Assembly: GCA_964447765.1 (NCBI GenBank)
Contig: CAYUTO010000003.1
Span: forward strand, 72,919-136,918
Reading direction: 5' to 3'
DNA: 64,000 nucleotides
Source of the DNA: an uncultured Gammaproteobacteria bacterium
GTDB lineage: Bacteria; Patescibacteriota; Patescibacteriia; Magasanikbacterales; UBA922
Position numbers and translations under genes: made by a program
Part shown: positions 1-64,000 of the stretch, piece after piece
How the letters are laid out: every line of letters starts with the position of its first letter
Numbering within the stretch: position 1 is the stretch's first letter
The notes under the pieces: model-generated
What the model was told of the DNA's origin: nothing
Databases searched by the model: none
The model's input: the letters and a program-made list of their open reading frames with translations, nothing else

Positions 1-105
1 TGTATGCAGGAAGTACGACCTCATACCCAAGACCAGATTGCGTTGCCACAATCACACTTTGCTTAGTACTTCCAATTACTGTTCCTTGAATATGTGCGAT
101 CATAC

Positions 106-1611
106 TTAACGAGACAAATATGCCACAAGTGTTTCAACACCAAATCCATTCGCACCAGGTCTGAGCCACGGCTTTGCTTTGCCCATAAATATCGCACTCG
201 CAAGATCAATATGTGCCCATTTGTAATCGACGAAGAATTGGAGGAATGCTGCAGCGGTCGATGCCCCACCAAATGCAGGACTCCCTACTCCACCCAGATT
301 TTTGATGTCAGCAATCTCACTCTTCATAGCTTCACTATATTCTTCACCGAGTGGTAATCTCCACAATAGTTCGCCCACTCCATCCCCTGCCGCAACCAGT
401 TTTTCACACATACTATCATCGGGAGTAAATATTCCCGATCGTTCTGATCCGAGAGCCCCCATACATGCACCTGTAAGCGTAGCAAGATCAATTACTTCAG
501 CTGGTTCATATTTCTTTGCATATACTAGTGCGTCAGCAAGAATGAGACGTCCTTCAGCATCAGTATTCAAAATTTCAACAGTTTTTCCATTCATTGCCAC
601 CAGAATATCATCAGGTCGAAATGCGCTACCACTGGGCATGTTTTCTGCCGCAGGAATCAGGCCTACAATATTTTTCTTGAGTTTGAGTTCAGCCGCAGCT
701 TTAATTGCTCCCAATACTGCCGCTCCTCCAAGCATGTCGTATTTCATCTCTACCATCCATTGTCCTGGTTTTAAAGACAACCCACCAGAATCAAACGTGA
801 TTCCTTTACCCACCAATACGGTTGGTTTTTGAGATTTAGCCGCACCCCAATATTCAACAATAATAAATTTTGGTTCGTGCTCAGAACCTTGCGCTACACC
901 CAATAAGCAGCCCATTTTCAATTTTTTAATTTCTGCTTTTCCGAGCACCGTAGCTTTGATTTTACTTTTTTTTGCCATTTCAACAGCGGCATCTGCAAGA
1001 TACGTTGGAGTCATGGTACTTGGAGGAGTATTTCCAAGATGGCGTGCAAAATTCACTCCCTCAGCAACTATTCTTCCATATGCAATACCTTTTTCACACG
1101 CTTTTTTCTCACTCGCGTTTGCAAGCCCTGCAAACTGCACATCTTCAATTGGAACTGAGTGTGCTTCTACATCGGTCTTATGTTCATCATACGCATACGT
1201 AGAAATTTCACCTGCCCGAACAAAAAGTGAAGCAAGATGTTCAACTGTTTCTTTCTTTTTGAGAACACTCGTAAACACAAGTGACACTTTTTTCCATTTT
1301 TTATTTTGAGCTTGTACAAAAGCTGCGCCTACACACTCGCGCAATTTCTTTACTGAATATTCTTTATCTTTACCCAATCCTACGAGCATAACGCGGGGAT
1401 GATTTTTGTCTTCAGTATGCAATACAAGTTTTTCCAATTTTTTTCCTTTAAATTCTTCCAATTCTACTGCGCCTGTAATTTTTTTTCTTACCTCATCAAG
1501 CATTCCAAAATTCTTTAGCTCTGTCTCAACTTTTTGATCTTCAAATACAGGAAACAATATTACATTGCACGGTTTTAATTCTTCGAGACTTGTGTGAACA
1601 GTATATTTCAT
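106..1611 (-). CDS. pepA: Leucyl aminopeptidase (M17 family)
   Basis: 501 aa ORF containing the M17 signature NTDAEGRLILADAL and the typical C-terminal catalytic-domain layout. Confidence 0.9.
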   Translation of the reverse strand: MKYTVHTSLEELKPCNVILFPVFEDQKVETELKNFGMLDEVRKKITGAVELEEFKGKKLEKLVLHTEDKNHPRVMLVGLGKDKEYSVKKLRECVGAAFVQAQNKKWKKVSLVFTSVLKKKETVEHLASLFVRAGEISTYAYDEHKTDVEAHSVPIEDVQFAGLANASEKKACEKGIAYGRIVAEGVNFARHLGNTPPSTMTPTYLADAAVEMAKKSKIKATVLGKAEIKKLKMGCLLGVAQGSEHEPKFIIVEYWGAAKSQKPTVLVGKGITFDSGGLSLKPGQWMVEMKYDMLGGAAVLGAIKAAAELKLKKNIVGLIPAAENMPSGSAFRPDDILVAMNGKTVEILNTDAEGRLILADALVYAKKYEPAEVIDLATLTGACMGALGSERSGIFTPDDSMCEKLVAAGDGVGELLWRLPLGEEYSEAMKSEIADIKNLGGVGSPAFGGASTAAAFLQFFVDYKWAHIDLASAIFMGKAKPWLRPGANGFGVETLVAYLSR

Positions 1612-1622
1612 ATTGGATTAAT

Positions 1623-4508
1623 TTATTTCTTTTCAATAGTTAATGAAATCTCCACTCCTTCAATAATAACTTTGGTATCAGTTTGTTTTTCAGTTAATTC
1701 TACCGCAAGTACGGATTGAGCAATACTACCTTTATGACCTTCGAAAACTGCACGAAACTGTGTATCTTCAGTGTGCCAATATATTGACACTCTGTCTTCT
1801 ACGGTTAATCCCGATTCTTTTCTAATTTGATTGATCGCACGCACTGTTTCACGTACCAACCCTTCTATCTTCAGCTCATCAGTCATTTCAGTATCGATTC
1901 CAACTTGGATAGCATTGTCTTCTTTTATGATAACAAATTCAGTTGGTTTATTCATCTCTCCTGTGACTGATTTTACATTCATTTCGTCGGCAACAATCTG
2001 CCCTGCAGCATCTGAGAGTGTGATTCCACTAAAATACAAATGTGACAATGTCTGACGTACTTTTATTCCAGCTTGAGCTCGAAGTGCTAATCCCATTTCT
2101 ACCACTTTTCGAACATGTTCCATTTCCCCCAACACATTCTCATCAACTTCTTTCTTATTATACACGGGAAAATCTTCGAGATGCACACTTTCCATTTCTC
2201 CACCCACTTTTTGGTAGAGAGTTTCCGCAATAAATGGAGTAAACGGTGCCATCACTTTTGATAGAGTTTGTAAAACGGTTTGAAGTGTGGCAAGTGCCGC
2301 TTCTTTATCACCAACATCCTCACCCTTGAAACGATCACGGCTTCGTCGCACATACCACTGTGATAATTCAGTGACAAATTCTACGATTGGTCGACTTGCT
2401 TCTGCAAGTTTGTACGCTTCCATTCCCTCCGTAACTTCCTTAACTAAAATATTAAGCTTAGAAAGAATCCATCGATCCAAAATGTGTTTACTTTCGACTT
2501 TCGACTTTCGACTTTCGACTTTTTCTGTAAACAGTTCATAAAACTCACACACATTCCACAAAGTGTTTATGAGTTTGTTATACATTTCTCGTACTCCTGC
2601 TTCCGAGAAATTCAGATTCTCTGCTGCCATCACAGGGGACGTCAACAAATAATATCGAAGCGCATCTGCTCCGTATTTTTCAAGGAGAGTATTAGGGTCT
2701 GGATAATTCTGTAATTTTTTACTCATCTTTTTACCATCTTCCGCAAGCACGATTCCATTTACAATCACATTTTTGTATGCAGTTTTTCCAAACAGTCCGA
2801 CTGCTAGAATGTGTAGATAATAGAACCATGCGCGAGTCTGATCCTGCCCTTCTGCAATAAACTCTGCAGGAAAACTTGCTTCAAATTTTTCTTTATTTTC
2901 AAATGGATAACGTACTTCAGCATAAGGCATCGATCCAGAATCAAACCAGGTATCGAGAACATCAGGAACTCGAGTATAGGTCTTACCCTCTTTTTCAAAT
3001 GTAATAGTATCAACAATATGTTTGTGTAAATCATCGACTTTCTGACCAGATAATTCCTCAAGCTCTTTAAGAGAACCCACACATATCGAATCACCATCTG
3101 CACTCTGCCAGACAGGGATTACGGTAGCCCAAAAACGCTGTCTGGAAATAGACCAGTCACGCGCTCCTTCGAGCCATTTGCCAAAACGACCTTCTTTAAT
3201 ATGTTCAGGAGACCAATTGATTTTTTCTGCTTGTTTCAATGCTTTTGATTTGATTTTGGTAACGTTTACAAACCAACTACTTGTCGCATAATTGATCAAT
3301 GGAGTATCACAACGCCAGCAATGTGGGTAGCTATGTTCATATTTTTTCTTTGAAAATAATTTTCCATTGTGAGCCAACCATTTTACAATTTCCACGTCTG
3401 TCGCCATATGATCTTCTACTGGCTTCACATGCATTCCACGAAAATCAGTGACGGCATCGATAAAAGTTCCATCCATTTTTACATGCTGAATAAACGGAAC
3501 ATTTTCTTTTTTGAATACTTCATAATCATCAGTACCAAATGCAGGCGCGAGATGTACCACTCCGGTTCCATCAACAGTCGTTACAAAATCAGCAGTGACT
3601 ACACGGAAAGAATTTTTACTATCAGCAAAATATGGGAATAGTGGTTCGTATTCAAGACCAACCAATTCATTGGCTGAAAGTTTTTTTACCACTTCATATT
3701 CTTTTCCTTCAAAATTAACCCCAACTAATTCTCCCGAAAGAATATATTGTTCTTCCCCACTTTTTACCAGAGAATATTCAATATCACTCCCCACTGCAAG
3801 TAACACATTTCCTGGCAATGTCCACGGTGTTGTGGTCCATGCAAGCACAAAAACATTACCATCAATATCCAATTTTTCTTTAGCGTTTTTCAATTTGAAT
3901 TTCGCCGTAACTGAAATATCTTTGATATCTTTATACCCTTCAGTTACCTCTTGCTGAGACAGGGTGGTCTCACAGCGGGGACAGATATGCATGGGTTTAT
4001 ACCCATGATAAATCAGATCTTTATCCCAGAGTTGTTTGAATACTGACCACACTGATTCCATGTATCCATTATCCATCGTACGATACGCATTTTTCATATC
4101 TACCCAGCGACCCAGACGATGAATTGTTTTTTCCCAATCACCTACATAGCTCAATACTTTAGAGCGACATTTCTCATTGAAAACTGCCACACCCATCTCT
4201 TCAATCTCTTTCTTACTTTTAGTACCCAGTTCCTTTTCAATAATATTTTCAATTGGAAGTCCATGACAATCCCATCCCCACACACGTTCTACCCTTCGAC
4301 CTTGCATGGTCCAGTAGCGAGGCACCACATCTTTCATTACACTTCCCACAATGTGACCGTAATGAGGAAGTCCAGTCGCAAATGGTGGCCCGTCATAAAA
4401 CGTATATTGTTTATTTTCTGGTCGATTTTCTACAGATTTTCGAAATGCATCGGTTTTATCCCAATGTTTGAGTATTTCTAATTCTTGTTCTTGTGCGTTA
4501 TAGGGCAT
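1623..4508 (-). CDS. ileS: Isoleucyl-tRNA synthetase
   Basis: 961 aa class I aaRS. HIGH motif in FYDGPPFATGLPHYGH and a KMSKK loop (KMSKKLQNY). Length and motif context fit IleRS rather than ValRS or LeuRS. Confidence 0.88.
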   Translation of the reverse strand: MPYNAQEQELEILKHWDKTDAFRKSVENRPENKQYTFYDGPPFATGLPHYGHIVGSVMKDVVPRYWTMQGRRVERVWGWDCHGLPIENIIEKELGTKSKKEIEEMGVAVFNEKCRSKVLSYVGDWEKTIHRLGRWVDMKNAYRTMDNGYMESVWSVFKQLWDKDLIYHGYKPMHICPRCETTLSQQEVTEGYKDIKDISVTAKFKLKNAKEKLDIDGNVFVLAWTTTPWTLPGNVLLAVGSDIEYSLVKSGEEQYILSGELVGVNFEGKEYEVVKKLSANELVGLEYEPLFPYFADSKNSFRVVTADFVTTVDGTGVVHLAPAFGTDDYEVFKKENVPFIQHVKMDGTFIDAVTDFRGMHVKPVEDHMATDVEIVKWLAHNGKLFSKKKYEHSYPHCWRCDTPLINYATSSWFVNVTKIKSKALKQAEKINWSPEHIKEGRFGKWLEGARDWSISRQRFWATVIPVWQSADGDSICVGSLKELEELSGQKVDDLHKHIVDTITFEKEGKTYTRVPDVLDTWFDSGSMPYAEVRYPFENKEKFEASFPAEFIAEGQDQTRAWFYYLHILAVGLFGKTAYKNVIVNGIVLAEDGKKMSKKLQNYPDPNTLLEKYGADALRYYLLTSPVMAAENLNFSEAGVREMYNKLINTLWNVCEFYELFTEKVESRKSKVESKHILDRWILSKLNILVKEVTEGMEAYKLAEASRPIVEFVTELSQWYVRRSRDRFKGEDVGDKEAALATLQTVLQTLSKVMAPFTPFIAETLYQKVGGEMESVHLEDFPVYNKKEVDENVLGEMEHVRKVVEMGLALRAQAGIKVRQTLSHLYFSGITLSDAAGQIVADEMNVKSVTGEMNKPTEFVIIKEDNAIQVGIDTEMTDELKIEGLVRETVRAINQIRKESGLTVEDRVSIYWHTEDTQFRAVFEGHKGSIAQSVLAVELTEKQTDTKVIIEGVEISLTIEKK
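2486..2527. repeat. Tandem 7-mer (ctttcga x4-5) inside ileS, same word as the intergenic gtcgaaagtc repeat family
   Basis: ctttcgactttcgactttcgactttcgacttt read directly. It translates in frame on the minus strand as KVESRKSKVESK. Confidence 0.8.
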
Positions 4509-4521
4509 ACGATTTAATTAA

Positions 4522-4600
4522 CAATTAGCAATGAACAACTAACAAATCCCTATTGGTAATTTTTGCTAATTGTTCATTGTTAATTGTTCGTTGTAAAATA
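4522..4600 (-). promoter_or_regulatory. Long imperfect inverted repeat in the ileS 5' leader
   Basis: aacaattagcaatgaacaactaacaa ... ttgctaattgttcattgttaattgtt; arms are near reverse complements of each other (~25 bp). Confidence 0.4.
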
Positions 4601-4745
4601 AAAAGCCCCCAGTGTGAGGACCCAAGTTCTTGGGCGGTACCACCTCACTTCCATAGCGGCTACTTCATATATGCTATTACGGGCACACCCGAGAGGTTCT
4701 AATTCCGACTAAGTCGGAGTTCTTCCTCTAGCGCTTCTATATAGA
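4600..4745 (-). promoter_or_regulatory. Putative T-box riboswitch leader (Ile specifier) upstream of ileS
   Basis: The minus strand contains AAGTGAGGTGGTACCGCC, close to the T-box consensus AGGGTGGNACCGCG. A stem-I-like helix has GAAUUAGAA in the specifier position (AUU is an Ile codon followed by a purine). A downstream hairpin with a U-tract (cactgggggcttttt) follows. Position in front of ileS is the classic T-box context. Confidence 0.45.
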
Positions 4746-4837
4746 ATTTTCTGTTGATTGCAGAAAAATACGCTAATACAATTGTACAATAAATATACAA
4801 GCAAGCGAGAAAAAAGTCAAAGCTCAAGTTTTTTCAA

Positions 4838-5287
4838 TTACAATCCAAAATTCTTCTTAAGAATTGTCCTATAAATACTATTTCTACTCACCATCCCCAC
4901 TACTTTTCCATTTTCAACTACGGGCAGACGATTCACATCATGTGCAAGCATCAGTGATCCAGCTTTCATGATTGGATCGTCTGGTGTTACAGTCAAAATA
5001 TTTCTCTTCATAAATACTTCCACCTTGGTATTTCTGATGTCCCCTGCTTTCGACTCTCGTGCCTCCATATCAGTATAACTTTCAGGACTATCATAAAAAC
5101 TCTTGTACCAGGGATATAAAATCCGTACAATATCTTTTTCTGAGACAAATCCAACTACACGCTCCTGATCATCAAGTACCGGAACACCGGTTACCTGATT
5201 TGTGTACAGAAGACGCGCCACTTCCTCATACGTAGTGTCTGGCGTTACAAAAACGTTATGAGTATCCATCAGTTCTTTGACTTTCAT
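4838..5287 (-). CDS. CBS-domain pair protein
   Basis: Two CBS-like modules (VTPDTTYEEVARLL...GVPVLDDQERVVGFVSEKDIV and LTVTPDDPIMKAGSLMLAHDVNRLPVVENGKVVGMVS). Start chosen at MKVKELMD. Confidence 0.65.
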   Translation of the reverse strand: MKVKELMDTHNVFVTPDTTYEEVARLLYTNQVTGVPVLDDQERVVGFVSEKDIVRILYPWYKSFYDSPESYTDMEARESKAGDIRNTKVEVFMKRNILTVTPDDPIMKAGSLMLAHDVNRLPVVENGKVVGMVSRNSIYRTILKKNFGL

Positions 5288-5500
5288 ATGGGTGGGGTTA
5301 AAAGTAAAGAAAAAAATATGGATGAGTATAGTCACATTTTCACTATATTTCTATCATAGCGACAACTTGCGCAACCGTCAAATTATACGTATAGTCTCTT
5401 TACCAAACAGAATAAAAACGATATACTTTTTTGTATACTAAAGCCTGTGTAATTGAATTGTCGTTTAACTTTTTACTCTTGCCTTTTGACTTCTATACGT

Positions 5501-5959
5501 ATGTATACAGGACCACTCTATATTGCAGGTGACCATGGTGGATATGCACTAAAAAAGCGATTAATTCGGTTTGTAGAAAACGAGCTTAGCCGATCGATTG
5601 AAGACATGGGTCCACTCGAACACGTAGAGCACGATGATTATACTGACTATACATTCCCCCTTGCAAAACGCGTGGTAGATGAACATGCACGCGGTATTCT
5701 CGTGTGTCGTAATGGAATCGGGGTATGTATGGCGGCAAATAAAGTCGCCGGAATCCGTGCAGGTATTGGATACAATATTGCAGTTGGAGAATCCATGATG
5801 AAAGATGATGATACAAACATTCTTTGTCTTGCAGCAGATCATCTCTCCGAAGATTTTGCCATGGCAATTGTAAAAAGATGGCTCGAAACTCCTTTTAGTG
5901 AAGCCGAACGACATGTGCGAAGACTCGGAAAAATCGAAGAATTTGAAAAAAATGTATGA
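5501..5959 (+). CDS. rpiB: Ribose-5-phosphate isomerase B (RpiB/LacAB family)
   Basis: MYTGPLYIAGDHGGYALK ... CRNGIGVCMAANKVAGIRAG pattern typical of RpiB. Start at ATG 5501. Confidence 0.8.
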   Translation: MYTGPLYIAGDHGGYALKKRLIRFVENELSRSIEDMGPLEHVEHDDYTDYTFPLAKRVVDEHARGILVCRNGIGVCMAANKVAGIRAGIGYNIAVGESMMKDDDTNILCLAADHLSEDFAMAIVKRWLETPFSEAERHVRRLGKIEEFEKNV

Positions 5960-6603
5960 TTGCTATTATCCCTTCGATTCTAGTCAAAACCAAGAATGAA
6001 TTTTTGTCTCAAATTTCTCTACTAGAGCATTCGGTCACTCATCTCCAGCTTGATATTGCTGATGGAAATTTTGTTTCTAATACTACGTGGAGTGAGCCAG
6101 AGATTATCCGCCACAGTGAAGGATACACATTTGAACTTCACCTTATGGTCGAGCATCCGCTCGAAGTTATTGCTGAATGGAGTACTGTAGCAAATGTCAC
6201 CAAATATATCGTCCATTTTGAATCTGAGGACAACATTGAAGAAGTCATATCTCATATACAAGCATCTAATGGACTGAAACGCGAAGTCTTCATTGCACTC
6301 AATCCTGAGACACAGCTAAGTGCACTCGAAAGAATTGCCGATCGGATTGATGGAGTTCTCTTTATGGGTGTCACCCCTGGGTTTCAAGGGCAAAAATTAA
6401 TTCCTGCAGTTCTTGAAAAAATCACTCAGTGCAGAAACAGATATCCTCATTTGTACACTGAACTAGATGGTGGTGTCCATGAAGATACGCTCGAAGCGAT
6501 CGTCAAAAGCGGTGTTCATGCGATTTGTCCGGGAAGTTTGGTGTTCAAACGAGAACAGAAACCGAGTGAACAAATTATATTTATCAAAAACCAATTAGCG
6601 TAA
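5956..6603 (+). CDS. rpe: Ribulose-phosphate 3-epimerase
   Basis: IIPSIL N-terminus, HLMVEHP and a LDGGV C-terminal motif. Start overlaps the rpiB stop by 4 nt. Confidence 0.8.
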   Translation: MIAIIPSILVKTKNEFLSQISLLEHSVTHLQLDIADGNFVSNTTWSEPEIIRHSEGYTFELHLMVEHPLEVIAEWSTVANVTKYIVHFESEDNIEEVISHIQASNGLKREVFIALNPETQLSALERIADRIDGVLFMGVTPGFQGQKLIPAVLEKITQCRNRYPHLYTELDGGVHEDTLEAIVKSGVHAICPGSLVFKREQKPSEQIIFIKNQLA

Positions 6604-6613
6604 ACAAATATAT

Positions 6614-7579
6614 ATGTCTCAAAAAAATGACCTCCTCGACCTCGTGATTATCGGAGCTGCTGCTGCAGGGTGTGCTGCTGCCGTATACGCCGCACGAAGA
6701 AATTTGAAGTTCGCTGTGGTTACCAAAGATATTGGTGGAGAAGTTGCTCTTTCAGGAGAAGTAGAAAACTGGCCAGGTATCATACACACCACTGGTTTTG
6801 AATTGGCACAACAGTTCTACAAACATATGGAATCATATGGTATCAAAGCAGATGTAGGCTATTCGGTAACTTCGATTGAAAAGGAAGGAAAATATTTCAT
6901 TGTAAAAACTGAAGATTACTCAAAAAAAGAAAAGCTCTTCTATACAAAAACCGTAATTATCGGAAGTGGTATCCACCCTCGAGAGCTTGGGATTCCAGGA
7001 GAAAAAGAGTTGCGCGGCAAGGGAGTCACCTACTGTACCGTATGTGACGGACCGCTTTATCGCAATAAAATAACCACCACAATCGGAGCCGGAAATGCAG
7101 CACTCGAGTCGGCTCTCATGATGGCTGAGCTTGCAACCAAAGTGTATTGCATTACCAAATTCCCTAATACCAAAGAAACCAATGGTGGATTTCCCAAAGG
7201 TGAAAATATTTTGATTGATAAATTAAAAAAAGCTCCTAATGTGGAGATTATCTACGGCGCTATCACTACTGAAATACTGGGCACCGAAAATGTAACCGGC
7301 GTTTCTTATACCGACAACACCGGATCAAAACAAACTATCGAAACGAACGGTGTCATGGTACATATTGGAAATATTCCTAATTCCACTTTTGCGCCAATTG
7401 TCGACCGAACCCCCTTGGGCGAAATTATCGTGGATCTTACTTGCGCCACCTCAATCCCGGGAATTTTCGCAGCAGGAGATGTAACCACGGTTCCCTACAA
7501 ACAAATTGTCATTGCCGCAGGCCAGGGAGTCACAGCAGCACTCTCTGCTATCGCATATATCAATAAATGGGAAGAGTAA
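6614..7579 (+). CDS. trxB: Thioredoxin reductase (FAD/NAD(P)-binding, CxxC)
   Basis: DLVIIGAAAAGCAAAVYAAR FAD site, redox-active CTVCDG, second Rossmann motif TTIGAGNAALE, and FAAGDV. Confidence 0.85.
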   Translation: MSQKNDLLDLVIIGAAAAGCAAAVYAARRNLKFAVVTKDIGGEVALSGEVENWPGIIHTTGFELAQQFYKHMESYGIKADVGYSVTSIEKEGKYFIVKTEDYSKKEKLFYTKTVIIGSGIHPRELGIPGEKELRGKGVTYCTVCDGPLYRNKITTTIGAGNAALESALMMAELATKVYCITKFPNTKETNGGFPKGENILIDKLKKAPNVEIIYGAITTEILGTENVTGVSYTDNTGSKQTIETNGVMVHIGNIPNSTFAPIVDRTPLGEIIVDLTCATSIPGIFAAGDVTTVPYKQIVIAAGQGVTAALSAIAYINKWEE

Positions 7580-7661
7580 AAAAAATGTTTCTTATTTACT
7601 TCCATTTTGCTATACTTACATTCGTATTATAGCTTTGAGTTTTTACCTTTGAGCTTTAAGT

Positions 7662-7979
7662 TTGAAATCTATGTTCCTCGAATCAGTATTTCCTGTACTC
7701 CCATCATCAATTACCGAGATACTCGTCTACGTCTCAGCTTTCTTGGGTATTTTGTTGCTTTCATACGGAGTATTTCTCGAAGCAGAGAGTCGACAGGATT
7801 TAGTATTTTTTCTTGGAGCTTGCTTTCTTCTGGTCTATGCAATCTACATCGCAAATCTCGTCTTTGTTCTTGCAATGGGTGCATTCGCCTTGAACTCGAT
7901 GATTGAATTTATCGAAATACTCACTGGACTTCACAAACATAATCCCGAGCAACTCGAACGTGTTAAAAAATTACGCTAA
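7662..7979 (+). CDS. Small hydrophobic membrane protein (hypothetical)
   Basis: 105 aa with three predicted TM helices. It ends 4 nt before the kinase start. Confidence 0.35.
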   Translation: MKSMFLESVFPVLPSSITEILVYVSAFLGILLLSYGVFLEAESRQDLVFFLGACFLLVYAIYIANLVFVLAMGAFALNSMIEFIEILTGLHKHNPEQLERVKKLR

Positions 7980-7983
7980 TGCT

Positions 7984-8955
7984 ATGTACGATCTTGTAAC
8001 TATCGGAGACTCCACCGTCGACATGTTCCTTCTTATCGACGAAGCTACTCTCAACTGTGATATCAAAACCAATGAATGCCAACTCTGCTTTACCTATGCA
8101 GATAAAATTCCGATCAATGGTGCTATTCAGGCAATTGGTGGGAATGCTGCGAACGTAGCTGCTGGAGGCGCAAAATTGGGTCTAAAAACAGCAATAGTCA
8201 CTGAAGTGGGAGATGATATCAACGGACTCCTCATCAATGATGATTTGACCAAAATAGGTGTTAACACCAATCTTGTACATGTAAATAAAGGAAAAGAAAC
8301 AAGATATTCAGTGGTATTAAGTTATAAAGGAGAGCGAACGATTCTTTCCTACCACGCTCCCCGAACATACCCTAAACCAAAACTACCCCCTGCCAAAGCT
8401 CTCTATTACACTTCTCTTGGAAAAACATTTGAGCGAATCCAAGCTGCAGTAATCGCCTATAAGAAAAAACACAAAACAGTAATTTTGGCGTGCAATCCTG
8501 GATCATACCAATTTGGTGCTGGGATACAAAAAACACGACAGATTCTACCATTCACTGATATTTTATTTGTAAACAAAGAAGAAGCAGAGAAAATTACCCA
8601 GTCCAAGGGTACTGTACAAGAGCTTACAAAACTTTTACACACCAAAGGAGTTCGGATCGTTGTTGTTACCGATGGGTCGAAAGGATCGTATGTATCTAAT
8701 GGAGAGTCTCTCTATCATATGCCACGGTTCCCCGTAAAAACACTTTCCCGAACTGGCGCAGGCGATGCCTATGCCAGTGGATTTATGAGTGCACACCTCA
8801 GCGGACACACTATTCCTCAGGCAATGTCTTGGGGTACGGCGAATGCTTCCAGTGTGGTGCAGCAGTTTGGCGGACACACCGGCACACTTACCAAAAAACA
8901 AATTGCAACTATACTCAAAAAATATAGCTCAATTAAGCCAAAACTTGTGGTCTAA
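7984..8955 (+). CDS. PfkB-family carbohydrate kinase (ribokinase-like)
   Basis: N-terminal MYDLVTIGDSTVD, GGNAANVAAG and C-terminal TGAGDAYASGF motifs of the ribokinase/PfkB family. Confidence 0.8.
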   Translation: MYDLVTIGDSTVDMFLLIDEATLNCDIKTNECQLCFTYADKIPINGAIQAIGGNAANVAAGGAKLGLKTAIVTEVGDDINGLLINDDLTKIGVNTNLVHVNKGKETRYSVVLSYKGERTILSYHAPRTYPKPKLPPAKALYYTSLGKTFERIQAAVIAYKKKHKTVILACNPGSYQFGAGIQKTRQILPFTDILFVNKEEAEKITQSKGTVQELTKLLHTKGVRIVVVTDGSKGSYVSNGESLYHMPRFPVKTLSRTGAGDAYASGFMSAHLSGHTIPQAMSWGTANASSVVQQFGGHTGTLTKKQIATILKKYSSIKPKLVV

Positions 8956-9020
8956 GACTTGACAAAGATGCTACTCCATGATACAAAGTAGCGTACATTT
9001 TTGATCGTTAATTTTAGTGT

Positions 9021-10304
9021 ATGGTTGCAAAGCAGAAGCAGGACATTATCCTCTATGTAGGAAAAATTCTGCCCTACATGATTACCGCAATTCGCGCATA
9101 CGAAAAGCAAAACAAACGAAAATTTCGTATTGCATTGTTATTTGATATCAAAGAAAAACGAAACATCCCAACTGACGATATTATCAAAAATATTGATCTT
9201 GTGTTGTCATGTAATACTCTTTCTGAGAGCGCTATACAAGAAACTCTACTACCTTATGAAGATGAGTTGCTCGCAATTTCATGTAGAGGCGAAGATTATA
9301 TTGAAATGTTTGCTCGAATTATCCCTTTTGTACCCTATCTCCGCACCCCAACGAGCGAATCACTCCGATGGGCATCAGACAAACTACTCATGCGAAGACG
9401 TCTATTTACCTATAACAAAAAAATCACCCCTGCATACATAGTAGTTACCGATACAACTCCTACCTCATTACAAAAAATTGAACAAAAGGTTGGATTTCCT
9501 CTAGTAGTGAAACCCACAGGTCTTGCTGCAAGTCGACTAGTAACTATATGTTTCCACAAAGAAGAGCTTGAAACAACTCTAAAAAAGGTTTTTAAAAAAA
9601 TTAATGCACTATATCAAGAAACGGGAGGTAACTGGACCCCACAAGTACTCGTAGAGCAATTCATGGATGGAGAAATGTACTCGATTGACGGGTACGTGTC
9701 TGCACGTGGAAAAGTACAGTTTGTTCCTCTCGTTCATATTCAAACTGGACGCACCATTGGTTTTGATGATTTCTTTGGATATATCCAGATGACTCCTACC
9801 AATCTCAACAAAGAAAGTATTGATATTGCTCGAGGTGTTGCACGAGAAGCAGTCCACGCCCTTGCGCTACGTAGCACCGCTGTACACATTGAACTTATGA
9901 AAACTGAGGGTGGCTGGAAAGTAATTGAAATTGCAGCACGTCAAGGCGGATACCGCCATCACATGTATGACTATTCGTATGGGATCAACCATACTATGAA
10001 CGATATTCTGATTCGTATCCCCGAAGAAGTGCATACTAAGCGCAAAGTGAAGGGATACACAGCGTATATGAAATTTTTTGCAAAAAAAGAAGGTAAACTT
10101 TCAAAACTAACGGGGGTCAAACGAGCCCAGGAATTGAAATCGTTTAAAGAAATTAGTGTAAATAAAAAAATTGGTGACACTTGTACCTACGCCAAAAATG
10201 GTGGCACCAGTGTGTTCAACATTCTTCTCTTTAATCCTGAAAAATCAGAATTACTCGCAGACATTCGACGACTTGAGCAAATGGTAGAAATAGAAGTACA
10301 ATAA
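9021..10304 (+). CDS. ATP-grasp domain protein (carboxylate-amine ligase-like)
   Basis: GFPLVVKPTGLAASRLV ... EQFMDGEMYSIDGYV ... AVHIELMKTEGGWKVIEIAARQGG pattern of ATP-grasp enzymes. Confidence 0.6.
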   Translation: MVAKQKQDIILYVGKILPYMITAIRAYEKQNKRKFRIALLFDIKEKRNIPTDDIIKNIDLVLSCNTLSESAIQETLLPYEDELLAISCRGEDYIEMFARIIPFVPYLRTPTSESLRWASDKLLMRRRLFTYNKKITPAYIVVTDTTPTSLQKIEQKVGFPLVVKPTGLAASRLVTICFHKEELETTLKKVFKKINALYQETGGNWTPQVLVEQFMDGEMYSIDGYVSARGKVQFVPLVHIQTGRTIGFDDFFGYIQMTPTNLNKESIDIARGVAREAVHALALRSTAVHIELMKTEGGWKVIEIAARQGGYRHHMYDYSYGINHTMNDILIRIPEEVHTKRKVKGYTAYMKFFAKKEGKLSKLTGVKRAQELKSFKEISVNKKIGDTCTYAKNGGTSVFNILLFNPEKSELLADIRRLEQMVEIEVQ

Positions 10305-10311
10305 TATACCT

Positions 10312-11118
10312 ATGTTACCAGTAATTTTTCCTCGACATATCAGTTGGAAAGTTTTTTTTACAAATTCTGACCCATACTCTCCGTTTGGAACAAAGACGTT
10401 TTCACGCATAAAAAAAACACTCTCCATTCTTACAGATGCTGGATACGTATTCACAATCGAGGATGTAGATGAACTTTATTTAAACAAATTTATTCCACGT
10501 TACGAAGCTTTTATTTCTTCAAAAGAGCGCGGCACCATTTTCCCTATTAAAGATCGCATTAATGATGGTAAAAAACGGGGATGGCAGTATAAAGCTCTAT
10601 CACTCTATAAAAATACAGAATACCTCGGTGGATTAATTTTCTCTACAGACGCAGTCTCTAGTTTTATCTCCTCGAATTACAAAGTATTTCCTCATGAGAT
10701 TCCTGAAAAAATATCAATAGGAGTAAGCTTTGTTGCTGAAAAATATTTTAATGAGTACTCAATAAGTAATAAAATTGAATTTATCACTCACGGATTAGAT
10801 CGAAATATATATGGCTTCCATTCCAATATTGGACTTGCCTGTTACAAAGTTCAAATTGGTGGACGCCCTTTTATACCACTCAAACGAACATCCACTAATG
10901 AGCCAAACGAGATACTAGAAACACTCCCTATCTTCGAAGAAGACATGCTCGTTTTTCTTGGAGAAAAACATGAAGAATTTATTACCAAAGCCTTGCTCGT
11001 ATCAGAAAAACCTGAAGAGGAGTTACAAAAGAAATTTCCGATACTTTTTTCAAACAATTATTTTGAAACTAAAATTGTCACACATGGTGAGGTACCAATG
11101 ATTCCTGACTGGAAATAA
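10312..11118 (+). CDS. Hypothetical protein
   Basis: 268 aa ORF packed tightly after the ATP-grasp gene; no motif recognised. Confidence 0.45.
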   Translation: MLPVIFPRHISWKVFFTNSDPYSPFGTKTFSRIKKTLSILTDAGYVFTIEDVDELYLNKFIPRYEAFISSKERGTIFPIKDRINDGKKRGWQYKALSLYKNTEYLGGLIFSTDAVSSFISSNYKVFPHEIPEKISIGVSFVAEKYFNEYSISNKIEFITHGLDRNIYGFHSNIGLACYKVQIGGRPFIPLKRTSTNEPNEILETLPIFEEDMLVFLGEKHEEFITKALLVSEKPEEELQKKFPILFSNNYFETKIVTHGEVPMIPDWK

Positions 11119-11148
11119 AATAGAGGCGCATTGCAATACACCTCTATT

Positions 11149-11928
11149 TTAGATACCCCATCTCACTTTTCTCTCTTCTCTTTTTCCTTGAAAATACTCG
11201 GGCATTCCTCGTATTTCTTCTATTTCTATTCGTGGGCCGAGGAAGGAAATGCTATGTTCGATTGCTTTAATGTTGCTTTGAATATCCTGTGCCAAATCGC
11301 TATGGTGTTCTGGTTGGTTTTCGGCAAGACCTCGAAGTAATGCGAGCACTCCATTTACCTCTTCAATCATTTTGCCATAATACTCAATTTTTTCCTCATA
11401 CGTTTTTCGATCATGGGTTAATACAGCCTGCATAGCATAGCGACGGATGTCATGCTTCAAGTCTACGAGAAGTTCATTTAATTCTTGTCTATCATCATGA
11501 TCAAAATGATCGAGCACTGTTCCATGACACACAGGTCCAAAACTCCCACCCAAATCACACACCAACATATATTTTTTTCGTAAACTGGGAGTTGCTTTTT
11601 GCATGAAAAATTTATCACCCATTGTTTTTTCATGATGTTCAACCATTTCCTCAAATGCCCGCATATAGGGCCACAATTTGGTTCCGTGCTCTGCCATAGA
11701 ACGTTCCACCTCATGAAGCGTAACGTCTTCAGCCCTATAGAGACGATCAAGCTCTATCTCAAGATCCTGCTTCACCTGTCGAGGAACCAACGGAGGAATA
11801 CGTTTGAGAATTGTTTCGTAGATGGTGAGGGTATGTTGGATGATGGGTTGCATAGTGGAGATAGTATAGCATATCAAAACGACGCACGACACACACAGTA
11901 CGATAAGATACTTTTGGTCGTGTTCCAT
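11149..11928 (-). CDS. Hypothetical protein (N-terminal TM helix)
   Basis: ORF on the minus strand. Start placed at MEHDQKY to avoid overlap with the upstream gene. Confidence 0.45.
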   Translation of the reverse strand: MEHDQKYLIVLCVSCVVLICYTISTMQPIIQHTLTIYETILKRIPPLVPRQVKQDLEIELDRLYRAEDVTLHEVERSMAEHGTKLWPYMRAFEEMVEHHEKTMGDKFFMQKATPSLRKKYMLVCDLGGSFGPVCHGTVLDHFDHDDRQELNELLVDLKHDIRRYAMQAVLTHDRKTYEEKIEYYGKMIEEVNGVLALLRGLAENQPEHHSDLAQDIQSNIKAIEHSISFLGPRIEIEEIRGMPEYFQGKREERKVRWGI

Positions 11929-11950
11929 GAGTCGTGTATTGTTTTCTACT

Positions 11951-12619
11951 TTAGAAGGATAAGTTTTCTTTCCACCGTATATACAACTCTTTGGTCGCAT
12001 GCAAATCCCCTGCGCAGTATTCTGCAATTTCCTTACATTTTCCTGCCTGGAACATAGGTAATACCTCGTGACCGCTTACCCCATTTGATTTAGGTGACTT
12101 GATCCCAAATGCTTTGCAATAAAAATCAAGATTGAATTTTCGATAGGCATTATAGAAGGTCAATTGCTCGAGCAAATCTACATGTGCATCCGTGCTATAC
12201 CGATACGGTGCTAAATTTTTGGTAGGTTTTACTCCGAGCATTGCTGATCGAAGCATAAGTACGGGACAATCAAATCCACGTCCATTAAACGTCACGAATT
12301 TGTGAGAAAATGAAATTGCTTTCCAGAATTTTTCGAGAATTTCTTTTTCTGTACCACATTCATACTTAATTCCATCTTTTTCATATGATTCAACAACTTC
12401 CCCTGAGGTTTGAAAATACACCGCCCCCTTCCCACTCTCAACCGAGAGCATACCAATCGCTACAATCCTATTGGTTGGAGCCCAAAGCGCCATTTGTTGT
12501 TTTACTTTTTCTTCGTCTTCTCCATTTTCTGCAAATTTAAGCAAATAGCTTTTCTGATCACTATCCAATTCGTCAAAAGGTACTGGTATTGTTTCGATAT
12601 CGAACACTACTGTATTCAT
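11951..12619 (-). CDS. Predicted 3'-5' exonuclease, RNase H-like fold (PolB-exonuclease-like)
   Basis: MNTVVFDIETIP N-terminus (Exo I DxE motif) ... FNGRGFDCPVL. Pattern of the predicted 3'-5' exonuclease family. Confidence 0.55.
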   Translation of the reverse strand: MNTVVFDIETIPVPFDELDSDQKSYLLKFAENGEDEEKVKQQMALWAPTNRIVAIGMLSVESGKGAVYFQTSGEVVESYEKDGIKYECGTEKEILEKFWKAISFSHKFVTFNGRGFDCPVLMLRSAMLGVKPTKNLAPYRYSTDAHVDLLEQLTFYNAYRKFNLDFYCKAFGIKSPKSNGVSGHEVLPMFQAGKCKEIAEYCAGDLHATKELYIRWKENLSF

Positions 12620-12771
12620 ACAAGTATTTATTACCCCACTTAATAAAGTACTCAACACTATACGATACTAGTTGATTTTTGGCAAAAATATGCTAGCATA
12701 CATCAAGAATCCATGATTGTGATACACTAATATCTCTCATTGATCCATCCTAACTATAGTGGAAAATTACT

Positions 12772-13680
12772 ATGAAAAAAATTGCTGTTTTTTTTAAAAC
12801 TCCAGGTGCGATGGGATATCCTTTTTCCAAACCTGACTATTGGACATCATATTCTGAACTCTCACAAGAAGTTACAAACCATAGTGGACAACTGTACTTT
12901 ACTCGTGAACAACACACGTATCTTGGTAATGGATCTTTTTCACAGTCATGGATTATTGAAAATAATTCACTCGTAGAAACAGGTCCTATTACCGTTGAAG
13001 TAATCTATGACAAGGGAAGATTTGCACCCGATAACACAGTTCCTATTTTAAATCACTCAAAGATAAAAAGGATTTGCGATGATAAATGGCTTATGTACCA
13101 GCATTTTTCAGAATATTGCCCTACCACTTTTTTTGTTGAAAATGAAATGCAGATACACTCCGCACTTCCCAAACTCAAAACAGACTTACTGGTTTTCAAA
13201 CCCTTCTCAGGAAGCGAAGGCACAGGTGTAACGATTGAAAAAAAAGAATTTTTTATGAGTAACCTCGATACATTACAGTACCCAGGAGTTTTTTCAGAGT
13301 TTATAGATACTTCTATCGGGGTTCCACATATTGTAGAAGGGCTCCACGATCTTCGATTAGCAATTTTTGATGGTGATATTTTGTATTCTTATTTCCGCAC
13401 ACCCCCTCAAGGTAGTTTCTTAGCCAATGTTTCCAAAGGTGGTAAATTTGAAATGGTTGACCCGAACAACTTACCAAAAGAAATCTTAGCTATTGCAAAA
13501 AAAATTGACTCAGAGTTTTCTGAATGTGGACATCGATTCTACAGCATTGATTTTGGGTATACCATAGATGGACCGAAAATTATTGAAATGAATTCAGAGC
13601 TCGGCTTATTACCAAACAAAGAACATCCGATCTTTATCACACTCAAAGAAAAATTAGCTCAGGCTTTTATAGATATGTAA
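12772..13680 (+). CDS. ATP-grasp domain protein (RimK-like)
   Basis: LLVFKPFSGSEGTGV ... DLRLAIFDGDILYSYFRTPPQGSFLANVSKGGKFEMV. Typical ATP-grasp C-terminal half. Confidence 0.55.
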   Translation: MKKIAVFFKTPGAMGYPFSKPDYWTSYSELSQEVTNHSGQLYFTREQHTYLGNGSFSQSWIIENNSLVETGPITVEVIYDKGRFAPDNTVPILNHSKIKRICDDKWLMYQHFSEYCPTTFFVENEMQIHSALPKLKTDLLVFKPFSGSEGTGVTIEKKEFFMSNLDTLQYPGVFSEFIDTSIGVPHIVEGLHDLRLAIFDGDILYSYFRTPPQGSFLANVSKGGKFEMVDPNNLPKEILAIAKKIDSEFSECGHRFYSIDFGYTIDGPKIIEMNSELGLLPNKEHPIFITLKEKLAQAFIDM

Positions 13681-13692
13681 GAATCTCAAACA

Positions 13693-14166
13693 TTAGTTAT
13701 ATAGCAAGTGACCAATGTAGTACATTCCAATTCCAGCAGCCACAGACACATTGAGGCTTTCCTTCATCCCACGCATAGGAATATGTGTGACAATATCACT
13801 CTTCAGAAGATTTTTCTTATCAATCCCCTCAACTTCATTTCCTACGATTAAGGCTATTTTTGTTCCAAGCATTTTTTTGGTGAGTGTACCTAATTCTACA
13901 CTGTCCTTTGCTTTTTCCAAGGCAACGATTGTATATCCTTCTTTTTTTAAACTTGAAATAAGCCGAGCTAGGCTTTTCTTCTGCTCCCAGGGCACTGTTT
14001 TTTCAGCCCCCAGAGCTACTTTATCTATTTCAGGTCGTGGAGGTACCGGTGTGTAGCCTACGAGATAGATTTTATTAAATCCACACGCATCCGCTGTTCG
14101 GAACATTGCACCCACATTGTGACATGAGCGGATATTTGGAAGTATGAGAGCGAGTTCTGGTTTCAT
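13693..14166 (-). CDS. SpoU/TrmL-family RNA 2'-O-methyltransferase (SPOUT)
   Basis: 157 aa. LILPNIRSCHNVGAMFRTADACG ... IVGNEVEGI ... IPMRGMKESLNVSVAAGI are SPOUT motifs; size fits TrmL. Confidence 0.75.
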   Translation of the reverse strand: MKPELALILPNIRSCHNVGAMFRTADACGFNKIYLVGYTPVPPRPEIDKVALGAEKTVPWEQKKSLARLISSLKKEGYTIVALEKAKDSVELGTLTKKMLGTKIALIVGNEVEGIDKKNLLKSDIVTHIPMRGMKESLNVSVAAGIGMYYIGHLLYN

Positions 14167-14184
14167 AGTACCTAAGCATAGCGA

Positions 14185-14216
14185 AAATAAGACTGGATTT
14201 CAACCAGTCTTATTTT
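14185..14216. terminator. Hairpin terminator
   Basis: aaaataagactgg-atttcaa-ccagtcttatttt; perfect stem flanked by A/T runs. Confidence 0.55.
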
Positions 14217-14219
14217 CTA

Positions 14220-15155
14220 TTAATTTTGAGGACGTTCTTGAAGTGGGAGTAATGGACGAACCTGTTTTTGTCTCTCACCTGTAGATGTTGCCGATTTCTC
14301 TCGCTGACGTTCTAATATTTCTTCTTGTCTTATACGCTCAAGCTTACGCTCGGCAGCCGGGGTAGTACTAGCTTTTTCTTCAACATTAAGTTTGATTTCC
14401 GCTGCACGCTCTTCACGAATGGTTTGCAATTCTTCTTTTGCAGACTCATCGCCGGATTTTATCCGATCAAGAAGTTCTTTTTGTTCATCACGGAATTCTT
14501 TGACCTCTTCTTGATGCTCTTCAATTCTAGCTTTTACACTTTCTAAATGAGCACGTACTTCTTCGGGAATATTACTATTTTCAAGCGCATTCATCAGAGA
14601 TCGACTCTTCTCACTTGCTTGTGTGCGCACATTTTCTAAACGCTCAAGCTGTTCGGGAGTAAGTTTTTCTTCTAATTTTAGAAATACCTCTTCTTTGCGT
14701 TCTTTAAAGTTTAACAAATTTTTTAGCAATAGTTGCGCTCGAGCATCTGGATTGTCTATGAGCGTATCTTTTACTTTATCCGCCTGATCTTCGAGACTCG
14801 CTGCGCGCTCAAGTATCTTATTGATACGCTCTTGTACTTGTGGATCATCAGTCTTATCTGCCAATCTCTCGGCAATTTCTGTTCGCTCTTCAGCGAATTG
14901 TAATGCTTTTTCTGCTTTCTTTACTGGGTCGAATGTGGTGAGTAGCACGAATCGTTCTCTCACCCCTAGAAAAAACATTTTCCAGCCGCTCGACTCATCA
15001 GATGTATTCACTTCCCCACTGGTAGTGGGGTCAAGAGCTACATCTACTGAAACTTCGGCTGAAGTTTGTACTGCTTCAGCATTCACTACTCTAGGAACAC
15101 TTGAGAAAATGAGCCCAAGTGATAAAAATAGCGCGATAGATACTTTTTTATACAT
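14220..15155 (-). CDS. Secreted coiled-coil protein (signal peptide, E/K/R-rich)
   Basis: N-terminal signal peptide (MYKKVSIALFLSLGLIFSSVPRVVNA) followed by ~280 aa of charged heptad-like sequence. Confidence 0.5.
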   Translation of the reverse strand: MYKKVSIALFLSLGLIFSSVPRVVNAEAVQTSAEVSVDVALDPTTSGEVNTSDESSGWKMFFLGVRERFVLLTTFDPVKKAEKALQFAEERTEIAERLADKTDDPQVQERINKILERAASLEDQADKVKDTLIDNPDARAQLLLKNLLNFKERKEEVFLKLEEKLTPEQLERLENVRTQASEKSRSLMNALENSNIPEEVRAHLESVKARIEEHQEEVKEFRDEQKELLDRIKSGDESAKEELQTIREERAAEIKLNVEEKASTTPAAERKLERIRQEEILERQREKSATSTGERQKQVRPLLPLQERPQN

Positions 15156-15491
15156 ATTTTTTAAAATGTGGGTATCGAAAACAGCCCGGGTGGGCTGTTT
15201 CCACTTGTCAGCTTAATGTAAGACGAGGAACAAAGATAAATACTGCACTTGCAATCATTATCCCTGCTGCTAAATAATAATATACCAAAGAAAACTCAGA
15301 CTTAATGGCGTCTGTGGCCAAATATTTTGGTTGCATATTTTGTTTATTTGTTTTTGTATATTGTATGTTGCAACGTTATATACTATACCACAAAAAACAC
15401 GTTTTGTCAACCCCGTTTTTTCGACATTTTACTAGAAAAATTGTTTTTTTCTGTTATACTATGTTGTGCGACACAAAAAAATATTCAATTT

Positions 15492-16496
15492 ATGCAAACG
15501 CTCACCAAATACAAAACTGATTTCCTCGAACACCTCGAAATTGAAAAAAATCGAAGTGACAAGACTACCAAAAACTATGATTTTTATCTTCGTCGCTTTG
15601 TCGAATGGTTTGGGGAAGACAAAACACCAGAAGCAATTACTTTCGAAGACATTCGTCAGTATCGCCTTTGGCTCAATCGCCTGATTGATGTCCATGGAGA
15701 GCCCTTGAAGAAGAATACTCAGAACTACCATTTGATTGCGCTCCGCACTTTTCTCAAGTATCTTGCCAAACGAGATATCAAAACGTTATCGGCCGAAAAA
15801 ATCGAACTCATGAAGATGCCTGATCGTGAAGTTTCATTTCTTGATGGGAGTGATCTCAACCGTATTCTTGAAGCTCCGCTCAAACATATTAATACAAAAA
15901 AATTGGAAGCTGAAGGAAGTAAGATTGTAGCTGGACCAACACTCTTGATTGCGTACCGAGACAAATCTATCCTTGAGTTGCTTTTTTCTACTGGTCTTCG
16001 TGTGTCAGAATTAGTCAAACTCAAAAAAGATGATGTGAATTTGAAACGAGATGAATTTACGGTTGTTGGTAAAGGACGAAAAGCCAGGGTCGTCTTCCTC
16101 TCAGAACAAGCAAAATACTTTCTCAAAAAATATTTGGATCTACGAAATGATATTCACCCCTACCTCTTTGTTTCGCACGACAAACGAACCAAAAAACATG
16201 AGATAGCAAAAAATGCTTCAAAAGATACTCCTGATGAACCCCTAACCCCTCGTTCCGTACAACGCCTGGTCCAAAAACATGCCCGTGAAGCCGGTATTAC
16301 CAAAATTGTGACTCCACATACCTTACGACACTCGTATGCCACTGATTTGCTCCAAAATGGGGCGGATATTCGCAGTGTACAGTCCATGCTTGGGCACGCA
16401 TCAATCACTACTACTCAAATCTATACCCATATTACTGACAAAGAATTATTGAATATTCATAAAAAATTTCATGGGAAGAAAAGAAATGATGATTGA
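15492..16496 (+). CDS. Tyrosine site-specific recombinase (XerC/XerD-like integrase)
   Basis: C-terminal catalytic box LRHSYATDLLQNGADIRSVQSMLGHASITTTQIYTHI (R..HxxR..Y). Start at ATG 15492. Confidence 0.85.
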   Translation: MQTLTKYKTDFLEHLEIEKNRSDKTTKNYDFYLRRFVEWFGEDKTPEAITFEDIRQYRLWLNRLIDVHGEPLKKNTQNYHLIALRTFLKYLAKRDIKTLSAEKIELMKMPDREVSFLDGSDLNRILEAPLKHINTKKLEAEGSKIVAGPTLLIAYRDKSILELLFSTGLRVSELVKLKKDDVNLKRDEFTVVGKGRKARVVFLSEQAKYFLKKYLDLRNDIHPYLFVSHDKRTKKHEIAKNASKDTPDEPLTPRSVQRLVQKHAREAGITKIVTPHTLRHSYATDLLQNGADIRSVQSMLGHASITTTQIYTHITDKELLNIHKKFHGKKRNDD

Positions 16497-16502
16497 CAAA
16501 AA

Positions 16503-16587
16503 GAGTCAAAAGTCGTAAAGTGGAAAGTCGAAAGTCTAATTTTGTATTCTCTTTATGACTTTACGGACTTTATAGACTTTCGACTCA
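16503..16587. repeat. Intergenic palindromic repeat, family R1 (gtcgaaagtc/gactttcgac words)
   Basis: agtcaaaagtcgtaaagtggaaagtcgaaagtc ... atgactttacggactttatagactttcgactc; imperfect ~35-bp inverted arms. Confidence 0.7.
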
Positions 16588-16590
16588 TAC

Positions 16591-16662
16591 GGGCCTATAG
16601 TTCAATGGATAGAACACCAGCCTTCTAAGCTGGTTATGCAGGTTCGATTCCTGCTGGGCCCA
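16591..16662 (+). tRNA. tRNA-Arg (anticodon TCT)
   Basis: Cloverleaf read manually: acceptor gggccta/tgggccc, D-arm gttc...gaac, anticodon stem ccagc/gctgg with loop cttctaa, T-arm gcagg-ttcgatt-cctgc. No encoded CCA. Confidence 0.85.
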
Positions 16663-16667
16663 CACAT

Positions 16668-16701
16668 GAAAACCGTCCTCCGACTCTGAGGGCGGTTTTT
16701 T
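16668..16701 (+). terminator. Rho-independent terminator after tRNA-Arg
   Basis: aaccgtcctccgactctgagggcggtttttt; GC stem then a T-tract. Confidence 0.55.
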
Positions 16702-16768
16702 ATACCAAACTCTTGCATTTGTAGCGACTTTACGCAATACTACTAGCATAATTCTTATACTACACAAT

Positions 16769-17503
16769 ATGTGGGTACTCGTAGGAATCGTACTGTTCAT
16801 CATATTTATCAGTGTCCGACAGGTGAACCAGTACCAGAGAGGTGTGAAGTTTCAACTCGGTAAATATGTAAAGATTGTTGAACCAGGATGGAGATTGGTA
16901 TTCCCGATTATTCAGAGTATGCAAAAAGTGGATATCCGTACCAAGGCAGTTGATGTACCTTATCAGGAAGCAATTACCAAAGATAACGTATCTGCAAAAA
17001 TTAATGCGGTAATCTACTATCGAGTTTCTGATGCAGCAAAAGCAATACTCGAAGTAGAAAACTTCTGGTTTGCCGTTTCCCAACTTGCACAAACTACCAT
17101 GCGAAATGTGGTAGGACAACTCGAGCTCGATGAACTTCTTGCTCGCCGTGAAGAAGCTGCAAAAAGAATCCGAGAAATTATTGACGTTGCTTCTGACCCT
17201 TGGGGAATTAAAGTTGAAAGTGTGGAATTGAAAGACGTCACACTCCCCGATGACATGCAGCGAGTAATTGCAAAACAAGCTGAAGCTGAACGTGAAAAGC
17301 GAGCAGTGATTATCAAAGCAGAAGGAGAAATCGCAGCCGCAACAAACATTGCAAAAGCTGCTGACATGCTTTCAGGTAGCCCTGGAGCACTCCACCTCCG
17401 TACCCTAAGTACTATCAATGATGTAAGTAGTGACCAATCAAATACGATCATTTTTGCAGTACCTCTCGAAATATTGCGTTCATTTGAACGTTCAAACCAA
17501 TAA
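16769..17503 (+). CDS. SPFH/band-7 (stomatin/prohibitin-like) membrane protein
   Basis: N-terminal TM, then RQVNQYQRGVKFQLGKY ... INAVIYYRV ... coiled-coil tail; classic SPFH pattern. Confidence 0.85.
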   Translation: MWVLVGIVLFIIFISVRQVNQYQRGVKFQLGKYVKIVEPGWRLVFPIIQSMQKVDIRTKAVDVPYQEAITKDNVSAKINAVIYYRVSDAAKAILEVENFWFAVSQLAQTTMRNVVGQLELDELLARREEAAKRIREIIDVASDPWGIKVESVELKDVTLPDDMQRVIAKQAEAEREKRAVIIKAEGEIAAATNIAKAADMLSGSPGALHLRTLSTINDVSSDQSNTIIFAVPLEILRSFERSNQ

Positions 17504-17522
17504 TATTCGATATCTATATCAT

Positions 17523-17549
17523 AAAAGCCCCTATTACAGGGGCTTTTAT
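17523..17549. terminator. Hairpin terminator
   Basis: aaaagcccctattacaggggctttt. Confidence 0.65.
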
Positions 17550-17640
17550 GATATAGTATGGGTTGACAAAAAACACACGCACAAGTATACTGTGCTTCAC
17601 ATTACGTACAACAAATAATTGATGCAGAGGTCAGGTTTGG

Positions 17641-17715
17641 GGTGGCTATGGTGTAGTGGTAACACAGAGGTTTGTGGTACCTTTATCACGGGTTCGATCC
17701 CCGTTAGCCACCCCA
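17641..17715 (+). tRNA. tRNA-His (anticodon GTG) with G-1 and encoded CCA
   Basis: Acceptor gtggcta/tagccac preceded by an extra G (G-1). Discriminator C followed by an encoded CCA. Anticodon loop ttGTGgt, T-arm acggg-ttcgatc-cccgt. Confidence 0.8.
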
Positions 17716-17744
17716 AAAAGGATCTCTCAAATAAAACGTCTGTA

Positions 17745-17764
17745 CAGGCGTTTTATTGTACACA
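17745..17764 (+). terminator. Rho-independent terminator after tRNA-His
   Basis: aacgtctgtacaggcgtttt. Confidence 0.55.
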
Positions 17765-17796
17765 AAACTCGGGTATACTAGTGACGCATATCTACT

Positions 17797-18918
17797 ATGA
17801 TCCACACACATAAAAAAATACTTATTGTTTCCCTTTCGGCAGGGTCAGGTCATATCCAGACTGCTAAAGCGCTTGAAAAAGCTGCTAAACTTGATTTTCC
17901 CGAACTTGAGTGTAGGCACATCGACATTGCTGACTATATTACCCCCTTGCTCAAAAAAACTACGGTTGAAGGATATGATTTTCTCGTATCCCATCTTCCC
18001 AAAGTCTGGTCTGGATTATTCCGAATCTCTGATAATAAGGTATTTATAAAAACATATCATGCTCTTACTGATTACCTAAAAATGCTTAGTTCATTTGAAT
18101 TTCTTCAGGAAGTCGAAAATTTTGCACCCGACCACATTATCACCACTCATTTTTTACCTTCGGAAATTTTGGCACACGCCATGAAAAAACGCAGCAAAGC
18201 TGTTCCTATTACTCAAATAGTTACCGACTACGGTCTACACCCTATGATCGTGATTAATGGAGTAACAAATTATGTAGTGAGCACACCCGAGATGAAAGAG
18301 GAATTAATTCACACGCACAAAATCCCCTCTACCCGTATTCATGAATTTGGTATTCCGATTGACCCTGCTTTTTATCACACACCATCACTCGAAGAAGCAC
18401 GAGTGAAACTGAAACTACCCGAAGACAAACCTTTGGTTTTATTACTTTCTGGTGGAAGTGGAATGATTGAACTTGCCGATACTATCGAAGAATTATTTGC
18501 ACACTTACAGCTACCTACCGCTATAGTTGCAGTAACGGGGAAAAATAAAAAAATGCTTACTCGTATTTCGAAGCTCAGTCCACCAGCACACATTACCTAC
18601 ATCCCACTCGGCTGGACTGATGATATTTCTTCGCTTATGAAATTAGCTTCAGTTGTCGTAAGCAAACCAGGAGGACTCACGACTACCGAATGCACTGTGT
18701 CTCAGGTTCCTCTTATTGCCATTCATCCGATTCCTGGTCAGGAAGAATTTAATGTAGAATATTTGAAAAAAAATCATCTCGGTGACCACGCTCCAACTAC
18801 CAGAGACGTATTACCGCTTGTAACCCACTACCTCTCACAAAAGACTACAAAAAAAGACTACACACGGGTGCAGTCTGGTACACAATTACTAGAATTTATT
18901 TCACAATTGAAAACTTAG
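17797..18918 (+). CDS. GT28-family glycosyltransferase (MGDG synthase/MurG-like)
   Basis: N-terminal KILIVSLSAGSGHIQTAKAL (MGDG synthase/UgtP-like G-loop). C-terminal PGGLTTTE ... glycosyltransferase family 28 C-terminal pattern. Confidence 0.7.
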   Translation: MIHTHKKILIVSLSAGSGHIQTAKALEKAAKLDFPELECRHIDIADYITPLLKKTTVEGYDFLVSHLPKVWSGLFRISDNKVFIKTYHALTDYLKMLSSFEFLQEVENFAPDHIITTHFLPSEILAHAMKKRSKAVPITQIVTDYGLHPMIVINGVTNYVVSTPEMKEELIHTHKIPSTRIHEFGIPIDPAFYHTPSLEEARVKLKLPEDKPLVLLLSGGSGMIELADTIEELFAHLQLPTAIVAVTGKNKKMLTRISKLSPPAHITYIPLGWTDDISSLMKLASVVVSKPGGLTTTECTVSQVPLIAIHPIPGQEEFNVEYLKKNHLGDHAPTTRDVLPLVTHYLSQKTTKKDYTRVQSGTQLLEFISQLKT

Positions 18919-19388
18919 AATTCATCAGGATATGAATCATTATATCCAGGTGTTATCGGATTATTGATACTCCCATACAAACCCATATATATAAAGTAGG
19001 TGATACTATAAGCACCCAGTATTACCGCGGTTCCTGTTACACAATACATTAAAATTTTCTTTCCCGTCTCGATTTTTTCTTCATTACCACTGGAGGTCAT
19101 GATGACAAATCCTGCATACAAGGCCAAAGCAACAGCAATGATGCCCATTACACCCAAAAATGTTTTGATCAGTTTTGCCACGATTATTCGAGGGTCACTG
19201 TGTGTTAATTTGGCCCCCTTATCACCACCAAATGCATTGAGTTGTGCTTCCATTTCTGAACCTTGAAATTGCCCTGGTGTTTGAGTTGATGGGCTCGTAG
19301 CAAACACTATACTAGGCATACTTGAAAAAAGTATTCCGAGTAAGAATGTAGCACCTACGATCAATTTTTTTATTTTTTTCATATTCAA
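18915..19388 (-). CDS. T4SS-pilin-like (VirB2/TrbC-type) small secreted membrane protein, paralog 1 of 11
   Basis: Signal peptide, then two hydrophobic helices around a polar turn: IIAVALALYAGFVIMTSSGNEEKIETGKKILMYCVTGTAVILGAYSIT. Confidence 0.7.
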   Translation of the reverse strand: MNMKKIKKLIVGATFLLGILFSSMPSIVFATSPSTQTPGQFQGSEMEAQLNAFGGDKGAKLTHSDPRIIVAKLIKTFLGVMGIIAVALALYAGFVIMTSSGNEEKIETGKKILMYCVTGTAVILGAYSITYFIYMGLYGSINNPITPGYNDSYPDEF

Positions 19389-19397
19389 GCTTCAAAT

Positions 19398-19811
19398 TTA
19401 TTGTTGACCTATCGTTTCTGCAAGAATTCGGCTTGTTACAAAACTGGTGATGCTATATGCAGATAAAATAATAATAAGCCCAACAACTGCATAACCGATG
19501 ATTTTTTTTGCTTTTGATAGATTTTCTTCGTTACCCGCAGCTGTAAAAATCAGAAAGCCGGCATAGACCACCAACACCACAAACATAATTCCTAACAAGG
19601 ACAATACCAACTGGATTCCTTTGGCAACGGTAATACGAATATCTTGCGCTTCGGTACCATATCCTGCAGCTTGAGATCCAGCATTGAGCTGCCCCATGAT
19701 GTCTGGACCAGTAGTTGTTGCTAGAGCTCCTGCTGGCGAAAAAACAAATACTCCAAACATTAGGAATGAAGTAAAAAGTACACGCACAGCTAGTGCTTTC
19801 ATTTTTTGCAT
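19398..19811 (-). CDS. T4SS-pilin-like protein, paralog 2
   Basis: LSLLGIMFVVLVVYAGFLIFTAAGNEENLSKAKKIIGYAVVGLIIILSAYSIT; same architecture. Confidence 0.7.
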   Translation of the reverse strand: MQKMKALAVRVLFTSFLMFGVFVFSPAGALATTTGPDIMGQLNAGSQAAGYGTEAQDIRITVAKGIQLVLSLLGIMFVVLVVYAGFLIFTAAGNEENLSKAKKIIGYAVVGLIIILSAYSITSFVTSRILAETIGQQ

Positions 19812-19815
19812 ATTT

Positions 19816-20238
19816 TTATGGTGTGGCGGCAGGAGTCGGAGTAGTTGGAGTACTTACTGATCCTTCCAATACTCGTGGAACTACAAATCTGGTAATACTA
19901 TAAGCTGCCATGAGAATGATGAGTCCTATTACTGCTCGACCTATAATATTTTTCGCCTTAGTAACTTGCTCGTCTTCTCCTAGTGCCATCATCCAAAGGT
20001 AGCCAGCGTATACGATGAGTACGGTGAATAGTACTCCTAATACTGAAAATAATACGGTGATCAGTCTTCCAATATTTTCTGCTAATGTTGTCTCTGTTGC
20101 TTTTACAAACCCTGCTTGCGTTCCTGCTTTATGCACATCATCAATACCTAGATTTTGAGTATAGACAGTAGTACTTAATAGACCAGAAAATAGAAACGCG
20201 GCTAACAAAAAAATTTTAACAGTTTGTAGTTTTTTCAT
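19816..20238 (-). CDS. T4SS-pilin-like protein, paralog 3 (C-terminal T/P-rich tail)
   Basis: Start at MKKLQTVK. VLFTVLIVYAGYLWMMALGEDEQVTKAKNIIGRAVIGLIILMAAYSIT ... TPTTPTPAATP. Confidence 0.65.
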   Translation of the reverse strand: MKKLQTVKIFLLAAFLFSGLLSTTVYTQNLGIDDVHKAGTQAGFVKATETTLAENIGRLITVLFSVLGVLFTVLIVYAGYLWMMALGEDEQVTKAKNIIGRAVIGLIILMAAYSITRFVVPRVLEGSVSTPTTPTPAATP

Positions 20239-20239
20239 A

Positions 20240-20635
20240 TTATTGACCACTAAATCGTGACGTAATAAACACGGTGATTGCATATGATGATACCACAATA
20301 AACAGCCCCATGATTGATGATTTGATAATTTCTTTTGCTTTATTCACTTGCTCGTCCTCTCCTCCTGCAGTCATCCAGAGATACCCTGCGTAGACAGTAA
20401 GCACTAGGAATATAATACCTACCAGACTCAACACTGTTTTTATCACATTTCCTACCACGACAGTTAGGTCAGTAGGCACATTTCCCCCAATACCTTTTTG
20501 TAAATTCTTCAGATTATCGTCTGCATTGCCCAAATTTTGATTTGTGCCCATTACTCGACTTGGTAATGCCATAATACTGAGAGATATCAGAACTCCTCGT
20601 ATCCAGTATTTTTTTACGCTATTAATAATTTTCAT
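20240..20635 (-). CDS. T4SS-pilin-like protein, paralog 4
   Basis: LSLVGIIFLVLTVYAGYLWMTAGGEDEQVNKAKEIIKSSIMGLFIVVSSYAIT. Confidence 0.7.
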   Translation of the reverse strand: MKIINSVKKYWIRGVLISLSIMALPSRVMGTNQNLGNADDNLKNLQKGIGGNVPTDLTVVVGNVIKTVLSLVGIIFLVLTVYAGYLWMTAGGEDEQVNKAKEIIKSSIMGLFIVVSSYAITVFITSRFSGQ

Positions 20636-20650
20636 AACTAGTTCAAATTA

Positions 20651-21061
20651 CTATCCAAAATTGATTGCATTGGTTATAAATGCTGCAATAGCATATGCAC
20701 TCACCGTGATTATCAATCCAATGATTGCAGCAATTAATGTCTGGCGAGATTTGGCGATTTTTTCTTCTTCTCCTCGAGCGAGGAACCAGGTGATTCCCGC
20801 ATAGAGTGTGAGGACAAAGAATAAAAGACCTAATATTCCAAATAGCCACTGCGCGACTGATCCAATATATGTCGCTATTTCGTTTTTTGGTAACCCGGTA
20901 GGCCCTACCGCTGATTCCAGTGCTGCCCCCGCATCTTCGATGGTTTTTTTGGCGTGTACCTTATTAAAAAACAACAATGAAGCTGCCACAGCAAGAGGAA
21001 TACTCAGAAACAAGGTTTTAATTTTTGAATAGACCCACATGTTTAAATAATTTATTTTCAT
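20651..21061 (-). CDS. T4SS-pilin-like protein, paralog 5
   Basis: LFGILGLLFFVLTLYAGITWFLARGEEEKIAKSRQTLIAAIIGLIITVSAYAIA. Confidence 0.7.
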   Translation of the reverse strand: MKINYLNMWVYSKIKTLFLSIPLAVAASLLFFNKVHAKKTIEDAGAALESAVGPTGLPKNEIATYIGSVAQWLFGILGLLFFVLTLYAGITWFLARGEEEKIAKSRQTLIAAIIGLIITVSAYAIAAFITNAINFG

Positions 21062-21218
21062 TAGTTTATTCTTAATCCCCCTATAGAAGGACTAAACACT
21101 TAATTGACCTTATTTAATAACGTGGTTTTTTACATTAAACAGAGGTTACTACGTTACGCTCATCTTTTATTTTATTAACGTAAATAGCTTCTCCCATACT
21201 GCTCATCCGCGAGCTCGA

Positions 21219-21767
21219 TTACGTATCTACACACAAACTTGCTTCATTCGGATCACTACTGTCACACTCCCAACCTGACTCTACTGTACAAGTTGCACTA
21301 CACCCATCTCCTGGATTTGTATTTAAATCGTCACATTCTTCAGCACCTTCTCTTTTTCCGTTTCCACATACCGTTCCTGTAGGTGTTGTCTGAGTAGTAG
21401 TGCCTCCACTATTTGATCCAAGCTTAAACACAAAGTTAGTAAGGGCGTATGCTCCGATAACAATGATAATTCCGATTGTCGCAGCAATAATTGTATTTAG
21501 GGCTTTTTCTGTCGTCTCTGAACTACCTCTCGCCGTCATCCAGAGAATACCCCCGTATAGCACGAGCACAAAGAATAGAACCGAAATCATCGAAAGCAGC
21601 GTTCCAATGATATTACCCGCAATAGTTGGAACACTATCTCCGTAGGTATCAAGCTTTGCTGCACTTGCTGTATCTTTCAGCCCAAAATCATTAGCAAGAA
21701 CGGTAGTGCCGAAAGCGAAAATTGAGAATGCTGCGATAAGACCGATAAGTAAATACACTTTTTTCAT
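21219..21767 (-). CDS. T4SS-pilin-like protein, paralog 6, with C-terminal Myxococcus-type cysteine-rich repeat
   Basis: Start at MKKVYLL. Pilin core LLSMISVLFFVLVLYGGILWMTARGSSETTEKALNTIIAATIGIIIVIGAYAL. Tail CGNGKREGAEECDDLNTNPGDGCSATCTVESGWEC matches the CxxGxxExxEECDDGNxxxGDGCSxxC repeat pattern. Confidence 0.65.
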   Translation of the reverse strand: MKKVYLLIGLIAAFSIFAFGTTVLANDFGLKDTASAAKLDTYGDSVPTIAGNIIGTLLSMISVLFFVLVLYGGILWMTARGSSETTEKALNTIIAATIGIIIVIGAYALTNFVFKLGSNSGGTTTQTTPTGTVCGNGKREGAEECDDLNTNPGDGCSATCTVESGWECDSSDPNEASLCVDT

Positions 21768-21786
21768 AAGAAAAAATTGATTAATT

Positions 21787-22242
21787 TCATGGAGAGTAGC
21801 CCGATGTTCCTGATGAGTATTGATTTCCACATGACGTGCCAATAGTCTCACAAAGAGAACGCAATACAAAACTCATAATAGAGTACGATGCCATAATAAT
21901 CACAAGTCCCATGACCGCAGCGCTTAGTATTTTTTTTGCACTGCCCACCTTCTCATCATTACCTCCTGCGGTCATCCAGGTGAACCCAGCGTAGAGAACA
22001 ATAATCACGGCAATGATCCCTAATAGACTCAAGGCAAAATTGATAATACGCACCGTAATAATACGAGGATCTTCCGCACTCAACCCTGAGTACTGTGTCC
22101 CTGCACAATCAAGCCCTAGAATGTCACCTGCACCTGTCTGTCCATCACAACCTTGCGCCAAGGATTTCACTGGAAAAAAGGCTATAATTAGAGCAAAACA
22201 AATAACTGAGAAAAGAGTTGCGAGAACTAATTTTTTATTCAT
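21787..22242 (-). CDS. T4SS-pilin-like protein, paralog 7
   Basis: Start at MNKKLV; the longer ORF extension upstream is rejected. ALSLLGIIAVIIVLYAGFTWMTAGGNDEKVGSAKKILSAAVMGLVIIMASYSIM; Cys pairs lie N- and C-terminal of the core. Confidence 0.65.
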   Translation of the reverse strand: MNKKLVLATLFSVICFALIIAFFPVKSLAQGCDGQTGAGDILGLDCAGTQYSGLSAEDPRIITVRIINFALSLLGIIAVIIVLYAGFTWMTAGGNDEKVGSAKKILSAAVMGLVIIMASYSIMSFVLRSLCETIGTSCGNQYSSGTSGYSP

Positions 22243-22343
22243 ACAGAATAGGTGAGAGTCAAAGCTTTCCTGGCCAGTAACGTGCCTATGACCAGTGAAA
22301 GCTCTGACACCCGTATGGGTGCCTGAGTCTGACAACTGTATTT

Positions 22344-22760
22344 TTACGCTTCTTCGACAGCTGTCTGAATAGAATTGATAAAGAAATTTGCAATTGCGTA
22401 TGCAGATAGAATGATCGCGAGACCAATCACTGCAGCAATGATAATTTTCTTTGCAGCTTCTACACTTTCGTCGTTTCCGCCGGCGGTCATCCACTTGAAA
22501 CCACCCCAGAGGATCAATATAACTGCGATTAAACCTAGGAACGTCAATGCGAGGTTGATAATATTTACTACTACCGCGCGCGCATCAGTTTCTTCAGTAC
22601 TGATGTTTAAACCAGTCGTTGGCTCAATTCCAAATGGATCATCAGAACCATTTCCTGTTGCCAAACTTACCTTTGGTGACAACGTAAACACCGTTACCAA
22701 AGCTACAATACCAAGCATGATATTTCTATGCTTTAGTAATTTTGCTTGTATGTTTTTCAT
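22344..22760 (-). CDS. T4SS-pilin-like protein, paralog 8
   Basis: ALTFLGLIAVILILWGGFKWMTAGGNDESVEAAKKIIIAAVIGLAIILSAYAIA. Confidence 0.7.
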   Translation of the reverse strand: MKNIQAKLLKHRNIMLGIVALVTVFTLSPKVSLATGNGSDDPFGIEPTTGLNISTEETDARAVVVNIINLALTFLGLIAVILILWGGFKWMTAGGNDESVEAAKKIIIAAVIGLAIILSAYAIANFFINSIQTAVEEA

Positions 22761-22837
22761 ACTCCCTCACCCCCCTTCAATTTTTTACATGTTTTATGCA
22801 TAATATTCACTAGTGTGATATGTATATACGTAGATTA

Positions 22838-23245
22838 TTAGTTTGGACTAGCTTGTAGAGTATTCAAAATCAACGTAATTATAGCATAGCTACTGAAAAT
22901 CACAATAATTCCAATCCCAGCCCAGAGCATAGCTTGTAAACCCTTCTGAATCCTTTCAGAATTCCCTGCTGAAGTGAGCCAAAGCACACCTCCATATACG
23001 AATACTACGAAGGTGATTGAACCGATGATTCCCATGATAGCCCCAATGCTATTCCCAATAATCGTTTTAATATCTGTTGTTGCAAGTGGATTGGTAAGTG
23101 AGACACAATCTTGTCCTTCACGACAACCGATCGTTGGAGTACTCGAGGCCAAGGCTAATTGAAAATTACTAACACTCACCAGAGTGCTTAGTATAATTAC
23201 CATAATTCCGACTAACTTTGTCCTATTTTTTTTCATATCAACCAT
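22838..23245 (-). CDS. T4SS-pilin-like protein, paralog 9
   Basis: IMGIIGSITFVVFVYGGVLWLTSAGNSERIQKGLQAMLWAGIGIIVIFSSYAII. Confidence 0.7.
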   Translation of the reverse strand: MVDMKKNRTKLVGIMVIILSTLVSVSNFQLALASSTPTIGCREGQDCVSLTNPLATTDIKTIIGNSIGAIMGIIGSITFVVFVYGGVLWLTSAGNSERIQKGLQAMLWAGIGIIVIFSSYAIITLILNTLQASPN

Positions 23246-23257
23246 ACTGGTGCCAAA

Positions 23258-24349
23258 TTAGGAAGTAATCCCGATAGCTTTTACAATAAAACTTACTAAT
23301 ACATACGCTGAAAACGCGATAATCATACCTACCGTTGCTGCGACCAATATTTGTTTTCCTTGTCCTACTTTTTCTGAATTTCCAAATGATAGAACCATAG
23401 TGAGTCCACCATAGACAAAGAACGCAAATCCAAGACCAGCTATAATACCAAATAACCAAGTTGCTACGTTTACACCCAATTGCACCAAATCTTCTACGTT
23501 GCGACATGACCCAGTAAATGCGCAGGAAGGAAGTGGACCTTGATAACCATCTGGTGCCTTATATCGTTCAGCAATATACTGGTCAATTGCTTTTGACACC
23601 TCCACTTCAGTCGTTTTCTTTACACATGTATTATTTTCTCCTGTCGTACAATGTCGTGCAGCCGAACAAACGTCTGAGGGTAATTGAGTACAATCGATAC
23701 TTGAGTCATCTTTTGCAAGACATTTAGCCCCAGCTACTTGCCAAAAACATTGAGAGTTCGCTTCACACGTTGACTTGTCTTTCCCATTATTTTGAGCACA
23801 TATTCCAACTGGATTTTCTAGCTGCTGCTCGAGAGAAGCCGTTGCTACATAATACACCTGAAAATCCATATTTAACCCCGCATCTTCTCCTTCAAAATAG
23901 TAACGAGTAAACACACCTGAAGAAGGTACGTATGGTGTAGCATGATAGGTTATACTTGCCGGCTGATTGTCGTCTTGGGTGGTATTCCAACTCAAAGTCG
24001 AATTTCCATTATCAGATTTTTCTTCCCTTACATATTCTCCTCGTTGCAATTTATCTGCATTCTGTTTGATAAAACGACTGCTGTCACGGAGATTTACCCA
24101 CTCCACAACTGAAGTATTATTTGCCACCTCGACACAAAAAATTTCAAATGCAGTCCCTGGGACATTGGGGTCTGCCAACACACTGTCATTATTCCCAATA
24201 GAAAAAATAAGTAATTTATGATTTTCTCGTGCAAATGATTGACACTTTCCCCCTGTAAATTCTGACGCACTTACTTGTTGCGCGCTAAAAAGACACACTA
24301 CGCTCAACAAAGTTAACCAGAATATTTTGTGAATTTTTTCTAAGCGCAT
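23258..24349 (-). CDS. Large Cys-rich secreted protein with C-terminal T4SS-pilin-like domain, paralog 10
   Basis: Signal peptide, ~280 aa ectodomain with more than 14 Cys, then LFGIIAGLGFAFFVYGGLTMVLSFGNSEKVGQGKQILVAATVGMIIAFSAYVLV. Confidence 0.65.
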   Translation of the reverse strand: MRLEKIHKIFWLTLLSVVCLFSAQQVSASEFTGGKCQSFARENHKLLIFSIGNNDSVLADPNVPGTAFEIFCVEVANNTSVVEWVNLRDSSRFIKQNADKLQRGEYVREEKSDNGNSTLSWNTTQDDNQPASITYHATPYVPSSGVFTRYYFEGEDAGLNMDFQVYYVATASLEQQLENPVGICAQNNGKDKSTCEANSQCFWQVAGAKCLAKDDSSIDCTQLPSDVCSAARHCTTGENNTCVKKTTEVEVSKAIDQYIAERYKAPDGYQGPLPSCAFTGSCRNVEDLVQLGVNVATWLFGIIAGLGFAFFVYGGLTMVLSFGNSEKVGQGKQILVAATVGMIIAFSAYVLVSFIVKAIGITS

Positions 24350-24351
24350 AC

Positions 24352-25737
24352 TTAATACGTTTGTTGAATTTTTGCTGCACCATTGAGAATCACCGTCTTA
24401 TCTTTCTTGAGTGTCTCCTGTTCAGTATTTCCTGGTCTCAAAAATTCGGTAATTAAATCTTTCATAGTTGAAACTGCAATATCACTTTCCCGGCCCCGAT
24501 ACCAATTATCAGCGAATAGCGCTTGTGTTGCAAAAGGTTCCATTGTTTCATCTGTTTGCTGCTCTGCAATCTGTTCTCGGTACGGACTTGGTCTAAAGGT
24601 TGCAGTGGTATACGTTTTTACTTTTTCTTTTGAAGTGATAAATCTCACAAAATCCCAGGCCTCATTCTGGTATTTTGATTTCTTTACTACTGATTCGAGC
24701 CAATAGTTTGCAACATTGGAAGGGGAACTTGGATTCAGCTGTGGCACAGTTGTAATCTGGATATCCAGTTGCGGTGCTCGTTCTTTTATCCGAGGATAAT
24801 CATAGGCAAATCCAAGAAAAAACGCGCTTTTCCCTCGTACAAATTCATCAAATGCATTTTGTTGTTTTTCATTCCAGCTATATCGATCAGCGGTAGCGCG
24901 CGCAAATCCCGTATAGAAATCTAGTGCACGAAGCATCGGATGCGATCGATCTTGTGCACGATCAACACCCGCAGCAAAAGTAACCGACTGCTGACTTACT
25001 GGAATAACACCACTCTGCATCATAAAGAGAGACACAATATCAAAAAAATTATCAATATTATTTGAGGTACCAAGTGCTACTCCTGACTGAGTAATATCAA
25101 GAGTTGAATTGAATTTGGTAGTTTTTTGTATTGCCTCCACAAATTCTTCCCAAGTAGCAGGAGCTTCAGCAATTCCTGCTCGATCAAGGAGTGTTTGATT
25201 GTAAAATAATGCAAGAGAGTCAAACGCAATCGGGAGCCCATAAATTTGTCCATCGATTACCACGTCCTTGTGAACCGACTGTACGTACTCATTTCGAATA
25301 TCCCGTTCACGAGGCAATGGCACGGTATCGATTACCACAGCCATTTCTTTGGTATATTTATTTTTCTCTACCAAACGAGGTACTTGCACACTCGCAGGTG
25401 CTGCAGATAGCCTATTCTGATTTTTACGTAGCCAGCGAACGTGCATTGAAACAATGTCAGGTCCCACATCATCTGCAAGTGCATTGGTGAACAATGTATC
25501 AAATTCTTCGTAACGAACCTGACGAATGTTGATCGTTACTTGAGGTCGCATCGCTTTGTATTCTGCGGCATATTTCTTCAGCTCATCCACATCATTAAAT
25601 ACAGTCCAATAGTTCAAAGTAACACCTCTCACCGATGTTTGTTCTTCGGCAGTCAAACCTTTGCAACCAAAACCAGAAAAAAGCAACATGGTGCTGAGCA
25701 AAGAAAGAGATAGTATGGATTTTGTGATTTTTCTCAT
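24352..25737 (-). CDS. Extracellular solute-binding protein (ABC-type, family 1 sugar-binding-like), probable lipoprotein
   Basis: Lipobox-like LLFSGFGC after a signal sequence. Overall periplasmic-binding-protein pattern. No permease or ATPase genes adjacent. Confidence 0.65.
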   Translation of the reverse strand: MRKITKSILSLSLLSTMLLFSGFGCKGLTAEEQTSVRGVTLNYWTVFNDVDELKKYAAEYKAMRPQVTINIRQVRYEEFDTLFTNALADDVGPDIVSMHVRWLRKNQNRLSAAPASVQVPRLVEKNKYTKEMAVVIDTVPLPRERDIRNEYVQSVHKDVVIDGQIYGLPIAFDSLALFYNQTLLDRAGIAEAPATWEEFVEAIQKTTKFNSTLDITQSGVALGTSNNIDNFFDIVSLFMMQSGVIPVSQQSVTFAAGVDRAQDRSHPMLRALDFYTGFARATADRYSWNEKQQNAFDEFVRGKSAFFLGFAYDYPRIKERAPQLDIQITTVPQLNPSSPSNVANYWLESVVKKSKYQNEAWDFVRFITSKEKVKTYTTATFRPSPYREQIAEQQTDETMEPFATQALFADNWYRGRESDIAVSTMKDLITEFLRPGNTEQETLKKDKTVILNGAAKIQQTY

Positions 25738-25752
25738 AAAATTTAGAGGAGA

Positions 25753-25822
25753 AATTAAAGATTAAAGATTGAATAAACGGAATATTAGTCTTTAATCTTT
25801 AATTTTTAATTTTTATTCTTTA
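25753..25822. repeat. Intergenic palindromic repeat, family R2 (aagattaaagatt/aatctttaatctt words)
   Basis: aaattaaagattaaagattg ... agtctttaatctttaatttttaatttttattcttt. Confidence 0.65.
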
Positions 25823-25823
25823 A

Positions 25824-26519
25824 CTACCTAAATATCTCAAACACGAAATCCACTAGTGCGTAGCTTGCAAAAATTAACACAACTCCTAGACCTGCCCATA
25901 ATATTGTCTCACGAGCTTTCTGTGTGCGTTCTGAATTTCCTCGTGCGGTCATCCAAGTAATTCCTCCATACAACATCATTACTAATGCAACAGTTCCAAT
26001 TACTCCCATAACTCCTCGAATGATAATTCCAATCAGATCCTCCACATTATCGACTTTGAGTTTATTGAGTTCGTCTGCATATTGCGTAAATGATGCAGAT
26101 GGAGATGTTTCACGAGCCACATCTTCAAGACATTTTTCAATACTAGGTTTTTCCGTACACGGCGCACAATTCCCTGGTGTCACAATACTTCCCCCTGCTG
26201 CGCTGTCTCCATACTTGATGCATTGGCTCCCGCACTGACAGGCCCCACTCGGATAGGTAATACCACCTGCTTGGCAGGCTGCTTTTGTTTCAAAAACTCG
26301 GTCTATTTGAGGATTGCAAAAAGTTTCCAACCACTCAGTAGTAATTGTTCCTACTCCTTGTATTCCATTTAAAGTAGGAACAGCATCTCCTACTCCATAA
26401 CATACCCCACTTATTTTACAGACCTGAACTAACGCTAATGCTTTATCTGAAAAAAATAACGTACTCATCAATATTACCAGCACCACAATCATTTTTGAAC
26501 TCCTTTGAAATAAACGCAT
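25824..26519 (-). CDS. Cys-rich secreted protein with C-terminal T4SS-pilin-like domain, paralog 11
   Basis: Signal peptide, ~130 aa Cys-rich region (CKISGVCYG ... CQCGSQC ... CAPCTEKPSIEKC), then IGTVALVMMLYGGITWMTARGNSERTQKARETILWAGLGVVLIFASYALV. Confidence 0.65.
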   Translation of the reverse strand: MRLFQRSSKMIVVLVILMSTLFFSDKALALVQVCKISGVCYGVGDAVPTLNGIQGVGTITTEWLETFCNPQIDRVFETKAACQAGGITYPSGACQCGSQCIKYGDSAAGGSIVTPGNCAPCTEKPSIEKCLEDVARETSPSASFTQYADELNKLKVDNVEDLIGIIIRGVMGVIGTVALVMMLYGGITWMTARGNSERTQKARETILWAGLGVVLIFASYALVDFVFEIFR

Positions 26520-26537
26520 ACTTTTTTTAATTCCTGA

Positions 26538-27374
26538 CTATAGTAAACCCTCTTTCTTGGCAAAATGTATTGCAGTTTTCAGTAATGCTATTTTATTTCC
26601 AGTATCAAAATATTCTCCCTCATATTCATACGCAAAAAATTTCTTTTTCTTTGCCAGAGTATTTGCTGCGTCAGAAAGCCAAATTTCTCCATCTTTTCCT
26701 TCTACTTGAGAATCAAGAATTGCCCAAATATCATTGGTAAAAATATAACGCATTCCCCCAACGATCAAACCTAATGGAGAAACTGCTTCAGGCGTAGGTT
26801 TTTCACGAAATTCATTTACCCGGTAAACACCCTTTCCTAATGGTTTTCCATATACATTACCGTACTTTCTCATCTCTTCAGTATTATCCATTTTTTGAAC
26901 ACCAATTACTGAAGCTTTCTTTTTATAAAAAATATCTAGCAGTTGCTGTATGACAGGAGTTTTAGCATCAATAATACTATCACCATCTGAGAAGGCGAAT
27001 GGTTCATCTCCTACAAACTCTTTTGCACACAATAATGCATGCCCATTCCCTCGCGGCTCAGCTTGTCTGGTATAAAAAAATCGTACTTTTTCACTTAAAT
27101 CTATGAGAGATTGTATGCGATCGAGCTTTCCCTGACTTTCCAAATATGCCTCAAAATCACGATCACGATCAAAATGATCTTCTATCGCACGCTTTTGAGA
27201 GCTCGTAACAAAAATGATTTCAGTAATTCCACTTGCTACCATTTCTTCTACAATATATTGAAGTACTGGTTTATCAAGTACTGGTAACATTTCTTTTGGC
27301 ATGGCTTTGGTAGCTGGAAGAAACCGCGTACCCAAACCTGCGACAGTGATTACACCTTTACGAACTTTTTTCAT
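26538..27374 (-). CDS. galU: UTP-glucose-1-phosphate uridylyltransferase
   Basis: KGVITVAGLGTRFLPATKAMPKEMLPVLDKPVLQYIVEE N-terminus; diagnostic for GalU. Confidence 0.85.
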   Translation of the reverse strand: MKKVRKGVITVAGLGTRFLPATKAMPKEMLPVLDKPVLQYIVEEMVASGITEIIFVTSSQKRAIEDHFDRDRDFEAYLESQGKLDRIQSLIDLSEKVRFFYTRQAEPRGNGHALLCAKEFVGDEPFAFSDGDSIIDAKTPVIQQLLDIFYKKKASVIGVQKMDNTEEMRKYGNVYGKPLGKGVYRVNEFREKPTPEAVSPLGLIVGGMRYIFTNDIWAILDSQVEGKDGEIWLSDAANTLAKKKKFFAYEYEGEYFDTGNKIALLKTAIHFAKKEGLL

Positions 27375-27505
27375 ACTTTCTTTTTACAATAAGATGGTGA
27401 GTAGTATACCACAATATTCAAAATACATGGAACACGATACACGACGAATACAGATACAAGTGAATTTGAATTTATTTGGTATAGTGTTCCATGTATTTTG
27501 TATTT

Positions 27506-28888
27506 TTATTTCACCTCTTCCCAACTAATAAGTTCATACGTAGAACCCACTGGAAAGCCAGGTGGTGGATAATATTTCAAATTACCATCGTACACATGGT
27601 TGGTGTAATAGTACCCTGATACTACTTGCCCCCCTGTATTAATATATTTCCAACCCCCACCAGCATATGAAATTTGAGACCCAAAAAAGGTAAGCGAATT
27701 TTTGAGAGCACCTGCATGCTCATTCGGATTATAGTATGGGGTAAAAATTTTTCCATATTGTGTCAGCGCAGCTGCATTAATCTCCAGATTAGTTGGTGCT
27801 TCATACGGCACAATAATATCACCCTGAGCAATGATACCGATCACATCATCGCTTGATTTTTGTTTTTGCAATAAATTATTCGAAATAAACACTTCTTTCT
27901 GATTACTTGGTACAGGGAAATTACCTACACCGATAGTTATTCTCCCGTCTACAGTTCCTTGCAACCATGTATTATCTTCAATAAACATTACCCCGTTTGC
28001 CGGAAGCGTATACGTACCTATTGTAGTTTTGGTACCAATATCATAGCAATACGTGGTCCCATTCCAATACCACCCCGACCAACTTGATCTCCAACTTCCT
28101 TCGCCATAATAACAATCTCTGGTATTTACCCGGTACACGGTATATTGGGTATTATTAAATATAATTTGGTATCCTTCTGCCCCAGAAGAAGCCAAATATT
28201 TTCCGCCATTCTGAGCAGCAGTACGAATAGCTGAGAGATCAGCAGATACTGAACCAAAATCAGCCGCAGGAACAGGAAATTCCCAATAATAGGTAGGTCC
28301 ACCAGTCCCCCAGATTCCAGGCCTTGTAGTGCCTTGGTAATTATAGGTAGACTTTGCACTCCTGACCCATGAGTCAGTTGTACCATCAAATTTGATTCCG
28401 CCATTCGACATAATCTCTCCATGCACCTCGGTCGTAGCACTAAATGACATATCAACGTTTTGTATAAAGGCACTATCTGTAAACGAAGGGAAGCCTAATC
28501 GCACCTTTAGAGCCCGGTTTGCATTTGGAGAAGAAACCACCGTTCCCGTAGACGCAACGGCGATGACTGAAGAGTTTGGTAGTGGGGTTGAAATATTAAT
28601 TGCATAACTTCCAACAACATCATTAAACTTATCTTTTACCGTATGAACATACGGGCCAGGTTGTCCTGTGCCGTCAGTAAAATCTGTTGGATTATGCGCT
28701 AGATGCCAACGATAATAATTGATACCTGCCTCAGCAATATGAAACGTCACATCTCGACGATAATATTCCAGTGAAATTCTATGTTCAAATAGAGCATAGC
28801 TCAAAATACCCAACACCATAATCACAAAAGCAATCGAACCAAAAACCATGACGATGAGAAGTGTATTGCCGGCGTATTTTTTTATCAT
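27506..28888 (-). CDS. N-terminally anchored extracellular protein (possible pilus tip/PilX-like component), W/Y/G/T-rich
   Basis: Single N-terminal TM (LLIVMVFGSIAFVIMVLGILSYALF), then a ~430 aa aromatic/Gly-rich domain. Last gene of the minus-strand pilin operon. Confidence 0.45.
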   Translation of the reverse strand: MIKKYAGNTLLIVMVFGSIAFVIMVLGILSYALFEHRISLEYYRRDVTFHIAEAGINYYRWHLAHNPTDFTDGTGQPGPYVHTVKDKFNDVVGSYAINISTPLPNSSVIAVASTGTVVSSPNANRALKVRLGFPSFTDSAFIQNVDMSFSATTEVHGEIMSNGGIKFDGTTDSWVRSAKSTYNYQGTTRPGIWGTGGPTYYWEFPVPAADFGSVSADLSAIRTAAQNGGKYLASSGAEGYQIIFNNTQYTVYRVNTRDCYYGEGSWRSSWSGWYWNGTTYCYDIGTKTTIGTYTLPANGVMFIEDNTWLQGTVDGRITIGVGNFPVPSNQKEVFISNNLLQKQKSSDDVIGIIAQGDIIVPYEAPTNLEINAAALTQYGKIFTPYYNPNEHAGALKNSLTFFGSQISYAGGGWKYINTGGQVVSGYYYTNHVYDGNLKYYPPPGFPVGSTYELISWEEVK

Positions 28889-28897
28889 AGGAGCGTT

Positions 28898-29012
28898 TAG
28901 TCGAAAGTCGAAAAGTCTGTAAAGTTATAAAGTCGAGAGGTGGAATGAAAAGCGTTTTCCATGACTTTCACCCTGCCGACAGGCAGGACTTTATAGACTT
29001 TTTTGACTTCGT
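28898..29012. repeat. Intergenic palindromic repeat, family R1
   Basis: agtcgaaagtcgaaaagtctgtaaagttataaagtcgag ... gactttatagacttttttgacttcgtgactc, with a central ccctgccgacaggcagg hairpin. Confidence 0.7.
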
Positions 29013-29019
29013 GACTCTA

Positions 29020-29643
29020 TTAATTCGTTTTCAAATTTCTGATATGAGTAAGTGATTCGACCCTCAAGGGCACTGGACTTTTAGTCACATCCTTTTCGAT
29101 TTCAATAATAATTTTTATCATTCGGATATTGGTAAGAGTAATCGGGAGAGTCATCGCAGCTTGTGACCCCGTATATGATTCTGTAAAATACTGAAATGTT
29201 GGTGTGCCTCTACTTGCGTTTTGCACATAACTTGCAATAGTAGTGATTTGCTCCTGACCTGTATAACTCAGGGGATTTCCACTTGGTTTCAATATTCCTC
29301 TCCTCAAATCAGTACCTGAAAGCCAATAACGCACCCGCTCACGTAAACTATCTCCATCAATATTTGCATACACCGTGAGAGATGAAGTGGTAGCCTGTGC
29401 AACTGGATACGAACCAATACTCGATTGTTCGGCAGTTCTAATCGTATTGACGATTTCAGAAATTACACGACGAGCGTCTTTTTGACCAAATAATTGATCA
29501 TTGAGTATGCGCTGATTGCGAAAACTCAATATGATAAATGATGTAGCTCCCAACATTACAATCATAGTGATTCCTAATACCACTGATACTTCAATCAAGC
29601 TCATGCCCCGAGTATACTCACTTTTTTTTGTAAAAACTTTCAT
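29020..29643 (-). CDS. Prepilin-type N-terminal cleavage/methylation domain protein (pseudopilin/minor pilin)
   Basis: Class III signal RG|MSLIEVSVVLGI at the N-terminus. Confidence 0.7.
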   Translation of the reverse strand: MKVFTKKSEYTRGMSLIEVSVVLGITMIVMLGATSFIILSFRNQRILNDQLFGQKDARRVISEIVNTIRTAEQSSIGSYPVAQATTSSLTVYANIDGDSLRERVRYWLSGTDLRRGILKPSGNPLSYTGQEQITTIASYVQNASRGTPTFQYFTESYTGSQAAMTLPITLTNIRMIKIIIEIEKDVTKSPVPLRVESLTHIRNLKTN

Positions 29644-31442
29644 AGTGAAGTTAACTCTGTAATAATAAAATGATCAGTCGTGACTTGAAAAATATCTTCA
29701 TGATCTTGATATCCAACAGCCTCAACACGGATCGTATATTCTCCTGCGGCCAGATTTCCTACATACACCTGCCCAGGAGGAGTGCAGGCGTTGGTGTACA
29801 CAAAAGTAAGATCGGACAATAACGGCGAAACAGCAGAATCGATCGTATCAAAATATACTCGATACCTCATGTATCGCTCACCATCATGAGTATCAGAAAT
29901 ATTTACACTACTTTGTGTAAAATACGTACCACCTGTTCCGTCAGGCCCTACAAATACCCAATTTTGTCCCGTACTTGAAGGACTTGTTGCCATTTGAAAA
30001 CGAACCGTGGTTGAAGGTGACTGAGCCATTGGGTTCCATGACCAGATGATATAGCGGGCATTTTCTCCGGTATCAATTGTTGATGATTCGAGATATCCGT
30101 TTGAAACATATACGCTACCATTTCGTGAAAGCGTTAGATTCCCTGGACTAGTAAGCGCATCAATACCACTTCCTGAACTATACCCTAATCCTGTACCAAA
30201 GCTTTCATTATTAGAGCCTCCCGACCAATCAGTCTGTGAAATACTTCCAACTCCAGTATTTTTTACTACTGAAAATCCGTTTGGTCCGGTAATTGTTACC
30301 GTAGCATTTGCAATAGGCGCTGACTGGTGTTCAGCTAGTATGATTAGCGATCTATTTGTATTTGGTCCCACAATCAATGTTCCCACCTCTGCTGCACCAG
30401 GTAATACAGTCATAGGCACATCGGGAATAGTCCCTAGAAGATCATATCCTGTTACTGATAAGCCATAGCTATCCCATGGTACATTCAAGTTCGATTTCAC
30501 TCCATTCCCATCAGTAGTATAGCTTTGATTTATCAGATATACACTCGGATTTGCTCCAATCATACGACTTCCCTTTATCTGAAAAGGAACATTTGGTACG
30601 ACATTACACTGAGCATTTTTCGTTTCTACACTTACACTGGATAATTCATCAATTGTAAGTGTTAGATTACTCACTGCTTGCTTAAGAATCGTCACATTCG
30701 GACTTGTAGGATTTGGGTTGGTTGAACTTGGTGCGTAGGTTTTATCCGTTGTGTAACCTGTCTTTGTAGCTTGTATAAAATATTTTGCAGTACCGGTGAC
30801 TAAATCATAAATACGCAAAAATCCATTATTATCAGTAGTATCAACAAAGTTGTAAGAAGGATTAGTGCTTGTTGCAATTACGGTCACCGATGCACCAGTA
30901 ACCGGATTTCCATAAGCGTCTATTACTTGAACAAACAATGCACCGTGATTGAGATTACCTTCAAGATATTTAGGTGCAATATAGGTATACATTGAGAAAG
31001 GTTCAGCTTGATCGCATGAAATACATCGTGCCTCAATCTGAACAAATTTATAATCATTTGGTGCAGTATCAGTAGGAGTTCCCCCGATCAAACCATCAAA
31101 CGGATCATCAATATTTCGGATGGTTCGAATGATTTCAAAACGCATCCCATTTCGGATAGTAGTGGTAGTATACTCAAACACGCCCGAAGGACTCCCATTG
31201 ATAATTCCCACGCTCTCAAATGGCGCATTATGCATAATTTCCATCTGCTCATTGAGGACTGCCGTTGCAAGAATACGAACGCGAGAATGATACACCAATG
31301 AAAAACTCAATTGGATACTCCCAAAAATTCCTACGATAAATAGACCAAAAATACCGAGTGCTACTACCGCCTCAATCAATGTAAATCCTCTCGATATAGA
31401 TGTTGATTTCATCAAAAAACGATTATAGGACACTTGACTCAC
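29640..31442 (-). CDS. Large prepilin-like protein (type IV pilin N-terminus, ~600 aa)
   Basis: SRG|FTLIEAVVALGIFGLFIVG N-terminal motif, then a long T/S/N/G-rich beta-type domain. Confidence 0.7.
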   Translation of the reverse strand: MSQVSYNRFLMKSTSISRGFTLIEAVVALGIFGLFIVGIFGSIQLSFSLVYHSRVRILATAVLNEQMEIMHNAPFESVGIINGSPSGVFEYTTTTIRNGMRFEIIRTIRNIDDPFDGLIGGTPTDTAPNDYKFVQIEARCISCDQAEPFSMYTYIAPKYLEGNLNHGALFVQVIDAYGNPVTGASVTVIATSTNPSYNFVDTTDNNGFLRIYDLVTGTAKYFIQATKTGYTTDKTYAPSSTNPNPTSPNVTILKQAVSNLTLTIDELSSVSVETKNAQCNVVPNVPFQIKGSRMIGANPSVYLINQSYTTDGNGVKSNLNVPWDSYGLSVTGYDLLGTIPDVPMTVLPGAAEVGTLIVGPNTNRSLIILAEHQSAPIANATVTITGPNGFSVVKNTGVGSISQTDWSGGSNNESFGTGLGYSSGSGIDALTSPGNLTLSRNGSVYVSNGYLESSTIDTGENARYIIWSWNPMAQSPSTTVRFQMATSPSSTGQNWVFVGPDGTGGTYFTQSSVNISDTHDGERYMRYRVYFDTIDSAVSPLLSDLTFVYTNACTPPGQVYVGNLAAGEYTIRVEAVGYQDHEDIFQVTTDHFIITELTSL

Positions 31443-31884
31443 TTATTATTCTTTCGACAATGCGTACAACCTCTTCCTTTGTTTTTACCGGATGAGAAGG
31501 ATTTTTTTCCTCTTTCATAAGCGCTTCCACCAGATCATCCTTCATTTCTAATAATTCTTGCTTATGTTCAGTAATTTTTTGTTTTAAAGCGGTTATTACT
31601 TTTCTATCTTGTACCACGGACGTTGGATCCTCTTGTGTACTTAGTTGTAATTGTGTTTTCAACGCGGCAATCGCTGCGACTACGTGCTGAATATGTACTA
31701 CCAAATTTTGCACCTGCTTAGTGGTATTTTTTACTTCTTTTATTAAATATTCAGCTCGTTCACGTGTAGCTGCTGCCTTTAATTCTTCACTCACTTCTCC
31801 TTCTTTTTCTTCTCTACGTTCTTTATTTTTTTCTCTTTCGAGATGATGATTTTTTTCTACAGTCTCCATATTTTTTATTTTCAC
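31423..31884 (-). CDS. Coiled-coil charged protein (hypothetical), first gene of the minus-strand pilin operon
   Basis: 153 aa, E/K-rich; overlaps the downstream pilin gene by 20 nt. Confidence 0.4.
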   Translation of the reverse strand: MKIKNMETVEKNHHLEREKNKERREEKEGEVSEELKAAATRERAEYLIKEVKNTTKQVQNLVVHIQHVVAAIAALKTQLQLSTQEDPTSVVQDRKVITALKQKITEHKQELLEMKDDLVEALMKEEKNPSHPVKTKEEVVRIVERIISESSVL

Positions 31885-31918
31885 TATAGATTTTTGATAA
31901 GTATATCACATCAGATAA

Positions 31919-31992
31919 TTGAAGACTAAAAATCGAAGATTAAATGCAGATATTCCAATCTTTAATCTTCGATTTTTATTTTTTATTCTTTC
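31919..31992. repeat. Intergenic palindromic repeat, family R2
   Basis: gaagactaaaaatcgaagattaaa ... tttaatcttcgatttttattttttattcttt. Confidence 0.65.
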
Positions 31993-31994
31993 AA

Positions 31995-32040
31995 AAAAAA
32001 CAAAAACACCCCGTTTGTCGGGATGTTTTTTAGCGAATCG
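31995..32040 (-). terminator. Rho-independent terminator of rpsR (minus strand)
   Basis: Minus strand reads catcccgacaaacggggtgtttttgtttttttt. Confidence 0.55.
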
Positions 32041-32046
32041 TACAAT

Positions 32047-32280
32047 TTATTTCGGCACAAAGGCGAGAAGTCCTGCGATACGAGCTTGTTTGATTGCTCG
32101 TGCAATCTGACGCTGATGTTTTGCGCAGAGTCCGCTTCTTCGGCGAGGTTGAATCTTCATATATGAAGAGGTAAACCTGCGAAGTGATTCATTGTCTTTG
32201 TAATCAATGTGTTTTTTCTTGTCGATACAGAAGAAGCATTGCTTTTGCTTTTTCAGTTTTTGATTTTTCACTGGATTCAT
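32047..32280 (-). CDS. rpsR: 30S ribosomal protein S18
   Basis: CFFC...IDYKD...LRRF...GLCAKHQRQIARAIKQAR; canonical S18. Confidence 0.9.
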   Translation of the reverse strand: MNPVKNQKLKKQKQCFFCIDKKKHIDYKDNESLRRFTSSYMKIQPRRRSGLCAKHQRQIARAIKQARIAGLLAFVPK

Positions 32281-32297
32281 ACATTACTTCATTTTGA

Positions 32298-32744
32298 TTA
32301 AAACGGGATATCTTCTACTTTTATTTCATCATCAGGAGCGGTTGTTGGAGCACTTGGTCTCTCATCTTCTTCTTTTCCTCCGCCGAATGACTCTCCTTGG
32401 CTACCTGCACCACCTCGTGGCGCATCAAGCATAATTAGATTTTCTGCAATAAGCTCGGTTCGATAGCGTTTCACACCATCTTGACCGGTCCACTCTCTCG
32501 TTTCCAGACGTCCTTCGATATACACACGACGTCCTTTTCCGAGATATTGACCCGAGATGTCCGCAAGCTTTCCCCATAACACCACATTGTGGTATTCAGG
32601 GCGCTCTTGGCGCGTACCTGAGGCATCTTTCCACACTCTGCTTGTTGCTACACCGATATTTGCGACACTTTGACCAGAAGGGGTACTTCTGACTTCAGGA
32701 TCCCGGGTAAGACGCCCGAGGATCATAGCTCGATTCAGGTCCAT
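32298..32744 (-). CDS. ssb: Single-stranded DNA-binding protein
   Basis: OB-fold N-terminus MDLNRAMILGRLTRDPEVR ... WGKLA. Gly-rich linker and acidic C-terminal tip DDEIKVEDIPF. Confidence 0.9.
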   Translation of the reverse strand: MDLNRAMILGRLTRDPEVRSTPSGQSVANIGVATSRVWKDASGTRQERPEYHNVVLWGKLADISGQYLGKGRRVYIEGRLETREWTGQDGVKRYRTELIAENLIMLDAPRGGAGSQGESFGGGKEEDERPSAPTTAPDDEIKVEDIPF

Positions 32745-32811
32745 AGAGAAATGAGTTATAAATAAGTGCCGAACCCTCCTTGGTTTAGGGAACGACTAGG
32801 ACTTATACTCA

Positions 32812-33330
32812 TTATACCTTATCAATATCTTTCTGCAATATCTCATCAAGCTTTTCACCAATATTTTCCAAATTAAGGCTTGATTCAGCAGGAACACTCT
32901 CCTTTTTCTCTTCAGGTACCACTTCAGATCGTTCCTTATACTCTCTTCGTACCTCAGGCCGGCCTCCTCGGGTAGGCAAATCAGCTTTTGGAGGAGCGCT
33001 CAAGGCTGTAGGATCTAGAGCCAAGGTAATCGTACTTTTTTGTTTGGAATCATGCACCTGAACTCCCACTCGGAGGATACCCCCAATAAGTCTGATACTC
33101 TGCTCGAGAGCCAGAACCTTCTCAGGGAGAATCTCTATAGTAAAAAACTCAAAATATCCATATCGGATATGCTTCATTGGGTATGCAAGTCTACTTTTGC
33201 CCAAATCGACTCTTTTGATTTCTTCAGCCCCATGTGCTTTGAGCTGACTTTCGATCTGTGCAGCAATCGGAGCTACCTCGTCTTCAGCGAGCGTGCCCGG
33301 GAGTACGCACAATATCTCATACTTTTTCAT
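32812..33330 (-). CDS. rpsF: 30S ribosomal protein S6 (with C-terminal extension)
   Basis: MKKYEILCVLPGTL ... SRLAYPMKHIRYGYF N-terminal domain. Conserved rpsF-ssb-rpsR order. Confidence 0.85.
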   Translation of the reverse strand: MKKYEILCVLPGTLAEDEVAPIAAQIESQLKAHGAEEIKRVDLGKSRLAYPMKHIRYGYFEFFTIEILPEKVLALEQSIRLIGGILRVGVQVHDSKQKSTITLALDPTALSAPPKADLPTRGGRPEVRREYKERSEVVPEEKKESVPAESSLNLENIGEKLDEILQKDIDKV

Positions 33331-33465
33331 AACTTTGACCTTTCAAAAATACACGTTAAATTAAATATTTTTAGATACTAAAACGACACCAATTTTATTT
33401 TTACGACCGCGGAGACTATATCAATGTATAAGGTATTTGTCAATAGAGTAGTTAGCACGGAAATA

Positions 33466-33536
33466 TTGAAGATTAAAGATTAAAAATGGGATATCTTTAT
33501 ATTAATCCTCATTCTTCAGTCTTTAATTTTTAATCT
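33466..33536. repeat. Intergenic palindromic repeat, family R2
   Basis: ttgaagattaaagattaaaaatggg ... agtctttaatttttaatctc. Confidence 0.6.
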
Positions 33537-33558
33537 CATAGTACGTGATACAAAAAAT

Positions 33559-35319
33559 GTGCTATACTATGCACTGATTAGTCGAGCATCAACTCACTTT
33601 CTTATGTTACCTTTGGAAGAGTTCAAAAAACTTCTTGCTAAAAAATTTAAATTAACCGCGGCACAAATTGCTACCCATCTTGAAGATGCACAAAACCGAG
33701 GTCGCGATTTGGAAACGTACCTGATTGAAAAGAACGTGGTAAAAGAAGATGCTTTGTACGAAGCGGTCGCAGAAGAATATGGATTGTCTCGAGTTTCCTT
33801 AAAAGGACGCGATATTCCTTCTGAAACATTACATGAATTACCTGAAGCTTTTGCTGAAGCGCACCGTATTGTAGCATTTGAAAGTACACCAACGTCCCTC
33901 AAAATTGCCCTTACTGATCCGACCGATGTACAAACTATCGAATTTATACGCAGAAAAAGTAGAAAAGACCTTGAAGTCTTTATTACCACTCCTCGCGAAA
34001 CCAAAGAAGCTTTGCGTAGGTACCGCTCAAACCTCAAACAAGAACTGAGCCAACCGCTTGCACACTCAGATCCTACAGACCTCAAAAAAGCTGCTGAGGA
34101 ACTTCCGATTATTAATATTGTTAATTCGATTCTCGAACATTCGGTATTCGAGAACTCTAGTGATATTCATATCGAACCGACTGAACTCGATGTGGTTGTT
34201 CGATTTCGTATTGATGGAATCCTACGCGAAATGATGCACTTACCGAAAGCGGTGCAGAGCGGTATTGTTGCCCGAATTAAAATTCTTTCAAACTTAAAAA
34301 TTGATGAACACATGATTCCGCAGGATGGACGATTTAAAATCTCTGTTCAAGGAGAAACATTATCGTTTCGTGTCTCAATCATTCCAGTGTATGACGGAGA
34401 AAAGATTGTCATGCGTCTTCTCCATGAAGGACAAAAACCGTTAACACTCGATGAACTTGGATTTTTACCTGGAATCAAAGAGCTTGTTGATGAGGCGATT
34501 GAAAAACCGCACGGCATGGTATTAGTTACAGGTCCTACCGGATCAGGAAAAACGACGACGCTTTATTCCATATTGGGAATGCTCAATCAGCCCGATGTAA
34601 ATATCTGCACGATTGAAGATCCGATCGAATACCACGTAACGGGTATTAATCAAAGTCAGATTAATCCTAAAGCTGGATTTACCTTTGCATCAGGACTTCG
34701 TTCGTTCCTTCGTCAAGATCCTGACATTATCATGGTGGGAGAAATTCGTGACAAGGAAACTGCGGAAATCGCCATTCATGCTGCGATGACCGGACACTTA
34801 GTATTATCAACCCTACACACCAATGATGCGCCTACTACCATCCCCCGTTTACTCGACATGGATATTCCGCCATTCTTGGTTGCATTCACTGCAAATATCA
34901 TTATTGCACAACGATTGGTTAGAAAAATCTGCCCCAATTGCAAAGAGTCGTTTAAACTAACCGCGAAAGAATTAAAACAACTACACTCTCTCATTGATAA
35001 ATCAAAAATGACTACTCTTTTCAAAGAACATGGAGTAACACTCACTGCAAAAGAAAAAAATCTCGAATCACTCACCTTTTATCGTGGTAAAGGATGTAAA
35101 AAATGCGAAGGCTCTGGATACAAAGGTCGTATCGGAATTTATGAAGTAATGGTAATTGACGAAGAACTTCAAAAAATTATCAATACCAAAGCTAATGCAA
35201 ATGATATTAAAGCGCACGCTATAAAAAATGGCATGCTTACTCTATTTCAAGATGGACTCATAAAGTCAAAACAAGGTATGACGACTATCGAAGAAGTACT
35301 CCGCGCAAGCAAAGACTAA
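33559..35319 (+). CDS. pilB: Type IV pilus assembly ATPase PilB (GspE family)
   Basis: Walker A VTGPTGSGKTTT, Asp box, Walker B and His box, plus a C-terminal Cys tetrad (CPNC...CKKCEGSG). N-terminal GSPII_E_N-like domain. Confidence 0.9.
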   Translation: MLYYALISRASTHFLMLPLEEFKKLLAKKFKLTAAQIATHLEDAQNRGRDLETYLIEKNVVKEDALYEAVAEEYGLSRVSLKGRDIPSETLHELPEAFAEAHRIVAFESTPTSLKIALTDPTDVQTIEFIRRKSRKDLEVFITTPRETKEALRRYRSNLKQELSQPLAHSDPTDLKKAAEELPIINIVNSILEHSVFENSSDIHIEPTELDVVVRFRIDGILREMMHLPKAVQSGIVARIKILSNLKIDEHMIPQDGRFKISVQGETLSFRVSIIPVYDGEKIVMRLLHEGQKPLTLDELGFLPGIKELVDEAIEKPHGMVLVTGPTGSGKTTTLYSILGMLNQPDVNICTIEDPIEYHVTGINQSQINPKAGFTFASGLRSFLRQDPDIIMVGEIRDKETAEIAIHAAMTGHLVLSTLHTNDAPTTIPRLLDMDIPPFLVAFTANIIIAQRLVRKICPNCKESFKLTAKELKQLHSLIDKSKMTTLFKEHGVTLTAKEKNLESLTFYRGKGCKKCEGSGYKGRIGIYEVMVIDEELQKIINTKANANDIKAHAIKNGMLTLFQDGLIKSKQGMTTIEEVLRASKD

Positions 35320-35323
35320 TTAT

Positions 35324-36448
35324 ATGACAAGTTCTGCACTACGAAATGCATCACAATTAAAGGAAGCGCGTCCATCACGCCAATTTTTTAGTTCTCGACA
35401 TGTGAAAATTCCCATGGTTGATCGTATTTTTTTTCTCGATCATTTAAAAACCATGATTCATGCAGGACTCTCACTCATCGAAGCATTGCATGTGCTCGCA
35501 AAAGAAGCGCAGAATAAAAAATTTGCTCGTATTGTAAAGGAAATTACCGATCATGTAGAAAAAGGAAACCAACTAAGTGATAGTCTCATGCTCTATCCAA
35601 AAATTTTTCCTGATTTGCAAACAAAAATGATTGCGTCTGGTGAAATTGCAGGAAAACTTGAAGATGCACTCGATCAAGTGGTTGTGCAAATGAAAAAAAA
35701 TCATGCACTTGTTGCGAGTGTTAAAGGAGCGCTCATTTATCCTTCCGTAATTGTAGGTGCGATTCTCATTATTGGGATCCTCATGGTCACTATGGTCCTC
35801 CCTAAGCTTACCGCCATGTTTGATGAATTCGAGGCTGAACTCCCACTCTCAACCAAAGTGTTGATTGGTATTACAGACTTTTTGTCACAGCCACTCAATT
35901 TGATACTTGTCCTTGGTGTTACAGCTCTCTTTGTTACCCTCTTTATTGTCATGATAAAAAAGAATGTAGCCTTTAGGTATTTTATGCACGGGGTTATCCT
36001 CCACTTACCTATTTTTGGAGCGATTGTAAAAAAAGTTAATCTCGCACGATTTTCTATAACCTTATCATCCCTTCTCAAAAGTACTATTCCGATTGTCGAC
36101 GCCGTACGTATTGCTGGAGAAACATGCAAAAATGTCCGATACCGAGGAGCACTTCTCAATGCCACTGAAAACCTTTCCAAAGGTGAACAATTATCAGATA
36201 CTCTTGCTACCAGTCCAAAACTGTTTCCACCTATGGTAACTGAAATGGTGATGGTAGGAGAAAAAACGGGTGAAATAGATCATTTACTGCAAGAACTTGC
36301 ATCATTCTATTCAGACGAAGTTGATAAAACCATGAAAAATTTTTCAACCATTATTGAACCGGTGATTATTATTTTACTCGGCGTAGGTGTTGCAGGTATC
36401 GCTGTTTCCATCATCATGCCGATGTATTCACTCACCCAAGCTTTCTAA
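35324..36448 (+). CDS. pilC: Type IV pilus inner-membrane platform protein PilC (GspF family)
   Basis: Two GspF repeats, each with TM helices. Characteristic DALDQVV and PLLNATENLSKGEQLSD regions. Confidence 0.85.
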   Translation: MTSSALRNASQLKEARPSRQFFSSRHVKIPMVDRIFFLDHLKTMIHAGLSLIEALHVLAKEAQNKKFARIVKEITDHVEKGNQLSDSLMLYPKIFPDLQTKMIASGEIAGKLEDALDQVVVQMKKNHALVASVKGALIYPSVIVGAILIIGILMVTMVLPKLTAMFDEFEAELPLSTKVLIGITDFLSQPLNLILVLGVTALFVTLFIVMIKKNVAFRYFMHGVILHLPIFGAIVKKVNLARFSITLSSLLKSTIPIVDAVRIAGETCKNVRYRGALLNATENLSKGEQLSDTLATSPKLFPPMVTEMVMVGEKTGEIDHLLQELASFYSDEVDKTMKNFSTIIEPVIIILLGVGVAGIAVSIIMPMYSLTQAF

Positions 36449-36457
36449 ACTATTCAC

Positions 36458-37564
36458 ATGCTTACCCATCCTTTTCCACATGCATTTGGAATCGATATCG
36501 GAGACCGATCAGTAAAACTGGTCCAACTTAGAAATCGTGAAAAAATTAGAAGCACGACTTTCCAGCCAGTTGCAATGCGTACCTGTCCTCTCGAGCCAGG
36601 ACTCGTAGTCAATGGAATTATTGAACAACCAGAAATGGTTCGAAAAAAAATAGAAAAACTGCTCAAAGGTTCTGGCCGAGGTGAGCACCCAATCAAGAGC
36701 CCATGGGTCGTAGCGTCAGTCCCTGAAAATCATAGTTTTCTGAAACTTATCTCAATACCGGACAGCGACATAGCTATTGCAGAGGCGCCCGATGTACTTA
36801 ATTTGATTTCAACATACTTACCTGTAGACGATCTTTCCACTTACTCAGTAGATTGGCACGTGGTGCAACCTGAGGGCAATGATACTGAAGTGCGAATTTT
36901 GGTAGGTGCAATTCCTAAACGTATTGGTGACAGCTACACCTATTTACTCGAAAGTCTCGGCCTCGGAGTAATGGCGCTTGAAATTGAAGAAGTTGCAATT
37001 GCCCGTTCAATGGTGACCGCGCACAAAGAGTACAAAGAAGAAGCTCGTGCGATTATCGACATTGGTTCAACCCGCACCCAGGTCATCATATATGACCGTG
37101 ATGTTATTCAATTCAGCACAGTGCTTCCTTTTTCAGGAGAAATGTTGACCCATGCCATCATGGATTCACAAAAAGTAGATGAAGCTACTGCAGAAAAAAT
37201 AAAAATTGATACTGGATTAGAAATTCCACAGGGCAAAAAAAATACTCCCGCACTTCTCAAATTAGTACATGCATTTTCCAAATCTCTCGAACACACATTC
37301 TCATCATACTATGGTCACAACACTCGTGCTAATAGAATTACCCGTATTGTCTTGTGCGGAGGATCGTGTAATTTAGTTCATCTCGACACCGTCCTCAACG
37401 AAGCTTTAGGTGTTGAGTGTGTACGGGGAAATGTATGGAAAAATCTTGGTATTGATCCCAAGCATGCGCCCATGGATAATACGTTAGCTCTGTCATACGC
37501 AACAGCCATTGGACTCGCCCTTCGAGCAGCTGATAATCCATTTAGCAAACGCGACACTATCTAA
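36458..37564 (+). CDS. pilM: Type IV pilus assembly protein PilM (actin-like ATPase)
   Basis: FGIDIGDRSVKLVQL N-terminal phosphate-1 motif ... IDIGSTRTQV ... CGGSCNL. Confidence 0.8.
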   Translation: MLTHPFPHAFGIDIGDRSVKLVQLRNREKIRSTTFQPVAMRTCPLEPGLVVNGIIEQPEMVRKKIEKLLKGSGRGEHPIKSPWVVASVPENHSFLKLISIPDSDIAIAEAPDVLNLISTYLPVDDLSTYSVDWHVVQPEGNDTEVRILVGAIPKRIGDSYTYLLESLGLGVMALEIEEVAIARSMVTAHKEYKEEARAIIDIGSTRTQVIIYDRDVIQFSTVLPFSGEMLTHAIMDSQKVDEATAEKIKIDTGLEIPQGKKNTPALLKLVHAFSKSLEHTFSSYYGHNTRANRITRIVLCGGSCNLVHLDTVLNEALGVECVRGNVWKNLGIDPKHAPMDNTLALSYATAIGLALRAADNPFSKRDTI

Positions 37565-37569
37565 TCAGT

Positions 37570-38100
37570 ATGATGTTTCCAGTTCGAATCAATGTATTAT
37601 CAGATTCAAAAAAAGCCCACCTCAAACGCTTGGCACTTTTTACTTATCTCAAAAGTTCTTTTGCACTCGTATTCTCACTGATTGCAGTACTTGCCGCCGT
37701 ACTTCTAGTTACTGAAAGTTTTTTTATTGATTACCGCGCAGCTCTCACCTACGGAGTACTCTCAGGAAGACGATCATACCTCATTGACACTCAACGAATT
37801 GGAGCGACCAATAGCCAACTCAAGAAAATCGAACAAACACAATCCACGTTTACACTCTGGTCACCTCGGGTACACACTATTCTTGCTGCCCTTCCACCAG
37901 GAATTGAGGTGAGTTCTATTATTTTAGACGGAGAAACAAACACCTTTTCCCTTGCAGGAGTTGCTGCTTCACGCGAAGTGCTCGGTCTGTGCGAAACAGC
38001 TATGAAAACACTTCCCATACTTGAATCAGTACAGATACCATTGGGAGAACTTACTCGTAAAGAAGATATTCCGTTTACTATCACTGCAACGCTCAAATAA
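37570..38100 (+). CDS. PilN-like bitopic membrane protein
   Basis: 176 aa with a single TM near the N-terminus; positioned directly after pilM. Confidence 0.5.
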   Translation: MMFPVRINVLSDSKKAHLKRLALFTYLKSSFALVFSLIAVLAAVLLVTESFFIDYRAALTYGVLSGRRSYLIDTQRIGATNSQLKKIEQTQSTFTLWSPRVHTILAALPPGIEVSSIILDGETNTFSLAGVAASREVLGLCETAMKTLPILESVQIPLGELTRKEDIPFTITATLK

Positions 38101-38101
38101 T

Positions 38102-38662
38102 ATGAGATTCACAATTACTCACAAACTTATTTTTACTACTACGTTCTTCTTCTCTGCAGGAATTGGCGTGATATTCGGTTTTATTTTCCCTTCACTGAAC
38201 TCGATCACCCAAACTACTGATGCCATGGTTGCACAAGTGAGCGCTGACAATGAAGAACTGGAACGCGTACGGCTGCTTCGCAGATCACTTATCGAAATAG
38301 ACACTGTTGAGGAGGACTTATCACGTACTACTGCAATTTCAATTACCCGGTCAGAAGAAGAAAAATTAATTGAATTAATCGAGTTTATTGCGGAGCGAAA
38401 TGGTGTAGACCAAGAACTATCAGTTTCTTACCAACCTTACGAAGACGCGACACAGTTTATCGGATATTACCTTTTTTCATTCTCTACCAAAGGACCCTTA
38501 GAACGTATCGAAAGCTATCTAGTCGATCTTGAATCAATTCCGTATTATCTGAGCATTAAAGGTCTGACTATTGAAAAAAATTCAAAATTAGGAGAGAATC
38601 ATGTTGTCATGACTTTTAGAGCGACGCTTAATACTACGAGTGAACCATCTTATGTTAACTAA
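38102..38662 (+). CDS. PilO-like bitopic membrane protein
   Basis: Start at MRFTITHK with a single N-terminal TM and coiled-coil. Positional call. Confidence 0.45.
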   Translation: MRFTITHKLIFTTTFFFSAGIGVIFGFIFPSLNSITQTTDAMVAQVSADNEELERVRLLRRSLIEIDTVEEDLSRTTAISITRSEEEKLIELIEFIAERNGVDQELSVSYQPYEDATQFIGYYLFSFSTKGPLERIESYLVDLESIPYYLSIKGLTIEKNSKLGENHVVMTFRATLNTTSEPSYVN

Positions 38663-39047
38663 TACTCCCAAACGCATAGACAATCCGATCCCCCCTGAAT
38701 TCGCAAACGTTTCAGTACTTCGACTGATTACGATTGGAGTTGCGCTCATTTGTCTCACTGTCACGAGCTATGCCACCTGGACGGTATACCTTATGTCCAA
38801 TCGAATATCTACCTACGAGACTGATTTTCAAGCACAAATTGTATCAAAAAGTGTAGGTCCAGTGAATTTCGCACTTCTCGAACAAGTCTTGTTGATTGAC
38901 AGTGAAAAACAACAAATGGAATTTATTCCTCCTATTCGGGATCCTTTTTACGACCAGACAATCACTTCAACGATCAGTGGCGCCTCAGTTGGCTCAACTA
39001 CAACACCTATTATTCCCGAGGCTACGTCCTCTACTACTGGCTTATGA
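38640..39047 (+). CDS. Small membrane-anchored protein (possible PilP-like)
   Basis: 135 aa with one TM and an S/T-rich tail. Positional call only. Confidence 0.35.
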   Translation: MNHLMLTNTPKRIDNPIPPEFANVSVLRLITIGVALICLTVTSYATWTVYLMSNRISTYETDFQAQIVSKSVGPVNFALLEQVLLIDSEKQQMEFIPPIRDPFYDQTITSTISGASVGSTTTPIIPEATSSTTGL

Positions 39048-40168
39048 AATACGCGTTTGAACTAGGACACCAGCCGCACGTATCTGTTGCTGAAATTATC
39101 TCTGTCTGCAAGCGGTTATCGATTTCTTACGAAGAAATCAAAACTGCTGACTCTTTTTTTATTATCGAAGTCGAAGAGACACTTGATGCACAAGCGCTCA
39201 TACATATTCTTGGTGGCACGATTCGAATCGCACATGCTTTGGAAAAAAAGACTGATGATGTGCACACGATTGCAGAACATCTGGAACAAGTAACTGATGG
39301 AAAAATTCAATTTTCTATTTCTGGAATAAACCAAAAATCATTAGCACTTGAAGTAAAAAAATATTTGAAAAGTATTGGGCGCTCGGTAAGGTATATCGAA
39401 TCAAAGAATGCTGCGACCGTGATCCACAATAATTTAATTGAAAAAAAGGGAGATATTATCAAAGTAGGTACCGAATGGTATGTGACTGATGCAATTCAAG
39501 ACATCGAATCTTTTACTCGCCGTGATTACGAGCGTCCACGCACCGACAGTAGAAGCGGTATGATTCCACCCAAGCTTGCACGCATGATGGTAAATCTTAC
39601 CGAAGCTCCACTCAATTCTCACATTCTCGACCCATTTTGCGGATCAGGTACCGTACTTATTGAAGCACTCTCACTTGGATATTCTCACGTATCTGGATCA
39701 GACAATTCAGAAAAAGCCGTTGAAGATTCTATTGAAAATACCCGATGGTTTTTGAAAGATCACACACAAAAAAAAGTCGAGACTGTGGTACACCTCATAC
39801 CTGCGGAAAAATTGGAAAAAGTATTTAAGAAAAGTAGCGTTGACGCAATCGTGTCCGAACCATATATGGGAAAACCCTTGCACGGACATGAAAGCAAATT
39901 TGCACTTGAAACTCAGGCAGTGGAGTTGAAAATGTTATACCTCAGTAGTTTTGAATCTTTTAAACAAATCCTTTCACCTGACGGTGTTATTATCTTTATC
40001 ATTCCAGTATTCAAATCAGGTAAAGAGTGGGTGAAAACTAATACCCATATTGAAATAGAAAAACTTGGATTCAAAGTTGTTCCTTTTTCGGAAAAAAATA
40101 CTTCTCTCCTCTATTCTCGGGACAACCAATTTGTTGGTCGCGAAATTTGGAAATTCAAAAAAACTTGA
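39044..40168 (+). CDS. THUMP-domain RNA (guanine-N2)-methyltransferase-like SAM-dependent methyltransferase
   Basis: SAM-binding motif LDPFCGSGTVLIEA and NPPY-like SEPYMGK downstream; N-terminal THUMP-like region. Confidence 0.65.
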   Translation: MKYAFELGHQPHVSVAEIISVCKRLSISYEEIKTADSFFIIEVEETLDAQALIHILGGTIRIAHALEKKTDDVHTIAEHLEQVTDGKIQFSISGINQKSLALEVKKYLKSIGRSVRYIESKNAATVIHNNLIEKKGDIIKVGTEWYVTDAIQDIESFTRRDYERPRTDSRSGMIPPKLARMMVNLTEAPLNSHILDPFCGSGTVLIEALSLGYSHVSGSDNSEKAVEDSIENTRWFLKDHTQKKVETVVHLIPAEKLEKVFKKSSVDAIVSEPYMGKPLHGHESKFALETQAVELKMLYLSSFESFKQILSPDGVIIFIIPVFKSGKEWVKTNTHIEIEKLGFKVVPFSEKNTSLLYSRDNQFVGREIWKFKKT

Positions 40169-40233
40169 CAGTAGGTGCTGTTTTTGAGAATACTAGATAC
40201 CAGTGTTCGCTCTTTTGACAACGGAGAATTGCG

Positions 40234-40578
40234 ATGGCAGAAAAATCCAAGATAAAACGGCTTCGCATCGAAGCACTCATATGGGCACTGACGATCACAT
40301 TCGTGGTCGGCGGACTCATCATGATCACTGGCCACGAGAGAAATGCGATAGCACACGAACTCGGTAGACGGCCTGCAATCGGATATCCCGTTTATCGGGG
40401 TGAATACACCATCATGATCATGAACATGCACCTCGGCGAGGTCTATTGGTTCACCGACTGCCCTCGACTGAAGGATTTTACTCGGTATGAGGAAGTTGCG
40501 ATCTACGGCGATCACCGGAATCGCTGCCACGACTGGCGCACTCTCACCCCCTCGGAATATGACATCTCCAAGAAGTAA
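40234..40578 (+). CDS. Hypothetical membrane protein in GC-rich islet 1
   Basis: 114 aa with one TM. GC-rich codons. TTGACA-N17 promoter upstream at ~40172. Confidence 0.45.
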   Translation: MAEKSKIKRLRIEALIWALTITFVVGGLIMITGHERNAIAHELGRRPAIGYPVYRGEYTIMIMNMHLGEVYWFTDCPRLKDFTRYEEVAIYGDHRNRCHDWRTLTPSEYDISKK

Positions 40579-40797
40579 CTCTTATTCCCTTGGCATGTCG
40601 CGGTCGACTACACCAACCCACAAGTGAACACTACCATTCACCGCCTCATGCCTTTATTGGTCCGAAAAACTTCGGGACAGTAAAGGAGATCGAGGCGGTG
40701 TTTTGTTTTCCCACAAAATTATTGACAACCTCACCAAAACCTTTATACTATGCACTTGTCGAGCTACGTGCCGACCGTCACCAGGAGAAACATACAC

Positions 40798-41106
40798 ATG
40801 TCGAATCCGGCAGAACAAGAAGAAGAGATCAAGCTCGCCCCTCCAATCGAGTACACCGGCCACACAGTCCACCTCCATCGCAAACCCAGCAAGAAGGGTC
40901 CGAAGGTGTACACTGGCAAGATTCGCATCGCTGAGTTCCCTCAGACGATCGTCCTCTACTACGATGGACGCTCGAGCTGCTTTGAATCAGACAAGTGGCA
41001 GAAGATTCTCAAGGACAACCAACTCACGCTCGAGGCGACCGTGGAGCAGCCGCTCCACAGACCCGTCCGAGTGGACTTCTTCATCAACGACGCCAACGCG
41101 TCGTAG
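40798..41106 (+). CDS. Hypothetical protein in GC-rich islet 1
   Basis: Start at MSNPAEQEEE with a GGAGA RBS 8 nt upstream. Followed by the hairpin gctcgcaccc...gggtgcgagc. Confidence 0.45.
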   Translation: MSNPAEQEEEIKLAPPIEYTGHTVHLHRKPSKKGPKVYTGKIRIAEFPQTIVLYYDGRSSCFESDKWQKILKDNQLTLEATVEQPLHRPVRVDFFINDANAS

Positions 41107-41176
41107 CTTGCGCGCTCGCACCCCTGGACTTCGGTCGACGGGTGCGAGCATATCAATTCCCTATCAAGGAATTTTT

Positions 41177-41398
41177 TTATTTACTAATTTCTACGATTTT
41201 CTTCTTTCCGGTTTTACCTTTAAGAATTACGATAGACGATTTTGCAATATCAAAATATTCACTTAAAATTTTAATTAGCTGTTCATTCGCTTCACCATCA
41301 ACTGGAGATGCAGTGAGACGAACTTGATATTCTGTTTCTGAAATTTTTTTTATACCAGTTTTTGATGAACGGGGTTTAACGGTAATAGTAAGACGCAT
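41177..41398 (-). CDS. DUF167 (YggU-like) small protein
   Basis: MRLTITVKPRSSKTGI...VRLTASPVDGEANEQLIKILSEYF matches the DUF167/YggU pattern. Confidence 0.7.
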   Translation of the reverse strand: MRLTITVKPRSSKTGIKKISETEYQVRLTASPVDGEANEQLIKILSEYFDIAKSSIVILKGKTGKKKIVEISK

Positions 41399-41522
41399 AT
41401 TGTATTTCCCCTCCTTTCGTAATAAGGTATATACTATATCACACCTCGAGACTTCGGCAGACCCTTCCCTATAGGAGAGGAAAATATAAAAAACAGACAG
41501 CTTTCGCCATCTGTTTTATGTA

Positions 41523-42827
41523 TTATTCGTGCTTATGTTCAGGTCTTCCGGTTAATATTTTCTCATGAAGAAAATTGATTACTTTTCGATTCACGAGATA
41601 TACCCGTACTGAATCTTGCACTTCTGCTTTGGTGAGATTTTCAAGGTATTCAGGGTGGTCTTTGTATTCTTTCTTCATTTTTTCAATTTCTACTTTGAGC
41701 TCCTGATCATCTACGGTAAGATTCTCATCCTTGGCAATCTGGCGAGAAACGAGTGCAGCTTTTGCACGCTTCGTAGCTTGCTCAGTAAAATCTTTTTGAA
41801 TATCCTCTTCGCTTTTCTTCAAGTCTGCCAAATATTGATCAATCGTGATTCCATTTTTTTCAAGATCACGTTTCAATTCATAAAACATTTTCTTTCGCTC
41901 AGCCTCTATCAATACTTCAGGAATTTCTTCGAACTTTGATTTGTCGATAAGTGCATCAAACATTTCGATCTCAGCTACTTCATCAGCTTTATGCAGTGCT
42001 TCATGCTCCATGTTGCTCTGCAATAATTCACGAAGTTTGATGACACTTTCTTGTCCTACTTTTTTTGCAAATTCATCATTCACTTCGGGGAAGACTCGAG
42101 TATACACTTCTTTTACTTTTGTTTTGAAATGCCCCGTGTTTCCTGCAAGCATTTTGTTGTAATAGTCTTTTGGAAATGGAACATCAAATTCTTTTTCCTC
42201 ACCCTTGGTAACTCCGAGAAGCGCATCATTGAATCCAGGAATGTGCTGCTTTTCTGATAAATACACCTGGTAATCTTTTGCCTGCCCACCTTCGATAGGT
42301 ACTCCATCGAGAAGGAGATCCATATCGATTACCACTTTGTCTTCTATGGTTGCAGGACCTTCTTTTACTACTTCTACAGCCTGCATTTTGGTGAGGTTTT
42401 CAATCACTGCATCAATATCAGTTTCAGTTACAGGCTTTGCTTTGTGTTCTACTTTTATTTTGTCGAGTTTTGGAAGAGTCACTACAGGAAGAAGTGCCAC
42501 TACTGCTTTGTATACAAAATCATTGCCTGGAGCGATTTTTTCAATATTAATTTTTGGCATTCCGATGGTATCAAGTTTTGCCTCCATGACCGCATTATAG
42601 AATGTTTCCTGGAGAATACTCTCGAGAGCTTCATTCATCACGTGCATTTCACCAATTTCACGTTTTACCATATCAAAAGGAGCATGTCCTTTGCGGAAGC
42701 CTTTGATCGTAGTTCTATTTGAGATTCGCTCAGCTGCTTTTCGCAAGTGTTTTTCGTATTCAGCCGGGGTTACCGTAATCGTCATCTCGATTTCTGAGTT
42801 TTTGAGTTTTTTATGAGTGTGTTCCAT
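41523..42827 (-). CDS. tig: Trigger factor
   Basis: 434 aa. N-terminal ribosome-binding domain with the GFRKGHAPFDMV motif, a central FKBP-like region and a C-terminal helical arm. Confidence 0.9.
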   Translation of the reverse strand: MEHTHKKLKNSEIEMTITVTPAEYEKHLRKAAERISNRTTIKGFRKGHAPFDMVKREIGEMHVMNEALESILQETFYNAVMEAKLDTIGMPKINIEKIAPGNDFVYKAVVALLPVVTLPKLDKIKVEHKAKPVTETDIDAVIENLTKMQAVEVVKEGPATIEDKVVIDMDLLLDGVPIEGGQAKDYQVYLSEKQHIPGFNDALLGVTKGEEKEFDVPFPKDYYNKMLAGNTGHFKTKVKEVYTRVFPEVNDEFAKKVGQESVIKLRELLQSNMEHEALHKADEVAEIEMFDALIDKSKFEEIPEVLIEAERKKMFYELKRDLEKNGITIDQYLADLKKSEEDIQKDFTEQATKRAKAALVSRQIAKDENLTVDDQELKVEIEKMKKEYKDHPEYLENLTKAEVQDSVRVYLVNRKVINFLHEKILTGRPEHKHE

Positions 42828-42855
42828 AGAAAAAAATTATATCTAGAAGTTTCGA

Positions 42856-42884
42856 GATTATAGCGAAAAGGACGGTAATTGTCA
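42856..42884 (-). promoter_or_regulatory. Sigma70-type promoter of tig (TTGACA-N17-TATAAT)
   Basis: Minus strand reads ccTTTGACAattaccgtccttttcgcTATAATc. Confidence 0.55.
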
Positions 42885-43073
42885 AAGGTAAACAAAAAAC
42901 CACCTGTCGGTGGATCTTACATCATCTTTTTACTACTCAATACTTATTAAGTGGTTAAAAGATGTGGCGAGAAGAGGTGTAAAACTCAGCTCGCCGGGTT
43001 TGCCCTTGCCGGGACCAGCATTTTCCAATGATTCAAGCGTTACATTGGATCGCTTTTATTTTAAAATGAACAG

Positions 43074-43304
43074 TTACCAGTGAGCGCCGAGTCTTTTCCT
43101 CAGCTCTCTGGTCTTTATCAGGTCGAGAGCTCCGACCCCTCCCCAAAAGGTGAGGAAGCACGAGACCTTCACGCCCGTAGTGAGGAATACCACGCCCCAC
43201 CCGTTCAGTTGAATCTCCTCTCCAACCGCCAAGATTGCAGAGGAGAACGACGCGAGTACGATCAAGGCTCTGGCCAAGAATGTCATCCACTGACGAAAAT
43301 CCAC
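43074..43304 (-). CDS. Small membrane protein in GC-rich islet 2
   Basis: 76 aa with two hydrophobic segments; overlapping alternative frames exist. Confidence 0.3.
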   Translation of the reverse strand: MDFRQWMTFLARALIVLASFSSAILAVGEEIQLNGWGVVFLTTGVKVSCFLTFWGGVGALDLIKTRELRKRLGAHW

Positions 43305-43358
43305 TCTACCTCCGTTGGACTTGCCTGAACCGAAGTTCAGGACTTTTTTCTGACCTTC

Positions 43359-43670
43359 TTATCCCAGAAGCCCTCTTTTCCGTAAATCAGACACCACCGG
43401 GGCCATCAGAGAGAGCAGCTCTGGGTCTTTCAAGACCTTGGTGGCGCAGTCTCCTGAACTCATCTCACCCGCATCCATTGCTTCGAAAAGCTTCATCAGC
43501 CTGGTGAGCTTCATCATCAATGCTGCAAGTTCAGGGTCATCCTGAAAAGCAACTTCGATTTCCTCCTTAGTCAAGGTCCCTTTCTTGGCTTTTACAAACC
43601 AGGAATGGAGCTTCGCCAGGTGAGGATCACTCTGCCTTTTATATATAAACCGTCGACGCGGCGTACCCAT
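43359..43670 (-). CDS. Hypothetical protein in GC-rich islet 2
   Basis: Start at MGTPRRR. Driven by the repeat-borne promoter at 43821-43849. Confidence 0.45.
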   Translation of the reverse strand: MGTPRRRFIYKRQSDPHLAKLHSWFVKAKKGTLTKEEIEVAFQDDPELAALMMKLTRLMKLFEAMDAGEMSSGDCATKVLKDPELLSLMAPVVSDLRKRGLLG

Positions 43671-43800
43671 GTGCCTTCCTTTTCTACCAAGCCGAAGCTT
43701 GTTGGTTTTAGTAGGGTGAGAAATTCTCAACCCTCATTTCTAATTATTTAGCTAAAATAAGCAAAAATGAGGACTAAGTAGGTATAATCGCGATATGTAA

Positions 43801-43887
43801 ACGACGATCTGGAACAATAGACTATACCATAATTTAGCAATTTTGTCAAGCCTTTTGGGGTATATTTTGGCTCAATGTAGCAAAATT
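43801..43887 (-). repeat. ~87-bp direct repeat copy A carrying a consensus promoter (TTGACA-N17-TATAGT)
   Basis: Near-identical to 44628-44711. Minus strand reads cTTGACAaaattgctaaattatggTATAGTctattgttccagatcgtc. Confidence 0.75.
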
Positions 43888-43999
43888 TGTACGTTCTTTT
43901 GCACTATAAAAATGAAAGACCCGCATCGTGTGATGCGGGGTTGCTCGGAAATCGAGCGAAGGATCAAGGGAACTTCCCAAGATCCCGAGAATTCAAGTG

Positions 44000-44461
44000 C
44001 TACTTGCGGCGGAGCATCCGGCTTCGGACGCTCCGTTGGGGCACGAGCCACTCCCAGTCCTGCACCCACCGGTCGCCGTTCCAGACGACATAGGCGACAC
44101 GGCCTTGATCGTCAGGATGACGCCAGTCAGTGAAGACGAAGTTGACCTTGCCACGGAGAACAGCAGGGATGTCATCCTGATACTTCAGGATATGCTCACC
44201 ATCCTCCTGTCCGAGATGAGCCGAGAGGTTCTTCGCCTGATCGACCATCGTCGACTTCTGTCTTCCCCTGCGGAAGCCGAGGATGTCGTAGGTGCGAGCA
44301 CCCACAGTCATCGTGGTCGGGATGACCCTATCCTTGATGAGATTCTCCTCGAAGAACTTGTTGGGGTTCTCGAGGAAGCTCTGGAAGTTCTCAGCCGTGA
44401 TCTTCCCCTCGCCAACGAGGACGAAGAAGTGCTGCATCTGCGGGAACGTCGGGTTGCTCAT
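44000..44461 (-). CDS. Hypothetical protein in GC-rich islet 2
   Basis: 153 aa, W-rich C-terminal region (VVWNGDRWVQDWEWL). Hairpin terminator downstream (gacccgcatcgtgtgatgcggg). Confidence 0.5.
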   Translation of the reverse strand: MSNPTFPQMQHFFVLVGEGKITAENFQSFLENPNKFFEENLIKDRVIPTTMTVGARTYDILGFRRGRQKSTMVDQAKNLSAHLGQEDGEHILKYQDDIPAVLRGKVNFVFTDWRHPDDQGRVAYVVWNGDRWVQDWEWLVPQRSVRSRMLRRK

Positions 44462-44627
44462 GCATTATCTCCTATGGCCCACTGGCAGTCAGTAAACGTC
44501 TCGGCACCGTGCCTACTGCGCTTCTGATACACCGTTGTGGGTCTATGAAGGAAGGGGAATTCCCAGCCTTCGTTTCTGGTTATTTGGCTTAAATAAACAA
44601 AAATGAAGGCTGGAATGTTATATAAAG

Positions 44628-44711
44628 GACGATCTGGAACAATAGACTATACCATAATTTAGCAATTTTGTCAAGCCTTTTGGGGTATATTTTGGCTCAA
44701 TGTAGCAAAAT
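44628..44711 (-). repeat. ~87-bp direct repeat copy B carrying the same consensus promoter
   Basis: ggacgatctggaacaatagactataccataatttagcaattttgtcaagccttttggggtatattttggctcaatgtagcaaaat. Confidence 0.75.
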
Positions 44712-44813
44712 ACCTATAAAAATGAAAAGCCCCGCATGTATAGCGGGGTGACCAATTTTGCGCTGACGACATGTCGAGCGCTCAGGGATCGTGAATCGAC
44801 CAAGGGAACACCC

Positions 44814-45362
44814 CTAGATCTTAAGTTCCAGCGTGACTTGGGCAGTTACGCTTACGCAACCCGCCTCATTTCTAGTCTGCACAGTACACGTCAGATTAGG
44901 AGCAACCGCAGGTGGCTCCTTCTCTTTTACCTCAGTAGCCGGGACCGAGACGAGCCTGTGTGCCTCTTCCAGCGAAGTTGCTGCCTGTTTCATGTAGGCG
45001 AACCGGGTCTTTACCGGCCCGACAATCTTATGCACATGATTCGCCGTATCGAGCAAAATGAGACACCACATTTTATCGATACCACGACTCTCATGCACTA
45101 TATTAGGATCGTCTCTGGTGACGGAGGCAGTGTACCAACGAATACCACCCGAGTCGTCGTATCTAATTCCGACGACTCGAAAGGCCCCCGGTATACGCTC
45201 ATGCTTTTCTCTACGAATCTCATATGAAACTTCCCCGATCATACCAGGGAAGTCTTTCTTCAACTTCGCCTCGAGTTCTTTAAGCCTCATCCTCATTTCT
45301 TCTTGTGTGGGTATTTTTTCTTCCACTTTGTCTTTTTTTGGTACTGATTTCGGGGATTTCAT
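44814..45362 (-). CDS. Hypothetical protein in GC-rich islet 2
   Basis: Start at MKSPKSV. Promoter-like ggTTGACAaattataataaatttgtTAGATT upstream at ~45400-45440. Confidence 0.45.
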   Translation of the reverse strand: MKSPKSVPKKDKVEEKIPTQEEMRMRLKELEAKLKKDFPGMIGEVSYEIRREKHERIPGAFRVVGIRYDDSGGIRWYTASVTRDDPNIVHESRGIDKMWCLILLDTANHVHKIVGPVKTRFAYMKQAATSLEEAHRLVSVPATEVKEKEPPAVAPNLTCTVQTRNEAGCVSVTAQVTLELKI

Positions 45363-45528
45363 CGGCAACTCCAGATTTTGTGGGTGTACTTGGAAAAGAG
45401 CGATAGATGAATCTAACAAATTTATTATAATTTGTCAACCCTTTTGCCTAAAATTAGCCTTTTTATATCTTTTTTCGTATATATTGTATATTCTTTATGT
45501 GCTACAATAATTCCAAACTAACTCCTTT

Positions 45529-48213
45529 ATGCCTACCAAAAACAAAACAGTCGTTATAATTGATGGAAACGCTATAATCCATCGCGCTTACCACGCTCTT
45601 CCTCCACTCACTGCTCCAGATGGAACGCTCGTAAATGCGGTGTATGGATTTGCGTCTATGCTCCTCAAAGTGATGGCAGATCTCAAGCCTGACTACCTCG
45701 TCACCACCTTTGATGTGGCCGGCGGTACTTTTCGCGATGAAATCTATACTGAATACAAAGCCACTCGGGTAAAAACTGACCAGGCACTCTATGACCAGAT
45801 TCCACTGGTTCACGAACTCGTCAAAGGTTTTAATGTACCGATTTATACCAAAACTGGATTTGAGGCAGATGACCTGATCGGAACGCTTGCAAAAAAGATT
45901 ACTGAAAAACATTCTGATATTACCTGTATTATCGTGACTGGTGACAAAGATTTGCTCCAGCTCGTAGACAATAATAAAATCGAGGTGTACCTCCTCCGAA
46001 AAGGAATGTCAGATTTTGAATTATTCAACGAAGCTCATGTGCAGGAAAAATTTGGATTCTCGCCGATACAGATGATTGATTACAAATCTCTTCGTGGTGA
46101 CACCTCTGATAATATTCCTGGGGTCAAAGGCATTGGAGAAAAAACTGCCACCGAATTGCTTACCAATTTTGGAACACTCGAAAAAATTTACGATGCTCTG
46201 AAAAATGAAGACAAAAAAATATCTGCAAGTGTGCAAAAAAAATTAACCGAAGGATATGAGTCAGCATTGATGAGCAAAAAACTTGCGACGATTGATACCG
46301 ATGTACCTGATATCGATTACTCGCTTCCCGAAATGCAAACAACTTCATACAAAAGAGAAGAGGTAATTGAATTATTCAAAAAATTTGGTTTTTACTCGCT
46401 CGTAAAACGTGTGTCTGGCGGTGCCGATGCTGTCGAGGAAAAAACTACGAATCCCAAAAAGAAAGAAAAGAAAATGAAAGTTGGCGAAGTAATTATTGTT
46501 GATACCAAAAACATTTCAGAGCTTAGTACACTTATACAAAAATACAAAGTCTGCGCATGTCGACCTTGTTTCCAGAATGAAAATGGAAATATCATCACCT
46601 CAACATGCACTGGAATTGTATGCGTTATTGCCGACACATCATGGATGATTCCGCTTTCAATGCTTGAAAAACTTCCCTTTAATTCAAAAGACATTACCAT
46701 TGTCGGGCATGATGTAAAACAATTTGTAAAACTGTACACGCATGTAGGAGTCGAATTTAAAGCGCGGTTATTTGATGTCATGATTGCATCGTATTTACTG
46801 AATTCGAGCACTCGTGCACACGACATGGAGTCAATCGCGATTCGAGAATTAGGAATTGAATTACCAAATACTGATCAATCATCGCTATTCGGCATTGACC
46901 CAAAAATTATTGCAACAGAGCTTGCAGCCACGCTCAAAGTATCAGAGAAATACGAAAAACAATTAGTGAGTGAATCAGAGAAGGGATTATTTGAAGACAT
47001 TGAAATGGCTTTGATCCCTGTGCTTGCACACATGGAGCTCGCGGGAGTTGCAATTGATATCCCACTCTTGGGACACCTATCAGTAAAAATCGCTAAGACT
47101 ATTAAGGAACTAGAAAAAAATATCTGGAAAGAAGCAGGGAAAGAATTCAATGTCTCGTCTTCCACCCAACTTCGGGATATTTTATTTGTTGATTTAGGTC
47201 TTCCGACTGACATGATCAAAAAAGGCAAAACGGGTTACTCGACTGCAGCAAGCGAGCTTGAAAAACTGAGAGAACTACATTCTATTATTCCTTTTATCGA
47301 AGAATACCGTGAAGTTGAAAAGCTCAGAAATACCTATATTGATGTATTACCGACTTTGATTAATCAGAAAACTGGTCGAATTCACACAACATTTAATCAG
47401 GCAATTGCAGCTACAGGACGACTCTCAAGTATTGACCCGAATTTGCAAAATATTCCAATTAGAACTGAATTAGGGAAAGACGTACGCAAAGCATTTATTG
47501 CGGACAAAGGAAATAAACTGATTTCAGCTGATTACTCACAAATTGAATTGCGTATTGTTGCCTCACTTGCGAATGATCTAAAAATGATTGAGATATTTAA
47601 AAAAGGTGAAGATATTCATACCGCGACCGCAGCTGCAATTCACAATATTCCACTTGATAAAGTTACCAAGGATATTCGACGATCTGCAAAAGAAGTTAAC
47701 TTTGGAGTTCTCTATGGCATGGGATCATTTGGTCTTTCGTCTCGCACAGGAATTTCTCACGCAGAAGCAAAAGAATTTATCCAAAAATATTTTGATACGT
47801 TTGCAGGGGTAAAGAAATATATGGATGACACACTGGAACGTGCAAAAGAAACCGGATATGTAGAAACACTATTTGGTCGCAAACGTTATGTACCAGAATT
47901 ACAATCACCTAATAGACAAATCCAGGCAGCAGGTGAACGCATGGCAATCAACATGCCGATCCAAGGAACCGCAGCTGATATTATGAAGATGGCGATGATT
48001 GCAGTGTACCACGCACTTAAAAAAGAAAAGTTACTTGATTCACACGCTCGAATGACTCTACAGATACACGATGAATTGGTTCTTGAGGTTGAAGAAAAAT
48101 ATGCCGAAGCGGTTGCTCTGATAGTAAAAACGGAAATGCAAAATGTTGCGAAACTCAAAGTACCGATTGATGTAGGAGTAGAGATTGGCGATCGGTGGGG
48201 GGAGATGAAGTAG
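45529..48213 (+). CDS. polA: DNA polymerase I
   Basis: N-terminal 5'-3' exonuclease (VIIDGNAIIHRAYHA). Central exonuclease-like domain. C-terminal family-A polymerase motifs (DYSQIELR, RRSAKEVNFGVLYGMG, QIHDELV). Confidence 0.9.
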   Translation: MPTKNKTVVIIDGNAIIHRAYHALPPLTAPDGTLVNAVYGFASMLLKVMADLKPDYLVTTFDVAGGTFRDEIYTEYKATRVKTDQALYDQIPLVHELVKGFNVPIYTKTGFEADDLIGTLAKKITEKHSDITCIIVTGDKDLLQLVDNNKIEVYLLRKGMSDFELFNEAHVQEKFGFSPIQMIDYKSLRGDTSDNIPGVKGIGEKTATELLTNFGTLEKIYDALKNEDKKISASVQKKLTEGYESALMSKKLATIDTDVPDIDYSLPEMQTTSYKREEVIELFKKFGFYSLVKRVSGGADAVEEKTTNPKKKEKKMKVGEVIIVDTKNISELSTLIQKYKVCACRPCFQNENGNIITSTCTGIVCVIADTSWMIPLSMLEKLPFNSKDITIVGHDVKQFVKLYTHVGVEFKARLFDVMIASYLLNSSTRAHDMESIAIRELGIELPNTDQSSLFGIDPKIIATELAATLKVSEKYEKQLVSESEKGLFEDIEMALIPVLAHMELAGVAIDIPLLGHLSVKIAKTIKELEKNIWKEAGKEFNVSSSTQLRDILFVDLGLPTDMIKKGKTGYSTAASELEKLRELHSIIPFIEEYREVEKLRNTYIDVLPTLINQKTGRIHTTFNQAIAATGRLSSIDPNLQNIPIRTELGKDVRKAFIADKGNKLISADYSQIELRIVASLANDLKMIEIFKKGEDIHTATAAAIHNIPLDKVTKDIRRSAKEVNFGVLYGMGSFGLSSRTGISHAEAKEFIQKYFDTFAGVKKYMDDTLERAKETGYVETLFGRKRYVPELQSPNRQIQAAGERMAINMPIQGTAADIMKMAMIAVYHALKKEKLLDSHARMTLQIHDELVLEVEEKYAEAVALIVKTEMQNVAKLKVPIDVGVEIGDRWGEMK

Positions 48214-48294
48214 AGTCGAAAGTCCATAAAGTAAAAAGTCGAAAGGTTATTTGTATTTTATTTTCGACTTTTTAGACTTTGTGACTTTCGACTA
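48214..48294. repeat. Intergenic palindromic repeat, family R1
   Basis: agtcgaaagtccataaagtaaaaagtcgaaag ... tttcgactttttagactttgtgactttcgact. Confidence 0.75.
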
Positions 48295-48358
48295 AAAAAG
48301 AATAGCCAGGGTACATGAAAGCGCGAATGCGCCGTCAGTGTCCCTGGCGATGATAGGC

Positions 48359-48793
48359 TCAGATTGTCGGTCGATACTTCCGGAAAATATCGGCAAAGAA
48401 CTTCTCCGCCGACACCCCTTTCAGTTCGACCATCCGAACCCCGAGTACCTCGGCTTCGTGCCTCTCCTTTTCCCGCCTTTCGGGATTGAGTTCTTCGAAG
48501 CTGGTTACCACCACAACCTCTTTCTTGTGACCATTGAGGTCTTTGAGGATCCGGCGGACCAGAAGCCATGACTGCTCTCGTGTTGCGCATGCCTGCTCGA
48601 CGTCTCCGACGTAGACGTACAGCGCATCAGCCCGGATGAGTTCGTGACGATTGAAATTCCTGTAGATGAGCTCAGGAGCATCCCATTCACCAGGTTTTCT
48701 TTCGTACGAATGCACCACAAGCGTGTCGTTGTGCCGTTTGTACTGTTTATGCCCTGCCGGTACTTCCGGTACAGTCCCGAATGTCACTATCAT
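48359..48793 (-). CDS. Hypothetical protein in GC-rich islet 3
   Basis: ~145 aa (MIVTFGTVPEVPAG ... VVVVTSFEELNPERRE), alpha/beta-like. GC-rich codons. No motif recognised. Confidence 0.45.
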   Translation of the reverse strand: MIVTFGTVPEVPAGHKQYKRHNDTLVVHSYERKPGEWDAPELIYRNFNRHELIRADALYVYVGDVEQACATREQSWLLVRRILKDLNGHKKEVVVVTSFEELNPERREKERHEAEVLGVRMVELKGVSAEKFFADIFRKYRPTI

Positions 48794-49042
48794 CTCGAAC
48801 ACTTATGCCCTCGTTTCTCATGCCTGCGCCAGGAAAGCACCTGCTCGTTGGAACAATAGTCCACCGAACCTTTGTTCCTTATCCTGTGACACACATGAGT
48901 CTACGCCCACTCCTCCTTATGCCAGTAGGCTGTAATTTGACTATAACACATGTAAGATTAAAAGTTAAAAGTAAAAAGATAGTGCAAATACAAAAAAATA
49001 CACGAAATTTTTCTCTCGTGTATTTTTTTGCCTTTTGCGCTT

Positions 49043-50278
49043 TTACTTTTGCCTTTTCTCAATATGTATAAAATGTCCAAACCCAAGACTGTGAATTGTC
49101 CAATCAAATACGATTCGTAATTTTCGAAGGATTCCTGGCATATACAACACATATACTGTTCGTCGTATCCACCATGCAAACCAACCATAAAACTCCATAT
49201 TACCAATTACCGCAATTCCATACCAATCTCCGACTGGCATAAGTTGGCCTTTTGATTTGAATACAAATGGTTTTACTTCTTTTCCTGCAATTCTCCGCGC
49301 AATATCAATCCCTACGAACCTACCTGCTTTATGAGCTACTTCGGCAAGTTGAGGGCACGGTTTTCCAGTAATACCGTCAAGAGTGTAGGCAATATCCCCG
49401 ATTGCATAACATGTTTCATCCCCTTCCATTCGCAAATACTGATCCACCTTAATTCTACCTTTCTCACATTTACTCTCTTCTACAAACTGTGTACCTAAAT
49501 TCATAAATCCGGCTGCCCACACCGTAATATCACTGGTAATTTCCTCGCCCGTTTTCAATATTACTGAGTTTTTAGTGACTTTAGCGACTGAATTATTATA
49601 TACAAATTCTACTCCTAGTTTTTCTAGACGTTTGGTTACATGCGCCTGCATACTTGGTTTCATCGCAGACAAAACTGAACTATTTGGTTCAATCACACGG
49701 ACGGTGATTTTTTTGTGTGGATATAATTTTTTTAAATCACCATTTTTCAGTGTTCCATATTGTCCTGCAATTTCCACCCCCACATATCCTCCCCCAACAA
49801 CCGTAATCACGCACTCGTCAGTTTTGCAATTCTCAAGATTCTCCACCAAGGCGTATTTGAGTGCAAGCGCATCTTTCAAACTTCGCACATGATGGGTAAA
49901 TTCAGTAGTCCCTGGCACGCCATAGAAATTCACTGTGCTTCCCATCGCAACAATGCAATAATCATACGAAATAATACCACTCGTGGTATGGACTTCTTTT
50001 TTTTCATACTGAATATTCTCTACCTTGGCATTGATATAAGTATGAGGAGTATTATGCACCAATTCACGCAGCGGAATTGATGCATGTGTCGATTCAACAG
50101 AACCTGTAGCAACCTCGTGTAACAAAGGAATAAAAGTAAAATAATTATTTTCATCGACTATCGTAATATGACTCCCTAGTCCTTTTCGCTCCAAGCTTCG
50201 ATTCAACGTACGAAATGCTTCGTATCCTCCAATTCCGGCCCCAAGAATTACAATATCTGTTTTTATTTTTTCCATCAT
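49043..50278 (-). CDS. ndh: Type II NADH dehydrogenase / FAD-dependent pyridine nucleotide-disulfide oxidoreductase
   Basis: KTDIVILGAGIGGYEA FAD motif, second Rossmann VTVVGGGYVGVEIAG, and C-terminal membrane-association region. Confidence 0.8.
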   Translation of the reverse strand: MMEKIKTDIVILGAGIGGYEAFRTLNRSLERKGLGSHITIVDENNYFTFIPLLHEVATGSVESTHASIPLRELVHNTPHTYINAKVENIQYEKKEVHTTSGIISYDYCIVAMGSTVNFYGVPGTTEFTHHVRSLKDALALKYALVENLENCKTDECVITVVGGGYVGVEIAGQYGTLKNGDLKKLYPHKKITVRVIEPNSSVLSAMKPSMQAHVTKRLEKLGVEFVYNNSVAKVTKNSVILKTGEEITSDITVWAAGFMNLGTQFVEESKCEKGRIKVDQYLRMEGDETCYAIGDIAYTLDGITGKPCPQLAEVAHKAGRFVGIDIARRIAGKEVKPFVFKSKGQLMPVGDWYGIAVIGNMEFYGWFAWWIRRTVYVLYMPGILRKLRIVFDWTIHSLGFGHFIHIEKRQK

Positions 50279-50402
50279 AGACTATAACTAAATTAAACGT
50301 TTCCTTATTATAGCAGGGCACCCGATAGATTGCCTAGCCTACCAACAGGCAAAAACAAAATTCGCCCATAGTGCAGGCGAATTTTGTTTGTTTTAATCGA
50401 AG

Positions 50403-50885
50403 TTATACCTTGGTTTTCTTTTCTTCTTTACGAGAACAGTCACAACCACCGCCGCAGCATCCATCATCGTCTGTATCACCATGACCTTTTCCGTCAGCTC
50501 CACATCCACATTCTTCATTCTTTCGTCCCATCAGTGCGAATTTACCCGCTCCAATAGTATGTAGAGCTAAAAGCGCACCCAAAAGCACGATTGGAAGTTC
50601 AGTTGCACCTCCATATGGCATCTTGGTGTGTACTGTGAGCAATGCTACCACCATAGTAGCAGCAAGTAGTGCAGTCACAATACGATTAAAGAGTCCTAGT
50701 ATTATTGCAATACCGCCGATAAATTCTACCAACGCTACAAACCATGCAAAGAATAATGGCATTGGAAGTCCAATTCCCTGCATCATCCCTGCAGCTCCGT
50801 CAATTCCACCGATTTTCATCCAGCCGTGATAGATAAATACGATACCCACTGCTAGGCGAAGTGCCACCAGTCCCCAATGTTTCAT
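50403..50885 (-). CDS. DoxX-family membrane protein with Cys/Gly/Asp-rich C-terminal tail
   Basis: Four TM helices (MKHWGLVALRLAVGIVFIYHGW...). Tail CGCGADGKGHGDTDDDGCCGGGCDCS. Confidence 0.65.
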   Translation of the reverse strand: MKHWGLVALRLAVGIVFIYHGWMKIGGIDGAAGMMQGIGLPMPLFFAWFVALVEFIGGIAIILGLFNRIVTALLAATMVVALLTVHTKMPYGGATELPIVLLGALLALHTIGAGKFALMGRKNEECGCGADGKGHGDTDDDGCCGGGCDCSRKEEKKTKV

Positions 50886-51080
50886 TTTTGACTCACCATT
50901 CATACACATACACGATATATTAAAAATAAGTGTAAACACGAGATTAGTGTACACTACTTTTACCTCTTATTCAAGAGATTGAGTAATGCTACAAAACCAG
51001 GTACAATGATTCACGTAACACATACTATAGCAGCGAAGACACAACACACACAACATACCCCTTATTTCCACTCAACCTCT

Positions 51081-52055
51081 ATGTTTATCTTCTTGTACGG
51101 TAAAGATACATTCAGAAGTCGCGAATCACTTCGAAAAATGATTCTGAAATTCAAGACTGATCGTGATCCTTCGGGCTACAACGTAGCTCGTTTTGACGCA
51201 CTCACTGAGAAACCTACTGTAATCCTCACCGAACTCCATGGCTCACCCTTTTTAGCTGAAAAACGAATGGTTATTATTGAATATGCCCTTGAATCAAAGC
51301 ACTCTGAACTTCATGAAAAGTTAGCTGCAGTACTCGAAAATGATGCGGCAATTCCTGCAACGACTATCTGTGTGTTATACGAACGAGTCGACAGCTACAA
51401 GACAAAAGCACAAAAAGAATTGCTCAAAAAACTTTCAGTCTCCAAATATGCCCAACATTTCGACATTCTTGAGGGTGGCGATTTACGAAGATGGATTAGC
51501 GAGCATGCCAAAGAAAGAAATCTAACGATTGAAAATAATGCGCTTGAATTTATCGTACTCCATTCCAAAGGAGATACCTGGTTTATCCATTCACTCATCG
51601 AACAATTGGCTGGATATTGTACAGATAAAGTGTGTACGACTGATACTGTTCGATTATTCCTCAATGAGACAGCTGATGATAACATTTTCAATCTGATTGA
51701 TGCAATCGTTGCCAAAAAACCTGAGAAAGTATATGCGATGATTCGTGAACAGTATGAGCAAGGTCAAGATGCACACTACATTTTTGCCATGATAGTGAGA
51801 CAGTTCCGAATTATGCTTGAACTGAAAGATGCATTACACCTGGCCCCATCCACTCCTCCTGATGTACTTGCAAAAAATATAGGACTTCATCCATTTGTCG
51901 TCAAAAAAACAATCCCTCTTCTTCGATCATACGCTCTCACCGAACTGAAAGCCGTGTACGCAGAATTACTCTCAATGGATATCAAAACAAAAACCGGCAA
52001 GGGGAACTTGCCAGTTATGATCGATATGCTCGTTGGGAAGATTTGTGTACAATAG
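51081..52055 (+). CDS. holA: DNA polymerase III delta subunit
   Basis: MFIFLYGKDTFRSRESL N-terminus typical of HolA, about 325 aa, clamp-loader delta fold pattern. Confidence 0.75.
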   Translation: MFIFLYGKDTFRSRESLRKMILKFKTDRDPSGYNVARFDALTEKPTVILTELHGSPFLAEKRMVIIEYALESKHSELHEKLAAVLENDAAIPATTICVLYERVDSYKTKAQKELLKKLSVSKYAQHFDILEGGDLRRWISEHAKERNLTIENNALEFIVLHSKGDTWFIHSLIEQLAGYCTDKVCTTDTVRLFLNETADDNIFNLIDAIVAKKPEKVYAMIREQYEQGQDAHYIFAMIVRQFRIMLELKDALHLAPSTPPDVLAKNIGLHPFVVKKTIPLLRSYALTELKAVYAELLSMDIKTKTGKGNLPVMIDMLVGKICVQ

Positions 52056-52068
52056 TCACTCTTCGTTA

Positions 52069-53133
52069 TTACACATTTCGTTCTGTTAAAATTTTTTTCA
52101 TCTCTCCACTTAATATCATTTTTGTAACCTCGGCCATCTCTGCAATTGATAATGATTCACCAAACTCGCGCTTCAAGCCTCGAACTTTATTCGCTATTTT
52201 CCATTCTTCTTCACTAAACTGCGATTTTATTTCTTCTATTTGCGCATATTCTACAATACGCTCAACCGAAGCGCCTTTTGTTCCACGCATTTCCAATAAT
52301 ATATCTAGTGTTTTCGATATTTTTGCAGCCTCATCGGATCTCTCGCGCGCTGTTTCAAAATCGACCTTATCCTTATCTTCGAAATTAACTTCAACAAACC
52401 CTGTACTTACCTCTTGTTTACCTTCAACGGGTCTATTCTTATCATCCTGAGCTTTATCCAAAATTCTTTTGAGGATTGATTGGACGTTATCTTCTTTTTT
52501 TACTTTAAGCAATAGACCAAATTCATCACCACTGTAATGGGCTACAATATCATCAGGACGAGGTGCTCCAAATAACGAAATACCAAAAGATCGCAACACC
52601 TTGTCTCCGGTTACATGCCCCAAAACATCATTGATTTTTTTGAATCCATCAAGATCAAGCGCTACAACCGCCAACTTTTCTCCTTCTGTGAGCACTTGCA
52701 TCGTTGTGCCAAAATCTTGACTAATTGCCCGCCTCGTCCGAAGTTCAGGAATGAGACGGTCTTCTTTGTCAGTACTCGCACTATTTTCAATCGCATTCTC
52801 AATCAAATTTTTCAGCATTTCCATTTTTGCCGAATAGAGAGAGCCTTTTGCGTTGGACGTATCATATAGAGGATCTTGAACCTTTTGTTCTGCAATCGCA
52901 CGAAGTCCGCGAACTACTGAACGTTCAAACTGGACTCGGATATTCTCTACAACCTCAGGAGCTAATTTTTTTTCTGCAGATTCCAAAATCTCATGCACTC
53001 GCTCGGGAAGTTCTGCTGAAGGTATCACACTTTCTCCTACAAAAACTTTTGTCTTTCCATCAACCCGCTTTCCACTTCGGGGCTTCTTTTCTGCTGCTTG
53101 TTCTGGAGGTTTTGGTCCACCTTCTCTACTCAT
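52069..53133 (-). CDS. GGDEF-domain protein (diguanylate cyclase-like; active-site motif reads SGDEF)
   Basis: C-terminal GGDEF domain: LAVVALDLDGFKKINDVLGHVTGDKVL ... AHYSGDEFGLLL. Confidence 0.75.
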   Translation of the reverse strand: MSREGGPKPPEQAAEKKPRSGKRVDGKTKVFVGESVIPSAELPERVHEILESAEKKLAPEVVENIRVQFERSVVRGLRAIAEQKVQDPLYDTSNAKGSLYSAKMEMLKNLIENAIENSASTDKEDRLIPELRTRRAISQDFGTTMQVLTEGEKLAVVALDLDGFKKINDVLGHVTGDKVLRSFGISLFGAPRPDDIVAHYSGDEFGLLLKVKKEDNVQSILKRILDKAQDDKNRPVEGKQEVSTGFVEVNFEDKDKVDFETARERSDEAAKISKTLDILLEMRGTKGASVERIVEYAQIEEIKSQFSEEEWKIANKVRGLKREFGESLSIAEMAEVTKMILSGEMKKILTERNV

Positions 53134-53189
53134 ACTAAGTAATTATATAAAAAAATCCCTATACTTTTAGTATAGGGATTATATTTCGT

Positions 53190-53459
53190 TTACGCTTTCT
53201 TTACAAGTTTTGCAGCTTTTGAGGTCATTCGTGAGAGGTATCGTGATGCAGCTCCCTGCTTCAACACACCTTTCTTTACTGCTTTATCAAGTTTCTTTTG
53301 AGCAAGCTTGATTTTGTCACCCATGTCTTTTTCACCTTTTTCAACTGCGGCTCGAGCTTTTTTCAAAGCTTCTTTGTACGCGCGTTTGAAAACGAGGTTT
53401 TCAGCTTCACGCTTCTTTGATTGGCGTAGAGCTTTCTTTGCATTTCTTAAAATTGGCAT
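53190..53459 (-). CDS. rpsT: 30S ribosomal protein S20
   Basis: MPILRNAKKALRQSKKREAEN...; canonical S20. Confidence 0.9.
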   Translation of the reverse strand: MPILRNAKKALRQSKKREAENLVFKRAYKEALKKARAAVEKGEKDMGDKIKLAQKKLDKAVKKGVLKQGAASRYLSRMTSKAAKLVKKA

Positions 53460-53528
53460 AATAAATATCTAATTCTTCGGATTTATAATAAATATGTGAG
53501 AGTATAGCGCAGTATAGCTAAATAAGAG

Positions 53529-54626
53529 CTAACTGTCAAGCTGAGGCTTATCAAGGAGATCAGGCACAATTACCTTCTCACTCGCCCCCGTGATTCGTAC
53601 CACATCCTTATCAATTTTACCAAGCTCTTTATAGGCGGTATTGAAATGGTTTACGGTGGTAGACATACTCAGACCCAATTTCTTCATATACTCATCATAC
53701 GCATTGATATGTTTCCCGAGCATTTCCACATTCTTTCGAATCATCTTTGCCCCTTCTTCAATCTTCAAAGCTCGAAGACCGAAGAGTACAGTCTGGAGAT
53801 AAGCTGAAAAAGTTGTCGGCGAGACTATTACCACCTTCTTTTCATTGAACGCGTAATCAATCAAATTTCTGGTATTTACTTTTACAGCACCCACTTCATT
53901 CACGAGAAGATCATAGTAAATCGCTTCAGATGGAATATACATGAATGCAAATTCCAGCGTTCCCTCATCTGGTTTGATATATTTTGCTGTTTCATCAATT
54001 CGTTTTTTCAAATCATTTTTGAAATCTTTTTCTAGTTGTTCTCGATGTGGTCCCTCTGGTTCATGAATCAATCGTTCATAATTGTCGAGTGAAAACTTGG
54101 CGTCCACCGGAATAATTCCCTCTTTGGTAAATATAGCAACGTCCACAATATCTCCATTATTAAAATGATGCTGAGTTTTGAAATCATTCGGTGACAATAT
54201 ATTTTCAAGAAGTAAATTAAGTCCTACTTCACCCAGATTTCCTCTCTGTTTCTGGTGCTTCAATACTTTTTCAAGGTCGCTTAGCTGTGATGAAAATCCA
54301 ATTACTTGCTGATTCGTCTTATCGAGTGTGGTTAATTTTTCAGTAATGTCTGTAATGATTTTTGAACTCTGTGCAAATTGTGTTTGGAGTGTGTGATGCA
54401 AATTCTGCTGACCTTCACCTACGATTTTATGCGTTTCTGAAATCTTAGTGTCCATTGTTTTCTGCATATCTTGCAGCTGCTGCTGGAACATGAGAAATAT
54501 TGCTTTTTGCTCTTCTGGATTTTCATTTTCTTTTACTGGAGTCGACATCTTCTTATACATCATAAGTATTACTCCGAGCATGGCGAGTAGTAACACACCA
54601 AATACAATCAATAATCCCGTTTGCAT
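53529..54626 (-). CDS. rmuC: DNA recombination protein RmuC
   Basis: N-terminal TM, long coiled-coil, C-terminal RmuC nuclease-like domain (YIKPDEGTLEFAFMYIPSEAIYYDL). Confidence 0.8.
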   Translation of the reverse strand: MQTGLLIVFGVLLLAMLGVILMMYKKMSTPVKENENPEEQKAIFLMFQQQLQDMQKTMDTKISETHKIVGEGQQNLHHTLQTQFAQSSKIITDITEKLTTLDKTNQQVIGFSSQLSDLEKVLKHQKQRGNLGEVGLNLLLENILSPNDFKTQHHFNNGDIVDVAIFTKEGIIPVDAKFSLDNYERLIHEPEGPHREQLEKDFKNDLKKRIDETAKYIKPDEGTLEFAFMYIPSEAIYYDLLVNEVGAVKVNTRNLIDYAFNEKKVVIVSPTTFSAYLQTVLFGLRALKIEEGAKMIRKNVEMLGKHINAYDEYMKKLGLSMSTTVNHFNTAYKELGKIDKDVVRITGASEKVIVPDLLDKPQLDS

Positions 54627-54867
54627 ATATAAAGTATTTTAATCTTCTAATCTTCAATCTTTATTCTTCAGTTATTTCTTCCCTATTTTCCCAAAGAAAA
54701 ACGCGATCAGTGTCGCAGCAATTGATCCGAGGATTAGTATGAGAATTGATAAGAATCCATCCATAGTATTATCCATAATAACACAAACTTTTCTCTCTGT
54801 CATTGTGTCATTCCGAGCGAGTGCACTCGAGTCGAGGAATCCCTTGTTTTGCAATAATATACGGTAA

Positions 54868-54958
54868 AACAAAAAGACACCACAGGTGTGATGTGCTTTT
54901 GGTTTGGGCGGAACTGACAGACACAGTTCCGCAGGGTTGTCCTAAGTTTTACTTCCAC
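54868..54958. repeat. ~90-bp direct repeat copy 1 (hairpin gcggaactg...cagttccgc)
   Basis: aacaaaaagacaccacaggtgtgatgtgcttttggtttgggcggaactgacagacacagttccgcagggttgtcctaagttttacttccacc. Confidence 0.75.
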
Positions 54959-55007
54959 CATGTCTGAGGCAGAAGGAGTATAACCTACTCAAGTATGTGA
55001 AAATGCT

Positions 55008-55886
55008 CTATTTGACTACAGGACCCACTTCTTTGATAAAATCTGGTCCGACGTTACCTTCTATCCCCGCTTTCATTGTGCGCCGGTACCACTCTCTAAA
55101 GTTATTTCGGTAAATTGCGCCCCAGACTTCTATTGTCTGTTGCATCACTCCCGAATCATTCATCCCCGTTTCAGCACTCACCTGTTTTGGGAGTCTTCCT
55201 CTCTTGTATAACACAGCATACAATCTCGCTTGCGCAGCGTAGGCTGTTTCTTCGAATCCTTCTAGGTCTGAGTTGTAGAAGCCCTTCATCTGAGTGCGAT
55301 CTTGTATATTGTTCTTCTGGATGTACTTCAGACAGTCAGAAGCATGCTTCATCTCGTGATAGAAGCCGAGCGCCACGAACTCCGTACTCCCCTGAGAAGG
55401 AGCGGCGACTGCGTACCTATCATTAACGCAGTCATATGCCATTCGCCCAGTCCCACCTATTGGTTCCGAGTAGAATACCCATTGAATCCGACGCGTGCCC
55501 TGCACGTACTCTTTGAGGAGGGCGAAGATCTCTTTGTCATCTTGTGTAGACAAGAATGGATCACCTTCAAACTCGAGAATGACGTCTGCTGAAGCACGCA
55601 GTTGCTGTGGACTTACTGCTGGCAGGTTTTTTACGCTCACGAACTCGTGATCGAGGTCCACGAGTTCAGGAACTTGAGCCCGAACTGCGGTATTGACAGT
55701 CTGGTGTGCCGCCGCCGGTCTGTTCACGACTGATCTCGTATTCCTCTCTTTTGCGAGGAAGAAGATAGCGATACCCCCGAGCACCAGGGCCGAGATTGCC
55801 AGTAGCATACCCGACCAGTTTTTATTCACTGGTTTCTCAGCCATTTTAACTGCTGAGCGAACTTGGTGCTTAGTTTTTTTCGACAT
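55008..55886 (-). CDS. Membrane-anchored putative zinc metallopeptidase (HEMKH motif) in GC-rich islet 4
   Basis: Start at MSKKTKH (GTGAGGT RBS upstream). One TM, then an extracytoplasmic domain with FYHEMKHASD (HExxH). Confidence 0.5.
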   Translation of the reverse strand: MSKKTKHQVRSAVKMAEKPVNKNWSGMLLAISALVLGGIAIFFLAKERNTRSVVNRPAAAHQTVNTAVRAQVPELVDLDHEFVSVKNLPAVSPQQLRASADVILEFEGDPFLSTQDDKEIFALLKEYVQGTRRIQWVFYSEPIGGTGRMAYDCVNDRYAVAAPSQGSTEFVALGFYHEMKHASDCLKYIQKNNIQDRTQMKGFYNSDLEGFEETAYAAQARLYAVLYKRGRLPKQVSAETGMNDSGVMQQTIEVWGAIYRNNFREWYRRTMKAGIEGNVGPDFIKEVGPVVK

Positions 55887-55926
55887 GATTACCTCACTGT
55901 TGCTGGTCCTATAATTAGGACTAAGC

Positions 55927-55955
55927 AAAATACTACAATTTATACGTTTTGTCAA
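55927..55955 (-). promoter_or_regulatory. Promoter (TTGACA-N17-TATTTT) of the metallopeptidase-like gene
   Basis: Minus strand reads caTTGACAaaacgtataaattgtagTATTTTgc. Confidence 0.45.
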
Positions 55956-55971
55956 TGCTACAGGGTATATA

Positions 55972-56059
55972 AAACAAAAAGACACCACGGATGTGATGTG
56001 CTTTTGGTTTGGGCGGAGCTCTCAGGTAGAGCTCCGCAGTTGATGTGAGTTTTACTTCC
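55972..56059. repeat. ~90-bp direct repeat copy 2 (hairpin gcggagctc...gagctccgc, compensatory changes relative to copy 1)
   Basis: aacaaaaagacaccacggatgtgatgtgcttttggtttgggcggagctctcaggtagagctccgcagttgatgtgagttttacttccac. Confidence 0.75.
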
Positions 56060-56376
56060 ACAACCTGAACATAGAAGGGGTCTCAGTAGACCTAGCGCGC
56101 ATATTATTGCGCTTCCAGACCACTACCCTAGGAGTGAGCTTATCACATTCCCTGTACCCACCTAAGGAACAGATACATATGCACCGGGTTGGAAATAGTG
56201 CAGTCCTCACTCTCTTGCATCTTCTGCTGCCCAGGTGCACTGCTCTGCGAAGCACTAATTTGCTCATGGCTCGTAGCCAGTATACCTGCAATGAGCAGAG
56301 GCAGAATAAATATGGACGCTATTATCGCAATGAATTTTTTATCCATTTCCATAGCACCTCAGGTCGGTGGTAAGCT

Positions 56377-56838
56377 TTACCCCCAGAAGCCGAGTCGTTG
56401 CCACCAGTGGGGTGGATACGTCTGGGTCGGTTTGTGTTCACCCGTAAGATCGATCGAGTTCTTAACCTCTACAGCATTCACCCCGTTAATGAGGAAGATG
56501 AAGTTGCACTCTCCCTTACCGAGGTAAGTGGAAAAGGCGATAACTCCACCTTTACTGTATAAATACCCGAACTGATCGACCCCTTTGTTTCCGAATGGTA
56601 ATTCGAGCTCAAATGCGATCAGAGCACTGAACTTCTTTCCACCAGGAACAGAGAGTACGATCGTCTGCATCCCTGGCACCAACTCTTCAGTAGCACTTCC
56701 TAAATAGTGCCACTGGATCTTATTTTTATTGTCGTCAGTGTAGTTCTTCAGAAACTTGAACTTCTTCACGAGTTCCTTCGCGAGGAACACAGTCGTCACG
56801 AGGGCGATGAGAAGGAACAATAGAATGATTGTAAACAT
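56377..56838 (-). CDS. N-terminally anchored hypothetical protein in GC-rich islet 4
   Basis: 153 aa with one TM (IILLFLLIALVTTVFL). Confidence 0.45.
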   Translation of the reverse strand: MFTIILLFLLIALVTTVFLAKELVKKFKFLKNYTDDNKNKIQWHYLGSATEELVPGMQTIVLSVPGGKKFSALIAFELELPFGNKGVDQFGYLYSKGGVIAFSTYLGKGECNFIFLINGVNAVEVKNSIDLTGEHKPTQTYPPHWWQRLGFWG

Positions 56839-56942
56839 GCGACTCTCCAGTGTCCTTGGTTGTAAGGACTAAAAATTATATCACAGAACACCCTCTTTGT
56901 CAAGACTAAATGATGTATGTTTATCTAGATTTAAAACTATCT

Positions 56943-57013
56943 TGTAAATTTATATTTACTAATATATACTATATTTAAGTTATATTATTATCTATTGTAA
57001 ATTTGTATTTACA
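56943..57013 (+). promoter_or_regulatory. Two copies of palindromic operator-like site TGTAAAT-N4-ATTTACA upstream of the TrmB-like regulator
   Basis: tgtaaatttatatttact at 56943-56960 and tgtaaatttgtatttaca at 56996-57013; the second overlaps the start codon region. Confidence 0.45.
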
Positions 57014-57016
57014 ATT

Positions 57017-57760
57017 ATGCAGATTGAAGAGTTGGTAAAAATTGGACTGGCGGAAACTGAAGCAAAGACATATCTTGCTCTTCTTGAACTTGGATCTGGA
57101 ACTGTAACTTCTATCACCCACCGGGCTAGTATCACTCGAACACTCGGGTACCATTCACTTGATCAATTAATCGCATTTGATTTGGTTGAACAAAAAAAGA
57201 ATTCACAACCCGCAGAGTTTCACGTGAAACATCCGCGAAAATTAATCGAGTATGCGGAGAGGCAAAAAACCATGTGGAGTAATCGTATCAATGATGCAGA
57301 AAATCTCTTGCCAAAACTTGAGTCGTCCTATACAATGCTCGGGCGCCCATTTCTTTCAAACCGTGTAGGAGAAGAAGCTGTATTAGATTTGTATAGAATA
57401 CTGTATACAAATAAAAACACACTTATTTCTCTCCTTTGCCCTACGATTCTAGGACGTGACACACTCATAGCTTTCTTTGAAGCCAAATCTCAGTCTGAGA
57501 ATCCTTCAAATATCTGCTGTATCTTTGACACTCCAGAAAATAGACAAGCTCTTGAAGGTCTTTCGGGGGTATCCACTATTCAATGGATTATTCCCTCAAA
57601 AGTACATACAGCTGTATACAAATCGGCTGAAATTATCGTTTCAGAAGACACCATATACACTATTAACAATAAAGAAGGCGAGTTGTGTGCTGATAGTATC
57701 ACCCATGAAGCCACTGTAAGTTCTATGTACACACTACTGTATACATTAATCCAGAAATAG
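57017..57760 (+). CDS. TrmB-family HTH transcriptional regulator
   Basis: N-terminal wHTH LGLAETEAKTYLALLELGSGTVTSITHRASITRT typical of TrmB-like regulators. Confidence 0.65.
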   Translation: MQIEELVKIGLAETEAKTYLALLELGSGTVTSITHRASITRTLGYHSLDQLIAFDLVEQKKNSQPAEFHVKHPRKLIEYAERQKTMWSNRINDAENLLPKLESSYTMLGRPFLSNRVGEEAVLDLYRILYTNKNTLISLLCPTILGRDTLIAFFEAKSQSENPSNICCIFDTPENRQALEGLSGVSTIQWIIPSKVHTAVYKSAEIIVSEDTIYTINNKEGELCADSITHEATVSSMYTLLYTLIQK

Positions 57761-57812
57761 ACCTCTTTTAACCTTGTTTCACATGAAACATATTCCAGAA
57801 TAATTTTAACAC

Positions 57813-57884
57813 GCTCCTATAGTTCAATGGATAGAACAAGACACTCCTAACGTCTAGATCCGCGTTCGATTCGCGGTGGGGGCA
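57813..57884 (+). tRNA. tRNA-Arg (anticodon CCT)
   Basis: Acceptor gctccta/tgggggc. Same D-arm as the Arg-TCT tRNA. Anticodon loop ctCCTaa. T-arm ccgcg-ttcgatt-cgcgg. Confidence 0.75.
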
Positions 57885-58335
57885 CAAATTAGAAAATTCT
57901 TTGAGTACACCATCCTCTCGACACACACTTGCAGAAACCAAGGTCGGGGATAGCCCTAATAACTAGCAATACACGCGGCATACACAAACCGTGTTTTTGT
58001 TACACACCTAATCAATTTTTGAGGTAGATTTAATAATTCATCTCTATACATAATTAAAGATAGAACCTAATCCATTTTTTTTATTTGTTTAATATAAAAT
58101 ACCGACAGCACCCCTAGGAAGAAAGTTGAGCACATACACTACAAAGCCTCACATATTTAATTAAATTGTGTTTAATTTGCTTAATGTAAATAATATTAAG
58201 TGTCGTACAATATAATTATTTACATATTAAACATGCGTATGCCCCAAAATTTTATATTACTAACCCCTTATACCTTGTTTTTTTGAAAAAACCTGTTATA
58301 CTTTTTCCAGTTTCTGTTCCAACACCTAGCCAAGG

Positions 58336-58644
58336 ATGTGTGTCATGCTTCAGTTCTTTGTCTCCTTAGTACTCATTTACCTGGCAACCGAGTTCGCTCG
58401 ATACATTATCGAGCAGACGAAAGCTCTCGGAGAGCTGGACAACACTCAGGATGCCATCAGCGTCACTCCTCCCGCTAACCGCGACATGATAAACTGGTTC
58501 TACTCCTCGTCGGACGAAGAACCACCTACCAAACAGAGGTTACATCCACCACGAACGAAGAAGGGCTCAATACGCCCTCATCGACGTGCACGTATGCGAC
58601 GACCCCCTTGCATACGCAGCGGACCTAACACCGCACGCCTCTGA
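58336..58644 (+). CDS. Hypothetical protein in GC-rich islet 5 (TM N-terminus, basic P/R-rich tail)
   Basis: 102 aa. Followed by a long hairpin ccgtcctaagtctgttcg...cgaacagacttaggacg. Confidence 0.35.
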   Translation: MCVMLQFFVSLVLIYLATEFARYIIEQTKALGELDNTQDAISVTPPANRDMINWFYSSSDEEPPTKQRLHPPRTKKGSIRPHRRARMRRPPCIRSGPNTARL

Positions 58645-58796
58645 TCCCCCGTCCTAAGTCTGTTCGGCACACGAACAGACTTAGGACGCCCATCTTCAAA
58701 AGATTTCACCATCTTTTTTTTATTATACCAGGCAGGTACGTTTGATTTTTTATCATTCTTCTGTTACACTCCGCAATACAAAACTAACTTGTTACT

Positions 58797-59870
58797 ATGT
58801 TATCGATTGGAATTGTCGGACTCCCCAATGTAGGAAAATCAACACTTTTTAACGCGCTTACCAAAAGTAAGCTCGCTGAAGCTGCTAATTATCCTTTTTG
58901 TACTATTGAACCTAATGTTGGTGTAGTTGAAGTTCCAGACGAGCGACTTGCGCCACTTGCCACTACTTCAAAATCGGGAAAAATTATCCCAACCGCAATT
59001 CAATTTGTTGATATTGCAGGAATTGTAAAAGGCGCATCAGAAGGTGAAGGATTGGGAAACAAATTTCTTACTCATATCCGTGAAGCTGACGCGATTGTAC
59101 AGGTCGTACGTGCGTTTGAAGATGGAAATATCATTCACGTATCAGGAAAAGTAGATCCAAAAGACGATAGTGATGTAATCAATCTTGAACTCGCACTTGC
59201 CGACCTTGCAACCGTCTCAAAACGATTGGATAAAACAAAACGCGATGCAAAAGGTGCAGCGGCAAAAGGAAAAGAAGTGGAGATTGCAGTACTCGAAAAA
59301 CTAAACGCACAATTGGGAAGTGGATTACCCACACGAGATCTTGAATTTAATGATGATGAAAAACTAATTGTACGAGATCTACACTTACTTACCATGAAAC
59401 CCATGATGTACGTGGTGAATGTAGAAGAAACTGCGGTAGGGAAAGTAGATTTCAAAAGTATTTTTGGTGCAACTCCCTATATAGAGATCAGTGCAAAAAT
59501 TGAATCAGAAATTGCTGAATTAAATTCTGAAGATGCAAAAATGTTTATGGATGATCTAGGAATGAAAGAAACTGGGCTTGATCGATTAATTGTTGCTGGA
59601 TACAAACTACTTAATCTCATTACATACTTTACTTCTGGAGAACAAGAAACACGTGCATGGACAGTTACAAGTGGGACTCTCGGCCCTGATGCTGCAGGAG
59701 TCATTCATACTGATTTTGTCAAAGGATATATCAAAGCTGATGTTGCAAGTGTTGCCGACTTTGTAGAACTTGGTGGCTGGCCAGGAGTAAAAGAAAAAGG
59801 AAAGATGCAGTTAGTCGGAAAAGATTATGAAGTGAAAGATGGTGATGTATGTTACTTTCATATCGCTTAA
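58797..59870 (+). CDS. ychF: Redox-regulated ATPase YchF (Obg-family)
   Basis: GIVGLPNVGKSTLFNALT P-loop, DIAGIVKGAS, TGS-type C-terminus. Confidence 0.9.
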   Translation: MLSIGIVGLPNVGKSTLFNALTKSKLAEAANYPFCTIEPNVGVVEVPDERLAPLATTSKSGKIIPTAIQFVDIAGIVKGASEGEGLGNKFLTHIREADAIVQVVRAFEDGNIIHVSGKVDPKDDSDVINLELALADLATVSKRLDKTKRDAKGAAAKGKEVEIAVLEKLNAQLGSGLPTRDLEFNDDEKLIVRDLHLLTMKPMMYVVNVEETAVGKVDFKSIFGATPYIEISAKIESEIAELNSEDAKMFMDDLGMKETGLDRLIVAGYKLLNLITYFTSGEQETRAWTVTSGTLGPDAAGVIHTDFVKGYIKADVASVADFVELGGWPGVKEKGKMQLVGKDYEVKDGDVCYFHIA

Positions 59871-59910
59871 CCTAGTCACGAGTCAGTAAAGTCATAAAGT
59901 CGAAAGTAAA
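59871..59910. repeat. Intergenic repeat, family R1 (partial)
   Basis: cctagtcacgagtcagtaaagtcataaagtcgaaagtaaa. Confidence 0.55.
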
Positions 59911-59971
59911 ATGCACATGCAAAAAAAGTAAACGAAAAAGTTAAAAGAAAATACAAATACAATTCATAAAT

Positions 59972-60002
59972 AAAAATCCGCCGTATGGCGGGTTTTGTTT
60001 TT
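59972..60002 (+). terminator. Rho-independent terminator after ychF
   Basis: aaaaatccgccgtatggcgggttttgttttt. Confidence 0.7.
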
Positions 60003-60127
60003 ACCTTTCGTCCTTATCTTCAGGACTCATCAGTTCATGTTTCACATGAAGAGGTCGGCCGTTTTTTTGAGGTACGGCGTAACCTCTCTCCGTTTTACGA
60101 AATGGAGATAAAACTTATACGTAAGGA

Positions 60128-60460
60128 TCAATCAGACTTCTGGTTCATCGCCTCCCACGTCTCTTCGAGAGACTTGCGCACTGCCTCTTGCTCGTGGAAT
60201 TCTCTGTTCACCTTCAGGACAAGGTCCTTCAGATTCAGGAGTATGAAGTAAAGCACGATATCATCTTCTTCGGACAACCCCTTGTCCGAATAGTAGATCC
60301 CTCGAGCTTCGGAGTATTTAACACTCCCTTTCTCCTTTTCTCCGGTCACCTGGACTTCCACTTCCACCACCCATGCGAGACCAGTGATACGGTCTCTGAT
60401 GGCGTCGGAGATCGCGGTAATCTGAAGTACCCACTGCTCTCGCTTGATTTTACTGTTCAT
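60128..60460 (-). CDS. Hypothetical protein in GC-rich islet 6
   Basis: 110 aa. Promoter-like gcCTTGACAacaagcgcttattttggTTAACT on the minus strand upstream (~60565-60595). Confidence 0.4.
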   Translation of the reverse strand: MNSKIKREQWVLQITAISDAIRDRITGLAWVVEVEVQVTGEKEKGSVKYSEARGIYYSDKGLSEEDDIVLYFILLNLKDLVLKVNREFHEQEAVRKSLEETWEAMNQKSD

Positions 60461-60592
60461 TCAGTTCCCCTTGGTGGCCATTACAGACCGATTGAAATGC
60501 ACACAAACCTAGAAACCAACTTTGATTTCCACCATTGTGCGCACTTATACTTAAAGGAGAATGATTTAGTTAACCAAAATAAGCGCTTGTTG

Positions 60593-60853
60593 TCAAGGCT
60601 TATCTATTCCACCTTTGGACCAGGGATTACATCGAATTATCCGCCAGGCCGCTCTGGGTAGACCCTGGATCACTCCATATTTTTTGATTACTTGATACCC
60701 ATACTCACTACAACTCGGAGTAAATTTACAATATCCATAGGGAAATTTTGCCTTCATAGGCCCATGATCAGGTGAAAGTGTTCGCTGATACACCCGAATA
60801 ACAAATAGGAGTATATTTTTGGGAATGGTAATAATAAAACGAAGTAATCGCAT
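60593..60853 (-). CDS. yidD: Membrane protein insertion efficiency factor YidD
   Basis: YQRTLSPDHGP...CKFTPSCSEYGYQVIKKYG; canonical YidD. Confidence 0.8.
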   Translation of the reverse strand: MRLLRFIITIPKNILLFVIRVYQRTLSPDHGPMKAKFPYGYCKFTPSCSEYGYQVIKKYGVIQGLPRAAWRIIRCNPWSKGGIDKP

Positions 60854-60883
60854 ATTTTAGCTTAGTTGAGAGAAAAAAGACGA

Positions 60884-61261
60884 TTAGATGAGTAATCGAG
60901 CTTTTTTGAGAATAGATTCAATATCCTGAGTAATATCAGCATATTCTGCGCTAAAAAGCTTTGGAGTAGATAAAAATGCAATAAAGTAGCCTTCTTTAAT
61001 TCTTTTATCCTTAAGGAGCAGACGAACCACTTCTCGCATCTGCCGCTTCACTCGATTACGCCCCACAGCTTTCTTTTCATGCTTCACACTCGCTACAAAC
61101 CCGATTTTTAGATCATTTTCTACATATCCACGCTTAGGATACTTAGCCGGATCAATTTTCCAGATCTTTGCCCCCACAATATTACCCGACACAAATCTAC
61201 CCTCTTTAAAAAGGATTTCAAAGTCTTTCATTTTTTTAAGCCTACACTCCTGAGATAACAT
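60884..61261 (-). CDS. rnpA: RNase P protein component
   Basis: KKAVGRNRVKRQMREVVRLLL basic RNR-like motif. Start is uncertain: TTG at 61294, or ATG at 61261 or 61231. Confidence 0.75.
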   Translation of the reverse strand: MLSQECRLKKMKDFEILFKEGRFVSGNIVGAKIWKIDPAKYPKRGYVENDLKIGFVASVKHEKKAVGRNRVKRQMREVVRLLLKDKRIKEGYFIAFLSTPKLFSAEYADITQDIESILKKARLLI

Positions 61262-61299
61262 AGCTAAATTGTGTACGCCTTCATAAAGATACAAATTTT

Positions 61300-61340
61300 C
61301 TTTCGACTTTATGGACTTTCCGACTTTTGACTAAAGGTAA
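61300..61340. repeat. Intergenic repeat, family R1 (partial)
   Basis: tttcgactttatggactttccgacttttgac. Confidence 0.55.
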
Positions 61341-61387
61341 GTATAACACAAAGCCCCGTTTGAGCGAGGCTTTGAATTTGTTCAAGT

Positions 61388-61564
61388 TTATCTGGTCTTT
61401 TGAGTGCGTTTTCCTTTGCGTTCGCTACTCACCGTGAGTTTTTTTCGACCCTTAGCGCGTCGGCGCTTGAGTATATCACGACCATCTTTTGTCCTCATTT
61501 TTTTCAAAAAACCATGGGTTTTTGCTCGTTTTCGTTTTTTTGGTTGATACTTTCGCTTTGGCAT
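61388..61564 (-). CDS. rpmH: 50S ribosomal protein L34 (with C-terminal basic extension)
   Basis: [45 protein letters not shown]. Confidence 0.85.
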
Positions 61565-61759
61565 ACAAATGCTCCTTAAGTAATTACTAATAAATACACT
61601 ATACACTATTTTACCTGTTTTGTCAAGAAAAATTCCGTAATTTTAGAGAATTTGGAAGCCTCGCACCAGAACTCTATGTCCGAAATGGACATTTAGAGAC
61701 TGGTGCGAGACCAACGACTTGCCCGTCTTTCGAATACGGCTTTTAAGTCCGAGCGATGC

Positions 61760-62041
61760 TCAGACCTTTGGCCGTCCGAAAAAGACTCTCCCAACACTTT
61801 GCCCGTCCGGCAAGGGGACCTCGTAGGTCTCCCTGGGTCCGACCACGTACTGACTGCTCATGTTCGGACCATTCAGCTTGAAGGCCAGATGGTTGTCCTC
61901 GTAGTTCGTCATCTCGACGATGTTGAGGCTTTTCCGACCACGCTCTCGCTTTCGCTTGATTTTGACCTCTGCCACTCCCTTGCGGCGCACTCGACTATCA
62001 GTCGAGAGATTGCCATTCAGCTGTCTCCAGTCAATGTCCAT
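61760..62041 (-). CDS. Hypothetical protein in GC-rich islet 7 (between rpmH and dnaA)
   Basis: 93 aa. GAGGAG RBS 8 nt upstream. TTGACA-N17-TTTACT promoter-like on the minus strand at ~62063-62091. Confidence 0.35.
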   Translation of the reverse strand: MDIDWRQLNGNLSTDSRVRRKGVAEVKIKRKRERGRKSLNIVEMTNYEDNHLAFKLNGPNMSSQYVVGPRETYEVPLPDGQSVGRVFFGRPKV

Positions 62042-62147
62042 GCGTGCTTGCTCCTCTGAAGTTAGACTACCCGAGCTGCAATAGTAAACAAGAAAAACGC
62101 TTATTTGTCAATAATTTTTATTTCAGGCATACTAGATTTCCTCACAT

Positions 62148-62176
62148 TATCCACATCATCCACAGTTAATCCACAT
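62148..62176 (+). promoter_or_regulatory. Cluster of DnaA boxes upstream of dnaA
   Basis: ttatccaca (consensus DnaA box), tcatccaca and ttaatccaca within 30 bp. Confidence 0.6.
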
Positions 62177-62254
62177 CCTGTGCACTTCTTGCCTATAACC
62201 CACGATACTTCGAATTTTCAAACTGTGTTACAATTCCACACATAAAAAAACGTT

Positions 62255-63643
62255 ATGACCAATTACGAAATTTGGCAGTCAGTTCTCGCTGAATTCGAAC
62301 TCACACTCTCTAAAGCAAACTTCACTACCTGGTTTAAAAATACCGGTATTTCTCAATATGAGAATGGTAGCGTTGTTGTGTGTGTTCCAAATGCATTCAC
62401 CAAAAGCTGGCTCGAAAAAAAATATCATACTACCATTGTTAAAATCTTAGAACGCGTCACCGGAAAGCCCGTAAAAAAGATTGATTACGTAGTCGACAAT
62501 GTACGAAATATCAAAGAACAAGAATGCGGACCTACCTCTCTCGAGGCTGCAAAAACCCCTTCGTTTCACTCTTCGATTGCACCACTTCCTAAAAAGGCTT
62601 TATTAGTTCAGCAATTTGGTCTTAACCCTAAATACGTTTTTGAAACATTTGTCGTAGGTAAAGGCAATGAACTCGCTCATGCCGCTTCTCAAGCCGTAGC
62701 TTCTCGCCCAGGTGAAGCGTATAACCCACTCTTTATCTATGGTGGTGTAGGGCTAGGAAAGACTCACTTGATCCAGGCTATTGGACATACCATGCTCGCT
62801 GCCAACCCTAATGTGAAAATTCTCTACGTAAGTTCTGAGAAATTTACCAATGAGTTTGTAGCATCTATTAAAGAAGGTCGTGCCAAAGAATTCAAAGACC
62901 GCTACCGAAACGTGGACTTACTTTTGATCGATGATATTCAATTTATTGGAGGCAAGGAACAGACTCAAGAAGAATTCTTCCACACTTTTAACGAACTTCA
63001 TCAGATGGGTAAACAAGTAGTCATGACGAGTGACCGACCCCCAAAGGCTATCCCAGCCCTCGAAGATCGTCTTCGAAGTCGATTTGAATGGGGTATGATT
63101 GCCGATGTGTCTCAACCAGACCTAGAAACTCGTATTGCTATTATCCAAAAGAAAGCACAAGAACGTCAATTTCCTATTTCTACTGATATCCAAGCTCTGA
63201 TTGCAACGAACATCCAGAGTAATATTCGCGAACTCGAAGGTGCTTTGAATAAAATTATAGCCTTCCATGAGCTCAAAAATACTCCCCCAACTGAAGAATC
63301 TATTCGACACATCCTCTCAAGCTTTCAAGAACAAAACATGCGCCGCTCTCTTACTCCTAAAGACTTAATCGAGGAGGTTAACAAGTTTTATGACATTAAA
63401 CTTGAAGATACCTTAGGCAAGAGTCGAGAGAAGCGTTTTGCTTTCCCTAGACAAGTGATCATGTACCTCATGCGAGAAGAGCTCAAACTGTCTTATCCAA
63501 GTATTGGGGAAGAGCTTGGTGGACGCGACCATACAACTGCAATGCATGCTCATTCTAAAATTGTGTTACAGATAGAGAATGATCTTAAATTAAGACAGGA
63601 TATGGAGCTTATTAAGCAGAGGTTATACACAAACAAAATCTAA
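62255..63643 (+). CDS. dnaA: Chromosomal replication initiator protein DnaA
   Basis: AAA+ Walker A GGVGLGKTHLIQAIGH, Walker B LLLIDDIQF, sensor motifs, C-terminal DNA-binding helix-turn-helix (YPSIGEELGGRDHTTAMHA). Confidence 0.9.
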   Translation: MTNYEIWQSVLAEFELTLSKANFTTWFKNTGISQYENGSVVVCVPNAFTKSWLEKKYHTTIVKILERVTGKPVKKIDYVVDNVRNIKEQECGPTSLEAAKTPSFHSSIAPLPKKALLVQQFGLNPKYVFETFVVGKGNELAHAASQAVASRPGEAYNPLFIYGGVGLGKTHLIQAIGHTMLAANPNVKILYVSSEKFTNEFVASIKEGRAKEFKDRYRNVDLLLIDDIQFIGGKEQTQEEFFHTFNELHQMGKQVVMTSDRPPKAIPALEDRLRSRFEWGMIADVSQPDLETRIAIIQKKAQERQFPISTDIQALIATNIQSNIRELEGALNKIIAFHELKNTPPTEESIRHILSSFQEQNMRRSLTPKDLIEEVNKFYDIKLEDTLGKSREKRFAFPRQVIMYLMREELKLSYPSIGEELGGRDHTTAMHAHSKIVLQIENDLKLRQDMELIKQRLYTNKI

Positions 63644-63890
63644 TTTCTGTGCATAACTAAGCTAAAAAGTGTATATAAGGCGGTGGGCAGAAAGGGGAGA
63701 AGTAAATCTTTTCCACAGGTACTATCCACTTCATTTATTCCATGCACTTTCTGTTCTTTGTCTCCCCACCATGTTTCCACAACACAAAATCAAAATCTCC
63801 GCTGTGTTTAGCTCTAAAAATAACTTATCCCCTCTATTCACAGCCTCTATTATTATCTACTAGATATATATTATATAAAGAGAGACAAAT
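63644..63890 (+). promoter_or_regulatory. dnaA-dnaN intergenic region, candidate oriC (DnaA-box-like sites plus AT-rich unwinding element)
   Basis: ctatccact and tttccacaa box-like sites. AT-rich tract ttattattatctactagatatatattatataaag immediately before dnaN. Confidence 0.4.
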
Positions 63891-64000
63891 ATGAAATTAA
63901 CATCCACACGTGAAAATTTATTGTATAGTCTGGATATTGCAAGTACATTCGCAGGAAAGCATGCAAACCTACCAATATTACAAAACATACTAATTCGAGC
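63891..64000 (+). CDS. dnaN: DNA polymerase III beta sliding clamp (N-terminal fragment; continues beyond window)
   Basis: MKLTSTRENLLYSLDIASTFAGKHANLPILQNILI matches the DnaN N-terminus pattern (...PILxNxLl). Confidence 0.75.
   Translation, partial: MKLTSTRENLLYSLDIASTFAGKHANLPILQNILIR

Follow-up and report, generated by a model that had tools for sequence, protein, structure and literature searches.

What are the hairpin repeats that recur in the short intergenic gaps of this Magasanikbacteria-like Patescibacteria genome: a mobile repeat family, terminators, protein-binding sites, or palindromes that grew where they stand? The repeats in question measure 80-120 bp and are built from AAAGTC words. 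In the window (the whole 64-kb stretch of DNA that was analysed), a preliminary description had assigned six loci to one REP/MITE-like family, here called R1, and all six are present, with common words and with the neighbouring genes placed as claimed. On balance we lean towards R1 being a small non-coding palindromic DNA repeat family of the REP/MITE/SPRITE kind; the evidence for this, and for three other readings, is set out below.

Structure and word grammar

There are three full copies, E1 (16503-16587), E2 (28898-29016, for which the slightly short bounds 28898-29012 had been given) and E3 (48214-48294). Each forms one long imperfect hairpin, in which four or five AAAGTC words make up the 5' arm and complementary GACTTT words the 3' arm. 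Their RNA fold energies are -27.4, -47.5 and -35.2 kcal/mol respectively (z-scores -4.2, -6.0 and -7.8), and the corresponding DNA z-scores are -3.3, -5.4 and -6.9. The term "long imperfect inverted repeats", originally applied throughout, describes these three copies but not the remaining loci, of which two are single arms (59873-59910 and 61296-61333, with DNA fold z-scores of only -1.6 and -0.1) and one is a tandem (2486-2527).

The pattern GACTTTNNNGACTTTN{1,3}GACTTN{1,3}GACT matches precisely the four right arms, and has no match in 100 shuffles. Across 50 arms from 25 Patescibacteria hairpins the grammar consists of a terminus (T/G)AGTC, 7-mers RAAAGTC and 9-mers YRTAAAGTC, and the A-arm preceded the T-arm in all of 33 hairpins. 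Sense RNA does not fold better than antisense (10 versus 11, Wilcoxon p 0.13), a symmetry at the level of the DNA. R1 is A+T-rich. Copies lie between tandem genes in 21 cases, convergent genes in 4 and divergent genes in 2, and those filling an operon spacer begin 0-14 nt past the stop of the gene upstream and leave 1-19 nt to the start of the next. Several copies also carry complementary segments peculiar to themselves, both outside and inside the word arrays, which fit local palindrome growth equally well as insertion.

The family had been thought specific to this lineage, but the same word arrays occur in more than 119 stretches from Patescibacteria, Bacteroidales, Sphingobacteriia and Chitinophagia, and the same grammar across Patescibacteria and Bacteroidota, which refutes this. 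An unbiased 0.92-Mb sample held just three arrays of R1 shape over any hexamer, one of them GACTTT. Solo word arrays with no hairpin partner also exist.

Ribbon-helix-helix proteins bind heptad or iteron arrays (for omega of pSM19035, or at the MetJ boxes), and R1 is likewise made of contiguous 7-9-bp words, direct or inverted. The words could be reiterated iteron- or heptad-like sites for a DNA- or RNA-binding protein common to Patescibacteria and Bacteroidota (a ribbon-helix-helix-type regulator, a nucleoid protein or the mobilising enzyme itself), the arrays then being functional cis elements. The strictness of a grammar with two word types and a defined outer terminus, its fixed orientation rule (33 to 0), its recurrence across phyla and the solo arrays would all suit such a role. 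We nevertheless regard it as quite improbable: no candidate protein or promoter link was found, close relatives dispense with copies, arrays also lie within coding sequences, and the window holds at least five other families of unrelated words but the same architecture, so that many proteins would be required.

Surroundings of the copies

E1 lies between the stop codon of a tyrosine recombinase (16496) and tRNA-Arg(TCT) (16591), 6 nt past the former and 3 nt ahead of the latter. Its left arm reads GAGTC AAAAGTC GTAAAGTG GAAAGTC GAAAGTC, its loop TAATTTTGTATTCTCTTTAT and its right arm GACTTTACG GACTTTATA GACTTTC GACTC. The tRNA gene is apparently single-copy. On the plus strand at 16493-16521 there is a promoter-like TTGACA-N17-TAAAGT. 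Its -35 box, conserved in relatives, is that of the ancestral tRNA-Arg promoter, and its -10-like hexamer comes from the left arm of E1; two relatives keep the promoter TTGACA-N17-TACACT in place of E1. The tRNA-Arg promoter here would probably be a hybrid with its -10 hexamer drawn from E1, and its use we infer. This is comparable with the hybrid promoters that Correia insertions next to genes can make (PMC10969869).

E2 takes up the spacer that separates the minus-strand genes at 29020-29643 and 27506-28888, and carries at its apex two small inner hairpins, one of which includes CCTGCCGACAGGCAGG. E3 starts at the stop codon of polA, which is convergent with orf147, and adjoins a conserved, GC-rich stem-loop (48305-48348, minus strand) that is followed on that strand by TATTCTTTTTT and is read here as the intrinsic terminator of orf147.

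The two single arms lie further along the window. That at 59873-59910 (plus strand) is an A-arm, TAGTCAC GAGTC AGTAAAGTC ATAAAGTC GAAAGT, which runs on as AAAAAGT words to about 59945 within the variable ychF 3' spacer, which is bounded by the ychF stop (59870) and a conserved terminator at 59971-60000. The other belongs to a half-element at 61280-61333 (minus strand) that comprises the A-arm AGTCAAAAGTCGGAAAGTCCATAAAGTCGAAAG and what is left of a loop, AAAATTTGTATCTTTATGA, with homology to that of E1; this half-element occupies the rnpA leader, between rpmH and rnpA and downstream of the rpmH terminator (61349-61374). The two arms show 79% mutual complementarity across 1385 nt, and the 1.4-kb interval contains rnpA, yidD and one unassigned ORF. 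They do not make up a transposon; they are single arms flanking rnpA-yidD.

Several copies had been said to abut GC-rich islets. The G+C-rich stretches checked beside the copies are ordinary, canonical terminator stems (48305-48348, 59971-60000 and 61349-61374), a small hairpin inside E2 and a tRNA, tRNA-Arg.

Sister hairpins and the question of termination

The window contains at least six sister families of word hairpins, R1 included, and in all of them the 5' arm is A-rich and the 3' arm T-rich, a terminator-like polarity. An R3 hairpin (AACAATT/AGCAATG words; 4516-4588) precedes the ileS start codon (4508) and comes after a T-box-like leader equipped with a terminator of its own. R2 hairpins (AAGATT words), whose loops are mutually related (GGRATATCT), fill the spacer between a pilin-like gene and a solute-binding-protein gene (25745-25819), separate the canonical rpsR terminator from an extended -10 promoter (31922-31983), and lie between the divergent rpsF and pilB promoters (33461-33535). 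R4 (ATACA/CATGGAAC words; 27413-27506) lies between the orf460 stop and an extended -10, TGGTATACT, that belongs to the next gene. In R6 (48959-49050) AAAAGT-word arms surround a canonical terminator core, AAAAAAATACACGA..TCGTGTATTTTTTT.

Given this polarity, with A-rich 5' and U-rich 3' arms on both strands of R1, it might be supposed that R1 elements are foremost efficient bidirectional intrinsic terminators of lineage-specific design, each GUC...GAC step followed by UUU being one termination register. Many copies do begin a few nucleotides past a stop codon, and E3 lies where relatives carry a canonical polA terminator. However, the full hairpins have neither a trailing U-tract nor a G+C-rich core, a consensus terminator scan found no terminator-like site at E1-E3, canonical terminators coexist beside copies, and one relative (L206) retains at the polA site only a decayed, lopsided R1 remnant. 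Strong termination is also disfavoured because word hairpins sit in the leaders of essential genes: R3 follows the T-box terminator and precedes ileS, E1 comes between a -35 box and its tRNA, and one R1 arm is in the rnpA leader. Moreover, where an operon spacer is clearest, the following gene starts within about 20 nt and no promoter is visible, so that read-through is required. This reading is therefore very improbable, and R1 elements would not appear to be strong terminators. Since the spacers and leaders that contain them are transcribed, they would give rise to A/U-rich RNA hairpins of terminator-like polarity, whose role, by analogy with REP and Correia elements, might go no further than leaky attenuation or the processing or stabilising of RNA.

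Gain, loss and replacement among relatives

E2 is missing from the orthologous spacer in L209 and L210, and the rnpA-leader arm in L205, L206 and L207. The site downstream of polA holds a full R1 in the window, the remnant mentioned above in L206, R6 in inverted orientation in L211 and L121, an AAAAC-word hairpin in L122, and plain terminators in L123 and L124; the rpsF-pilB site has R2 in the window but an R1 hairpin in L122. Copies are thus gained, lost, cut to single arms, decayed or swapped for sister families, while gene order is kept. The proposal that copies mark insertion hotspots holds in one sense, namely that one spacer may contain different word-hairpin families in different relatives. 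A suggested coincidence with synteny breakpoints was not seen: gene order is conserved around every copy, the only changes being small gene-content indels beside E1 and the ychF arm.

Could all this have arisen with no movement between loci? The hairpins might be overgrown bidirectional terminators or small palindromes, in which word slippage in A-rich and T-rich flanks lengthens the arms and hairpin-templated (quasi-palindrome) correction maintains their symmetry, with shared words reflecting mutational bias. Much is consistent with such a purely local origin. The clade's canonical terminators already carry A-rich 5' and T-rich 3' extensions, word arms surround a canonical terminator core in R6, L121, L031 and the ychF arm, and plain terminators stand at the polA site of more distant relatives; to this may be added the complementary segments that each copy has of its own, the A-then-T polarity common to all six families, and the perfect GAAAGTC tandem within an ileS linker of ordinary length (see below). 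We consider it unlikely all the same, since the loop and arm of E1 have a homologous counterpart in another genome at a different locus (L122:300-403), in two relatives (L211 and L121) R6 recurs as an inverted duplicate at a second site, 0.8 kb off, the R2 loops are related to one another, and hairpins occur where no terminator is needed, i.e. between divergent promoters and within leaders. Mutational bias alone would also hardly produce an identical grammar in distant phyla, given three such arrays in the 0.92-Mb sample.

The comparison with relatives supports a resemblance in behaviour between R1 and small selfish palindromic repeats (REP/MITE). The original REP/MITE-like label is borne out by gain and loss, by the match to E1 elsewhere and by the inverted R6, but not by any machinery or target duplication: neither a transposase or RAYT nor any other candidate for a mobilising gene was seen in the window or among the called genes of related loci, and no autonomous element flanked by R1 arms turned up. 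Among the compared relatives there is no filled/empty site pair with clean junctions, sites appearing to be replaced rather than simply inserted into, and a target-site duplication is not definable because the flanking TA belongs to the palindrome. As a repeat family of this kind, R1 would have spread at the DNA level, perhaps through hairpin or template-switch intermediates or by an enzyme acting in trans; the redundancy of the words would allow the arms to pair in several registers, and the hairpins would therefore survive indels. The elements would be tolerated rather than needed.

Relation to known repeat families

Most REP elements follow a coding region and separate genes that are co-directional or convergent. 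Operon transcripts include them, some copies are intragenic, and a genome may hold several families (PMC3733652). Like REP, REPIN and BIME elements, R1 is short, non-coding, palindromic and present in many copies, and the placing of its copies relative to genes matches the REP distribution given in PMC3733652. The arms are, however, unlike. A REP unit is in itself palindromic, measures 20-40 bp and bears an unpaired tag, GTAG or CGTC (a REPIN being two inverted REPs), whereas R1 arms are arrays of 7- and 9-nt words that are not themselves palindromes and end in TAGTC, AAGTC or GAGTC; no REP tag was found in R1, and no RAYT gene, the associate of REP, was seen with it.

MITEs (Correia of Neisseria, ERIC, RUP) resemble R1 in their size (about 80-150 bp), in having terminal inverted repeats that give a long-hairpin transcript, and in variable presence between strains, as for R1 among relatives. 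They differ in having a fixed terminal inverted repeat, whereas R1 arms are internally repetitive with variable word number and order; for R1 there is also no demonstrable target-site duplication, and the search for a parent insertion sequence sharing its ends gave none. SPRITE, named in PMC10969869 and compared here by its general character, is a terminator-like repeat family, recalling the canonical core of R6 and the polarity of all the word families; R1 differs in lacking the G+C-rich core and trailing U-tract.

Word arrays within genes

A single word can expand into a perfect tandem run, as slippage would give. The example in the window is in ileS (2486-2527, minus strand), where 4.7 perfect GAAAGTC units encode KVESRKSKVESK within a hypervariable IleRS linker. 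The length of this linker, which is within the range of homologues, gives no sign of an insertion into IleRS, and arrays may therefore arise in place. Rickettsia palindromic elements (RPE) offer a parallel, being in-frame repeats within protein-coding genes of a reduced genome (PMC10969869), and R1 word arrays too are found inside long ORFs (39 of 124 cases). RPE are, however, whole elements of about 150 bp, whereas intragenic R1 sequence consists of single arms of 28-45 nt. In the Patescibacteria examples inspected the A-rich strand of these intragenic arrays is the sense strand, and the encoded peptides are rich in K, S, V and E.

Structure of the R1 elements

R1 is a genuine palindromic repeat family that behaves in the manner of REP elements and MITEs and has an unusual design, in that its arms are built from short repeated words. 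The six loci with shared words from which the preliminary description proposed the family do have the sequences attributed to them, and the right-arm pattern GACTTTNNNGACTTTN{1,3}GACTTN{1,3}GACT occurs exactly four times in the window and in none of 100 shuffles. Each of E1 (16503-16587), E2 (28898-29016) and E3 (48214-48294) gives one long imperfect hairpin (z -4.2 to -7.8 as RNA, -3.3 to -6.9 as DNA) that no shuffle matches in quality. The characterisation of the copies as long imperfect inverted repeats therefore holds for these three, but not for the loci at 59873-59910 (in the ychF 3' spacer) and 61296-61333 (in the rnpA leader), which are single arms with no local fold (z -1.6 and -0.1). 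These two solo arms are 79% complementary to one another across 1385 nt, an interval containing rnpA, yidD and a small unassigned ORF; a composite transposon bounded by them was considered and rejected, since relatives keep the same rnpA-yidD order without the arms, which are therefore not the ends of a mobile unit. As to the G+C-rich islets said to abut several copies, G+C-rich sequences do adjoin R1, but they are ordinary features, namely the terminators of orf147, ychF/orf110 and rpmH, an inner hairpin within E2, and tRNA-Arg.

R1 belongs to a wider set of word-built hairpins with fast turnover in the operon spacers of Patescibacteria. Five further families of the same architecture were noted in the window, among them R2 (AAGATT words; 25745-25819, 31922-31983 and 33461-33535), R3 (AACAATT/AGCAATG words; 4516-4588), R4 (ATACA/CATGGAAC words; 27413-27506) and R6 (AAAAGT arms with a canonical terminator core; 48959-49050), all of them with an A-rich 5' arm and a T-rich 3' arm. 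Together there are about ten such hairpins, making up some 1.4% of the 64 kb, and ordinary terminators having G+C stems and U-tracts coexist with them. Copies of the sister families were also seen elsewhere in relatives (L121 and L122 have R2 upstream of rmuC, and L210 has a copy resembling R4), as was a further hairpin repeat, GTCATTCC...GGAATGAC, found at 54805-54834 of the window, at L205:11110-11150 and near 7560 in L119; the window copy of this repeat is an insertion relative to L211.

The word grammar of the arms

The grammar was parsed from 50 arms, belonging to 25 Patescibacteria hairpins, reading from the outer end. The outer terminus is TAGTC in 17 arms, AAGTC in 16, GAGTC in eight and something else in nine; the word that follows is in most cases a 7-mer (GAAAGTC or AAAAGTC), while the inner words are mainly 9-mers of the form YRTAAAGTC (CATAAAGTC, TATAAAGTC, CGTAAAGTC, TGTAAAGTC), giving a period of 7-9 nt with 1-3 variable bases and four to five words per arm. 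The number and order of words differ from copy to copy, so that several pairing registers are open to the arms. Counted over every locus, all 33 hairpins begin with the A-rich arm and end with the T-rich one, and none has the reverse order. A loop motif, TTTGTAT, is common to E1, E3 and the half-element in the rnpA leader, and the loop and inner right arm of E1 (ATTTTGTATTCTCTTTATGACTTTA) closely match those of a copy in L122 (TTTGCGTATTCTCTTATGACTTTA) that is situated elsewhere, between rpsF and pilB.

Selection for structure in the sense RNA through G-U pairs was also considered. Among 21 copies of known transcription direction the sense strand folds better in ten and the antisense strand in 11 (Wilcoxon p 0.13), so there is no sign of such selection, and the palindromy of R1 is symmetric at the DNA level. 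The pairing of arms with their own partners, as compared with foreign arms, is significant but uninformative, since every palindrome has a unique inner sequence.

Turnover at fixed sites

The closest named homologues of the PolA and YchF proteins are from Magasanikbacteria (about 59-74% identity), other relatives reaching 80-97%, and as judged from its sequence the genome is a member of the Patescibacteria (CPR) near Candidatus Magasanikbacteria. Syntenic loci from the genomes of seven relatives were compared, including L121, L124 and L211 and three genomes represented by more than one locus each (L122 with L205 and L210; L123 with L207; L206 with L209). Surrounding gene order is conserved in these loci at every R1 copy, and no link between copies and synteny breakpoints was seen in them.

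What does vary is the content of the spacers themselves. At the 3' end of polA the window has R1 (E3), L206 a lopsided, decayed R1, L211 (whose PolA is 97% identical) and L121 an R6 hairpin that is itself an inverted copy of the R6 situated 0.8 kb away, L122 an AAAAC-word hairpin, and L123 and L124 plain terminators. The orf207-orf460 spacer, occupied in the window by E2 (119 nt), is 32 nt long with no hairpin in L209 and 105 nt long with no word hairpin in L210. Upstream of tRNA-Arg, L209 and L210 conserve a textbook promoter, TTGACA-N17-TACACT, of which the window keeps the -35 box, the remainder having been replaced by E1 to give TTGACA-N17-TAAAGT; the start of tRNA-Arg transcription is predicted at about 16528. 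Between rpmH and rnpA, where L205, L206 and L207 have the rpmH terminator followed by a -10-like TATACT, the window has about 60 extra nt comprising an arm and a loop remnant. In the ychF 3' spacer AAAGTC words precede the terminator in the window; L205 and L207 share the terminator stem, L206 has a different one, and the A-rich stretch before it varies among relatives. Lastly, between the divergent rpsF and pilB promoters the window has R2 and L122 has R1.

It follows from these comparisons that, while the spacers stay in place, their elements come and go, become truncated or decay, and are exchanged for others, and word hairpins turn over faster than the genes around them. The presence of copies thus varies among relatives, and internal sequence is common to copies, loop-containing sequence being shared between different loci. 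A duplicative repeat family behaves in this way, and conserved regulatory sites do not. An array of protein-binding sites is one way in which so regular a series of words could be read, and we consider it rather improbable. A purely local origin of the elements from terminators, for its part, we judge unlikely. Alignment of the window with L211 yielded no clean insertion of a hairpin.

Several differences in gene content were noted in passing. The ychF-yidD interval (59911-60460 in the window, and the orthologous spacers) is variable, holding orf110 in the window, orf237 in L206, orf219 in L207 and none in L205; these three ORFs have no Pfam match. A small zinc-ribbon-like ORF lies between tRNA-Arg and the Band_7 gene in L209 and L210 and is absent from the window.

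Genomic context and transcription

The flanking genes of 31 hairpins are co-directional in 21 cases, convergent in four and divergent in two, with one hairpin inside a small ORF and three at contig edges. This is the distribution reported for REP elements, most of which lie downstream of coding regions, between genes that are co-directional or convergent (PMC3733652). Copies in operon spacers fit tightly, starting 0-14 nt past the upstream stop codon and ending 1-19 nt before the next start, and no Shine-Dalgarno sequence or promoter is visible between these points.

Hairpins so placed might be supposed to be primarily terminators, and their polarity is indeed terminator-like, while E3 occupies the place of the relatives' polA terminator. 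However, an intrinsic (rho-independent) terminator has a G+C-rich stem, a short loop and a U-tract, a description that R1 does not fit: a consensus terminator scan found no terminator-like site at E1, E2 or E3, after which the sequences run ATACGG, TATTAA and AAAAAAG. Such a terminator also ends a transcription unit and does not stand between a promoter or riboswitch and an essential gene, whereas E1, the rnpA-leader arm and the sister family R3 lie in leaders: E1 between the only recognisable -35 box and tRNA-Arg(TCT), one arm inside the rnpA leader, and R3 (4516-4588) after a T-box-like leader and 7 nt before the ileS start codon, while in operon spacers the copies are packed too closely for a new promoter to fit. 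A primary role in termination is therefore very improbable. REP and Correia elements suggest, by analogy, that the R1 hairpins might plausibly act in leaky attenuation, RNA processing or RNA stabilisation. The T-box-like leader itself (4613-4900, minus strand) has a match to RF00230 in a local search (32.5 bits, E 1.3e-5) that falls short of the gathering score; the leader contains the T-box sequence GGUGGUACCGC and its own stem-terminator with a U-tract ending near 4594.

A promoter built into the arms was likewise rejected, since a consensus scan gave no more than the hybrid E1 site and a weak one at E2; the spacing of the words does not put the -35-like TTGACT and the -10-like TAAAGT 16-18 nt apart within one arm. 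Beside rpmH-rnpA, and upstream of dnaA (62255-63643), three adjacent DnaA boxes (TTATCCACA, TCATCCACA, TAATCCACA) at 62147-62175 probably mark oriC or the dnaA promoter region. GC skew is negative throughout the window.

Arrays within coding sequence

The intragenic tandem at 2486-2527 is present as described, with 4.7 perfect GAAAGTC units in ileS that encode KVESRKSKVESK, but it is not clearly an insertion: in an alignment with a solved IleRS and 12 representative homologues the array falls in a hypervariable linker whose length in the window is within the homologue range. The perfect units point to replication slippage, and growth in place is thus also open to word arrays. Of 124 arrays in the genomes scanned, 39 fall within stretches of 150 codons or more that contain no stop; where Patescibacteria cases were inspected the sense strand is the A-rich one, the peptides resemble SQKSIKSIKSKV or VESRKSIKSKV, and the host ORFs have 600-1100 codons. 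Many of the closest IleRS cluster representatives (P0362-P0510) are 1100-1470 aa long and match in two to four separate stretches, a pattern suggesting that they carry a large insertion beyond roughly residue 485 of the window protein.

Distribution beyond the lineage

The family had been taken to be specific to its lineage. This is wrong, since the same grammar is found across Patescibacteria classes and in Bacteroidota: a search of species-representative genomes with the arm pattern gave more than 119 stretches among the matches listed, which include Magasanik-, Parcu-, Sacchari-, Gracili-, Gottesman-, Falkow-, Morani- and Buchananbacteria and, in Bacteroidota, Bacteroidales and Rikenellaceae, together with Mucilaginibacter, Chitinophagaceae and relatives in a G+C-richer dialect. 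A few of the listed matches come from other phyla, two of them from Nitrospiraceae and sharing one coding context; these seem to be chance occurrences within coding sequence. All of the Bacteroidales arrays sampled are solo; many are long, and at several loci other word arrays are joined on to them. In five Bacteroidales/Rikenellaceae loci (L036, L041, L073, L107, L112) composite direct arrays have the fixed order (TTTCGAT)n - (CGCAAAT)n - (GACTTTAYR)n, and seem to form a modular repeat element of another kind than the Patescibacteria hairpins.

An unbiased census was made of arrays having the shape of an R1 arm but built on any hexamer. All five arrays in 261 kb of close relatives are AAAGTC/GACTTT, while 0.92 Mb of diverse YchF neighbourhoods (a background set, from a metagenome scan with YchF that returned only distant relatives) hold only three, one of them GACTTT. 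A looser census found many other word arrays as well in Patescibacteria and Bacteroidota loci. A phage origin was rejected, there being only five IMG/VR matches, all generic tandem repeats, as was an analogy with DNA-uptake sequences, the hexamer not being enriched outside arrays (20 + 31 copies against about 40 expected).

Comparison with known systems

The proposed likeness to REPs and MITEs holds for the existence of a real palindromic family, its variable presence and its placement in operon spacers, but not for the REP tag, the palindromic unit or a parent insertion sequence. A REP unit is an imperfect palindrome of 20-40 bp (two of them, inverted, making a REPIN), whereas R1 arms are direct word arrays with no fold of their own. 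One end of a REP carries an unpaired tag, GTAG or CGTC (PMC3733652); R1 termini lack it, GTAG occurring only by accident, as at E3. No RAYT (Y1 HUH transposase) gene was found, nor any other transposase or a Tas gene, among the window ORFs or the gene tables of related loci. More like MITEs are the terminal inverted repeats around a short non-coding core, the presence that varies between related genomes and the internal sequence common to copies. TA is often found at both ends, yet as part of the palindrome TAGTC...GACTA, and E1 lacks it; no target-site duplication could be defined and no clean empty site was found at the sites compared. The sequence examined contains no autonomous insertion sequence with R1 ends, and long-range arm pairs have no consistent cargo.

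Other known systems were considered and set aside. TIGR arrays have two alternating 8-12-nt repeats with 9-nt spacers in a unit of about 36 nt, repeated 5-15 times beside a Nop-domain Tas gene (PMC12045711); R1 has no 36-nt period, and the Pfam matches of window and related-locus genes list no Nop-domain family. In Rfam only tRNAs reached the gathering score, and nothing with E <= 1 overlaps R1. Integron attC sites were rejected by inspection, R1 ends being (T/G)AGTC...GACT(A/C) and not RYYYAAC...GTTRRRY, with no cassette array. A full-text search with six representative 15-mers found no paper containing them.

Origin and significance

Patescibacteria genomes are small and streamlined, and to our knowledge few mobile elements have been described in them. 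The account that we find most likely, with modest confidence, is a joint one: the repeats would be copied at the DNA level, reshaped by local slippage of words, and tolerated in transcribed spacers as leaky A/U-rich hairpins, and may occasionally remodel promoters. An unlikely though more far-reaching possibility is that the AAAGTC grammar (terminus (T/G)AGTC, 7-mers RAAAGTC, 9-mers YRTAAAGTC) was left by a single sequence-specific machinery that Patescibacteria and Bacteroidota share or have exchanged. Such a machinery, whether a binding protein or an unrecognised enzyme that mobilises the elements or adds words, would write arrays into operon spacers, leaders and, in frame, protein surface linkers, the sister families perhaps being products of related machineries.

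Whichever account applies, word hairpins likely influence operon punctuation and promoter architecture (E1 having replaced the -10 region of the tRNA-Arg promoter), are practical markers for strain typing and a likely cause of breaks in metagenome assemblies, and their arrays are a source of low-complexity peptide linkers.

Some further observations concern the samples and the surrounding genes. Two Logan contigs from run SRR12712864 match the window, one (L208) being identical base for base and the other (L001) having an identical PolA. Several GenBank "uncultured Gammaproteobacteria" TPA MAGs have organism labels that look wrong: CAYMVY010000001.1 (L037/L122/L205/L210), for example, is from a close relative of the window, with PolA 91% and YchF 93% identical and gene order matching across the fetched loci, while for other MAGs under this label the sole evidence of mislabelling is the same repeat arrays. 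At L209:20827-21231 (JBPOJQ01) a bAvd gene (a diversity-generating retroelement accessory), with no counterpart in the window, adjoins a tyrosine recombinase. In the window itself, 18915-24349 on the minus strand holds about ten tandem small genes with a T4SS_pilin domain, adjoining a type IV pilus cluster (pilB, pilC, pilM; 33559-37564).

Follow-up and report, generated by a model that had tools for sequence, protein, structure and literature searches.

An eleven-gene array of divergent T4SS-pilin-like genes led by an SBP lipoprotein gene on a Magasanikbacteria chromosome

The array described here belongs to an ultra-small bacterium of the candidate phyla radiation (Magasanikbacteria) and lies on its chromosome, in a stretch of 64,000 nucleotides that was analysed as a whole and is termed the window. 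Its eleven genes (pil1 to pil11) and their neighbours are given below in coordinate order.

17797..18918, plus strand: diglucosyl-diacylglycerol-synthase-like glycosyltransferase; PF06925 (MGDG_synth) 88.8 bits
18915..19388, minus strand: pil1, 157 aa, last array gene, with a C-terminal extension; PF18895 29.3 bits
19398..19811, minus strand: pil2, 137 aa, with 1:1 orthologs; PF18895 33.1 bits
19816..20238, minus strand: pil3, 140 aa from the likely start MKKLQ (longest ORF to 20298), with a T/P-rich C-tail; PF18895 38.4 bits
20240..20635, minus strand: pil4, 131 aa; PF18895 37.8 bits
20651..21061, minus strand: pil5, 136 aa; PF18895 40.8 bits
21219..21767, minus strand: pil6, 182 aa from the likely start MKKVY (longest ORF to 21869); PF18895 28.7 bits
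21787..22242, minus strand: pil7, 151 aa from the likely start MNKKL (longest ORF to 22494); PF18895 28.0 bits
22344..22760, minus strand: pil8, 138 aa; PF18895 42.1 bits, TrbC 23.8 bits
22838..23245, minus strand: pil9, 135 aa; PF18895 40.1 bits
23258..24349, minus strand: pil10, 363 aa, decorated pilin; PF18895 34.0 bits at residues 290-355
24352..25737, minus strand: orphan solute-binding protein (SBP) of the SBP_bac_1/SBP_bac_8 type, a lipoprotein, 461 aa; PF13416 86.5 bits, PF01547 77.2 bits
25824..26519, minus strand: pil11, 231 aa, decorated pilin upstream of the SBP gene; PF18895 36.3 bits, TrbC 30.4 bits
26538..27374, minus strand: GalU-like UTP-glucose-1-phosphate uridylyltransferase; PF00483 93.1 bits
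27506-31884, co-directional with the array: minor-pilin-like genes of a type IV pilus locus
33559-35319: PilB, type IV pilus locus
35324-36448: PilC, type IV pilus locus
36458-37564: PilM, type IV pilus locus

The spans coincide with the raw longest ORFs except for pil3, pil6 and pil7, whose overrun calls were replaced by likely starts at 20238 (chosen by signal-peptide position), 21767 and 22242, so that the apparent gene overlaps vanish. The remaining gaps, 1-19 bp at eight junctions and 77-157 bp at four, are operon-like, and this close same-direction spacing suggests co-transcription. A DnaA-box cluster lies at a distance of 36-43 kb, and the array is oriented with replication.

All eleven minus-strand ORFs at 18915-26519 exceed the curated Pfam gathering cut-off of PF18895 (T4SS_pilin; 28.0-42.1 bits against 26.6), and by sequence the array genes are members of this VirB2/TrbC-related family. 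A profile of the eleven copies, searched against all stop-to-stop ORFs of 40 aa or more in the six frames of the window, recovered exactly these eleven (E 5e-49 to 3e-35), while the next match stood at E = 0.22; this gap is far beyond chance and leaves no hidden extra copies in the window. In addition, pil11 passes the TrbC cut-off (PF04956, 30.4 bits versus 27.9), and TrbC was matched at E <= 0.01 by 24 of 40 family members. The NCBIfam model NF045849, which represents a Mycoplasma ICE pilin-like protein and has a cut-off of 40, was matched by pil11 at 41.0 bits and by pil8 at 30.9 bits. The eleven T4SS-pilin-type genes of the original prediction were thus confirmed, both by pilin-family profiles for every paralog and by the profile of the array itself. 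They had also been called consecutive, which holds for the shared strand but not for an uninterrupted run, since the SBP gene (24352-25737) stands between the tenth and eleventh copies.

Each protein begins with a Sec-type N-terminal hydrophobic signal sequence, mostly with an AxA-like end, behind which two hydrophobic helices flank a ...W-M-T-A-G-G-N/E-E-E...K-A-K-K... turn. None of the eleven is truncated or silent, each having its own start codon and signal peptide. The proposed helical-hairpin topology was borne out by structure prediction: the AF2 model of pil8 is a confident two-helix hairpin (H60-92 and H97-137, pLDDT 86-96), and that of pil10 (mean pLDDT 82.4) places the same hairpin (285-359) at the C-terminus behind an N-terminal ectodomain of ~260 aa. 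The latter comprises, after the signal peptide, a beta-rich domain (~29-170) and a Cys-rich segment (~180-245), for which the structural search gave no significant match. The decorations differ from copy to copy, as had been claimed; an N-terminal Cys-rich region of ~130 aa is found in pil11, a T-rich linker with a Cys-rich C-terminal module in pil6 (DUF4215 25.0 bits, below its cut-off of 27), and S/T/P-rich tails in pil1, pil3 and pil6.

The order of signal peptide, hydrophobic helix, short polar turn and second hydrophobic helix is that of VirB2/TrbC/TraA (PF04956), and a weak alignment to VirB2 runs in the same register; neither sequence nor fold searches retrieved a solved pilin. Diderm conjugative T4SSs possess one pilin gene per system, beside virB3 and virB4 and not known to carry large ectodomain fusions, and their pilus, a homopolymer, contains bound phospholipid. 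The bacterium here, unlike those hosts, is monoderm. The Mbov_0395-family conjugal transfer protein (NF045849), whose family model is an 80-residue hairpin drawn from the conjugation system of a monoderm, is comparable through the pil11 match, although it is a single DNA-transfer gene in the Mycoplasma ICE as against an array of eleven.

Arrays of this kind have already been published, and the present locus is a Patescibacterial chromosomal VirB2-like pilin array. The survey of Quinonero-Coronel et al. 2025 (PMC12102498) covered 441 arrays of 2-11 genes with ~25% mean identity, arranged in tandem or split by a single non-pilin gene; they were commonest in Microgenomatia and Saccharimonadia, and adaptation to different host strains was suggested for them. 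The Magasanikbacteria array shares their PF18895 membership, same-strand tandem layout, mean identity of ~25%, single interrupting non-pilin gene, origin-proximal chromosomal position and Sec-type signal peptides. Its size equals the published maximum, 13-14 copies occur in the related loci L015, L041 and L043, and its lineage is ABY1/Magasanikbacteria, in contrast with the published peak. The original prediction was fair in regarding the function of such arrays as not established, although the arrays as such were already in the literature, having first been described in 2025. In Southlakia epibionticum, six arrayed PF18895 pilins (SEML1_0014-0019) adjoin T4SS core genes, and each was scored essential (Wang et al. 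2023, PMC10633639). The Magasanikbacteria array, unlike such virB4-linked arrays, lies away from virB4 and the T4SS core genes; at its head stand an SBP lipoprotein gene and GalU, both of which are lacking in the Southlakia cluster.

The SBP, which carries a lipobox-like ...GFGC in the window copy and all homologs examined, evolves under strong constraint (dN/dS 0.03-0.06). Among 66 metagenome loci picked through the SBP only, a pilin ORF starts -132 to +600 bp from the SBP stop in 65; the SBP is a conserved leader gene of such arrays, and its link to them is nearly obligate, while an SBP/GalU lead is not mentioned in the array survey (PMC12102498). The galU-like gene (TIGR01099 282.7 bits, below the cut-off of 326.8) is co-directional and ends 18 bp upstream of pil11; GalU likewise stands upstream of the SBP in L003-L006, L008-L011, L013, L015, L016, L018 and L022, and upstream of the SBP-pilin module in ~35 of 80 metagenome loci. 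The glycosyltransferase gene, convergent with the array 3' end (NF010135 144.5 bits, below its cut-off), occupies the same position in L003-L008, L010, L015 and L018, and also in L039, L041, L042, L047 and L050, and is possibly associated with the array. As had been predicted, the VirB4, VirD4, VirB6 and VirB10 Pfam families found no match among the window ORFs scanned, nor did an ABC permease or ATPase. No VirB4 was detected within 8-10 kb of any SBP-selected locus (no VirB4-like ORF within 8 kb), the nearby Walker-A ORFs being SMC, ComM-like, FtsH and AddA.

These observations could be explained by a T4SS-independent membrane or surface module, in which the hairpins would form a membrane channel or anchor displayed ectodomains and, together with the SBP and perhaps GalU and the glycolipid synthase, would capture host-derived sugars or build the envelope. 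Such a module, which we consider rather unlikely, is favoured by the SBP-pilin linkage, by the lack of nearby VirB4-like ORFs, by the recurrent envelope-glycan neighbours (GalU, the diglucosyl-diacylglycerol-synthase-like enzyme, Wzx, Wzy_C, DUF2079) and by the fact that a pilus has never been observed in the literature to date; moreover, the T4SS-linked Southlakia array has no SBP leader, and the two layouts may differ in function. Nevertheless, we know of no SBP-dependent transporter made of two-TM hairpins, and the hairpin is related in sequence to TrbC/VirB2 and to the Mycoplasma ICE conjugal-transfer protein. PF18895 members also lie within the essential Southlakia T4SS cluster, and in the relative L025 a VirD4-like gene stands 2.4 kb away from the array. 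The distance from virB4 alone says little, because ~40% of the pilin genes of Patescibacteria are away from it even in VirB4-positive genomes. In the published survey, only 1135 of 1948 assemblies had pilin genes close to virB4; the Magasanikbacteria assemblies shown in Table S1 of the same survey are VirB4-positive (PMC12102498).

Divergence outside the core, which had been anticipated, was substantiated by paralog-paralog identities of ~26% over the full length (17-41%) as compared with a mean of 36% in the core (23-52%). An arrangement in which the SBP separates one copy from the other ten is common to eight related genomes (L003-L010), with 1:1 best-hit orthologs in the same order; at all eleven positions ortholog identity is 41-99%, and the positional ortholog always exceeds the next-best paralog (27-58%). 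Positional orthologs of pil1 in L003-L008 and L010 are 54-92% identical, the order is mostly retained even in L015 and L018, and pil8 is the copy best conserved in distant arrays. Synonymous sites among the eight genomes are near saturation. The hairpin cores of close orthologs are 90-94% identical (pooled cores 94% versus L005) with dN/dS ~0.05, whereas the tails show dN of 0.21-0.29 and dN/dS of 0.26-0.30, still below 1. The predicted exposed tails and ectodomains, which are the sole fast-evolving parts, change 5-9 times faster, and pil10 is the fastest-evolving member (41-59% identity to orthologs, versus 71-94% for the neighbouring SBP). The longest repeat between paralogs measures 41 nt at 63-71% identity, and the absence of shared DNA tracts of the gene-conversion kind means that there is no sign of gene conversion. 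Meanwhile, pil8 lies in a gene-sized recombination tract (22292-22771) that is 90-100% identical to L003 while its flanks are 63-82% identical, and its dS is 0.15 versus 1.0-2.8 in neighbouring genes, which shows an exchange of alleles between lineages. The eleven copies are a fixed, anciently diverged set, not interchangeable variants, and each core is strongly constrained.

The original prediction had regarded the array as a pool of variable surface subunits serving antigenic or host-range variation, or as alternative fibre subunits. In a variation pool, the paralogs would be alternative subunits of which one or a few would be expressed at a time, or which would be recombined, in order to evade defences or switch host range. 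The strong divergence of the paralogs, the fast tails and ectodomains (pil10 above all), the pil8 exchange and the published suggestion of host-strain adaptation (PMC12102498) speak for such a pool, and the virB2 paralog families of Bartonella and Anaplasma phagocytophilum, likewise tandem, divergent and found in host-dependent organisms, have been read as antigenic variation or host-range breadth (cited in PMC12102498). In the present array, however, number, order and cores are fixed under purifying selection, gene-conversion tracts are absent, all copies are intact, and the tight co-directional packing suggests co-transcription; furthermore, the essentiality of all six arrayed Southlakia pilins argues against redundancy. 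The variation pool is accordingly weakened and now appears improbable.

The predicted adjacent type IV pilus locus is indeed present, but a role of the array as accessory subunits assembled by its PilB, PilC and PilM, to which the adjoining co-directional minor-pilin-like genes might point (adjacency kept in L003-L006 and L008-L010), is close to refuted: the array proteins have Sec-type signals without the class III N-methylation motif of the neighbouring pilins (PF07963 matches only a 207-aa and a 600-aa protein at that locus), their predicted fold is a hairpin and not that of a type IV pilin, the adjacency breaks down in more distant relatives (where GalU and the SBP are preceded by Wzx/Wzy, SMC or ComM genes), and the Southlakia family members sit in a T4SS cluster.

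The evidence is best accommodated by pilin-like subunits that form a fixed, non-redundant set and are probably assembled by a T4SS encoded at another site, a reading to which we assign a probability of roughly 55%. From a fixed, diverged set with separately constrained cores, we infer that the eleven copies are co-expressed and non-redundant. By analogy with known VirB2-family pilins, cleavage of the signal peptide would leave the hairpin in the membrane, its two ends outside the cell and its conserved G-G-N/E-E...K-A-K-K turn on the cytoplasmic side. The subunits would next be drawn out by a VirB4-type T4SS encoded elsewhere in the genome and polymerised into an extracellular filament or conduit at the host-cell contact. 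The lumen of such a filament would be lined by the conserved turn, with the variable N- and C-terminal tails on its outer surface. The co-expressed copies may build a heteromeric fibre; alternatively, one or a few may serve as major subunits, with the rest specialised as minor, tip or adhesin-bearing components (pil6, pil10, pil11). An analogy, not a homology, is offered by the minor-pilin sets of type IV pili and type II secretion pseudopili, fixed diverged subunits encoded in a row, each of which is non-redundant and which jointly prime or tip a fibre made mostly of one major subunit, although fold, signal peptide and assembly machinery are unrelated.

As a dedicated partner of the array, the SBP, a lipoprotein of carbohydrate-binding type, could act as an adhesin, a receptor, a chaperone or a substrate-capture component. 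Finally, the fast evolution of tails and ectodomains, together with occasional allele swaps between lineages, fits a matching of these subunits to host surfaces.

The locus under analysis comprises eleven pilin genes and one interposed gene, with pil11 first and pil1 last in the order of transcription:

18915-26519, minus strand, tandem array of eleven VirB2-like pilin genes (pil1 to pil11)
22344-22760, minus strand, pil8
23258-24349, minus strand, pil10
24352-25737, minus strand, SBP_bac_1/8 solute-binding protein of 461 aa (SBP, a lipoprotein), between the tenth and eleventh pilin copies

The original prediction of eleven minus-strand genes for VirB2-type pilins was borne out by the ORF listing and Pfam scans, in which every paralog matched PF18895 (T4SS_pilin) at 28.0-42.1 bits against the curated cut-off of 26.6, and the same family was matched by 40 of 40 scanned homologs of the array pilins. 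Moreover, a profile of the eleven pilins, searched against every window ORF of at least 40 aa in six frames, recovered exactly those eleven (E = 5e-49 to 3e-35), the next match being found at E = 0.22. The eleven copies had been described as consecutive, which needs amendment in one respect, since the SBP gene splits the tenth from the eleventh; a same-strand tandem array of eleven copies with one interposed non-pilin gene agrees with the published description of such arrays (PMC12102498). Hydropathy segments revealed a hydrophobic N-terminus in all eleven proteins, usually closing with an AxA-like site, which is followed by two hydrophobic helices flanking the turn W-M-T-A-G-G-N/E-E-E...K-A-K-K. 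The paralogs share a mean identity of 36% (23-52%) in this two-helix core and of about 26% over the full length. The longest-ORF calls for pil3, pil6, and pil7 run past the true starts, and with trimmed starts the genes are spaced by 1-19 bp at eight junctions and by 77-157 bp at four. Antisense ORFs within the array (e.g., 22375-22803, plus strand) found no support and were treated as spurious. A scan of 18500-27600 for promoter and terminator consensus sequences gave counts no higher than in shuffled sequence, and operon boundaries were therefore not drawn from it.

Arrays of this kind have already been published. Quinonero-Coronel et al. (2025) applied PF18895 and PF04956 to 3,035 Patescibacterial genomes and reported 441 VirB2 arrays of 2-11 genes, in tandem or split by one non-pilin gene, whose pilins are on average 25% and at most 54% identical (PMC12102498). 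With its eleven genes, the present locus belongs to this kind, equals the largest array published, and adds no new kind of element. Among the related loci, arrays beyond the reported range of 2-11 were observed in L015 (5379-15030, 14 genes), L041 (12+1), and L043 (11+2).

The relation to the classical TrbC/VirB2 family is closest for pil11, which scored 30.4 bits against PF04956, above the cut-off of 27.9, and for pil8, which fell just under it at 23.8 bits; the other nine array pilins gave no match to this family at E ≤ 0.01, a level attained by 24 of 40 scanned family members. Both proteins also resemble NCBIfam NF045849, the Mbov_0395 family of pilin-like conjugal transfer proteins from Mycoplasma ICEs (pil11 41.0 bits, cut-off 40; pil8 30.9 bits). 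These matches indicate that VirB2-like hairpins occur in monoderm conjugation systems, which bears on whether the Patescibacteria co-opted their pilins from diderm systems. Structure prediction of monomers bore out the expected helical hairpin: the AlphaFold2 model of pil8 is a confident one (helices 60-92 and 97-137 around a four-residue turn, pLDDT 86-96), and that of pil10 carries the same hairpin C-terminally, behind a beta-rich and Cys-rich ectodomain (residues about 29-245, pLDDT 82). No solved pilin was retrieved by fold and sequence searches of the PDB, an outcome that is uninformative for a bare two-helix hairpin, nor by PDB sequence searches whose queries were the family profile and the pil11 core. 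An hhalign comparison with Agrobacterium tumefaciens VirB2 gave a weak alignment in the same register and is a lead only. The pil10 homologs keep ten invariant cysteines in the ectodomain and eleven in the whole protein, and in 33 database proteins the homologs of the ectodomain came only from Magasanikbacteria-like genomes. Since this domain is modelled confidently and its PDB comparison yielded no significant match, it may be an orphan surface domain.

On the basis of established knowledge of the VirB2 family, the subunits would adopt an N-out/C-out topology in which the conserved turn lies on the cytoplasmic side. A VirB4-type machine would extract and polymerise them into a fibre whose outer surface would bear the tails (the parts N- and C-terminal of the hairpin) and whose lumen would be lined by the turn. 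The expectation that the window holds no T4SS machinery of its own was upheld, as no VirB4, VirD4, VirB6, or PrgI family was detected among the scanned window ORFs or in the approximately 5 kb readable past each edge, the source contig being 176.6 kb long. The outward extension, walked through DnaA and the M17 peptidase on short Logan contigs, encountered dnaN and PBP1A past the right edge, RuvA and GyrA past the left one. In Patescibacteria, pilin genes lie near virB4 in 1135 of 1948 assemblies, so that this proximity is typical and not obligatory, and the Magasanikbacteria assemblies displayed in Table S1 of the same paper are VirB4-positive (PMC12102498). For the array described here, unlike such typical ones, no virB4 was detected among the scanned window ORFs or within about 5 kb on each side.

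The window is otherwise an ordinary stretch of Patescibacterium chromosome with a GC content of about 0.40, which encodes IleRS, PolA, trigger factor, SSB together with S6 and S18, and rpmH-rnpA beside dnaA, and whose closest genome records are Candidatus Magasanikbacteria MAGs with proteins 92-99% identical to pil8. Three tandem DnaA boxes (62147-62175; one perfect, two with one mismatch) are situated just upstream of dnaA, between rpmH-rnpA and dnaA (region 60884-63643), and probably mark oriC. From these boxes and a GC skew that falls steadily across the window, the array is placed 36-43 kb from the likely origin and co-oriented with replication, which agrees with reports that Patescibacterial T4SS genes lie close to the origin. 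An origin as a mobile element was rejected, given that the GC content is uniform around the array (0.38-0.41), that synteny is kept in eight genomes, and that a nearby integrase-family gene (15327-16496) has conserved homologs at the same position.

The neighbour that recurs beside these arrays is the SBP. In the pilin-selected distant relatives, labelled Parcubacteria, Komeilibacteria, and Paceibacteria, an SBP homolog of 31-46% identity is found directly upstream, with the pilin genes straight after it and GalU usually upstream of it. Because all of these loci had been chosen through a pilin, the link was re-tested from the SBP side by scanning metagenome contigs with an alignment of ten SBP homologs. 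In 65 of the 66 loci that extend 700 bp or more past the SBP, a pilin ORF starts within -132 to +600 bp of the SBP stop, and the 38 SBP-selected loci that extend at least 7 kb past it have arrays of 1-13 genes, most often 7. The leader, an orphan SBP lipoprotein of the carbohydrate type, was seen in the window and in L011, L013-L016, L018, L022, L023, and L033-L112, and it is almost obligate for pilin arrays in many Patescibacteria. All SBPs examined carry a lipobox-like G-x-G/A-C motif, and the window protein is strongly constrained (dN/dS 0.03-0.06). Among NCBIfam models it most resembles carbohydrate-binding SBPs, with scores that all fall well short of the cut-offs. The partners of an SBP-dependent ABC importer are missing, with neither ABC_tran nor permease families among the scanned window ORFs. 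Large ORFs beside the arrays of relatives were considered as VirB4 candidates and rejected as DUF2079, beta-propeller, PKD, SMC, ComM-like, FtsH, AddA, FtsK, and DnaX proteins, the big Walker-A ORFs near SBP-selected arrays being SMC, ComM-like, FtsH, and AddA. Among the large ORFs tested in 108 related loci, the only T4SS ATPase near any array is a VirD4-like coupling protein (T4SS-DNA_transf, TrwB_AAD_bind) in L025 (4633-7104), which lies upstream of an array of three pilin genes at a distance of 2.4 kb.

The strongest rival explanation arises at this point, namely that the SBP and the membrane hairpins form a module that works independently of any T4SS; the SBP link and surroundings in which no VirB4 was detected are compatible with it, and the PF18895 membership of all eleven copies speaks for subunits of the VirB2 type. 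Solute-binding proteins, galU, and glycosyltransferases find no mention in the 2025 array paper (PMC12102498), and the Southlakia array, unlike the window array, has no SBP leader, on which grounds the SBP-led arrays unlinked to T4SS seem to represent a separate arrangement within the known array type. Genes for envelope glycans and glycolipids recur in the neighbourhood, including GalU upstream of the array (26538-27374), a diglucosyl-DAG-synthase-like glycosyltransferase convergent with its 3' end (17797-18918), and, upstream of arrays in relatives, Wzx and Wzy_C of the O-antigen-ligase family (L011 436-3170; L016 3981-6727). A DUF2079 membrane protein lies downstream of the arrays in L014 (6979-9054) and L016 (11955-13847), and several pilin tails are rich in S/T/P. 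Pilin glycosylation or a glycolipid-containing fibre is possible in view of this gene content. Three contigs that bear the labels Peribacteria or Gracilibacteria contain ORFs of 1146-1169 aa within which the pilin profile found a match (L028 989-4495; L029 8320-11820; L030 2446-5883), those of L028 and L029 being followed by multi-PKD proteins; these large ORFs may be giant fusions with a VirB2-like anchor.

The array had been read as a pool of variable surface subunits, and antigenic variation among the paralogs would accord with the divergence of their tails. That reading was weakened by comparison with 28 related loci found in a scan of species-representative genomes with the pilins. Seven of them (L003-L008 and L010) have the identical layout of one copy, the SBP, and ten copies, in the same order; L009 begins likewise until its contig ends after six copies, and even L015 (14 copies) and L018 (11 copies) retain most of the order. 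Best-hit analysis yielded perfect 1:1 positional orthology, in which the positional ortholog (41-99% identity) beats the next-best paralog (27-58%) in every case. Against the closest relative, L005, the Nei-Gojobori dN/dS is 0.04-0.16 for pil1-5 and pil7, like that of flanking housekeeping genes, and 0.20-0.31 for pil6, pil8, pil10, and pil11. With codons pooled over the eleven genes, the hairpin cores are 94% identical to those of L005 and strongly constrained (dN 0.033, dN/dS 0.05), versus a dN of 0.29 and dN/dS of 0.26 in the N-terminal tails and 0.21 and 0.29 in the C-terminal tails (pooled tail range 0.26-0.30), a tail dN that is 5-9 times the core dN. The contrast was repeated against four other genomes, with dS near saturation for the more distant pairs; unalignable tail segments were left out, and positive selection at single sites is still possible. 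Every copy is complete and has both a start codon and a signal peptide, and the longest DNA repeat between paralogs is 41 nt at 63-71% identity. The copy-number or content variation, shared DNA tracts, and silent donor copies that distinguish antigenic or phase variation were not found in the array, and antigenic variation is much less likely than the module above. From the orthology, the core constraint, and the lack of paralog repeats, it follows at the sequence level that each array position has a fixed core of its own and that the variation falls on the parts predicted to be exposed. The sole exception to vertical descent concerns pil8, where a tract (22292-22771) is 90-100% identical to L003 (8561-8983) between flanks of 63-82%, and dS is 0.15 versus 1.0-2.8 in neighbouring genes, which indicates a recent gene-sized allele exchange between Magasanikbacteria lineages.

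Membership in the adjacent type IV pilus system, a locus whose presence next to the array was confirmed, is likewise much less likely and was rejected, as PF07963 (N_methyl) matched none of the eleven pilins and did match the neighbouring 207-aa and 600-aa proteins. The minor-pilin-like genes of that system (27506-31884) run in the same direction as GalU and the pilin array. Besides its N-methylation motif, the 600-aa protein among their products contains a CarboxypepD_reg/prealbumin-like domain; another product, of 460 aa, matched no family.

The locus encodes Sec-exported VirB2-family hairpins that form a fixed set and are each under constraint; their tails evolve fast, and an SBP gene is their dedicated neighbour. 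The analysis suggests that all eleven would be made together and be non-redundant, either as a heteromeric fibre or as one major subunit with specialised minor or adhesin-bearing subunits (pil6, pil10, and pil11). A bolder reading, to which we would give roughly one chance in five, is that the SBP-led arrays constitute a surface module in its own right, widespread in Patescibacteria and lying physically apart from the T4SS core genes. In this module, which often has GalU and a glycolipid synthase at its flanks, a dedicated SBP lipoprotein of the carbohydrate type would combine with a fixed set of VirB2-like hairpins (as many as 13-14, none of them redundant) into a heteromeric filament or conduit that recognises or taps the host cell surface. 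If true, this would make it the first VirB2-type fibre composed of several subunits, and also the first to be paired with an SBP.

These results bear on the role of Patescibacterial T4SS and pilin arrays. Wang et al. (2023) described a series of predicted pilins within the essential Southlakia T4SS cluster (PMC10633639), in whose tables the six PF18895 proteins SEML1_0014-0019 were each scored essential; the T4SS proved indispensable to epibiotic growth in the single species examined, and its function was called "completely unknown" (PMC11665869). Reviews treat a pilus only as a possibility, and no extracellular pilus has been demonstrated for any Patescibacterium. The fixed set and the near-obligate SBP make the role of the arrays more tractable. 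Fixed, individually constrained paralogs favour co-assembly or a division of labour over antigenic variation, and the variation concentrated in the predicted exposed tails and ectodomains supplies candidate determinants of host specificity, while the SBP lipoprotein, as the almost obligate leader of T4SS-unlinked arrays, offers a concrete candidate for a partner protein.

Follow-up and report, generated by a model that had tools for sequence, protein, structure and literature searches.

The gene at positions 21219–21767 of the reverse strand probably encodes (we put the probability at about 0.6) a VirB2-like pilin of modular build, whose exchangeable, disulfide-bonded module would be on display, likely for recognition of a host or a surface; display, polymerization, and function are inferred. 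Because both halves of the protein pass the thresholds of the corresponding HMMs and the repeat is predicted to lie outside the membrane, a disulfide-stabilized knob on a pilin-like scaffold, as proposed in the original prediction, is the most economical reading. Beyond that prediction, the analysis showed that the protein is encoded by gene 7 of a conserved array of 11 paralogues in CPR bacteria, and that the repeat is a rare, exchangeable occupant of its C-terminus. Below, the window is the whole 64-kb stretch of DNA that was analyzed, and the target is this gene or its product.

Gene and protein architecture

The target is an intact ORF of 182 codons followed by a stop codon, with an unbroken reading frame and a complete repeat unit. 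Alternative starts give a TTG-initiated protein of 216 aa and the 203-aa version present in databases, both of which run into the upstream gene. The start was set at 21767 because the orthologues share the methionine of the MKKVY motif. The protein has three hydrophobic segments, and all six cysteines are located C-terminally to the second transmembrane helix (TM2). The following features were recognized:

21219..21767, (-) strand: whole gene, array position 7, from the ORF list and its translation; stop codon at 21219–21221
21693..21767, (-) strand: signal peptide, residues 1–25, MKKVYLLIGLIAAFSIFAFGTTVLA; N-terminal KK and the first hydrophobic segment, AF2 helix at residues 2–20
21624..21692, (-) strand: mature N-terminal exposed segment, residues 26–48; near-invariant FGL/YGL motif, short AF2 helix at residues 30–36
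21540..21623, (-) strand: transmembrane helix 1, residues 49–76; Kyte-Doolittle peak and hhalign match to VirB2
21495..21539, (-) strand: loop between the helices, residues 77–91 (15 residues), MTARGSSETTEKALN; contains R80 and K88
21426..21494, (-) strand: transmembrane helix 2, residues 92–114; hydropathy and AF2 helix
21369..21425, (-) strand: Gly/Ser/Thr-rich linker, residues 115–133; composition, pLDDT of ~50
21231..21368, (-) strand: acidic 6-Cys repeat of the TIGR02232/DUF4215 type, residues 134–179 (46 residues); net charge of -9

The AF2 model, based on an alignment of 62 sequences, contains helices at residues 46–78 and 83–120 with pLDDT of ~90, and the linker and tail have values of ~50. 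Residues G29 and L30 of the exposed N-terminal segment are kept in at least 90% of the 62 aligned sequences. The signal peptide is expected to be cleaved after VLA. Both mature termini are predicted to be located outside the cytoplasmic membrane, with the C-terminal repeat being extracellular, so the tail would reside in an oxidizing compartment. In the membrane form of the protein, the loop would be cytoplasmic, and in a pilus, should one be formed, it would be oriented toward the lumen.

Pilin-like core

Residues 44–113 matched the T4SS_pilin family (PF18895) with 29.2 bits at a cutoff of 26.6, in agreement with the predicted pilin-like membrane hairpin. Alignment of the family profile with VirB2 of Agrobacterium C58 using hhalign (E 3.5e-5, but a probability of only 72%) covered 56 columns and spanned both helices and the G-x-x-W-M-x-x-R loop, in which the nearly invariant W-M-T-A-R-G motif of the family pairs with GISWMFGRA of VirB2. 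The position 1 paralogue also passed the TrbC/VirB2 model PF04956 (30.4 bits at a cutoff of 27.9). No relationship to the F-pilin TraA was found by hhalign. The profile search of PDB with the family alignment produced only a chance match (E 2.5), and a Foldseek search of PDB with the AF2 model gave 0 matches at E≤1e-3, retrieving merely generic helical hairpins. Searches of 72,556 plasmids by tblastn with the target and the position 1 paralogue returned nothing meaningful.

Like VirB2 of the Agrobacterium T-pilus and TrbC of RP4, the target has a signal peptide, a two-helix hairpin, and a short basic loop. However, these canonical pilins are ~70 aa long in the mature form, contain no extra domain, and in some cases are C-terminally trimmed and cyclized, whereas the target carries a 68-aa C-terminal extension consisting of the linker and the domain. 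In the F-pilus, the termini of the subunits lie at the outer surface, so a C-terminal appendage on a flexible linker would project outward if the protein is polymerized. The helix-loop-helix of the subunits points toward the lumen in conjugative pili of solved structure, and the P- and H-type pilins are processed at the C-terminus, with TrbC losing 27 residues and TrhA losing 5 (PMC12037004).

Cysteine-rich repeat on the tail

The original prediction assigned the C-terminus to the Myxococcus-type cysteine-rich repeats, and both the profile score and the spacing of cysteines confirmed this. The NCBIfam model TIGR02232 (myxo_disulf_rpt, "cysteine-rich acidic repeat") was matched with 55.7 bits at a cutoff of 20.8 (E 3e-15) over residues 133–168, corresponding to positions 3–38 of the 38-position profile; the peptide quoted in that prediction, CGNGKREGAEECDDLNTNPGDGCSATCTVESGWEC, comprises residues 134–168. 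The score for the Pfam family DUF4215 (PF13948), 25.4 bits, was slightly under the cutoff of 27 bits. The cysteines of the tail are arranged as C-x10-C-x10-C-x3-C-x7-C-x10-C, which is the spacing of the commonest 45–48-aa, 6-Cys unit of large multi-repeat proteins, and the tail contains exactly one such unit.

When the 52-residue tail was compared by phmmer with 1.84 billion representative proteins, 13,531 of them were matched at E≤1e-3, the best ones being 600–4,300 aa long with 7–47 matched stretches each, 50–58% identical to the tail. A word-indexed homologue search with the tail only gave no candidates. The target resembles the TIGR02232/DUF4215 proteins in the full-length match to the model and the identical 6-Cys spacing, but differs from them in overall design: they are large and contain many units, whereas here one unit is appended to a membrane hairpin. 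No further repeat copies or possible donor copies were found in six-frame translations of the 64-kb window; the repeat occurs here as a single unit and not as a tandem array.

Among solved structures, the motif was detected only in human pappalysin-1 and -2, in a single copy and with a weak match (E 0.005–0.014). The matching regions are residues 865–904 of PAPP-A and 880–919 of PAPP-A2, and the shared pattern is CG[DN]G..EECDD.N..GDGCS..C..E.G[FW].C. Binding of Ca2+ by the DD.N...GDG segment may be considered as speculation.

Pilin array and genomic surroundings

The target is the seventh of twelve co-oriented genes forming the following block:

18915..26519, (-) strand: pilin array of 11 PF18895 paralogues and one solute-binding-protein gene, identified with Pfam

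All 11 pilins of the array passed the PF18895 threshold, and the paralogues share only 22–38% identity with the target. The order of the 12-gene block is conserved in four related genomes (loci L001–L004). In a scan of the array for promoters and terminators, the sites were no more frequent than in shuffled sequences; the sole plausible terminator follows the last pilin gene.

Homologues of the target and the 80 related loci belong almost exclusively to MAGs of Candidatus Magasanikbacteria and other CPR lineages, and the organism is an ultrasmall bacterium of the CPR/Patescibacteria, probably Candidatus Magasanikbacteria. Many array loci (L005, L007, L009, and others) are titled "uncultured Gammaproteobacteria bacterium," yet they are syntenic with the Magasanikbacteria loci. 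These titles of the relatives' MAG records look like generic or wrong labels.

Since arrays of VirB2-like genes in Patescibacteria have been published, this type of locus is already known. Such arrays comprise 2–11 genes, in tandem or split by one non-pilin gene (Quinonero-Coronel et al. 2025, PMC12102498; also PMC12857230), and pilin genes are located near virB4 in 1,135 Patescibacteria assemblies (PMC12102498). In Southlakia epibionticum, a six-pilin array resides inside the T4SS cluster and is essential (Wang et al. 2023, PMC10633639). The array described here is similar to the published ones in the PF18895/PF04956 family, the tandem arrangement of 11 genes with one non-pilin gene, the low identity of the paralogues, and the chromosomal location. 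It differs in the lack of virB4 within 64 kb and in the presence of variable ectodomains at four to five positions; the published pilins are small and divergent, with no mention of grafted domains or cysteine-rich tails.

The flanking regions are ordinary chromosomal DNA with genes for nucleotidyl transferase, MGDG-synthase-like glycosyltransferase, IleRS, SSB, ribosomal protein S6, PolA, and dnaA. Given the presence of dnaA (62255–63643, (+) strand, ~41 kb from the array) and the RNase P protein gene (60884–61294), the window is located near the replication origin. T4SS genes have been found near dnaA in some Patescibacteria (PMC12102498). In the 64-kb window, no VirB4, VirB6, or other T4SS component was detected among the scanned ORFs of at least 100 aa.

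The non-pilin member of the block (24352–25737, (-) strand) encodes a lipoprotein-type solute-binding protein (SBP_bac_1/SBP_bac_8) and lies between the first and second pilin genes. It occupies the identical position in each of the four syntenic genomes, with ~81% identity, and has no ABC permease or ATPase gene beside it. A type IV pilus cluster is situated a few kilobases from the array (29020–31442 on the (-) strand and 33559–37564 on the (+) strand). The first part includes two pilins with N_methyl motifs, a 207-aa pilin and a 600-aa modular pilin with a CarboxypepD_reg/SpaA-like domain, and the second contains genes for PilB, PilC, and PilM.

Conserved carrier and replaced tail

Comparison of the window with loci L001–L004 revealed that the position 7 hairpin (72–74 residues) is the most conserved one in the array, with a mean identity of 94% and a minimum of 89%; for the hairpins of other array positions, the values are 72–88%. 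The tails at position 7 are just 14–41% identical. Related genomes retain the carrier at 92–100% identity, and their sequences beyond the linker are non-homologous, yet almost always cysteine-rich.

The borders of the replacement were located at the DNA level by blastn comparison of window positions 18000–27500 with L001–L004. Collinearity with L001 (89%) and with L003 (78%) stops in both cases at 21403, a breakpoint inside the linker, and resumes ~440 bp further on, at ~20958–20965, inside the next gene. The replaced segment is as follows:

20966..21402, (-) strand: tail, 157-bp spacer, and initial codons of the following pilin gene; DNA not similar to that of the syntenic genomes

The spacer (21062–21218) is 157 bp long and AT-rich (GC of ~0.28), and the corresponding spacer of L001 is only 19 bp. 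It contains no relics of an older tail, ORF remnant, or terminator-like site. No GC or skew anomaly that would mark a recent foreign origin was observed over the tail.

Conservation of the 6-Cys spacing among homologues, on which the original prediction was to be judged, was found only in a minority. TIGR02232 was matched by 4 of the 53 homologues, and the remaining ones carry different cysteine-rich tails; an example of an unrelated tail consists of WCLTAENTCVQGGGGPCSG..ACNAA repeats. Tails with the 6-Cys unit are rare also in the wider data set, being present in 4 distinct genes among 793 pilin ORFs, namely those of the window, L001 (the same as L005), L002, and L008. Their unit composition varies: the tail of L002 consists of a short 4-Cys unit and a long 6-Cys unit, that of L001 of two short units, each 89% identical at the DNA level to the short unit of L002, and that in the window of the long unit only.

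Variable ectodomains are present at four to five of the 11 array positions. DNA collinearity with the relatives is also broken over the N-terminal ectodomains at position 3 (~23723–24351) and position 1 (~26259–26541). These cysteine-rich variable ectodomains have a length of ~285 aa at position 3 (23258–24349, (-) strand) and ~156 aa at position 1 (25824–26519, (-) strand); the former shows a weak sub-threshold match to CfaA_B_C (counting-factor-associated protein). A Pfam scan of ten other pilins with ectodomains (eight C-terminal tails and two N-terminal extensions) revealed no family except for a weak match to SH3_3 in P0023.

An N-terminal ectodomain of ~230 aa with an AHSAGA motif was found in L002 at position 1 (2594–3760) and in L004 at position 4 (5744–6988). 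The motif resembles the nucleophile elbow of serine hydrolases, and the domain has no Pfam match. Since the same domain is carried by different paralogues, modules seem to move between array positions.

Cysteine parity in long tails

Separate HMMs were built for the hairpin and the 6-Cys unit and run on 85 loci. Of the 793 distinct pilin ORFs found there, 216 have a C-terminal tail longer than 40 aa, and at least one tailed pilin is present in 78 of the 85 loci. The number of cysteines is even and non-zero in 194 of these long tails and odd in only 2; 20 tails have none. Cysteine accounts for 8.4% of tail residues, and 744 of the 793 hairpins are cysteine-free. This near-perfect parity is an indirect argument that the tails are folded, disulfide-bonded domains under selection, and the long C-terminal tails of these pilins appear to be generally disulfide-rich.

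Proposed mechanism and alternative explanations

According to the proposed mechanism, the Sec signal peptide would be removed and the two hydrophobic helices would insert into the membrane as a hairpin, with both ends outside and the R/K loop inside. The flexible Gly/Thr linker of 18 residues would then hold the 46-residue, strongly acidic 6-Cys repeat in the oxidizing extracytoplasmic space, where three disulfides would stabilize it as a small knob. The hairpin would serve as the carrier, presumably making contacts with the T4SS for extraction from the membrane and/or polymerization. The knob would be an exchangeable payload, replaced between lineages when recombination occurs in the linker or when repeat units are gained or lost. 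On the surface or on a pilus, it likely functions in recognition of, or adhesion to, a host cell or substrate that differs by lineage.

Several points speak against this reading. An appendage of ~65 residues per subunit may be sterically hard to accommodate in a tightly packed pilus, the tail could be removed by C-terminal processing as in the P- and H-type pilins (PMC12037004), and no T4SS gene is present in the 64-kb window, where the neighbors are housekeeping and type IV pilus genes. The pLDDT of only ~50 for the tail, the negative comparisons with TraA and with PDB structures, and the lack of DsbA, MdbA, and VKOR genes in the window weigh in the same direction. The hairpin could instead be a mere two-helix membrane anchor, with the knob exposed on the cell surface through a flexible stalk and the paralogues being small surface proteins. 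The absence of T4SS ATPase and channel genes from the window would fit such an anchor, as would the finding of generic hairpins only in the Foldseek search and the bulky ectodomains of 150–370 aa in several paralogues, which are seemingly hard to pack in a filament. Reviews likewise mention only a "potential to elaborate conjugative pili," and according to them no filament of the PF18895 family has been seen in any CPR organism. Nevertheless, we consider the anchor unlikely, since the profile similarity to genuine VirB2 extends over both helices and the loop and the matches to PF18895 and PF04956 are above threshold. In addition, pilin genes of Patescibacteria occur near virB4 in the 1,135 assemblies mentioned above (PMC12102498) and are essential within the Southlakia T4SS cluster (PMC10633639), and the 94% identity of the position 7 hairpin exceeds the needs of a passive anchor.

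It is also conceivable, but rather improbable, that the tail is cleaved at maturation and either discarded as a pro-region or released as a small secreted disulfide-rich acidic peptide, with the hairpin acting as an export carrier. C-terminal processing is established for the P- and H-type pilins (PMC12037004), the flexible linker of conserved length after TM2 offers an accessible cleavage site, and the tails act as independent modules. However, no homologue of the TraF/TrhF-type signal peptidases was seen in the window, and the cysteine parity (194 even versus 2 odd) excludes a throw-away propeptide, although release and display are not separated by parity. Finally, the loss of DNA similarity to syntenic relatives past 21403 and the unusually long 157-bp spacer might indicate an artefact, in which a pilin gene was joined to an unrelated cysteine-rich fragment by mis-assembly, a frameshift, or read-through. 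The probability of this is negligible. An assembly error is ruled out by a separate Logan assembly, which shows 100% identity along a stretch of 2,612 bp that includes the junction; moreover, the protein is recorded on three contigs, orthologues elsewhere share the architecture with related repeat units, and the frame is continuous, with a complete unit and no GC anomaly.

Relation to modular type IV pilins

Pilins of this family, arrays of their genes, and the family of the repeat are already known separately. Our search of the literature on TIGR02232 and on cysteine-rich CPR pilins found no paper describing the fusion of a pilin with this repeat, the organization with a carrier and a swappable tail, or the prevalence of disulfide-rich tails as a rule. 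A broader proposal, which we put forward tentatively as a possibility, is that CPR bacteria use their VirB2-like pilins as a modular system for display, in which the ultra-conserved position 7 carrier bears rapidly exchanged disulfide-rich C-terminal cassettes and positions 1, 3, and 4 bear N-terminal modules, among them the ~230-aa domain found at different positions, together setting the host or surface specificity of the epibiont T4SS filament. If true, modular type IV pilins and antigenically variable surface proteins would have a counterpart of the conjugative type.

The "modular pilin" principle has been described for type IV pili, with PilB of S. sanguinis as an example (Raynaud et al. 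2021, PMC8179133). These pilins belong to a filament system unrelated to that of the target, carry a class III signal peptide, and have a single N-terminal helix in place of the two-helix hairpin. The N_methyl motif (IPR012902, PF07963) was not found in the target, and the nearby type IV pilins (29020–31442) do match it. Because the target lacks a class III signal peptide, the likeness is an analogy and not membership. With this finding, conjugative-type pilins, usually deemed minimal (~70 residues), would also fall under the "modular pilin" principle.

T4SS pilin arrays are essential in the sole genetically tractable Patescibacterium, and a swappable tail would provide an experimental handle on the function of the array. 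The tail could be used as an epitope or affinity tag to establish filament membership, and its type could be correlated with host range across metagenomes. The solved relative of the repeat in pappalysin could guide modeling.

Thiol-related genes and a second cysteine-containing pilin

An enrichment of CPR genomes in VKOR and in thiol-disulfide oxidoreductases of the MdbA-like type has been reported (bioRxiv 10.1101/335083). The 64-kb window contains no DsbA, MdbA, or VKOR gene. A gene for a DoxX/MauE-like membrane protein (50403–50954, (-) strand) adjoins a pyridine-nucleotide-disulfide oxidoreductase gene (49043–50278, (-) strand), and their products are a possible thiol or redox pair.

The pilin at array position 6 (21787–22200, (-) strand) contains two cysteines near the mature N-terminus (GCDGQ...LDCAG) and two near the C-terminus (LCETIGTSCG), all of which are conserved in the five genomes. 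One may speculate that their disulfides lock or bridge the exposed ends of the protein, as a non-peptide analogue of pilin cyclization.

Follow-up and report, generated by a model that had tools for sequence, protein, structure and literature searches.

The locus is chromosomal and belongs to an uncultivated, ultrasmall member of Candidatus Magasanikbacteria (Patescibacteria, class ABY1). Within the window (the whole 64-kb stretch of DNA that we analysed), searches with Pfam family PF18895 and a custom HMM revealed an array of 11 pilin genes (Table 1). Two of these genes encode long pilins, here called A and B, and lie co-directionally within the array with gaps of 2 to 86 bp; the other nine encode short pilins. 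The original prediction had counted the same number of paralogs and had described paralogs 10 and 11 (B and A, respectively) as proteins of 363 and 231 aa; both open reading frames are present at the predicted positions on the minus strand. The interval from 23258 to 26519 also holds an unrelated gene, for a solute-binding protein (SBP), which the original prediction left unmentioned. Among the short pilins, the one at position 4 has a Cys-rich tail that is C-terminal, not N-terminal.

Table 1. Features of the pilin array and its flanking genes (coordinates are those of the window; aa, residues of the encoded protein)
Feature	Coordinates (nt)	Strand	Details
GalU-like UTP-glucose-1-phosphate uridylyltransferase	26538..27374	-	NTP_transferase; 18 bp upstream of A
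Long pilin A	25824..26519	-	231 aa, intact ORF
A, signal peptide	26519-26430	-	aa 1-30
A, 10-Cys ectodomain	26429-26055	-	aa 31-155 (~125 aa)
A, VirB2-like hairpin	26054-25827	-	aa 156-231
ABC-type carbohydrate SBP	24352..25737	-	461 aa; SBP_bac_8 + SBP_bac_1
Long pilin B	23258..24349	-	363 aa, intact ORF
B, signal peptide	24349-24266	-	aa 1-28
B, distal beta-rich domain	24265-23810	-	aa 29-180
B, 8-Cys stalk	23809-23615	-	aa 181-245
B, juxtamembrane helix + PDGYxGPLPxCAFTGSC motif	23614-23486	-	aa 246-288
B, VirB2-like hairpin	23485-23261	-	aa 289-363
Nine short VirB2-like pilin genes, positions 1-9	18915..23245	-	PF18895; custom HMM E 1e-29 to 1e-33
Short pilins, positions 1-3	22838-23245, 22344-22760, 21787-22242	-	
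Short pilins, positions 4-6	21219-21767, 20651-21061, 20240-20635	-	
Short pilins, positions 7-9	19816-20238, 19398-19811, 18915-19388	-	
Terminator-like hairpin + T-run	18855..18876	-	consensus match only; directly 3' of last pilin gene
MGDG-synthase-type glycolipid glycosyltransferase	17797..18918	+	PF06925 88.8 bits; convergent with array end

The order GalU, A, SBP, B, nine short pilins, and glycolipid synthase is common to ∼12 species, with GalU upstream and the MGDG-type synthase downstream as conserved neighbors of the array. Every pilin gene has an orthologue at the corresponding position in other genomes, and each of the nine short ones is the best match of its same-position counterpart there; these orthologues are 55 to 91% identical, compared to 33 to 49% for paralogues. 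The SBP gene, which lies between A and B and only 2 bp upstream of B, keeps this placement in every locus examined. Its product gave only weak matches to the carbohydrate SBP models of NCBIfam, and a cysteine (Cys25) following a hydrophobic leader suggests that it is a lipoprotein. The GalU-like protein scored 282.7 bits against TIGR01099, which is under the cutoff of that model (326.8). The terminator-like hairpin is the probable 3' end of the array transcription unit, judging from its sequence and in a region where such sites are no more numerous than in shuffled sequence.

To which family do the two long proteins belong? The original prediction had placed a conserved two-helix, pilin-like domain at the C terminus of each and had not named a family. 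The hairpin is indeed there, and it falls in a known group, the VirB2/TrbC-type pilins of type IV secretion systems (T4SS), for which arrays have been published. Both proteins scored above the curated cutoff (26.6 bits) of PF18895 (T4SS_pilin), A with 36.3 bits over aa 156 to 226 and B with 34 bits over aa 290 to 355, and the same family matched all 18 B-type sequences. Protein A also matched PF04956 (TrbC/VirB2; 30.4 bits, cutoff 27.9) and NCBIfam NF045849, “Mbov_0395 family pilin-like conjugal transfer protein” (41 bits, cutoff 40); B matched neither PF04956 nor the NCBIfam models. A match of B to PF11912 (CfaA_B_C, Counting factor-associated) fell below the cutoff (23.7 versus 28.6 bits), occurred in only 1 of 18 family members, and was rejected as a chance match.

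Hydropathy profiles revealed the same layout in A and in B: a signal peptide and two C-terminal hydrophobic helices, with a short charged loop between them. The loops of the two long pilins are SFGNSEKVGQGK and ARGNSERTQKAR, and their charged motif (GNSEK/GNSER) is that of the nine short paralogues. AlphaFold2 (AF2) placed the helices of B at 285 to 320 and 325 to 359 (pLDDT 76.8), a length of 35 to 36 residues that exceeds the span of a bilayer, as in conjugative pilins. The helices of A were placed at 159 to 191 and 196 to 230 in a model too poor (pLDDT 56.9) to serve as structural evidence. The best-scoring compact fold match was the conjugation pilus of Aeropyrum pernix (8dfu), although this match was weak (prob 0.69, TMt 0.64). 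Neither A nor B matched PF07963 (N-methylation), and neither has the class III signal peptide of type IV pilins; two neighboring genes (29020-29643 and 29640-31442) do match PF07963. By their hairpin, A and B are thus VirB2/TrbC-type T4SS pilins of Patescibacteria as far as sequence can classify them.

In two respects they depart from that type. Classical mature pilins are small (∼65 to 100 aa), often cyclised or acetylated, and devoid of a separate folded domain, whereas mature A and B measure ∼200 and ∼335 aa. Second, the array is not linked to T4SS core genes (VirB4, VirB6, VirB3). A Pfam scan of the larger ORFs of the window revealed neither VirB4 nor VirB6 nor any further core gene of a T4SS, and the 3.6 kb beyond it, past dnaA/dnaN, contained dnaN and a penicillin-binding protein and no such gene. 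The machinery nearest to the array belongs to a different system, the type IV pilus (T4P; PilB/C/M and N-methyl pseudopilins). Magasanikbacteria genomes are listed as VirB4 positive in Table S1 of PMC12102498; among them is GW2011_GWA2_56_11, which carries the A/B pilin locus (our locus L013). On this basis, a T4SS located elsewhere in the genome is likely.

The ectodomains ahead of the hairpin are close to the original prediction, which had described Cys-rich regions of ∼280 and ∼130 aa unlike the rest of the array. In its mature form, the ectodomain of B (aa 29 to 288) has ∼260 aa and 12 cysteines; that of A has ∼125 aa and 10. All 10 cysteines of A are invariant across 9 sequences, and in B, 11 of 12 are invariant, the exception being C242, which 17 of 18 sequences retain (alignment A1). 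These residues presumably pair in disulfide bonds. BLAST detected no similarity between the two ectodomains, nor between either of them and the remaining members of the array. Searches against Pfam, PDB sequences, PDB folds, and the viral folds of BFVD returned no match for either ectodomain, and a Pfam scan of ten homologues with alternative cargo found the pilin domain only. No binding or catalytic fold is recognisable in the ectodomains, which counts against a display function.

Could the two proteins be frameshifted fusions of separate genes, an assembly or annotation artefact that would have undone the original prediction? Both ORFs are uninterrupted, and identical proteins (P0001 and P0034) are recorded on a 176.6-kb contig. 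In addition, full-length homologues of B (∼17) and of A (∼8), with 36 to 79% identity, occur in independent assemblies from NCBI, JGI, ENA, and Logan, and in them the cysteines and the synteny are conserved. An artefact is therefore ruled out, to the point that we allow it almost no probability.

Comparison with related genomes revealed the domain shuffling that the original prediction had raised: at positions A and B, the distal domains are swapped for unrelated ones in sister species, while stalk and pilin persist. In three sister genomes, the position-A orthologues carry a different domain of ∼270 aa with invariant HG, AHSAG, DGCYG, and His motifs. Relatives of the distal domain of B are rare: we found 16 among 1.84 billion representative proteins, 15 of them pilin fusions and one (P0055) ending before the pilin. 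A search with a profile of the juxtamembrane and pilin parts (A6) retrieved only proteins of ≤200 aa, many on short contigs. The closest orthologues are only 52 to 60% identical, and synonymous sites would therefore be saturated in a per-domain dN/dS analysis. Within B, identity rises toward the membrane, from 34% in the distal domain through 46% in the stalk and 61% in the juxtamembrane motif to 79% in the hairpin. Of the predicted “cargo on a pilin anchor,” the modular architecture thus holds, with a conserved hairpin and exchanged distal domains; display of an adhesin or toxin is not established, and nothing points to a toxin. Topology and evolutionary pattern suggest a possible role in adhesion or receptor binding.

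The motifs of the sister position-A domain resemble, by eye, the oxyanion hole and Ser-Asp-His triad of an alpha/beta-hydrolase. They would fit the idea that the ectodomains are enzymes or effectors, e.g., hydrolases of the host envelope, or are released by proteolysis, with the pilin part as an export or targeting module. We consider this improbable. The sister domain had no match to Pfam or PDB sequences even at an E value of 10, and the hydrolase reading, resting on motifs, was rejected; moreover, that domain is missing from the A protein of the window, whose 10-Cys domain contains no catalytic motif. As for release, the sequence ahead of the first hairpin helix contains neither a cleavage motif nor a hydrophobic segment, and thus nothing there indicates a signal-peptidase site.

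A different question is whether the hairpin polymerises at all. It may have been co-opted as a static C-terminal anchor, with A and B as unpolymerised surface proteins, e.g., receptors or partners of the SBP in nutrient capture. The lack of T4SS core genes nearby is consistent with this alternative, as is the carbohydrate SBP gene wedged between A and B, a linkage of SBP and pilin that persists in distant lineages. A membrane would also accommodate bulky ectodomains more easily than a filament. A review (PMC12857230) states that pili made of PF18895 proteins have yet to be seen in any Patescibacterium. However, the hairpin is 79 to 82% identical among orthologues, far above what is expected of a mere anchor; the signal-peptide segment, in comparison, reaches 21 to 30%. 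This difference argues that more than anchorage in the membrane constrains the hairpin. The helix length and the retained charged-loop motif of the family also speak against an anchor, and so does the fact that A and B are located among, and inherited with, nine ordinary short pilins that form a fixed set. A static anchor is thus possible but rather unlikely in our view.

We give roughly even chances to the reading that A and B are modular VirB2-type pilins in a T4SS-derived filament, in which they display exchangeable ectodomains. Both proteins would be exported via the cleavable Sec signal peptide and inserted into the membrane through the helix-loop-helix hairpin, with the charged loop in the cytoplasm and the disulfide-stabilised ectodomain remaining outside. 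The hairpin may then co-assemble with the nine adjoining short pilins into a T4SS-derived filament or envelope-spanning tube. Solved conjugative pili all have both termini on the outside and the loop facing the lumen (bioRxiv 10.64898/2025.12.18.695078); because the N terminus is on the outer surface in each of them, the ectodomains of A and B would face outward. Ectodomains this bulky suggest that A and B are present in low abundance or at the tip/cap and do not make up the main shaft; probably both are minor or tip subunits, with binding or enzymatic modules on display. The 8-Cys stalk and juxtamembrane collar of B could act as a spacer for the exchangeable distal module. The most likely role of the distal modules would be to bind ligands of the host cell or the environment; in some orthologues, they may be enzymatic. 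Counting against a pilus, a 260-aa domain might not fit sterically into the tight packing of a helical filament. To our knowledge, an N-terminal domain of this size on a VirB2 protein is unprecedented.

How do these proteins compare with known systems? With classical VirB2, TrbC, TraA, and Gram-positive PrgF, A and B share two long helices, a short charged loop, and a predicted outside N terminus. VirB2-like arrays of 2 to 11 genes are widespread in Patescibacteria, with 441 catalogued (Quinonero-Coronel et al. 2025, PMC12102498), and the array of six pilins in the T4SS locus of Southlakia epibionticum is essential (Wang et al. 2023, PMC10633639). These arrays resemble ours in PF18895, in signal peptide and hairpin, in divergent tandem paralogues, and in a chromosomal location in the same phylum. 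However, their members have been treated as small pilins, whereas A and B carry Cys-rich N-terminal ectodomains of 125 to 260 aa, and our array adjoins T4P genes, not virB4. The available portions of PMC10633639 and PMC12102498 make no mention of ectodomain-bearing members, ectodomain replacement, an 11-gene positional orthology, or an embedded SBP. Pilin arrays in Patescibacteria are thus already known; for members that bear ectodomains, we found no published description.

Adhesive modules grafted onto minor pilins occur in the T4P of Streptococcus sanguinis (PilB and PilC). In such modular pilins, the signal peptide is of class III, the helix is N-terminal, and the graft is C-terminal. The analogy would be limited to the concept of a polymerisation module joined to an exchangeable one in a minor adhesive subunit: in A and B, fold and machinery are unrelated, the signal peptide is of the Sec type, the graft is N-terminal, and there is no N-methylation motif. 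VirB5/TraC tip adhesins offer a parallel in their proposed host-contact role, as do the TrwL/TrwJ (VirB2/VirB5) paralogues amplified in Bartonella, whose diversification is linked to host range, as cited in PMC12102498. Neither A nor B matched the VirB5 families of Pfam; in contrast to VirB5-type proteins, they would carry the adhesive module on the VirB2 subunit, as a direct fusion.

Little is known about the ways in which Patescibacteria recognise their hosts and exploit them. Fast-evolving outer domains at fixed array positions are what is expected of surface-display or host-recognition proteins, and with such an array essential in one tested system, species-specific ectodomain pilins offer concrete candidates for the surface that meets the host. 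Modular members such as A and B are overlooked by the length limit of 50 to 150 aa that is usual in searches for VirB2-like proteins. The conserved SBP, GalU, and glycolipid-synthase neighbors suggest links among pilin array, sugar capture, and membrane lipids, and a conjugative-type pilin that naturally displays domains at its N terminus would be of interest as a scaffold for protein engineering. A bolder and unlikely, though not negligible, proposal is that A and B are host-specificity determinants of a multi-subunit T4SS-derived pilus, with exchangeable distal modules that sit on a conserved disulfide stalk and dock onto, or enzymatically open, the host envelope and with SBP, GalU, and glycolipid synthase as parts of a lipid-containing conduit that takes up host-derived molecules. 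If this were true, A and B would be the first example of VirB2 subunits with an adhesin or enzyme module fused directly onto them and would provide a “host-range cassette” that can be read from the sequence of uncultivated CPR bacteria.

Are the ectodomains of A and B the products of intact genes? The original prediction allowed that they might be frameshifted fusions of separate genes. This artifact is ruled out by identical proteins on record in an NCBI contig of 176.6 kb (P0001 and P0034) and by full-length homologues with conserved cysteines, 17 for B (36 to 60% identity) and 8 for A (48 to 79%), which the source records label "pilin" of Candidatus Magasanikbacteria or Patescibacteria. The mature ectodomains contain 12 cysteines in B and 10 in A, in keeping with the cysteine-rich ectodomains of ∼280 and ∼130 residues described from the sequence. 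All 10 are invariant in A and 11 of 12 in B, with C242 present in 17 of 18 sequences; many B homologues have one extra pair. A has two candidate start codons (26492-26519, minus strand). Translation from the ATG at 26519 yields a signal peptide whose basic n-region is kept in homologues, and the ATG at 26492 (Met10), preceded 7 nt upstream by a canonical AAGGAG, starts the 222-aa NCBI protein P0034. Mature A is identical whichever is used.

Features of the pilin locus, its surroundings, protein B, and position-A orthologues
Feature	Position	Strand	Remarks
A	25824-26519	-	231 aa
SBP (solute-binding protein)	24352-25737	-	461 aa; SBP_bac_8 and SBP_bac_1 matches
B	23258-24349	-	363 aa
Nine further small pilin genes	18915-23245	-	downstream of A, SBP, and B
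Position-1 pilin	22838-23245	-	135 aa
Position-4 pilin	21219-21767	-
GalU-like UDP-glucose pyrophosphorylase	26538-27374	-	one flank of array; conserved in related genomes
MGDG-type glycolipid synthase	17797-18918	+	other flank, convergent; conserved in related genomes
T4P gene set	27506-31442	-
T4P gene set	33559-37564	+
DoxX/MauE-family protein and oxidoreductase	49043-50954	-
dnaA	62255-63643	+
B signal peptide	aa 1-28
B distal domain	aa 29-180		beta-rich, helical insert, two invariant Cys
B stalk	aa 181-245		8 Cys; two C-x(7-10)-C-x5-C-x(7-8)-C units
B juxtamembrane region	aa 246-288		helix and nearly invariant PDGYxGPLPxCAFTGSCRxVEDL
B hairpin helices	aa 285-320, 325-359		35-36 residues each, joined by GNSEKVGQGK
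Position-A orthologue, L001	7412-8518		∼270-aa ectodomain
Position-A orthologue, L002	7284-8522		∼270-aa ectodomain
Position-A orthologue, L004	7389-8555		∼270-aa ectodomain

The three genes at 23258-26519 run in the same direction, and all 11 genes other than SBP match PF18895 (T4SS_pilin) or a custom HMM of its domain (E values of 1e-27 to 1e-33). The domain lies at the extreme C terminus (aa 156-226 of A and 290-355 of B). Hydropathy gave both proteins a signal peptide at the N terminus and a pair of hydrophobic helices at the C terminus; the two-helix pilin-like domain that had been predicted there is thus borne out. A also scores above the cutoffs for PF04956 TrbC/VirB2 (30.4 versus 27.9 bits) and NCBIfam NF045849, "Mbov_0395 family pilin-like conjugal transfer protein" (41 versus 40 bits). 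By sequence and topology, the hairpin of A and B is classed in the VirB2/TrbC/PF18895 family, two features of which A and B lack: they are neither small subunits nor linked to T4SS core genes. The position-1 pilin likewise passes NF045849, a model for a pilin-like protein of conjugal transfer in Mycoplasma integrative conjugative elements. These matches link the Patescibacteria hairpin to conjugation systems of wall-less monoderms.

Which parts of the proteins are conserved? The parts of B were defined from the homologue alignment and an AF2 model (pLDDT 76.8). Mean pairwise identity among 18 sequences rises from 34% in the distal domain through 46% in the stalk and 61% in the juxtamembrane region to 79% in the hairpin, with 21% in the signal peptide. 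The same gradient is present in A (ectodomain, 55%; hairpin, 82%; signal peptide, 30%), whose own AF2 model (pLDDT 56.9) was too poor for use. Comparison with homologues, a check proposed with the original prediction, revealed that distal domains are replaced at both positions, with the hairpin kept and, at position B, the stalk as well. All B-position proteins have the stalk and juxtamembrane region (∼aa 160-281), and only 5 of 11 related loci share the distal domain of B, and elsewhere other modules take its place, among them F(S/T)CLNCGxGA in one to three repeats. At position A, the 10-Cys domain of A recurs in only three loci; in L001, L002, and L004, an unrelated domain of ∼270 aa precedes a hairpin that is 54 to 86% identical. 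This domain has invariant HG, AHSAG, DGCYG, and His motifs, which look like the oxyanion hole and catalytic triad of an alpha/beta-hydrolase; searches of Pfam and of PDB sequences with it came back empty even at an E value of 10. The position-1 protein is 200 to 214 aa long in other genomes, where it has an added Cys-rich extension. Position 4 has the reverse layout, with the hairpin first, then a linker rich in Thr and Gly, and last a Cys-rich C-terminal tail that is DUF4215-like (25 bits, below the cutoff of 27); its orthologues carry C-terminal extensions of 62 to 211 aa.

The domain searches proposed in the original prediction gave the ectodomains no identity. A, B, and ten homologues with alternative cargo had no ectodomain match in Pfam, and the ectodomains had no sequence match in the PDB. 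Foldseek with the B model returned nothing below an E value of 0.1 from PDB and BFVD, the only sensible match, a weak one (prob 0.69, TMt 0.64), pairing the hairpin with the Aeropyrum pernix conjugation pilus 8dfu. A CfaA_B_C match of B was rejected as subthreshold and found in none of its homologues. An exhaustive profile search of 1.84 billion representative proteins found 16 relatives of the B distal domain, 15 of them long pilin fusions; the other, P0055, stops before the pilin.

Gene order is shared by three related genomes: T4P minor pilins, the GalU-like NTP-transferase, long pilin, SBP, long pilin, ∼9 short pilins, and the convergent glycolipid synthase. When GTDB species representatives were scanned with SBP as the anchor, the A-SBP-B-array layout was found in ∼12 species, and SBP followed by a short-pilin array persisted in distant lineages (Falkowbacteria, Buchananbacteria, and others). 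Each of the 11 pilins has its best match in the same-position gene of other genomes, with 55 to 91% identity between orthologues versus 33 to 49% between paralogues within the window, which points to a set of distinct subunits that is old and fixed rather than recently amplified. SBP, a carbohydrate-type ABC solute-binding protein, lies upstream of B at a distance of 2 bp, and neither a permease nor an ATPase gene adjoins it; in L018 to L030, loci of distant lineages, it is 35 to 42% identical and directly precedes VirB2-like pilins. This recurring adjacency suggests a functional link of the pilin array with solute capture. Since conjugative pili are polymers of protein and lipid, a glycolipid link of the array to its flanking genes is conceivable.

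The adjoining T4P set, an adjacency conserved across the order, comprises PilB, PilC, PilM, and an operon of N-methyl pseudopilins, one of which has 600 aa and CarboxypepD_reg/Ig-like domains. Elsewhere in the window, a DoxX/MauE-family membrane protein adjoins a pyridine-nucleotide-disulfide oxidoreductase, a pair that could be a thiol/disulfide system for oxidative folding of Cys-rich surface proteins. dnaA lies ∼36 kb from the array, with dnaN following past the window end; in the related locus L006, rpmH, rnpA, and yidD lie upstream of dnaA. A published note that Patescibacteria T4SS loci are often near the origin may be relevant here.

Patescibacteria have a monoderm-type T4SS and arrays of 2 to 11 VirB2-like genes (PMC12102498); in Southlakia epibionticum, epibiotic growth requires the array (PMC10633639), and a review offers the speculation that material from the host is taken up through such a pilus (PMC12857230). 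These arrays are thus known already, and members bearing ectodomains appear to be new: full-text literature on PF18895 and Patescibacteria VirB2 yielded no description of them. One recent screen for VirB2-like proteins limited length to 50 to 150 aa. Modular type IV pilins of T4P systems are analogous, but A and B have no N-methyl motif and so are not members; VirB5 tip adhesins offer a functional analogy.

Do A and B belong to a pilus? The loop of membrane-inserted VirB2-type pilins is cytoplasmic. In all solved conjugative pili, the lumen is lined by this loop and the two termini are at the outer surface (10.64898/2025.12.18.695078). On any filament, an ectodomain placed N-terminally to the hairpin would therefore be exposed at the exterior. 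The main alternative, which we regard as less likely, is that the hairpin is only a membrane anchor, perhaps alongside the coencoded SBP. Two points support this alternative: a pilus of this kind has never been observed, and neither VirB4 nor VirB6 was found among the larger ORFs of the 64-kb window or in the 3.6 kb beyond it. However, VirB4 is listed for Magasanikbacteria genomes, including one with this same locus, L013 (Table S1 of PMC12102498), so a T4SS is likely encoded elsewhere in the source genome. The strongly constrained hairpin, its long helices, and the retained family loop motif fit a module that polymerizes or interacts with a machine better than they fit a plain anchor. Together with the outward topology and the divergence and replacement of the distal module, these features lead us to favor, at roughly even odds, the reading of A and B as VirB2-type pilins of modular build. 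They would probably be minor or tip subunits, displaying modules that bind or possibly act as enzymes. Rapid divergence and replacement of the distal module are as expected for a ligand- or host-recognition surface.
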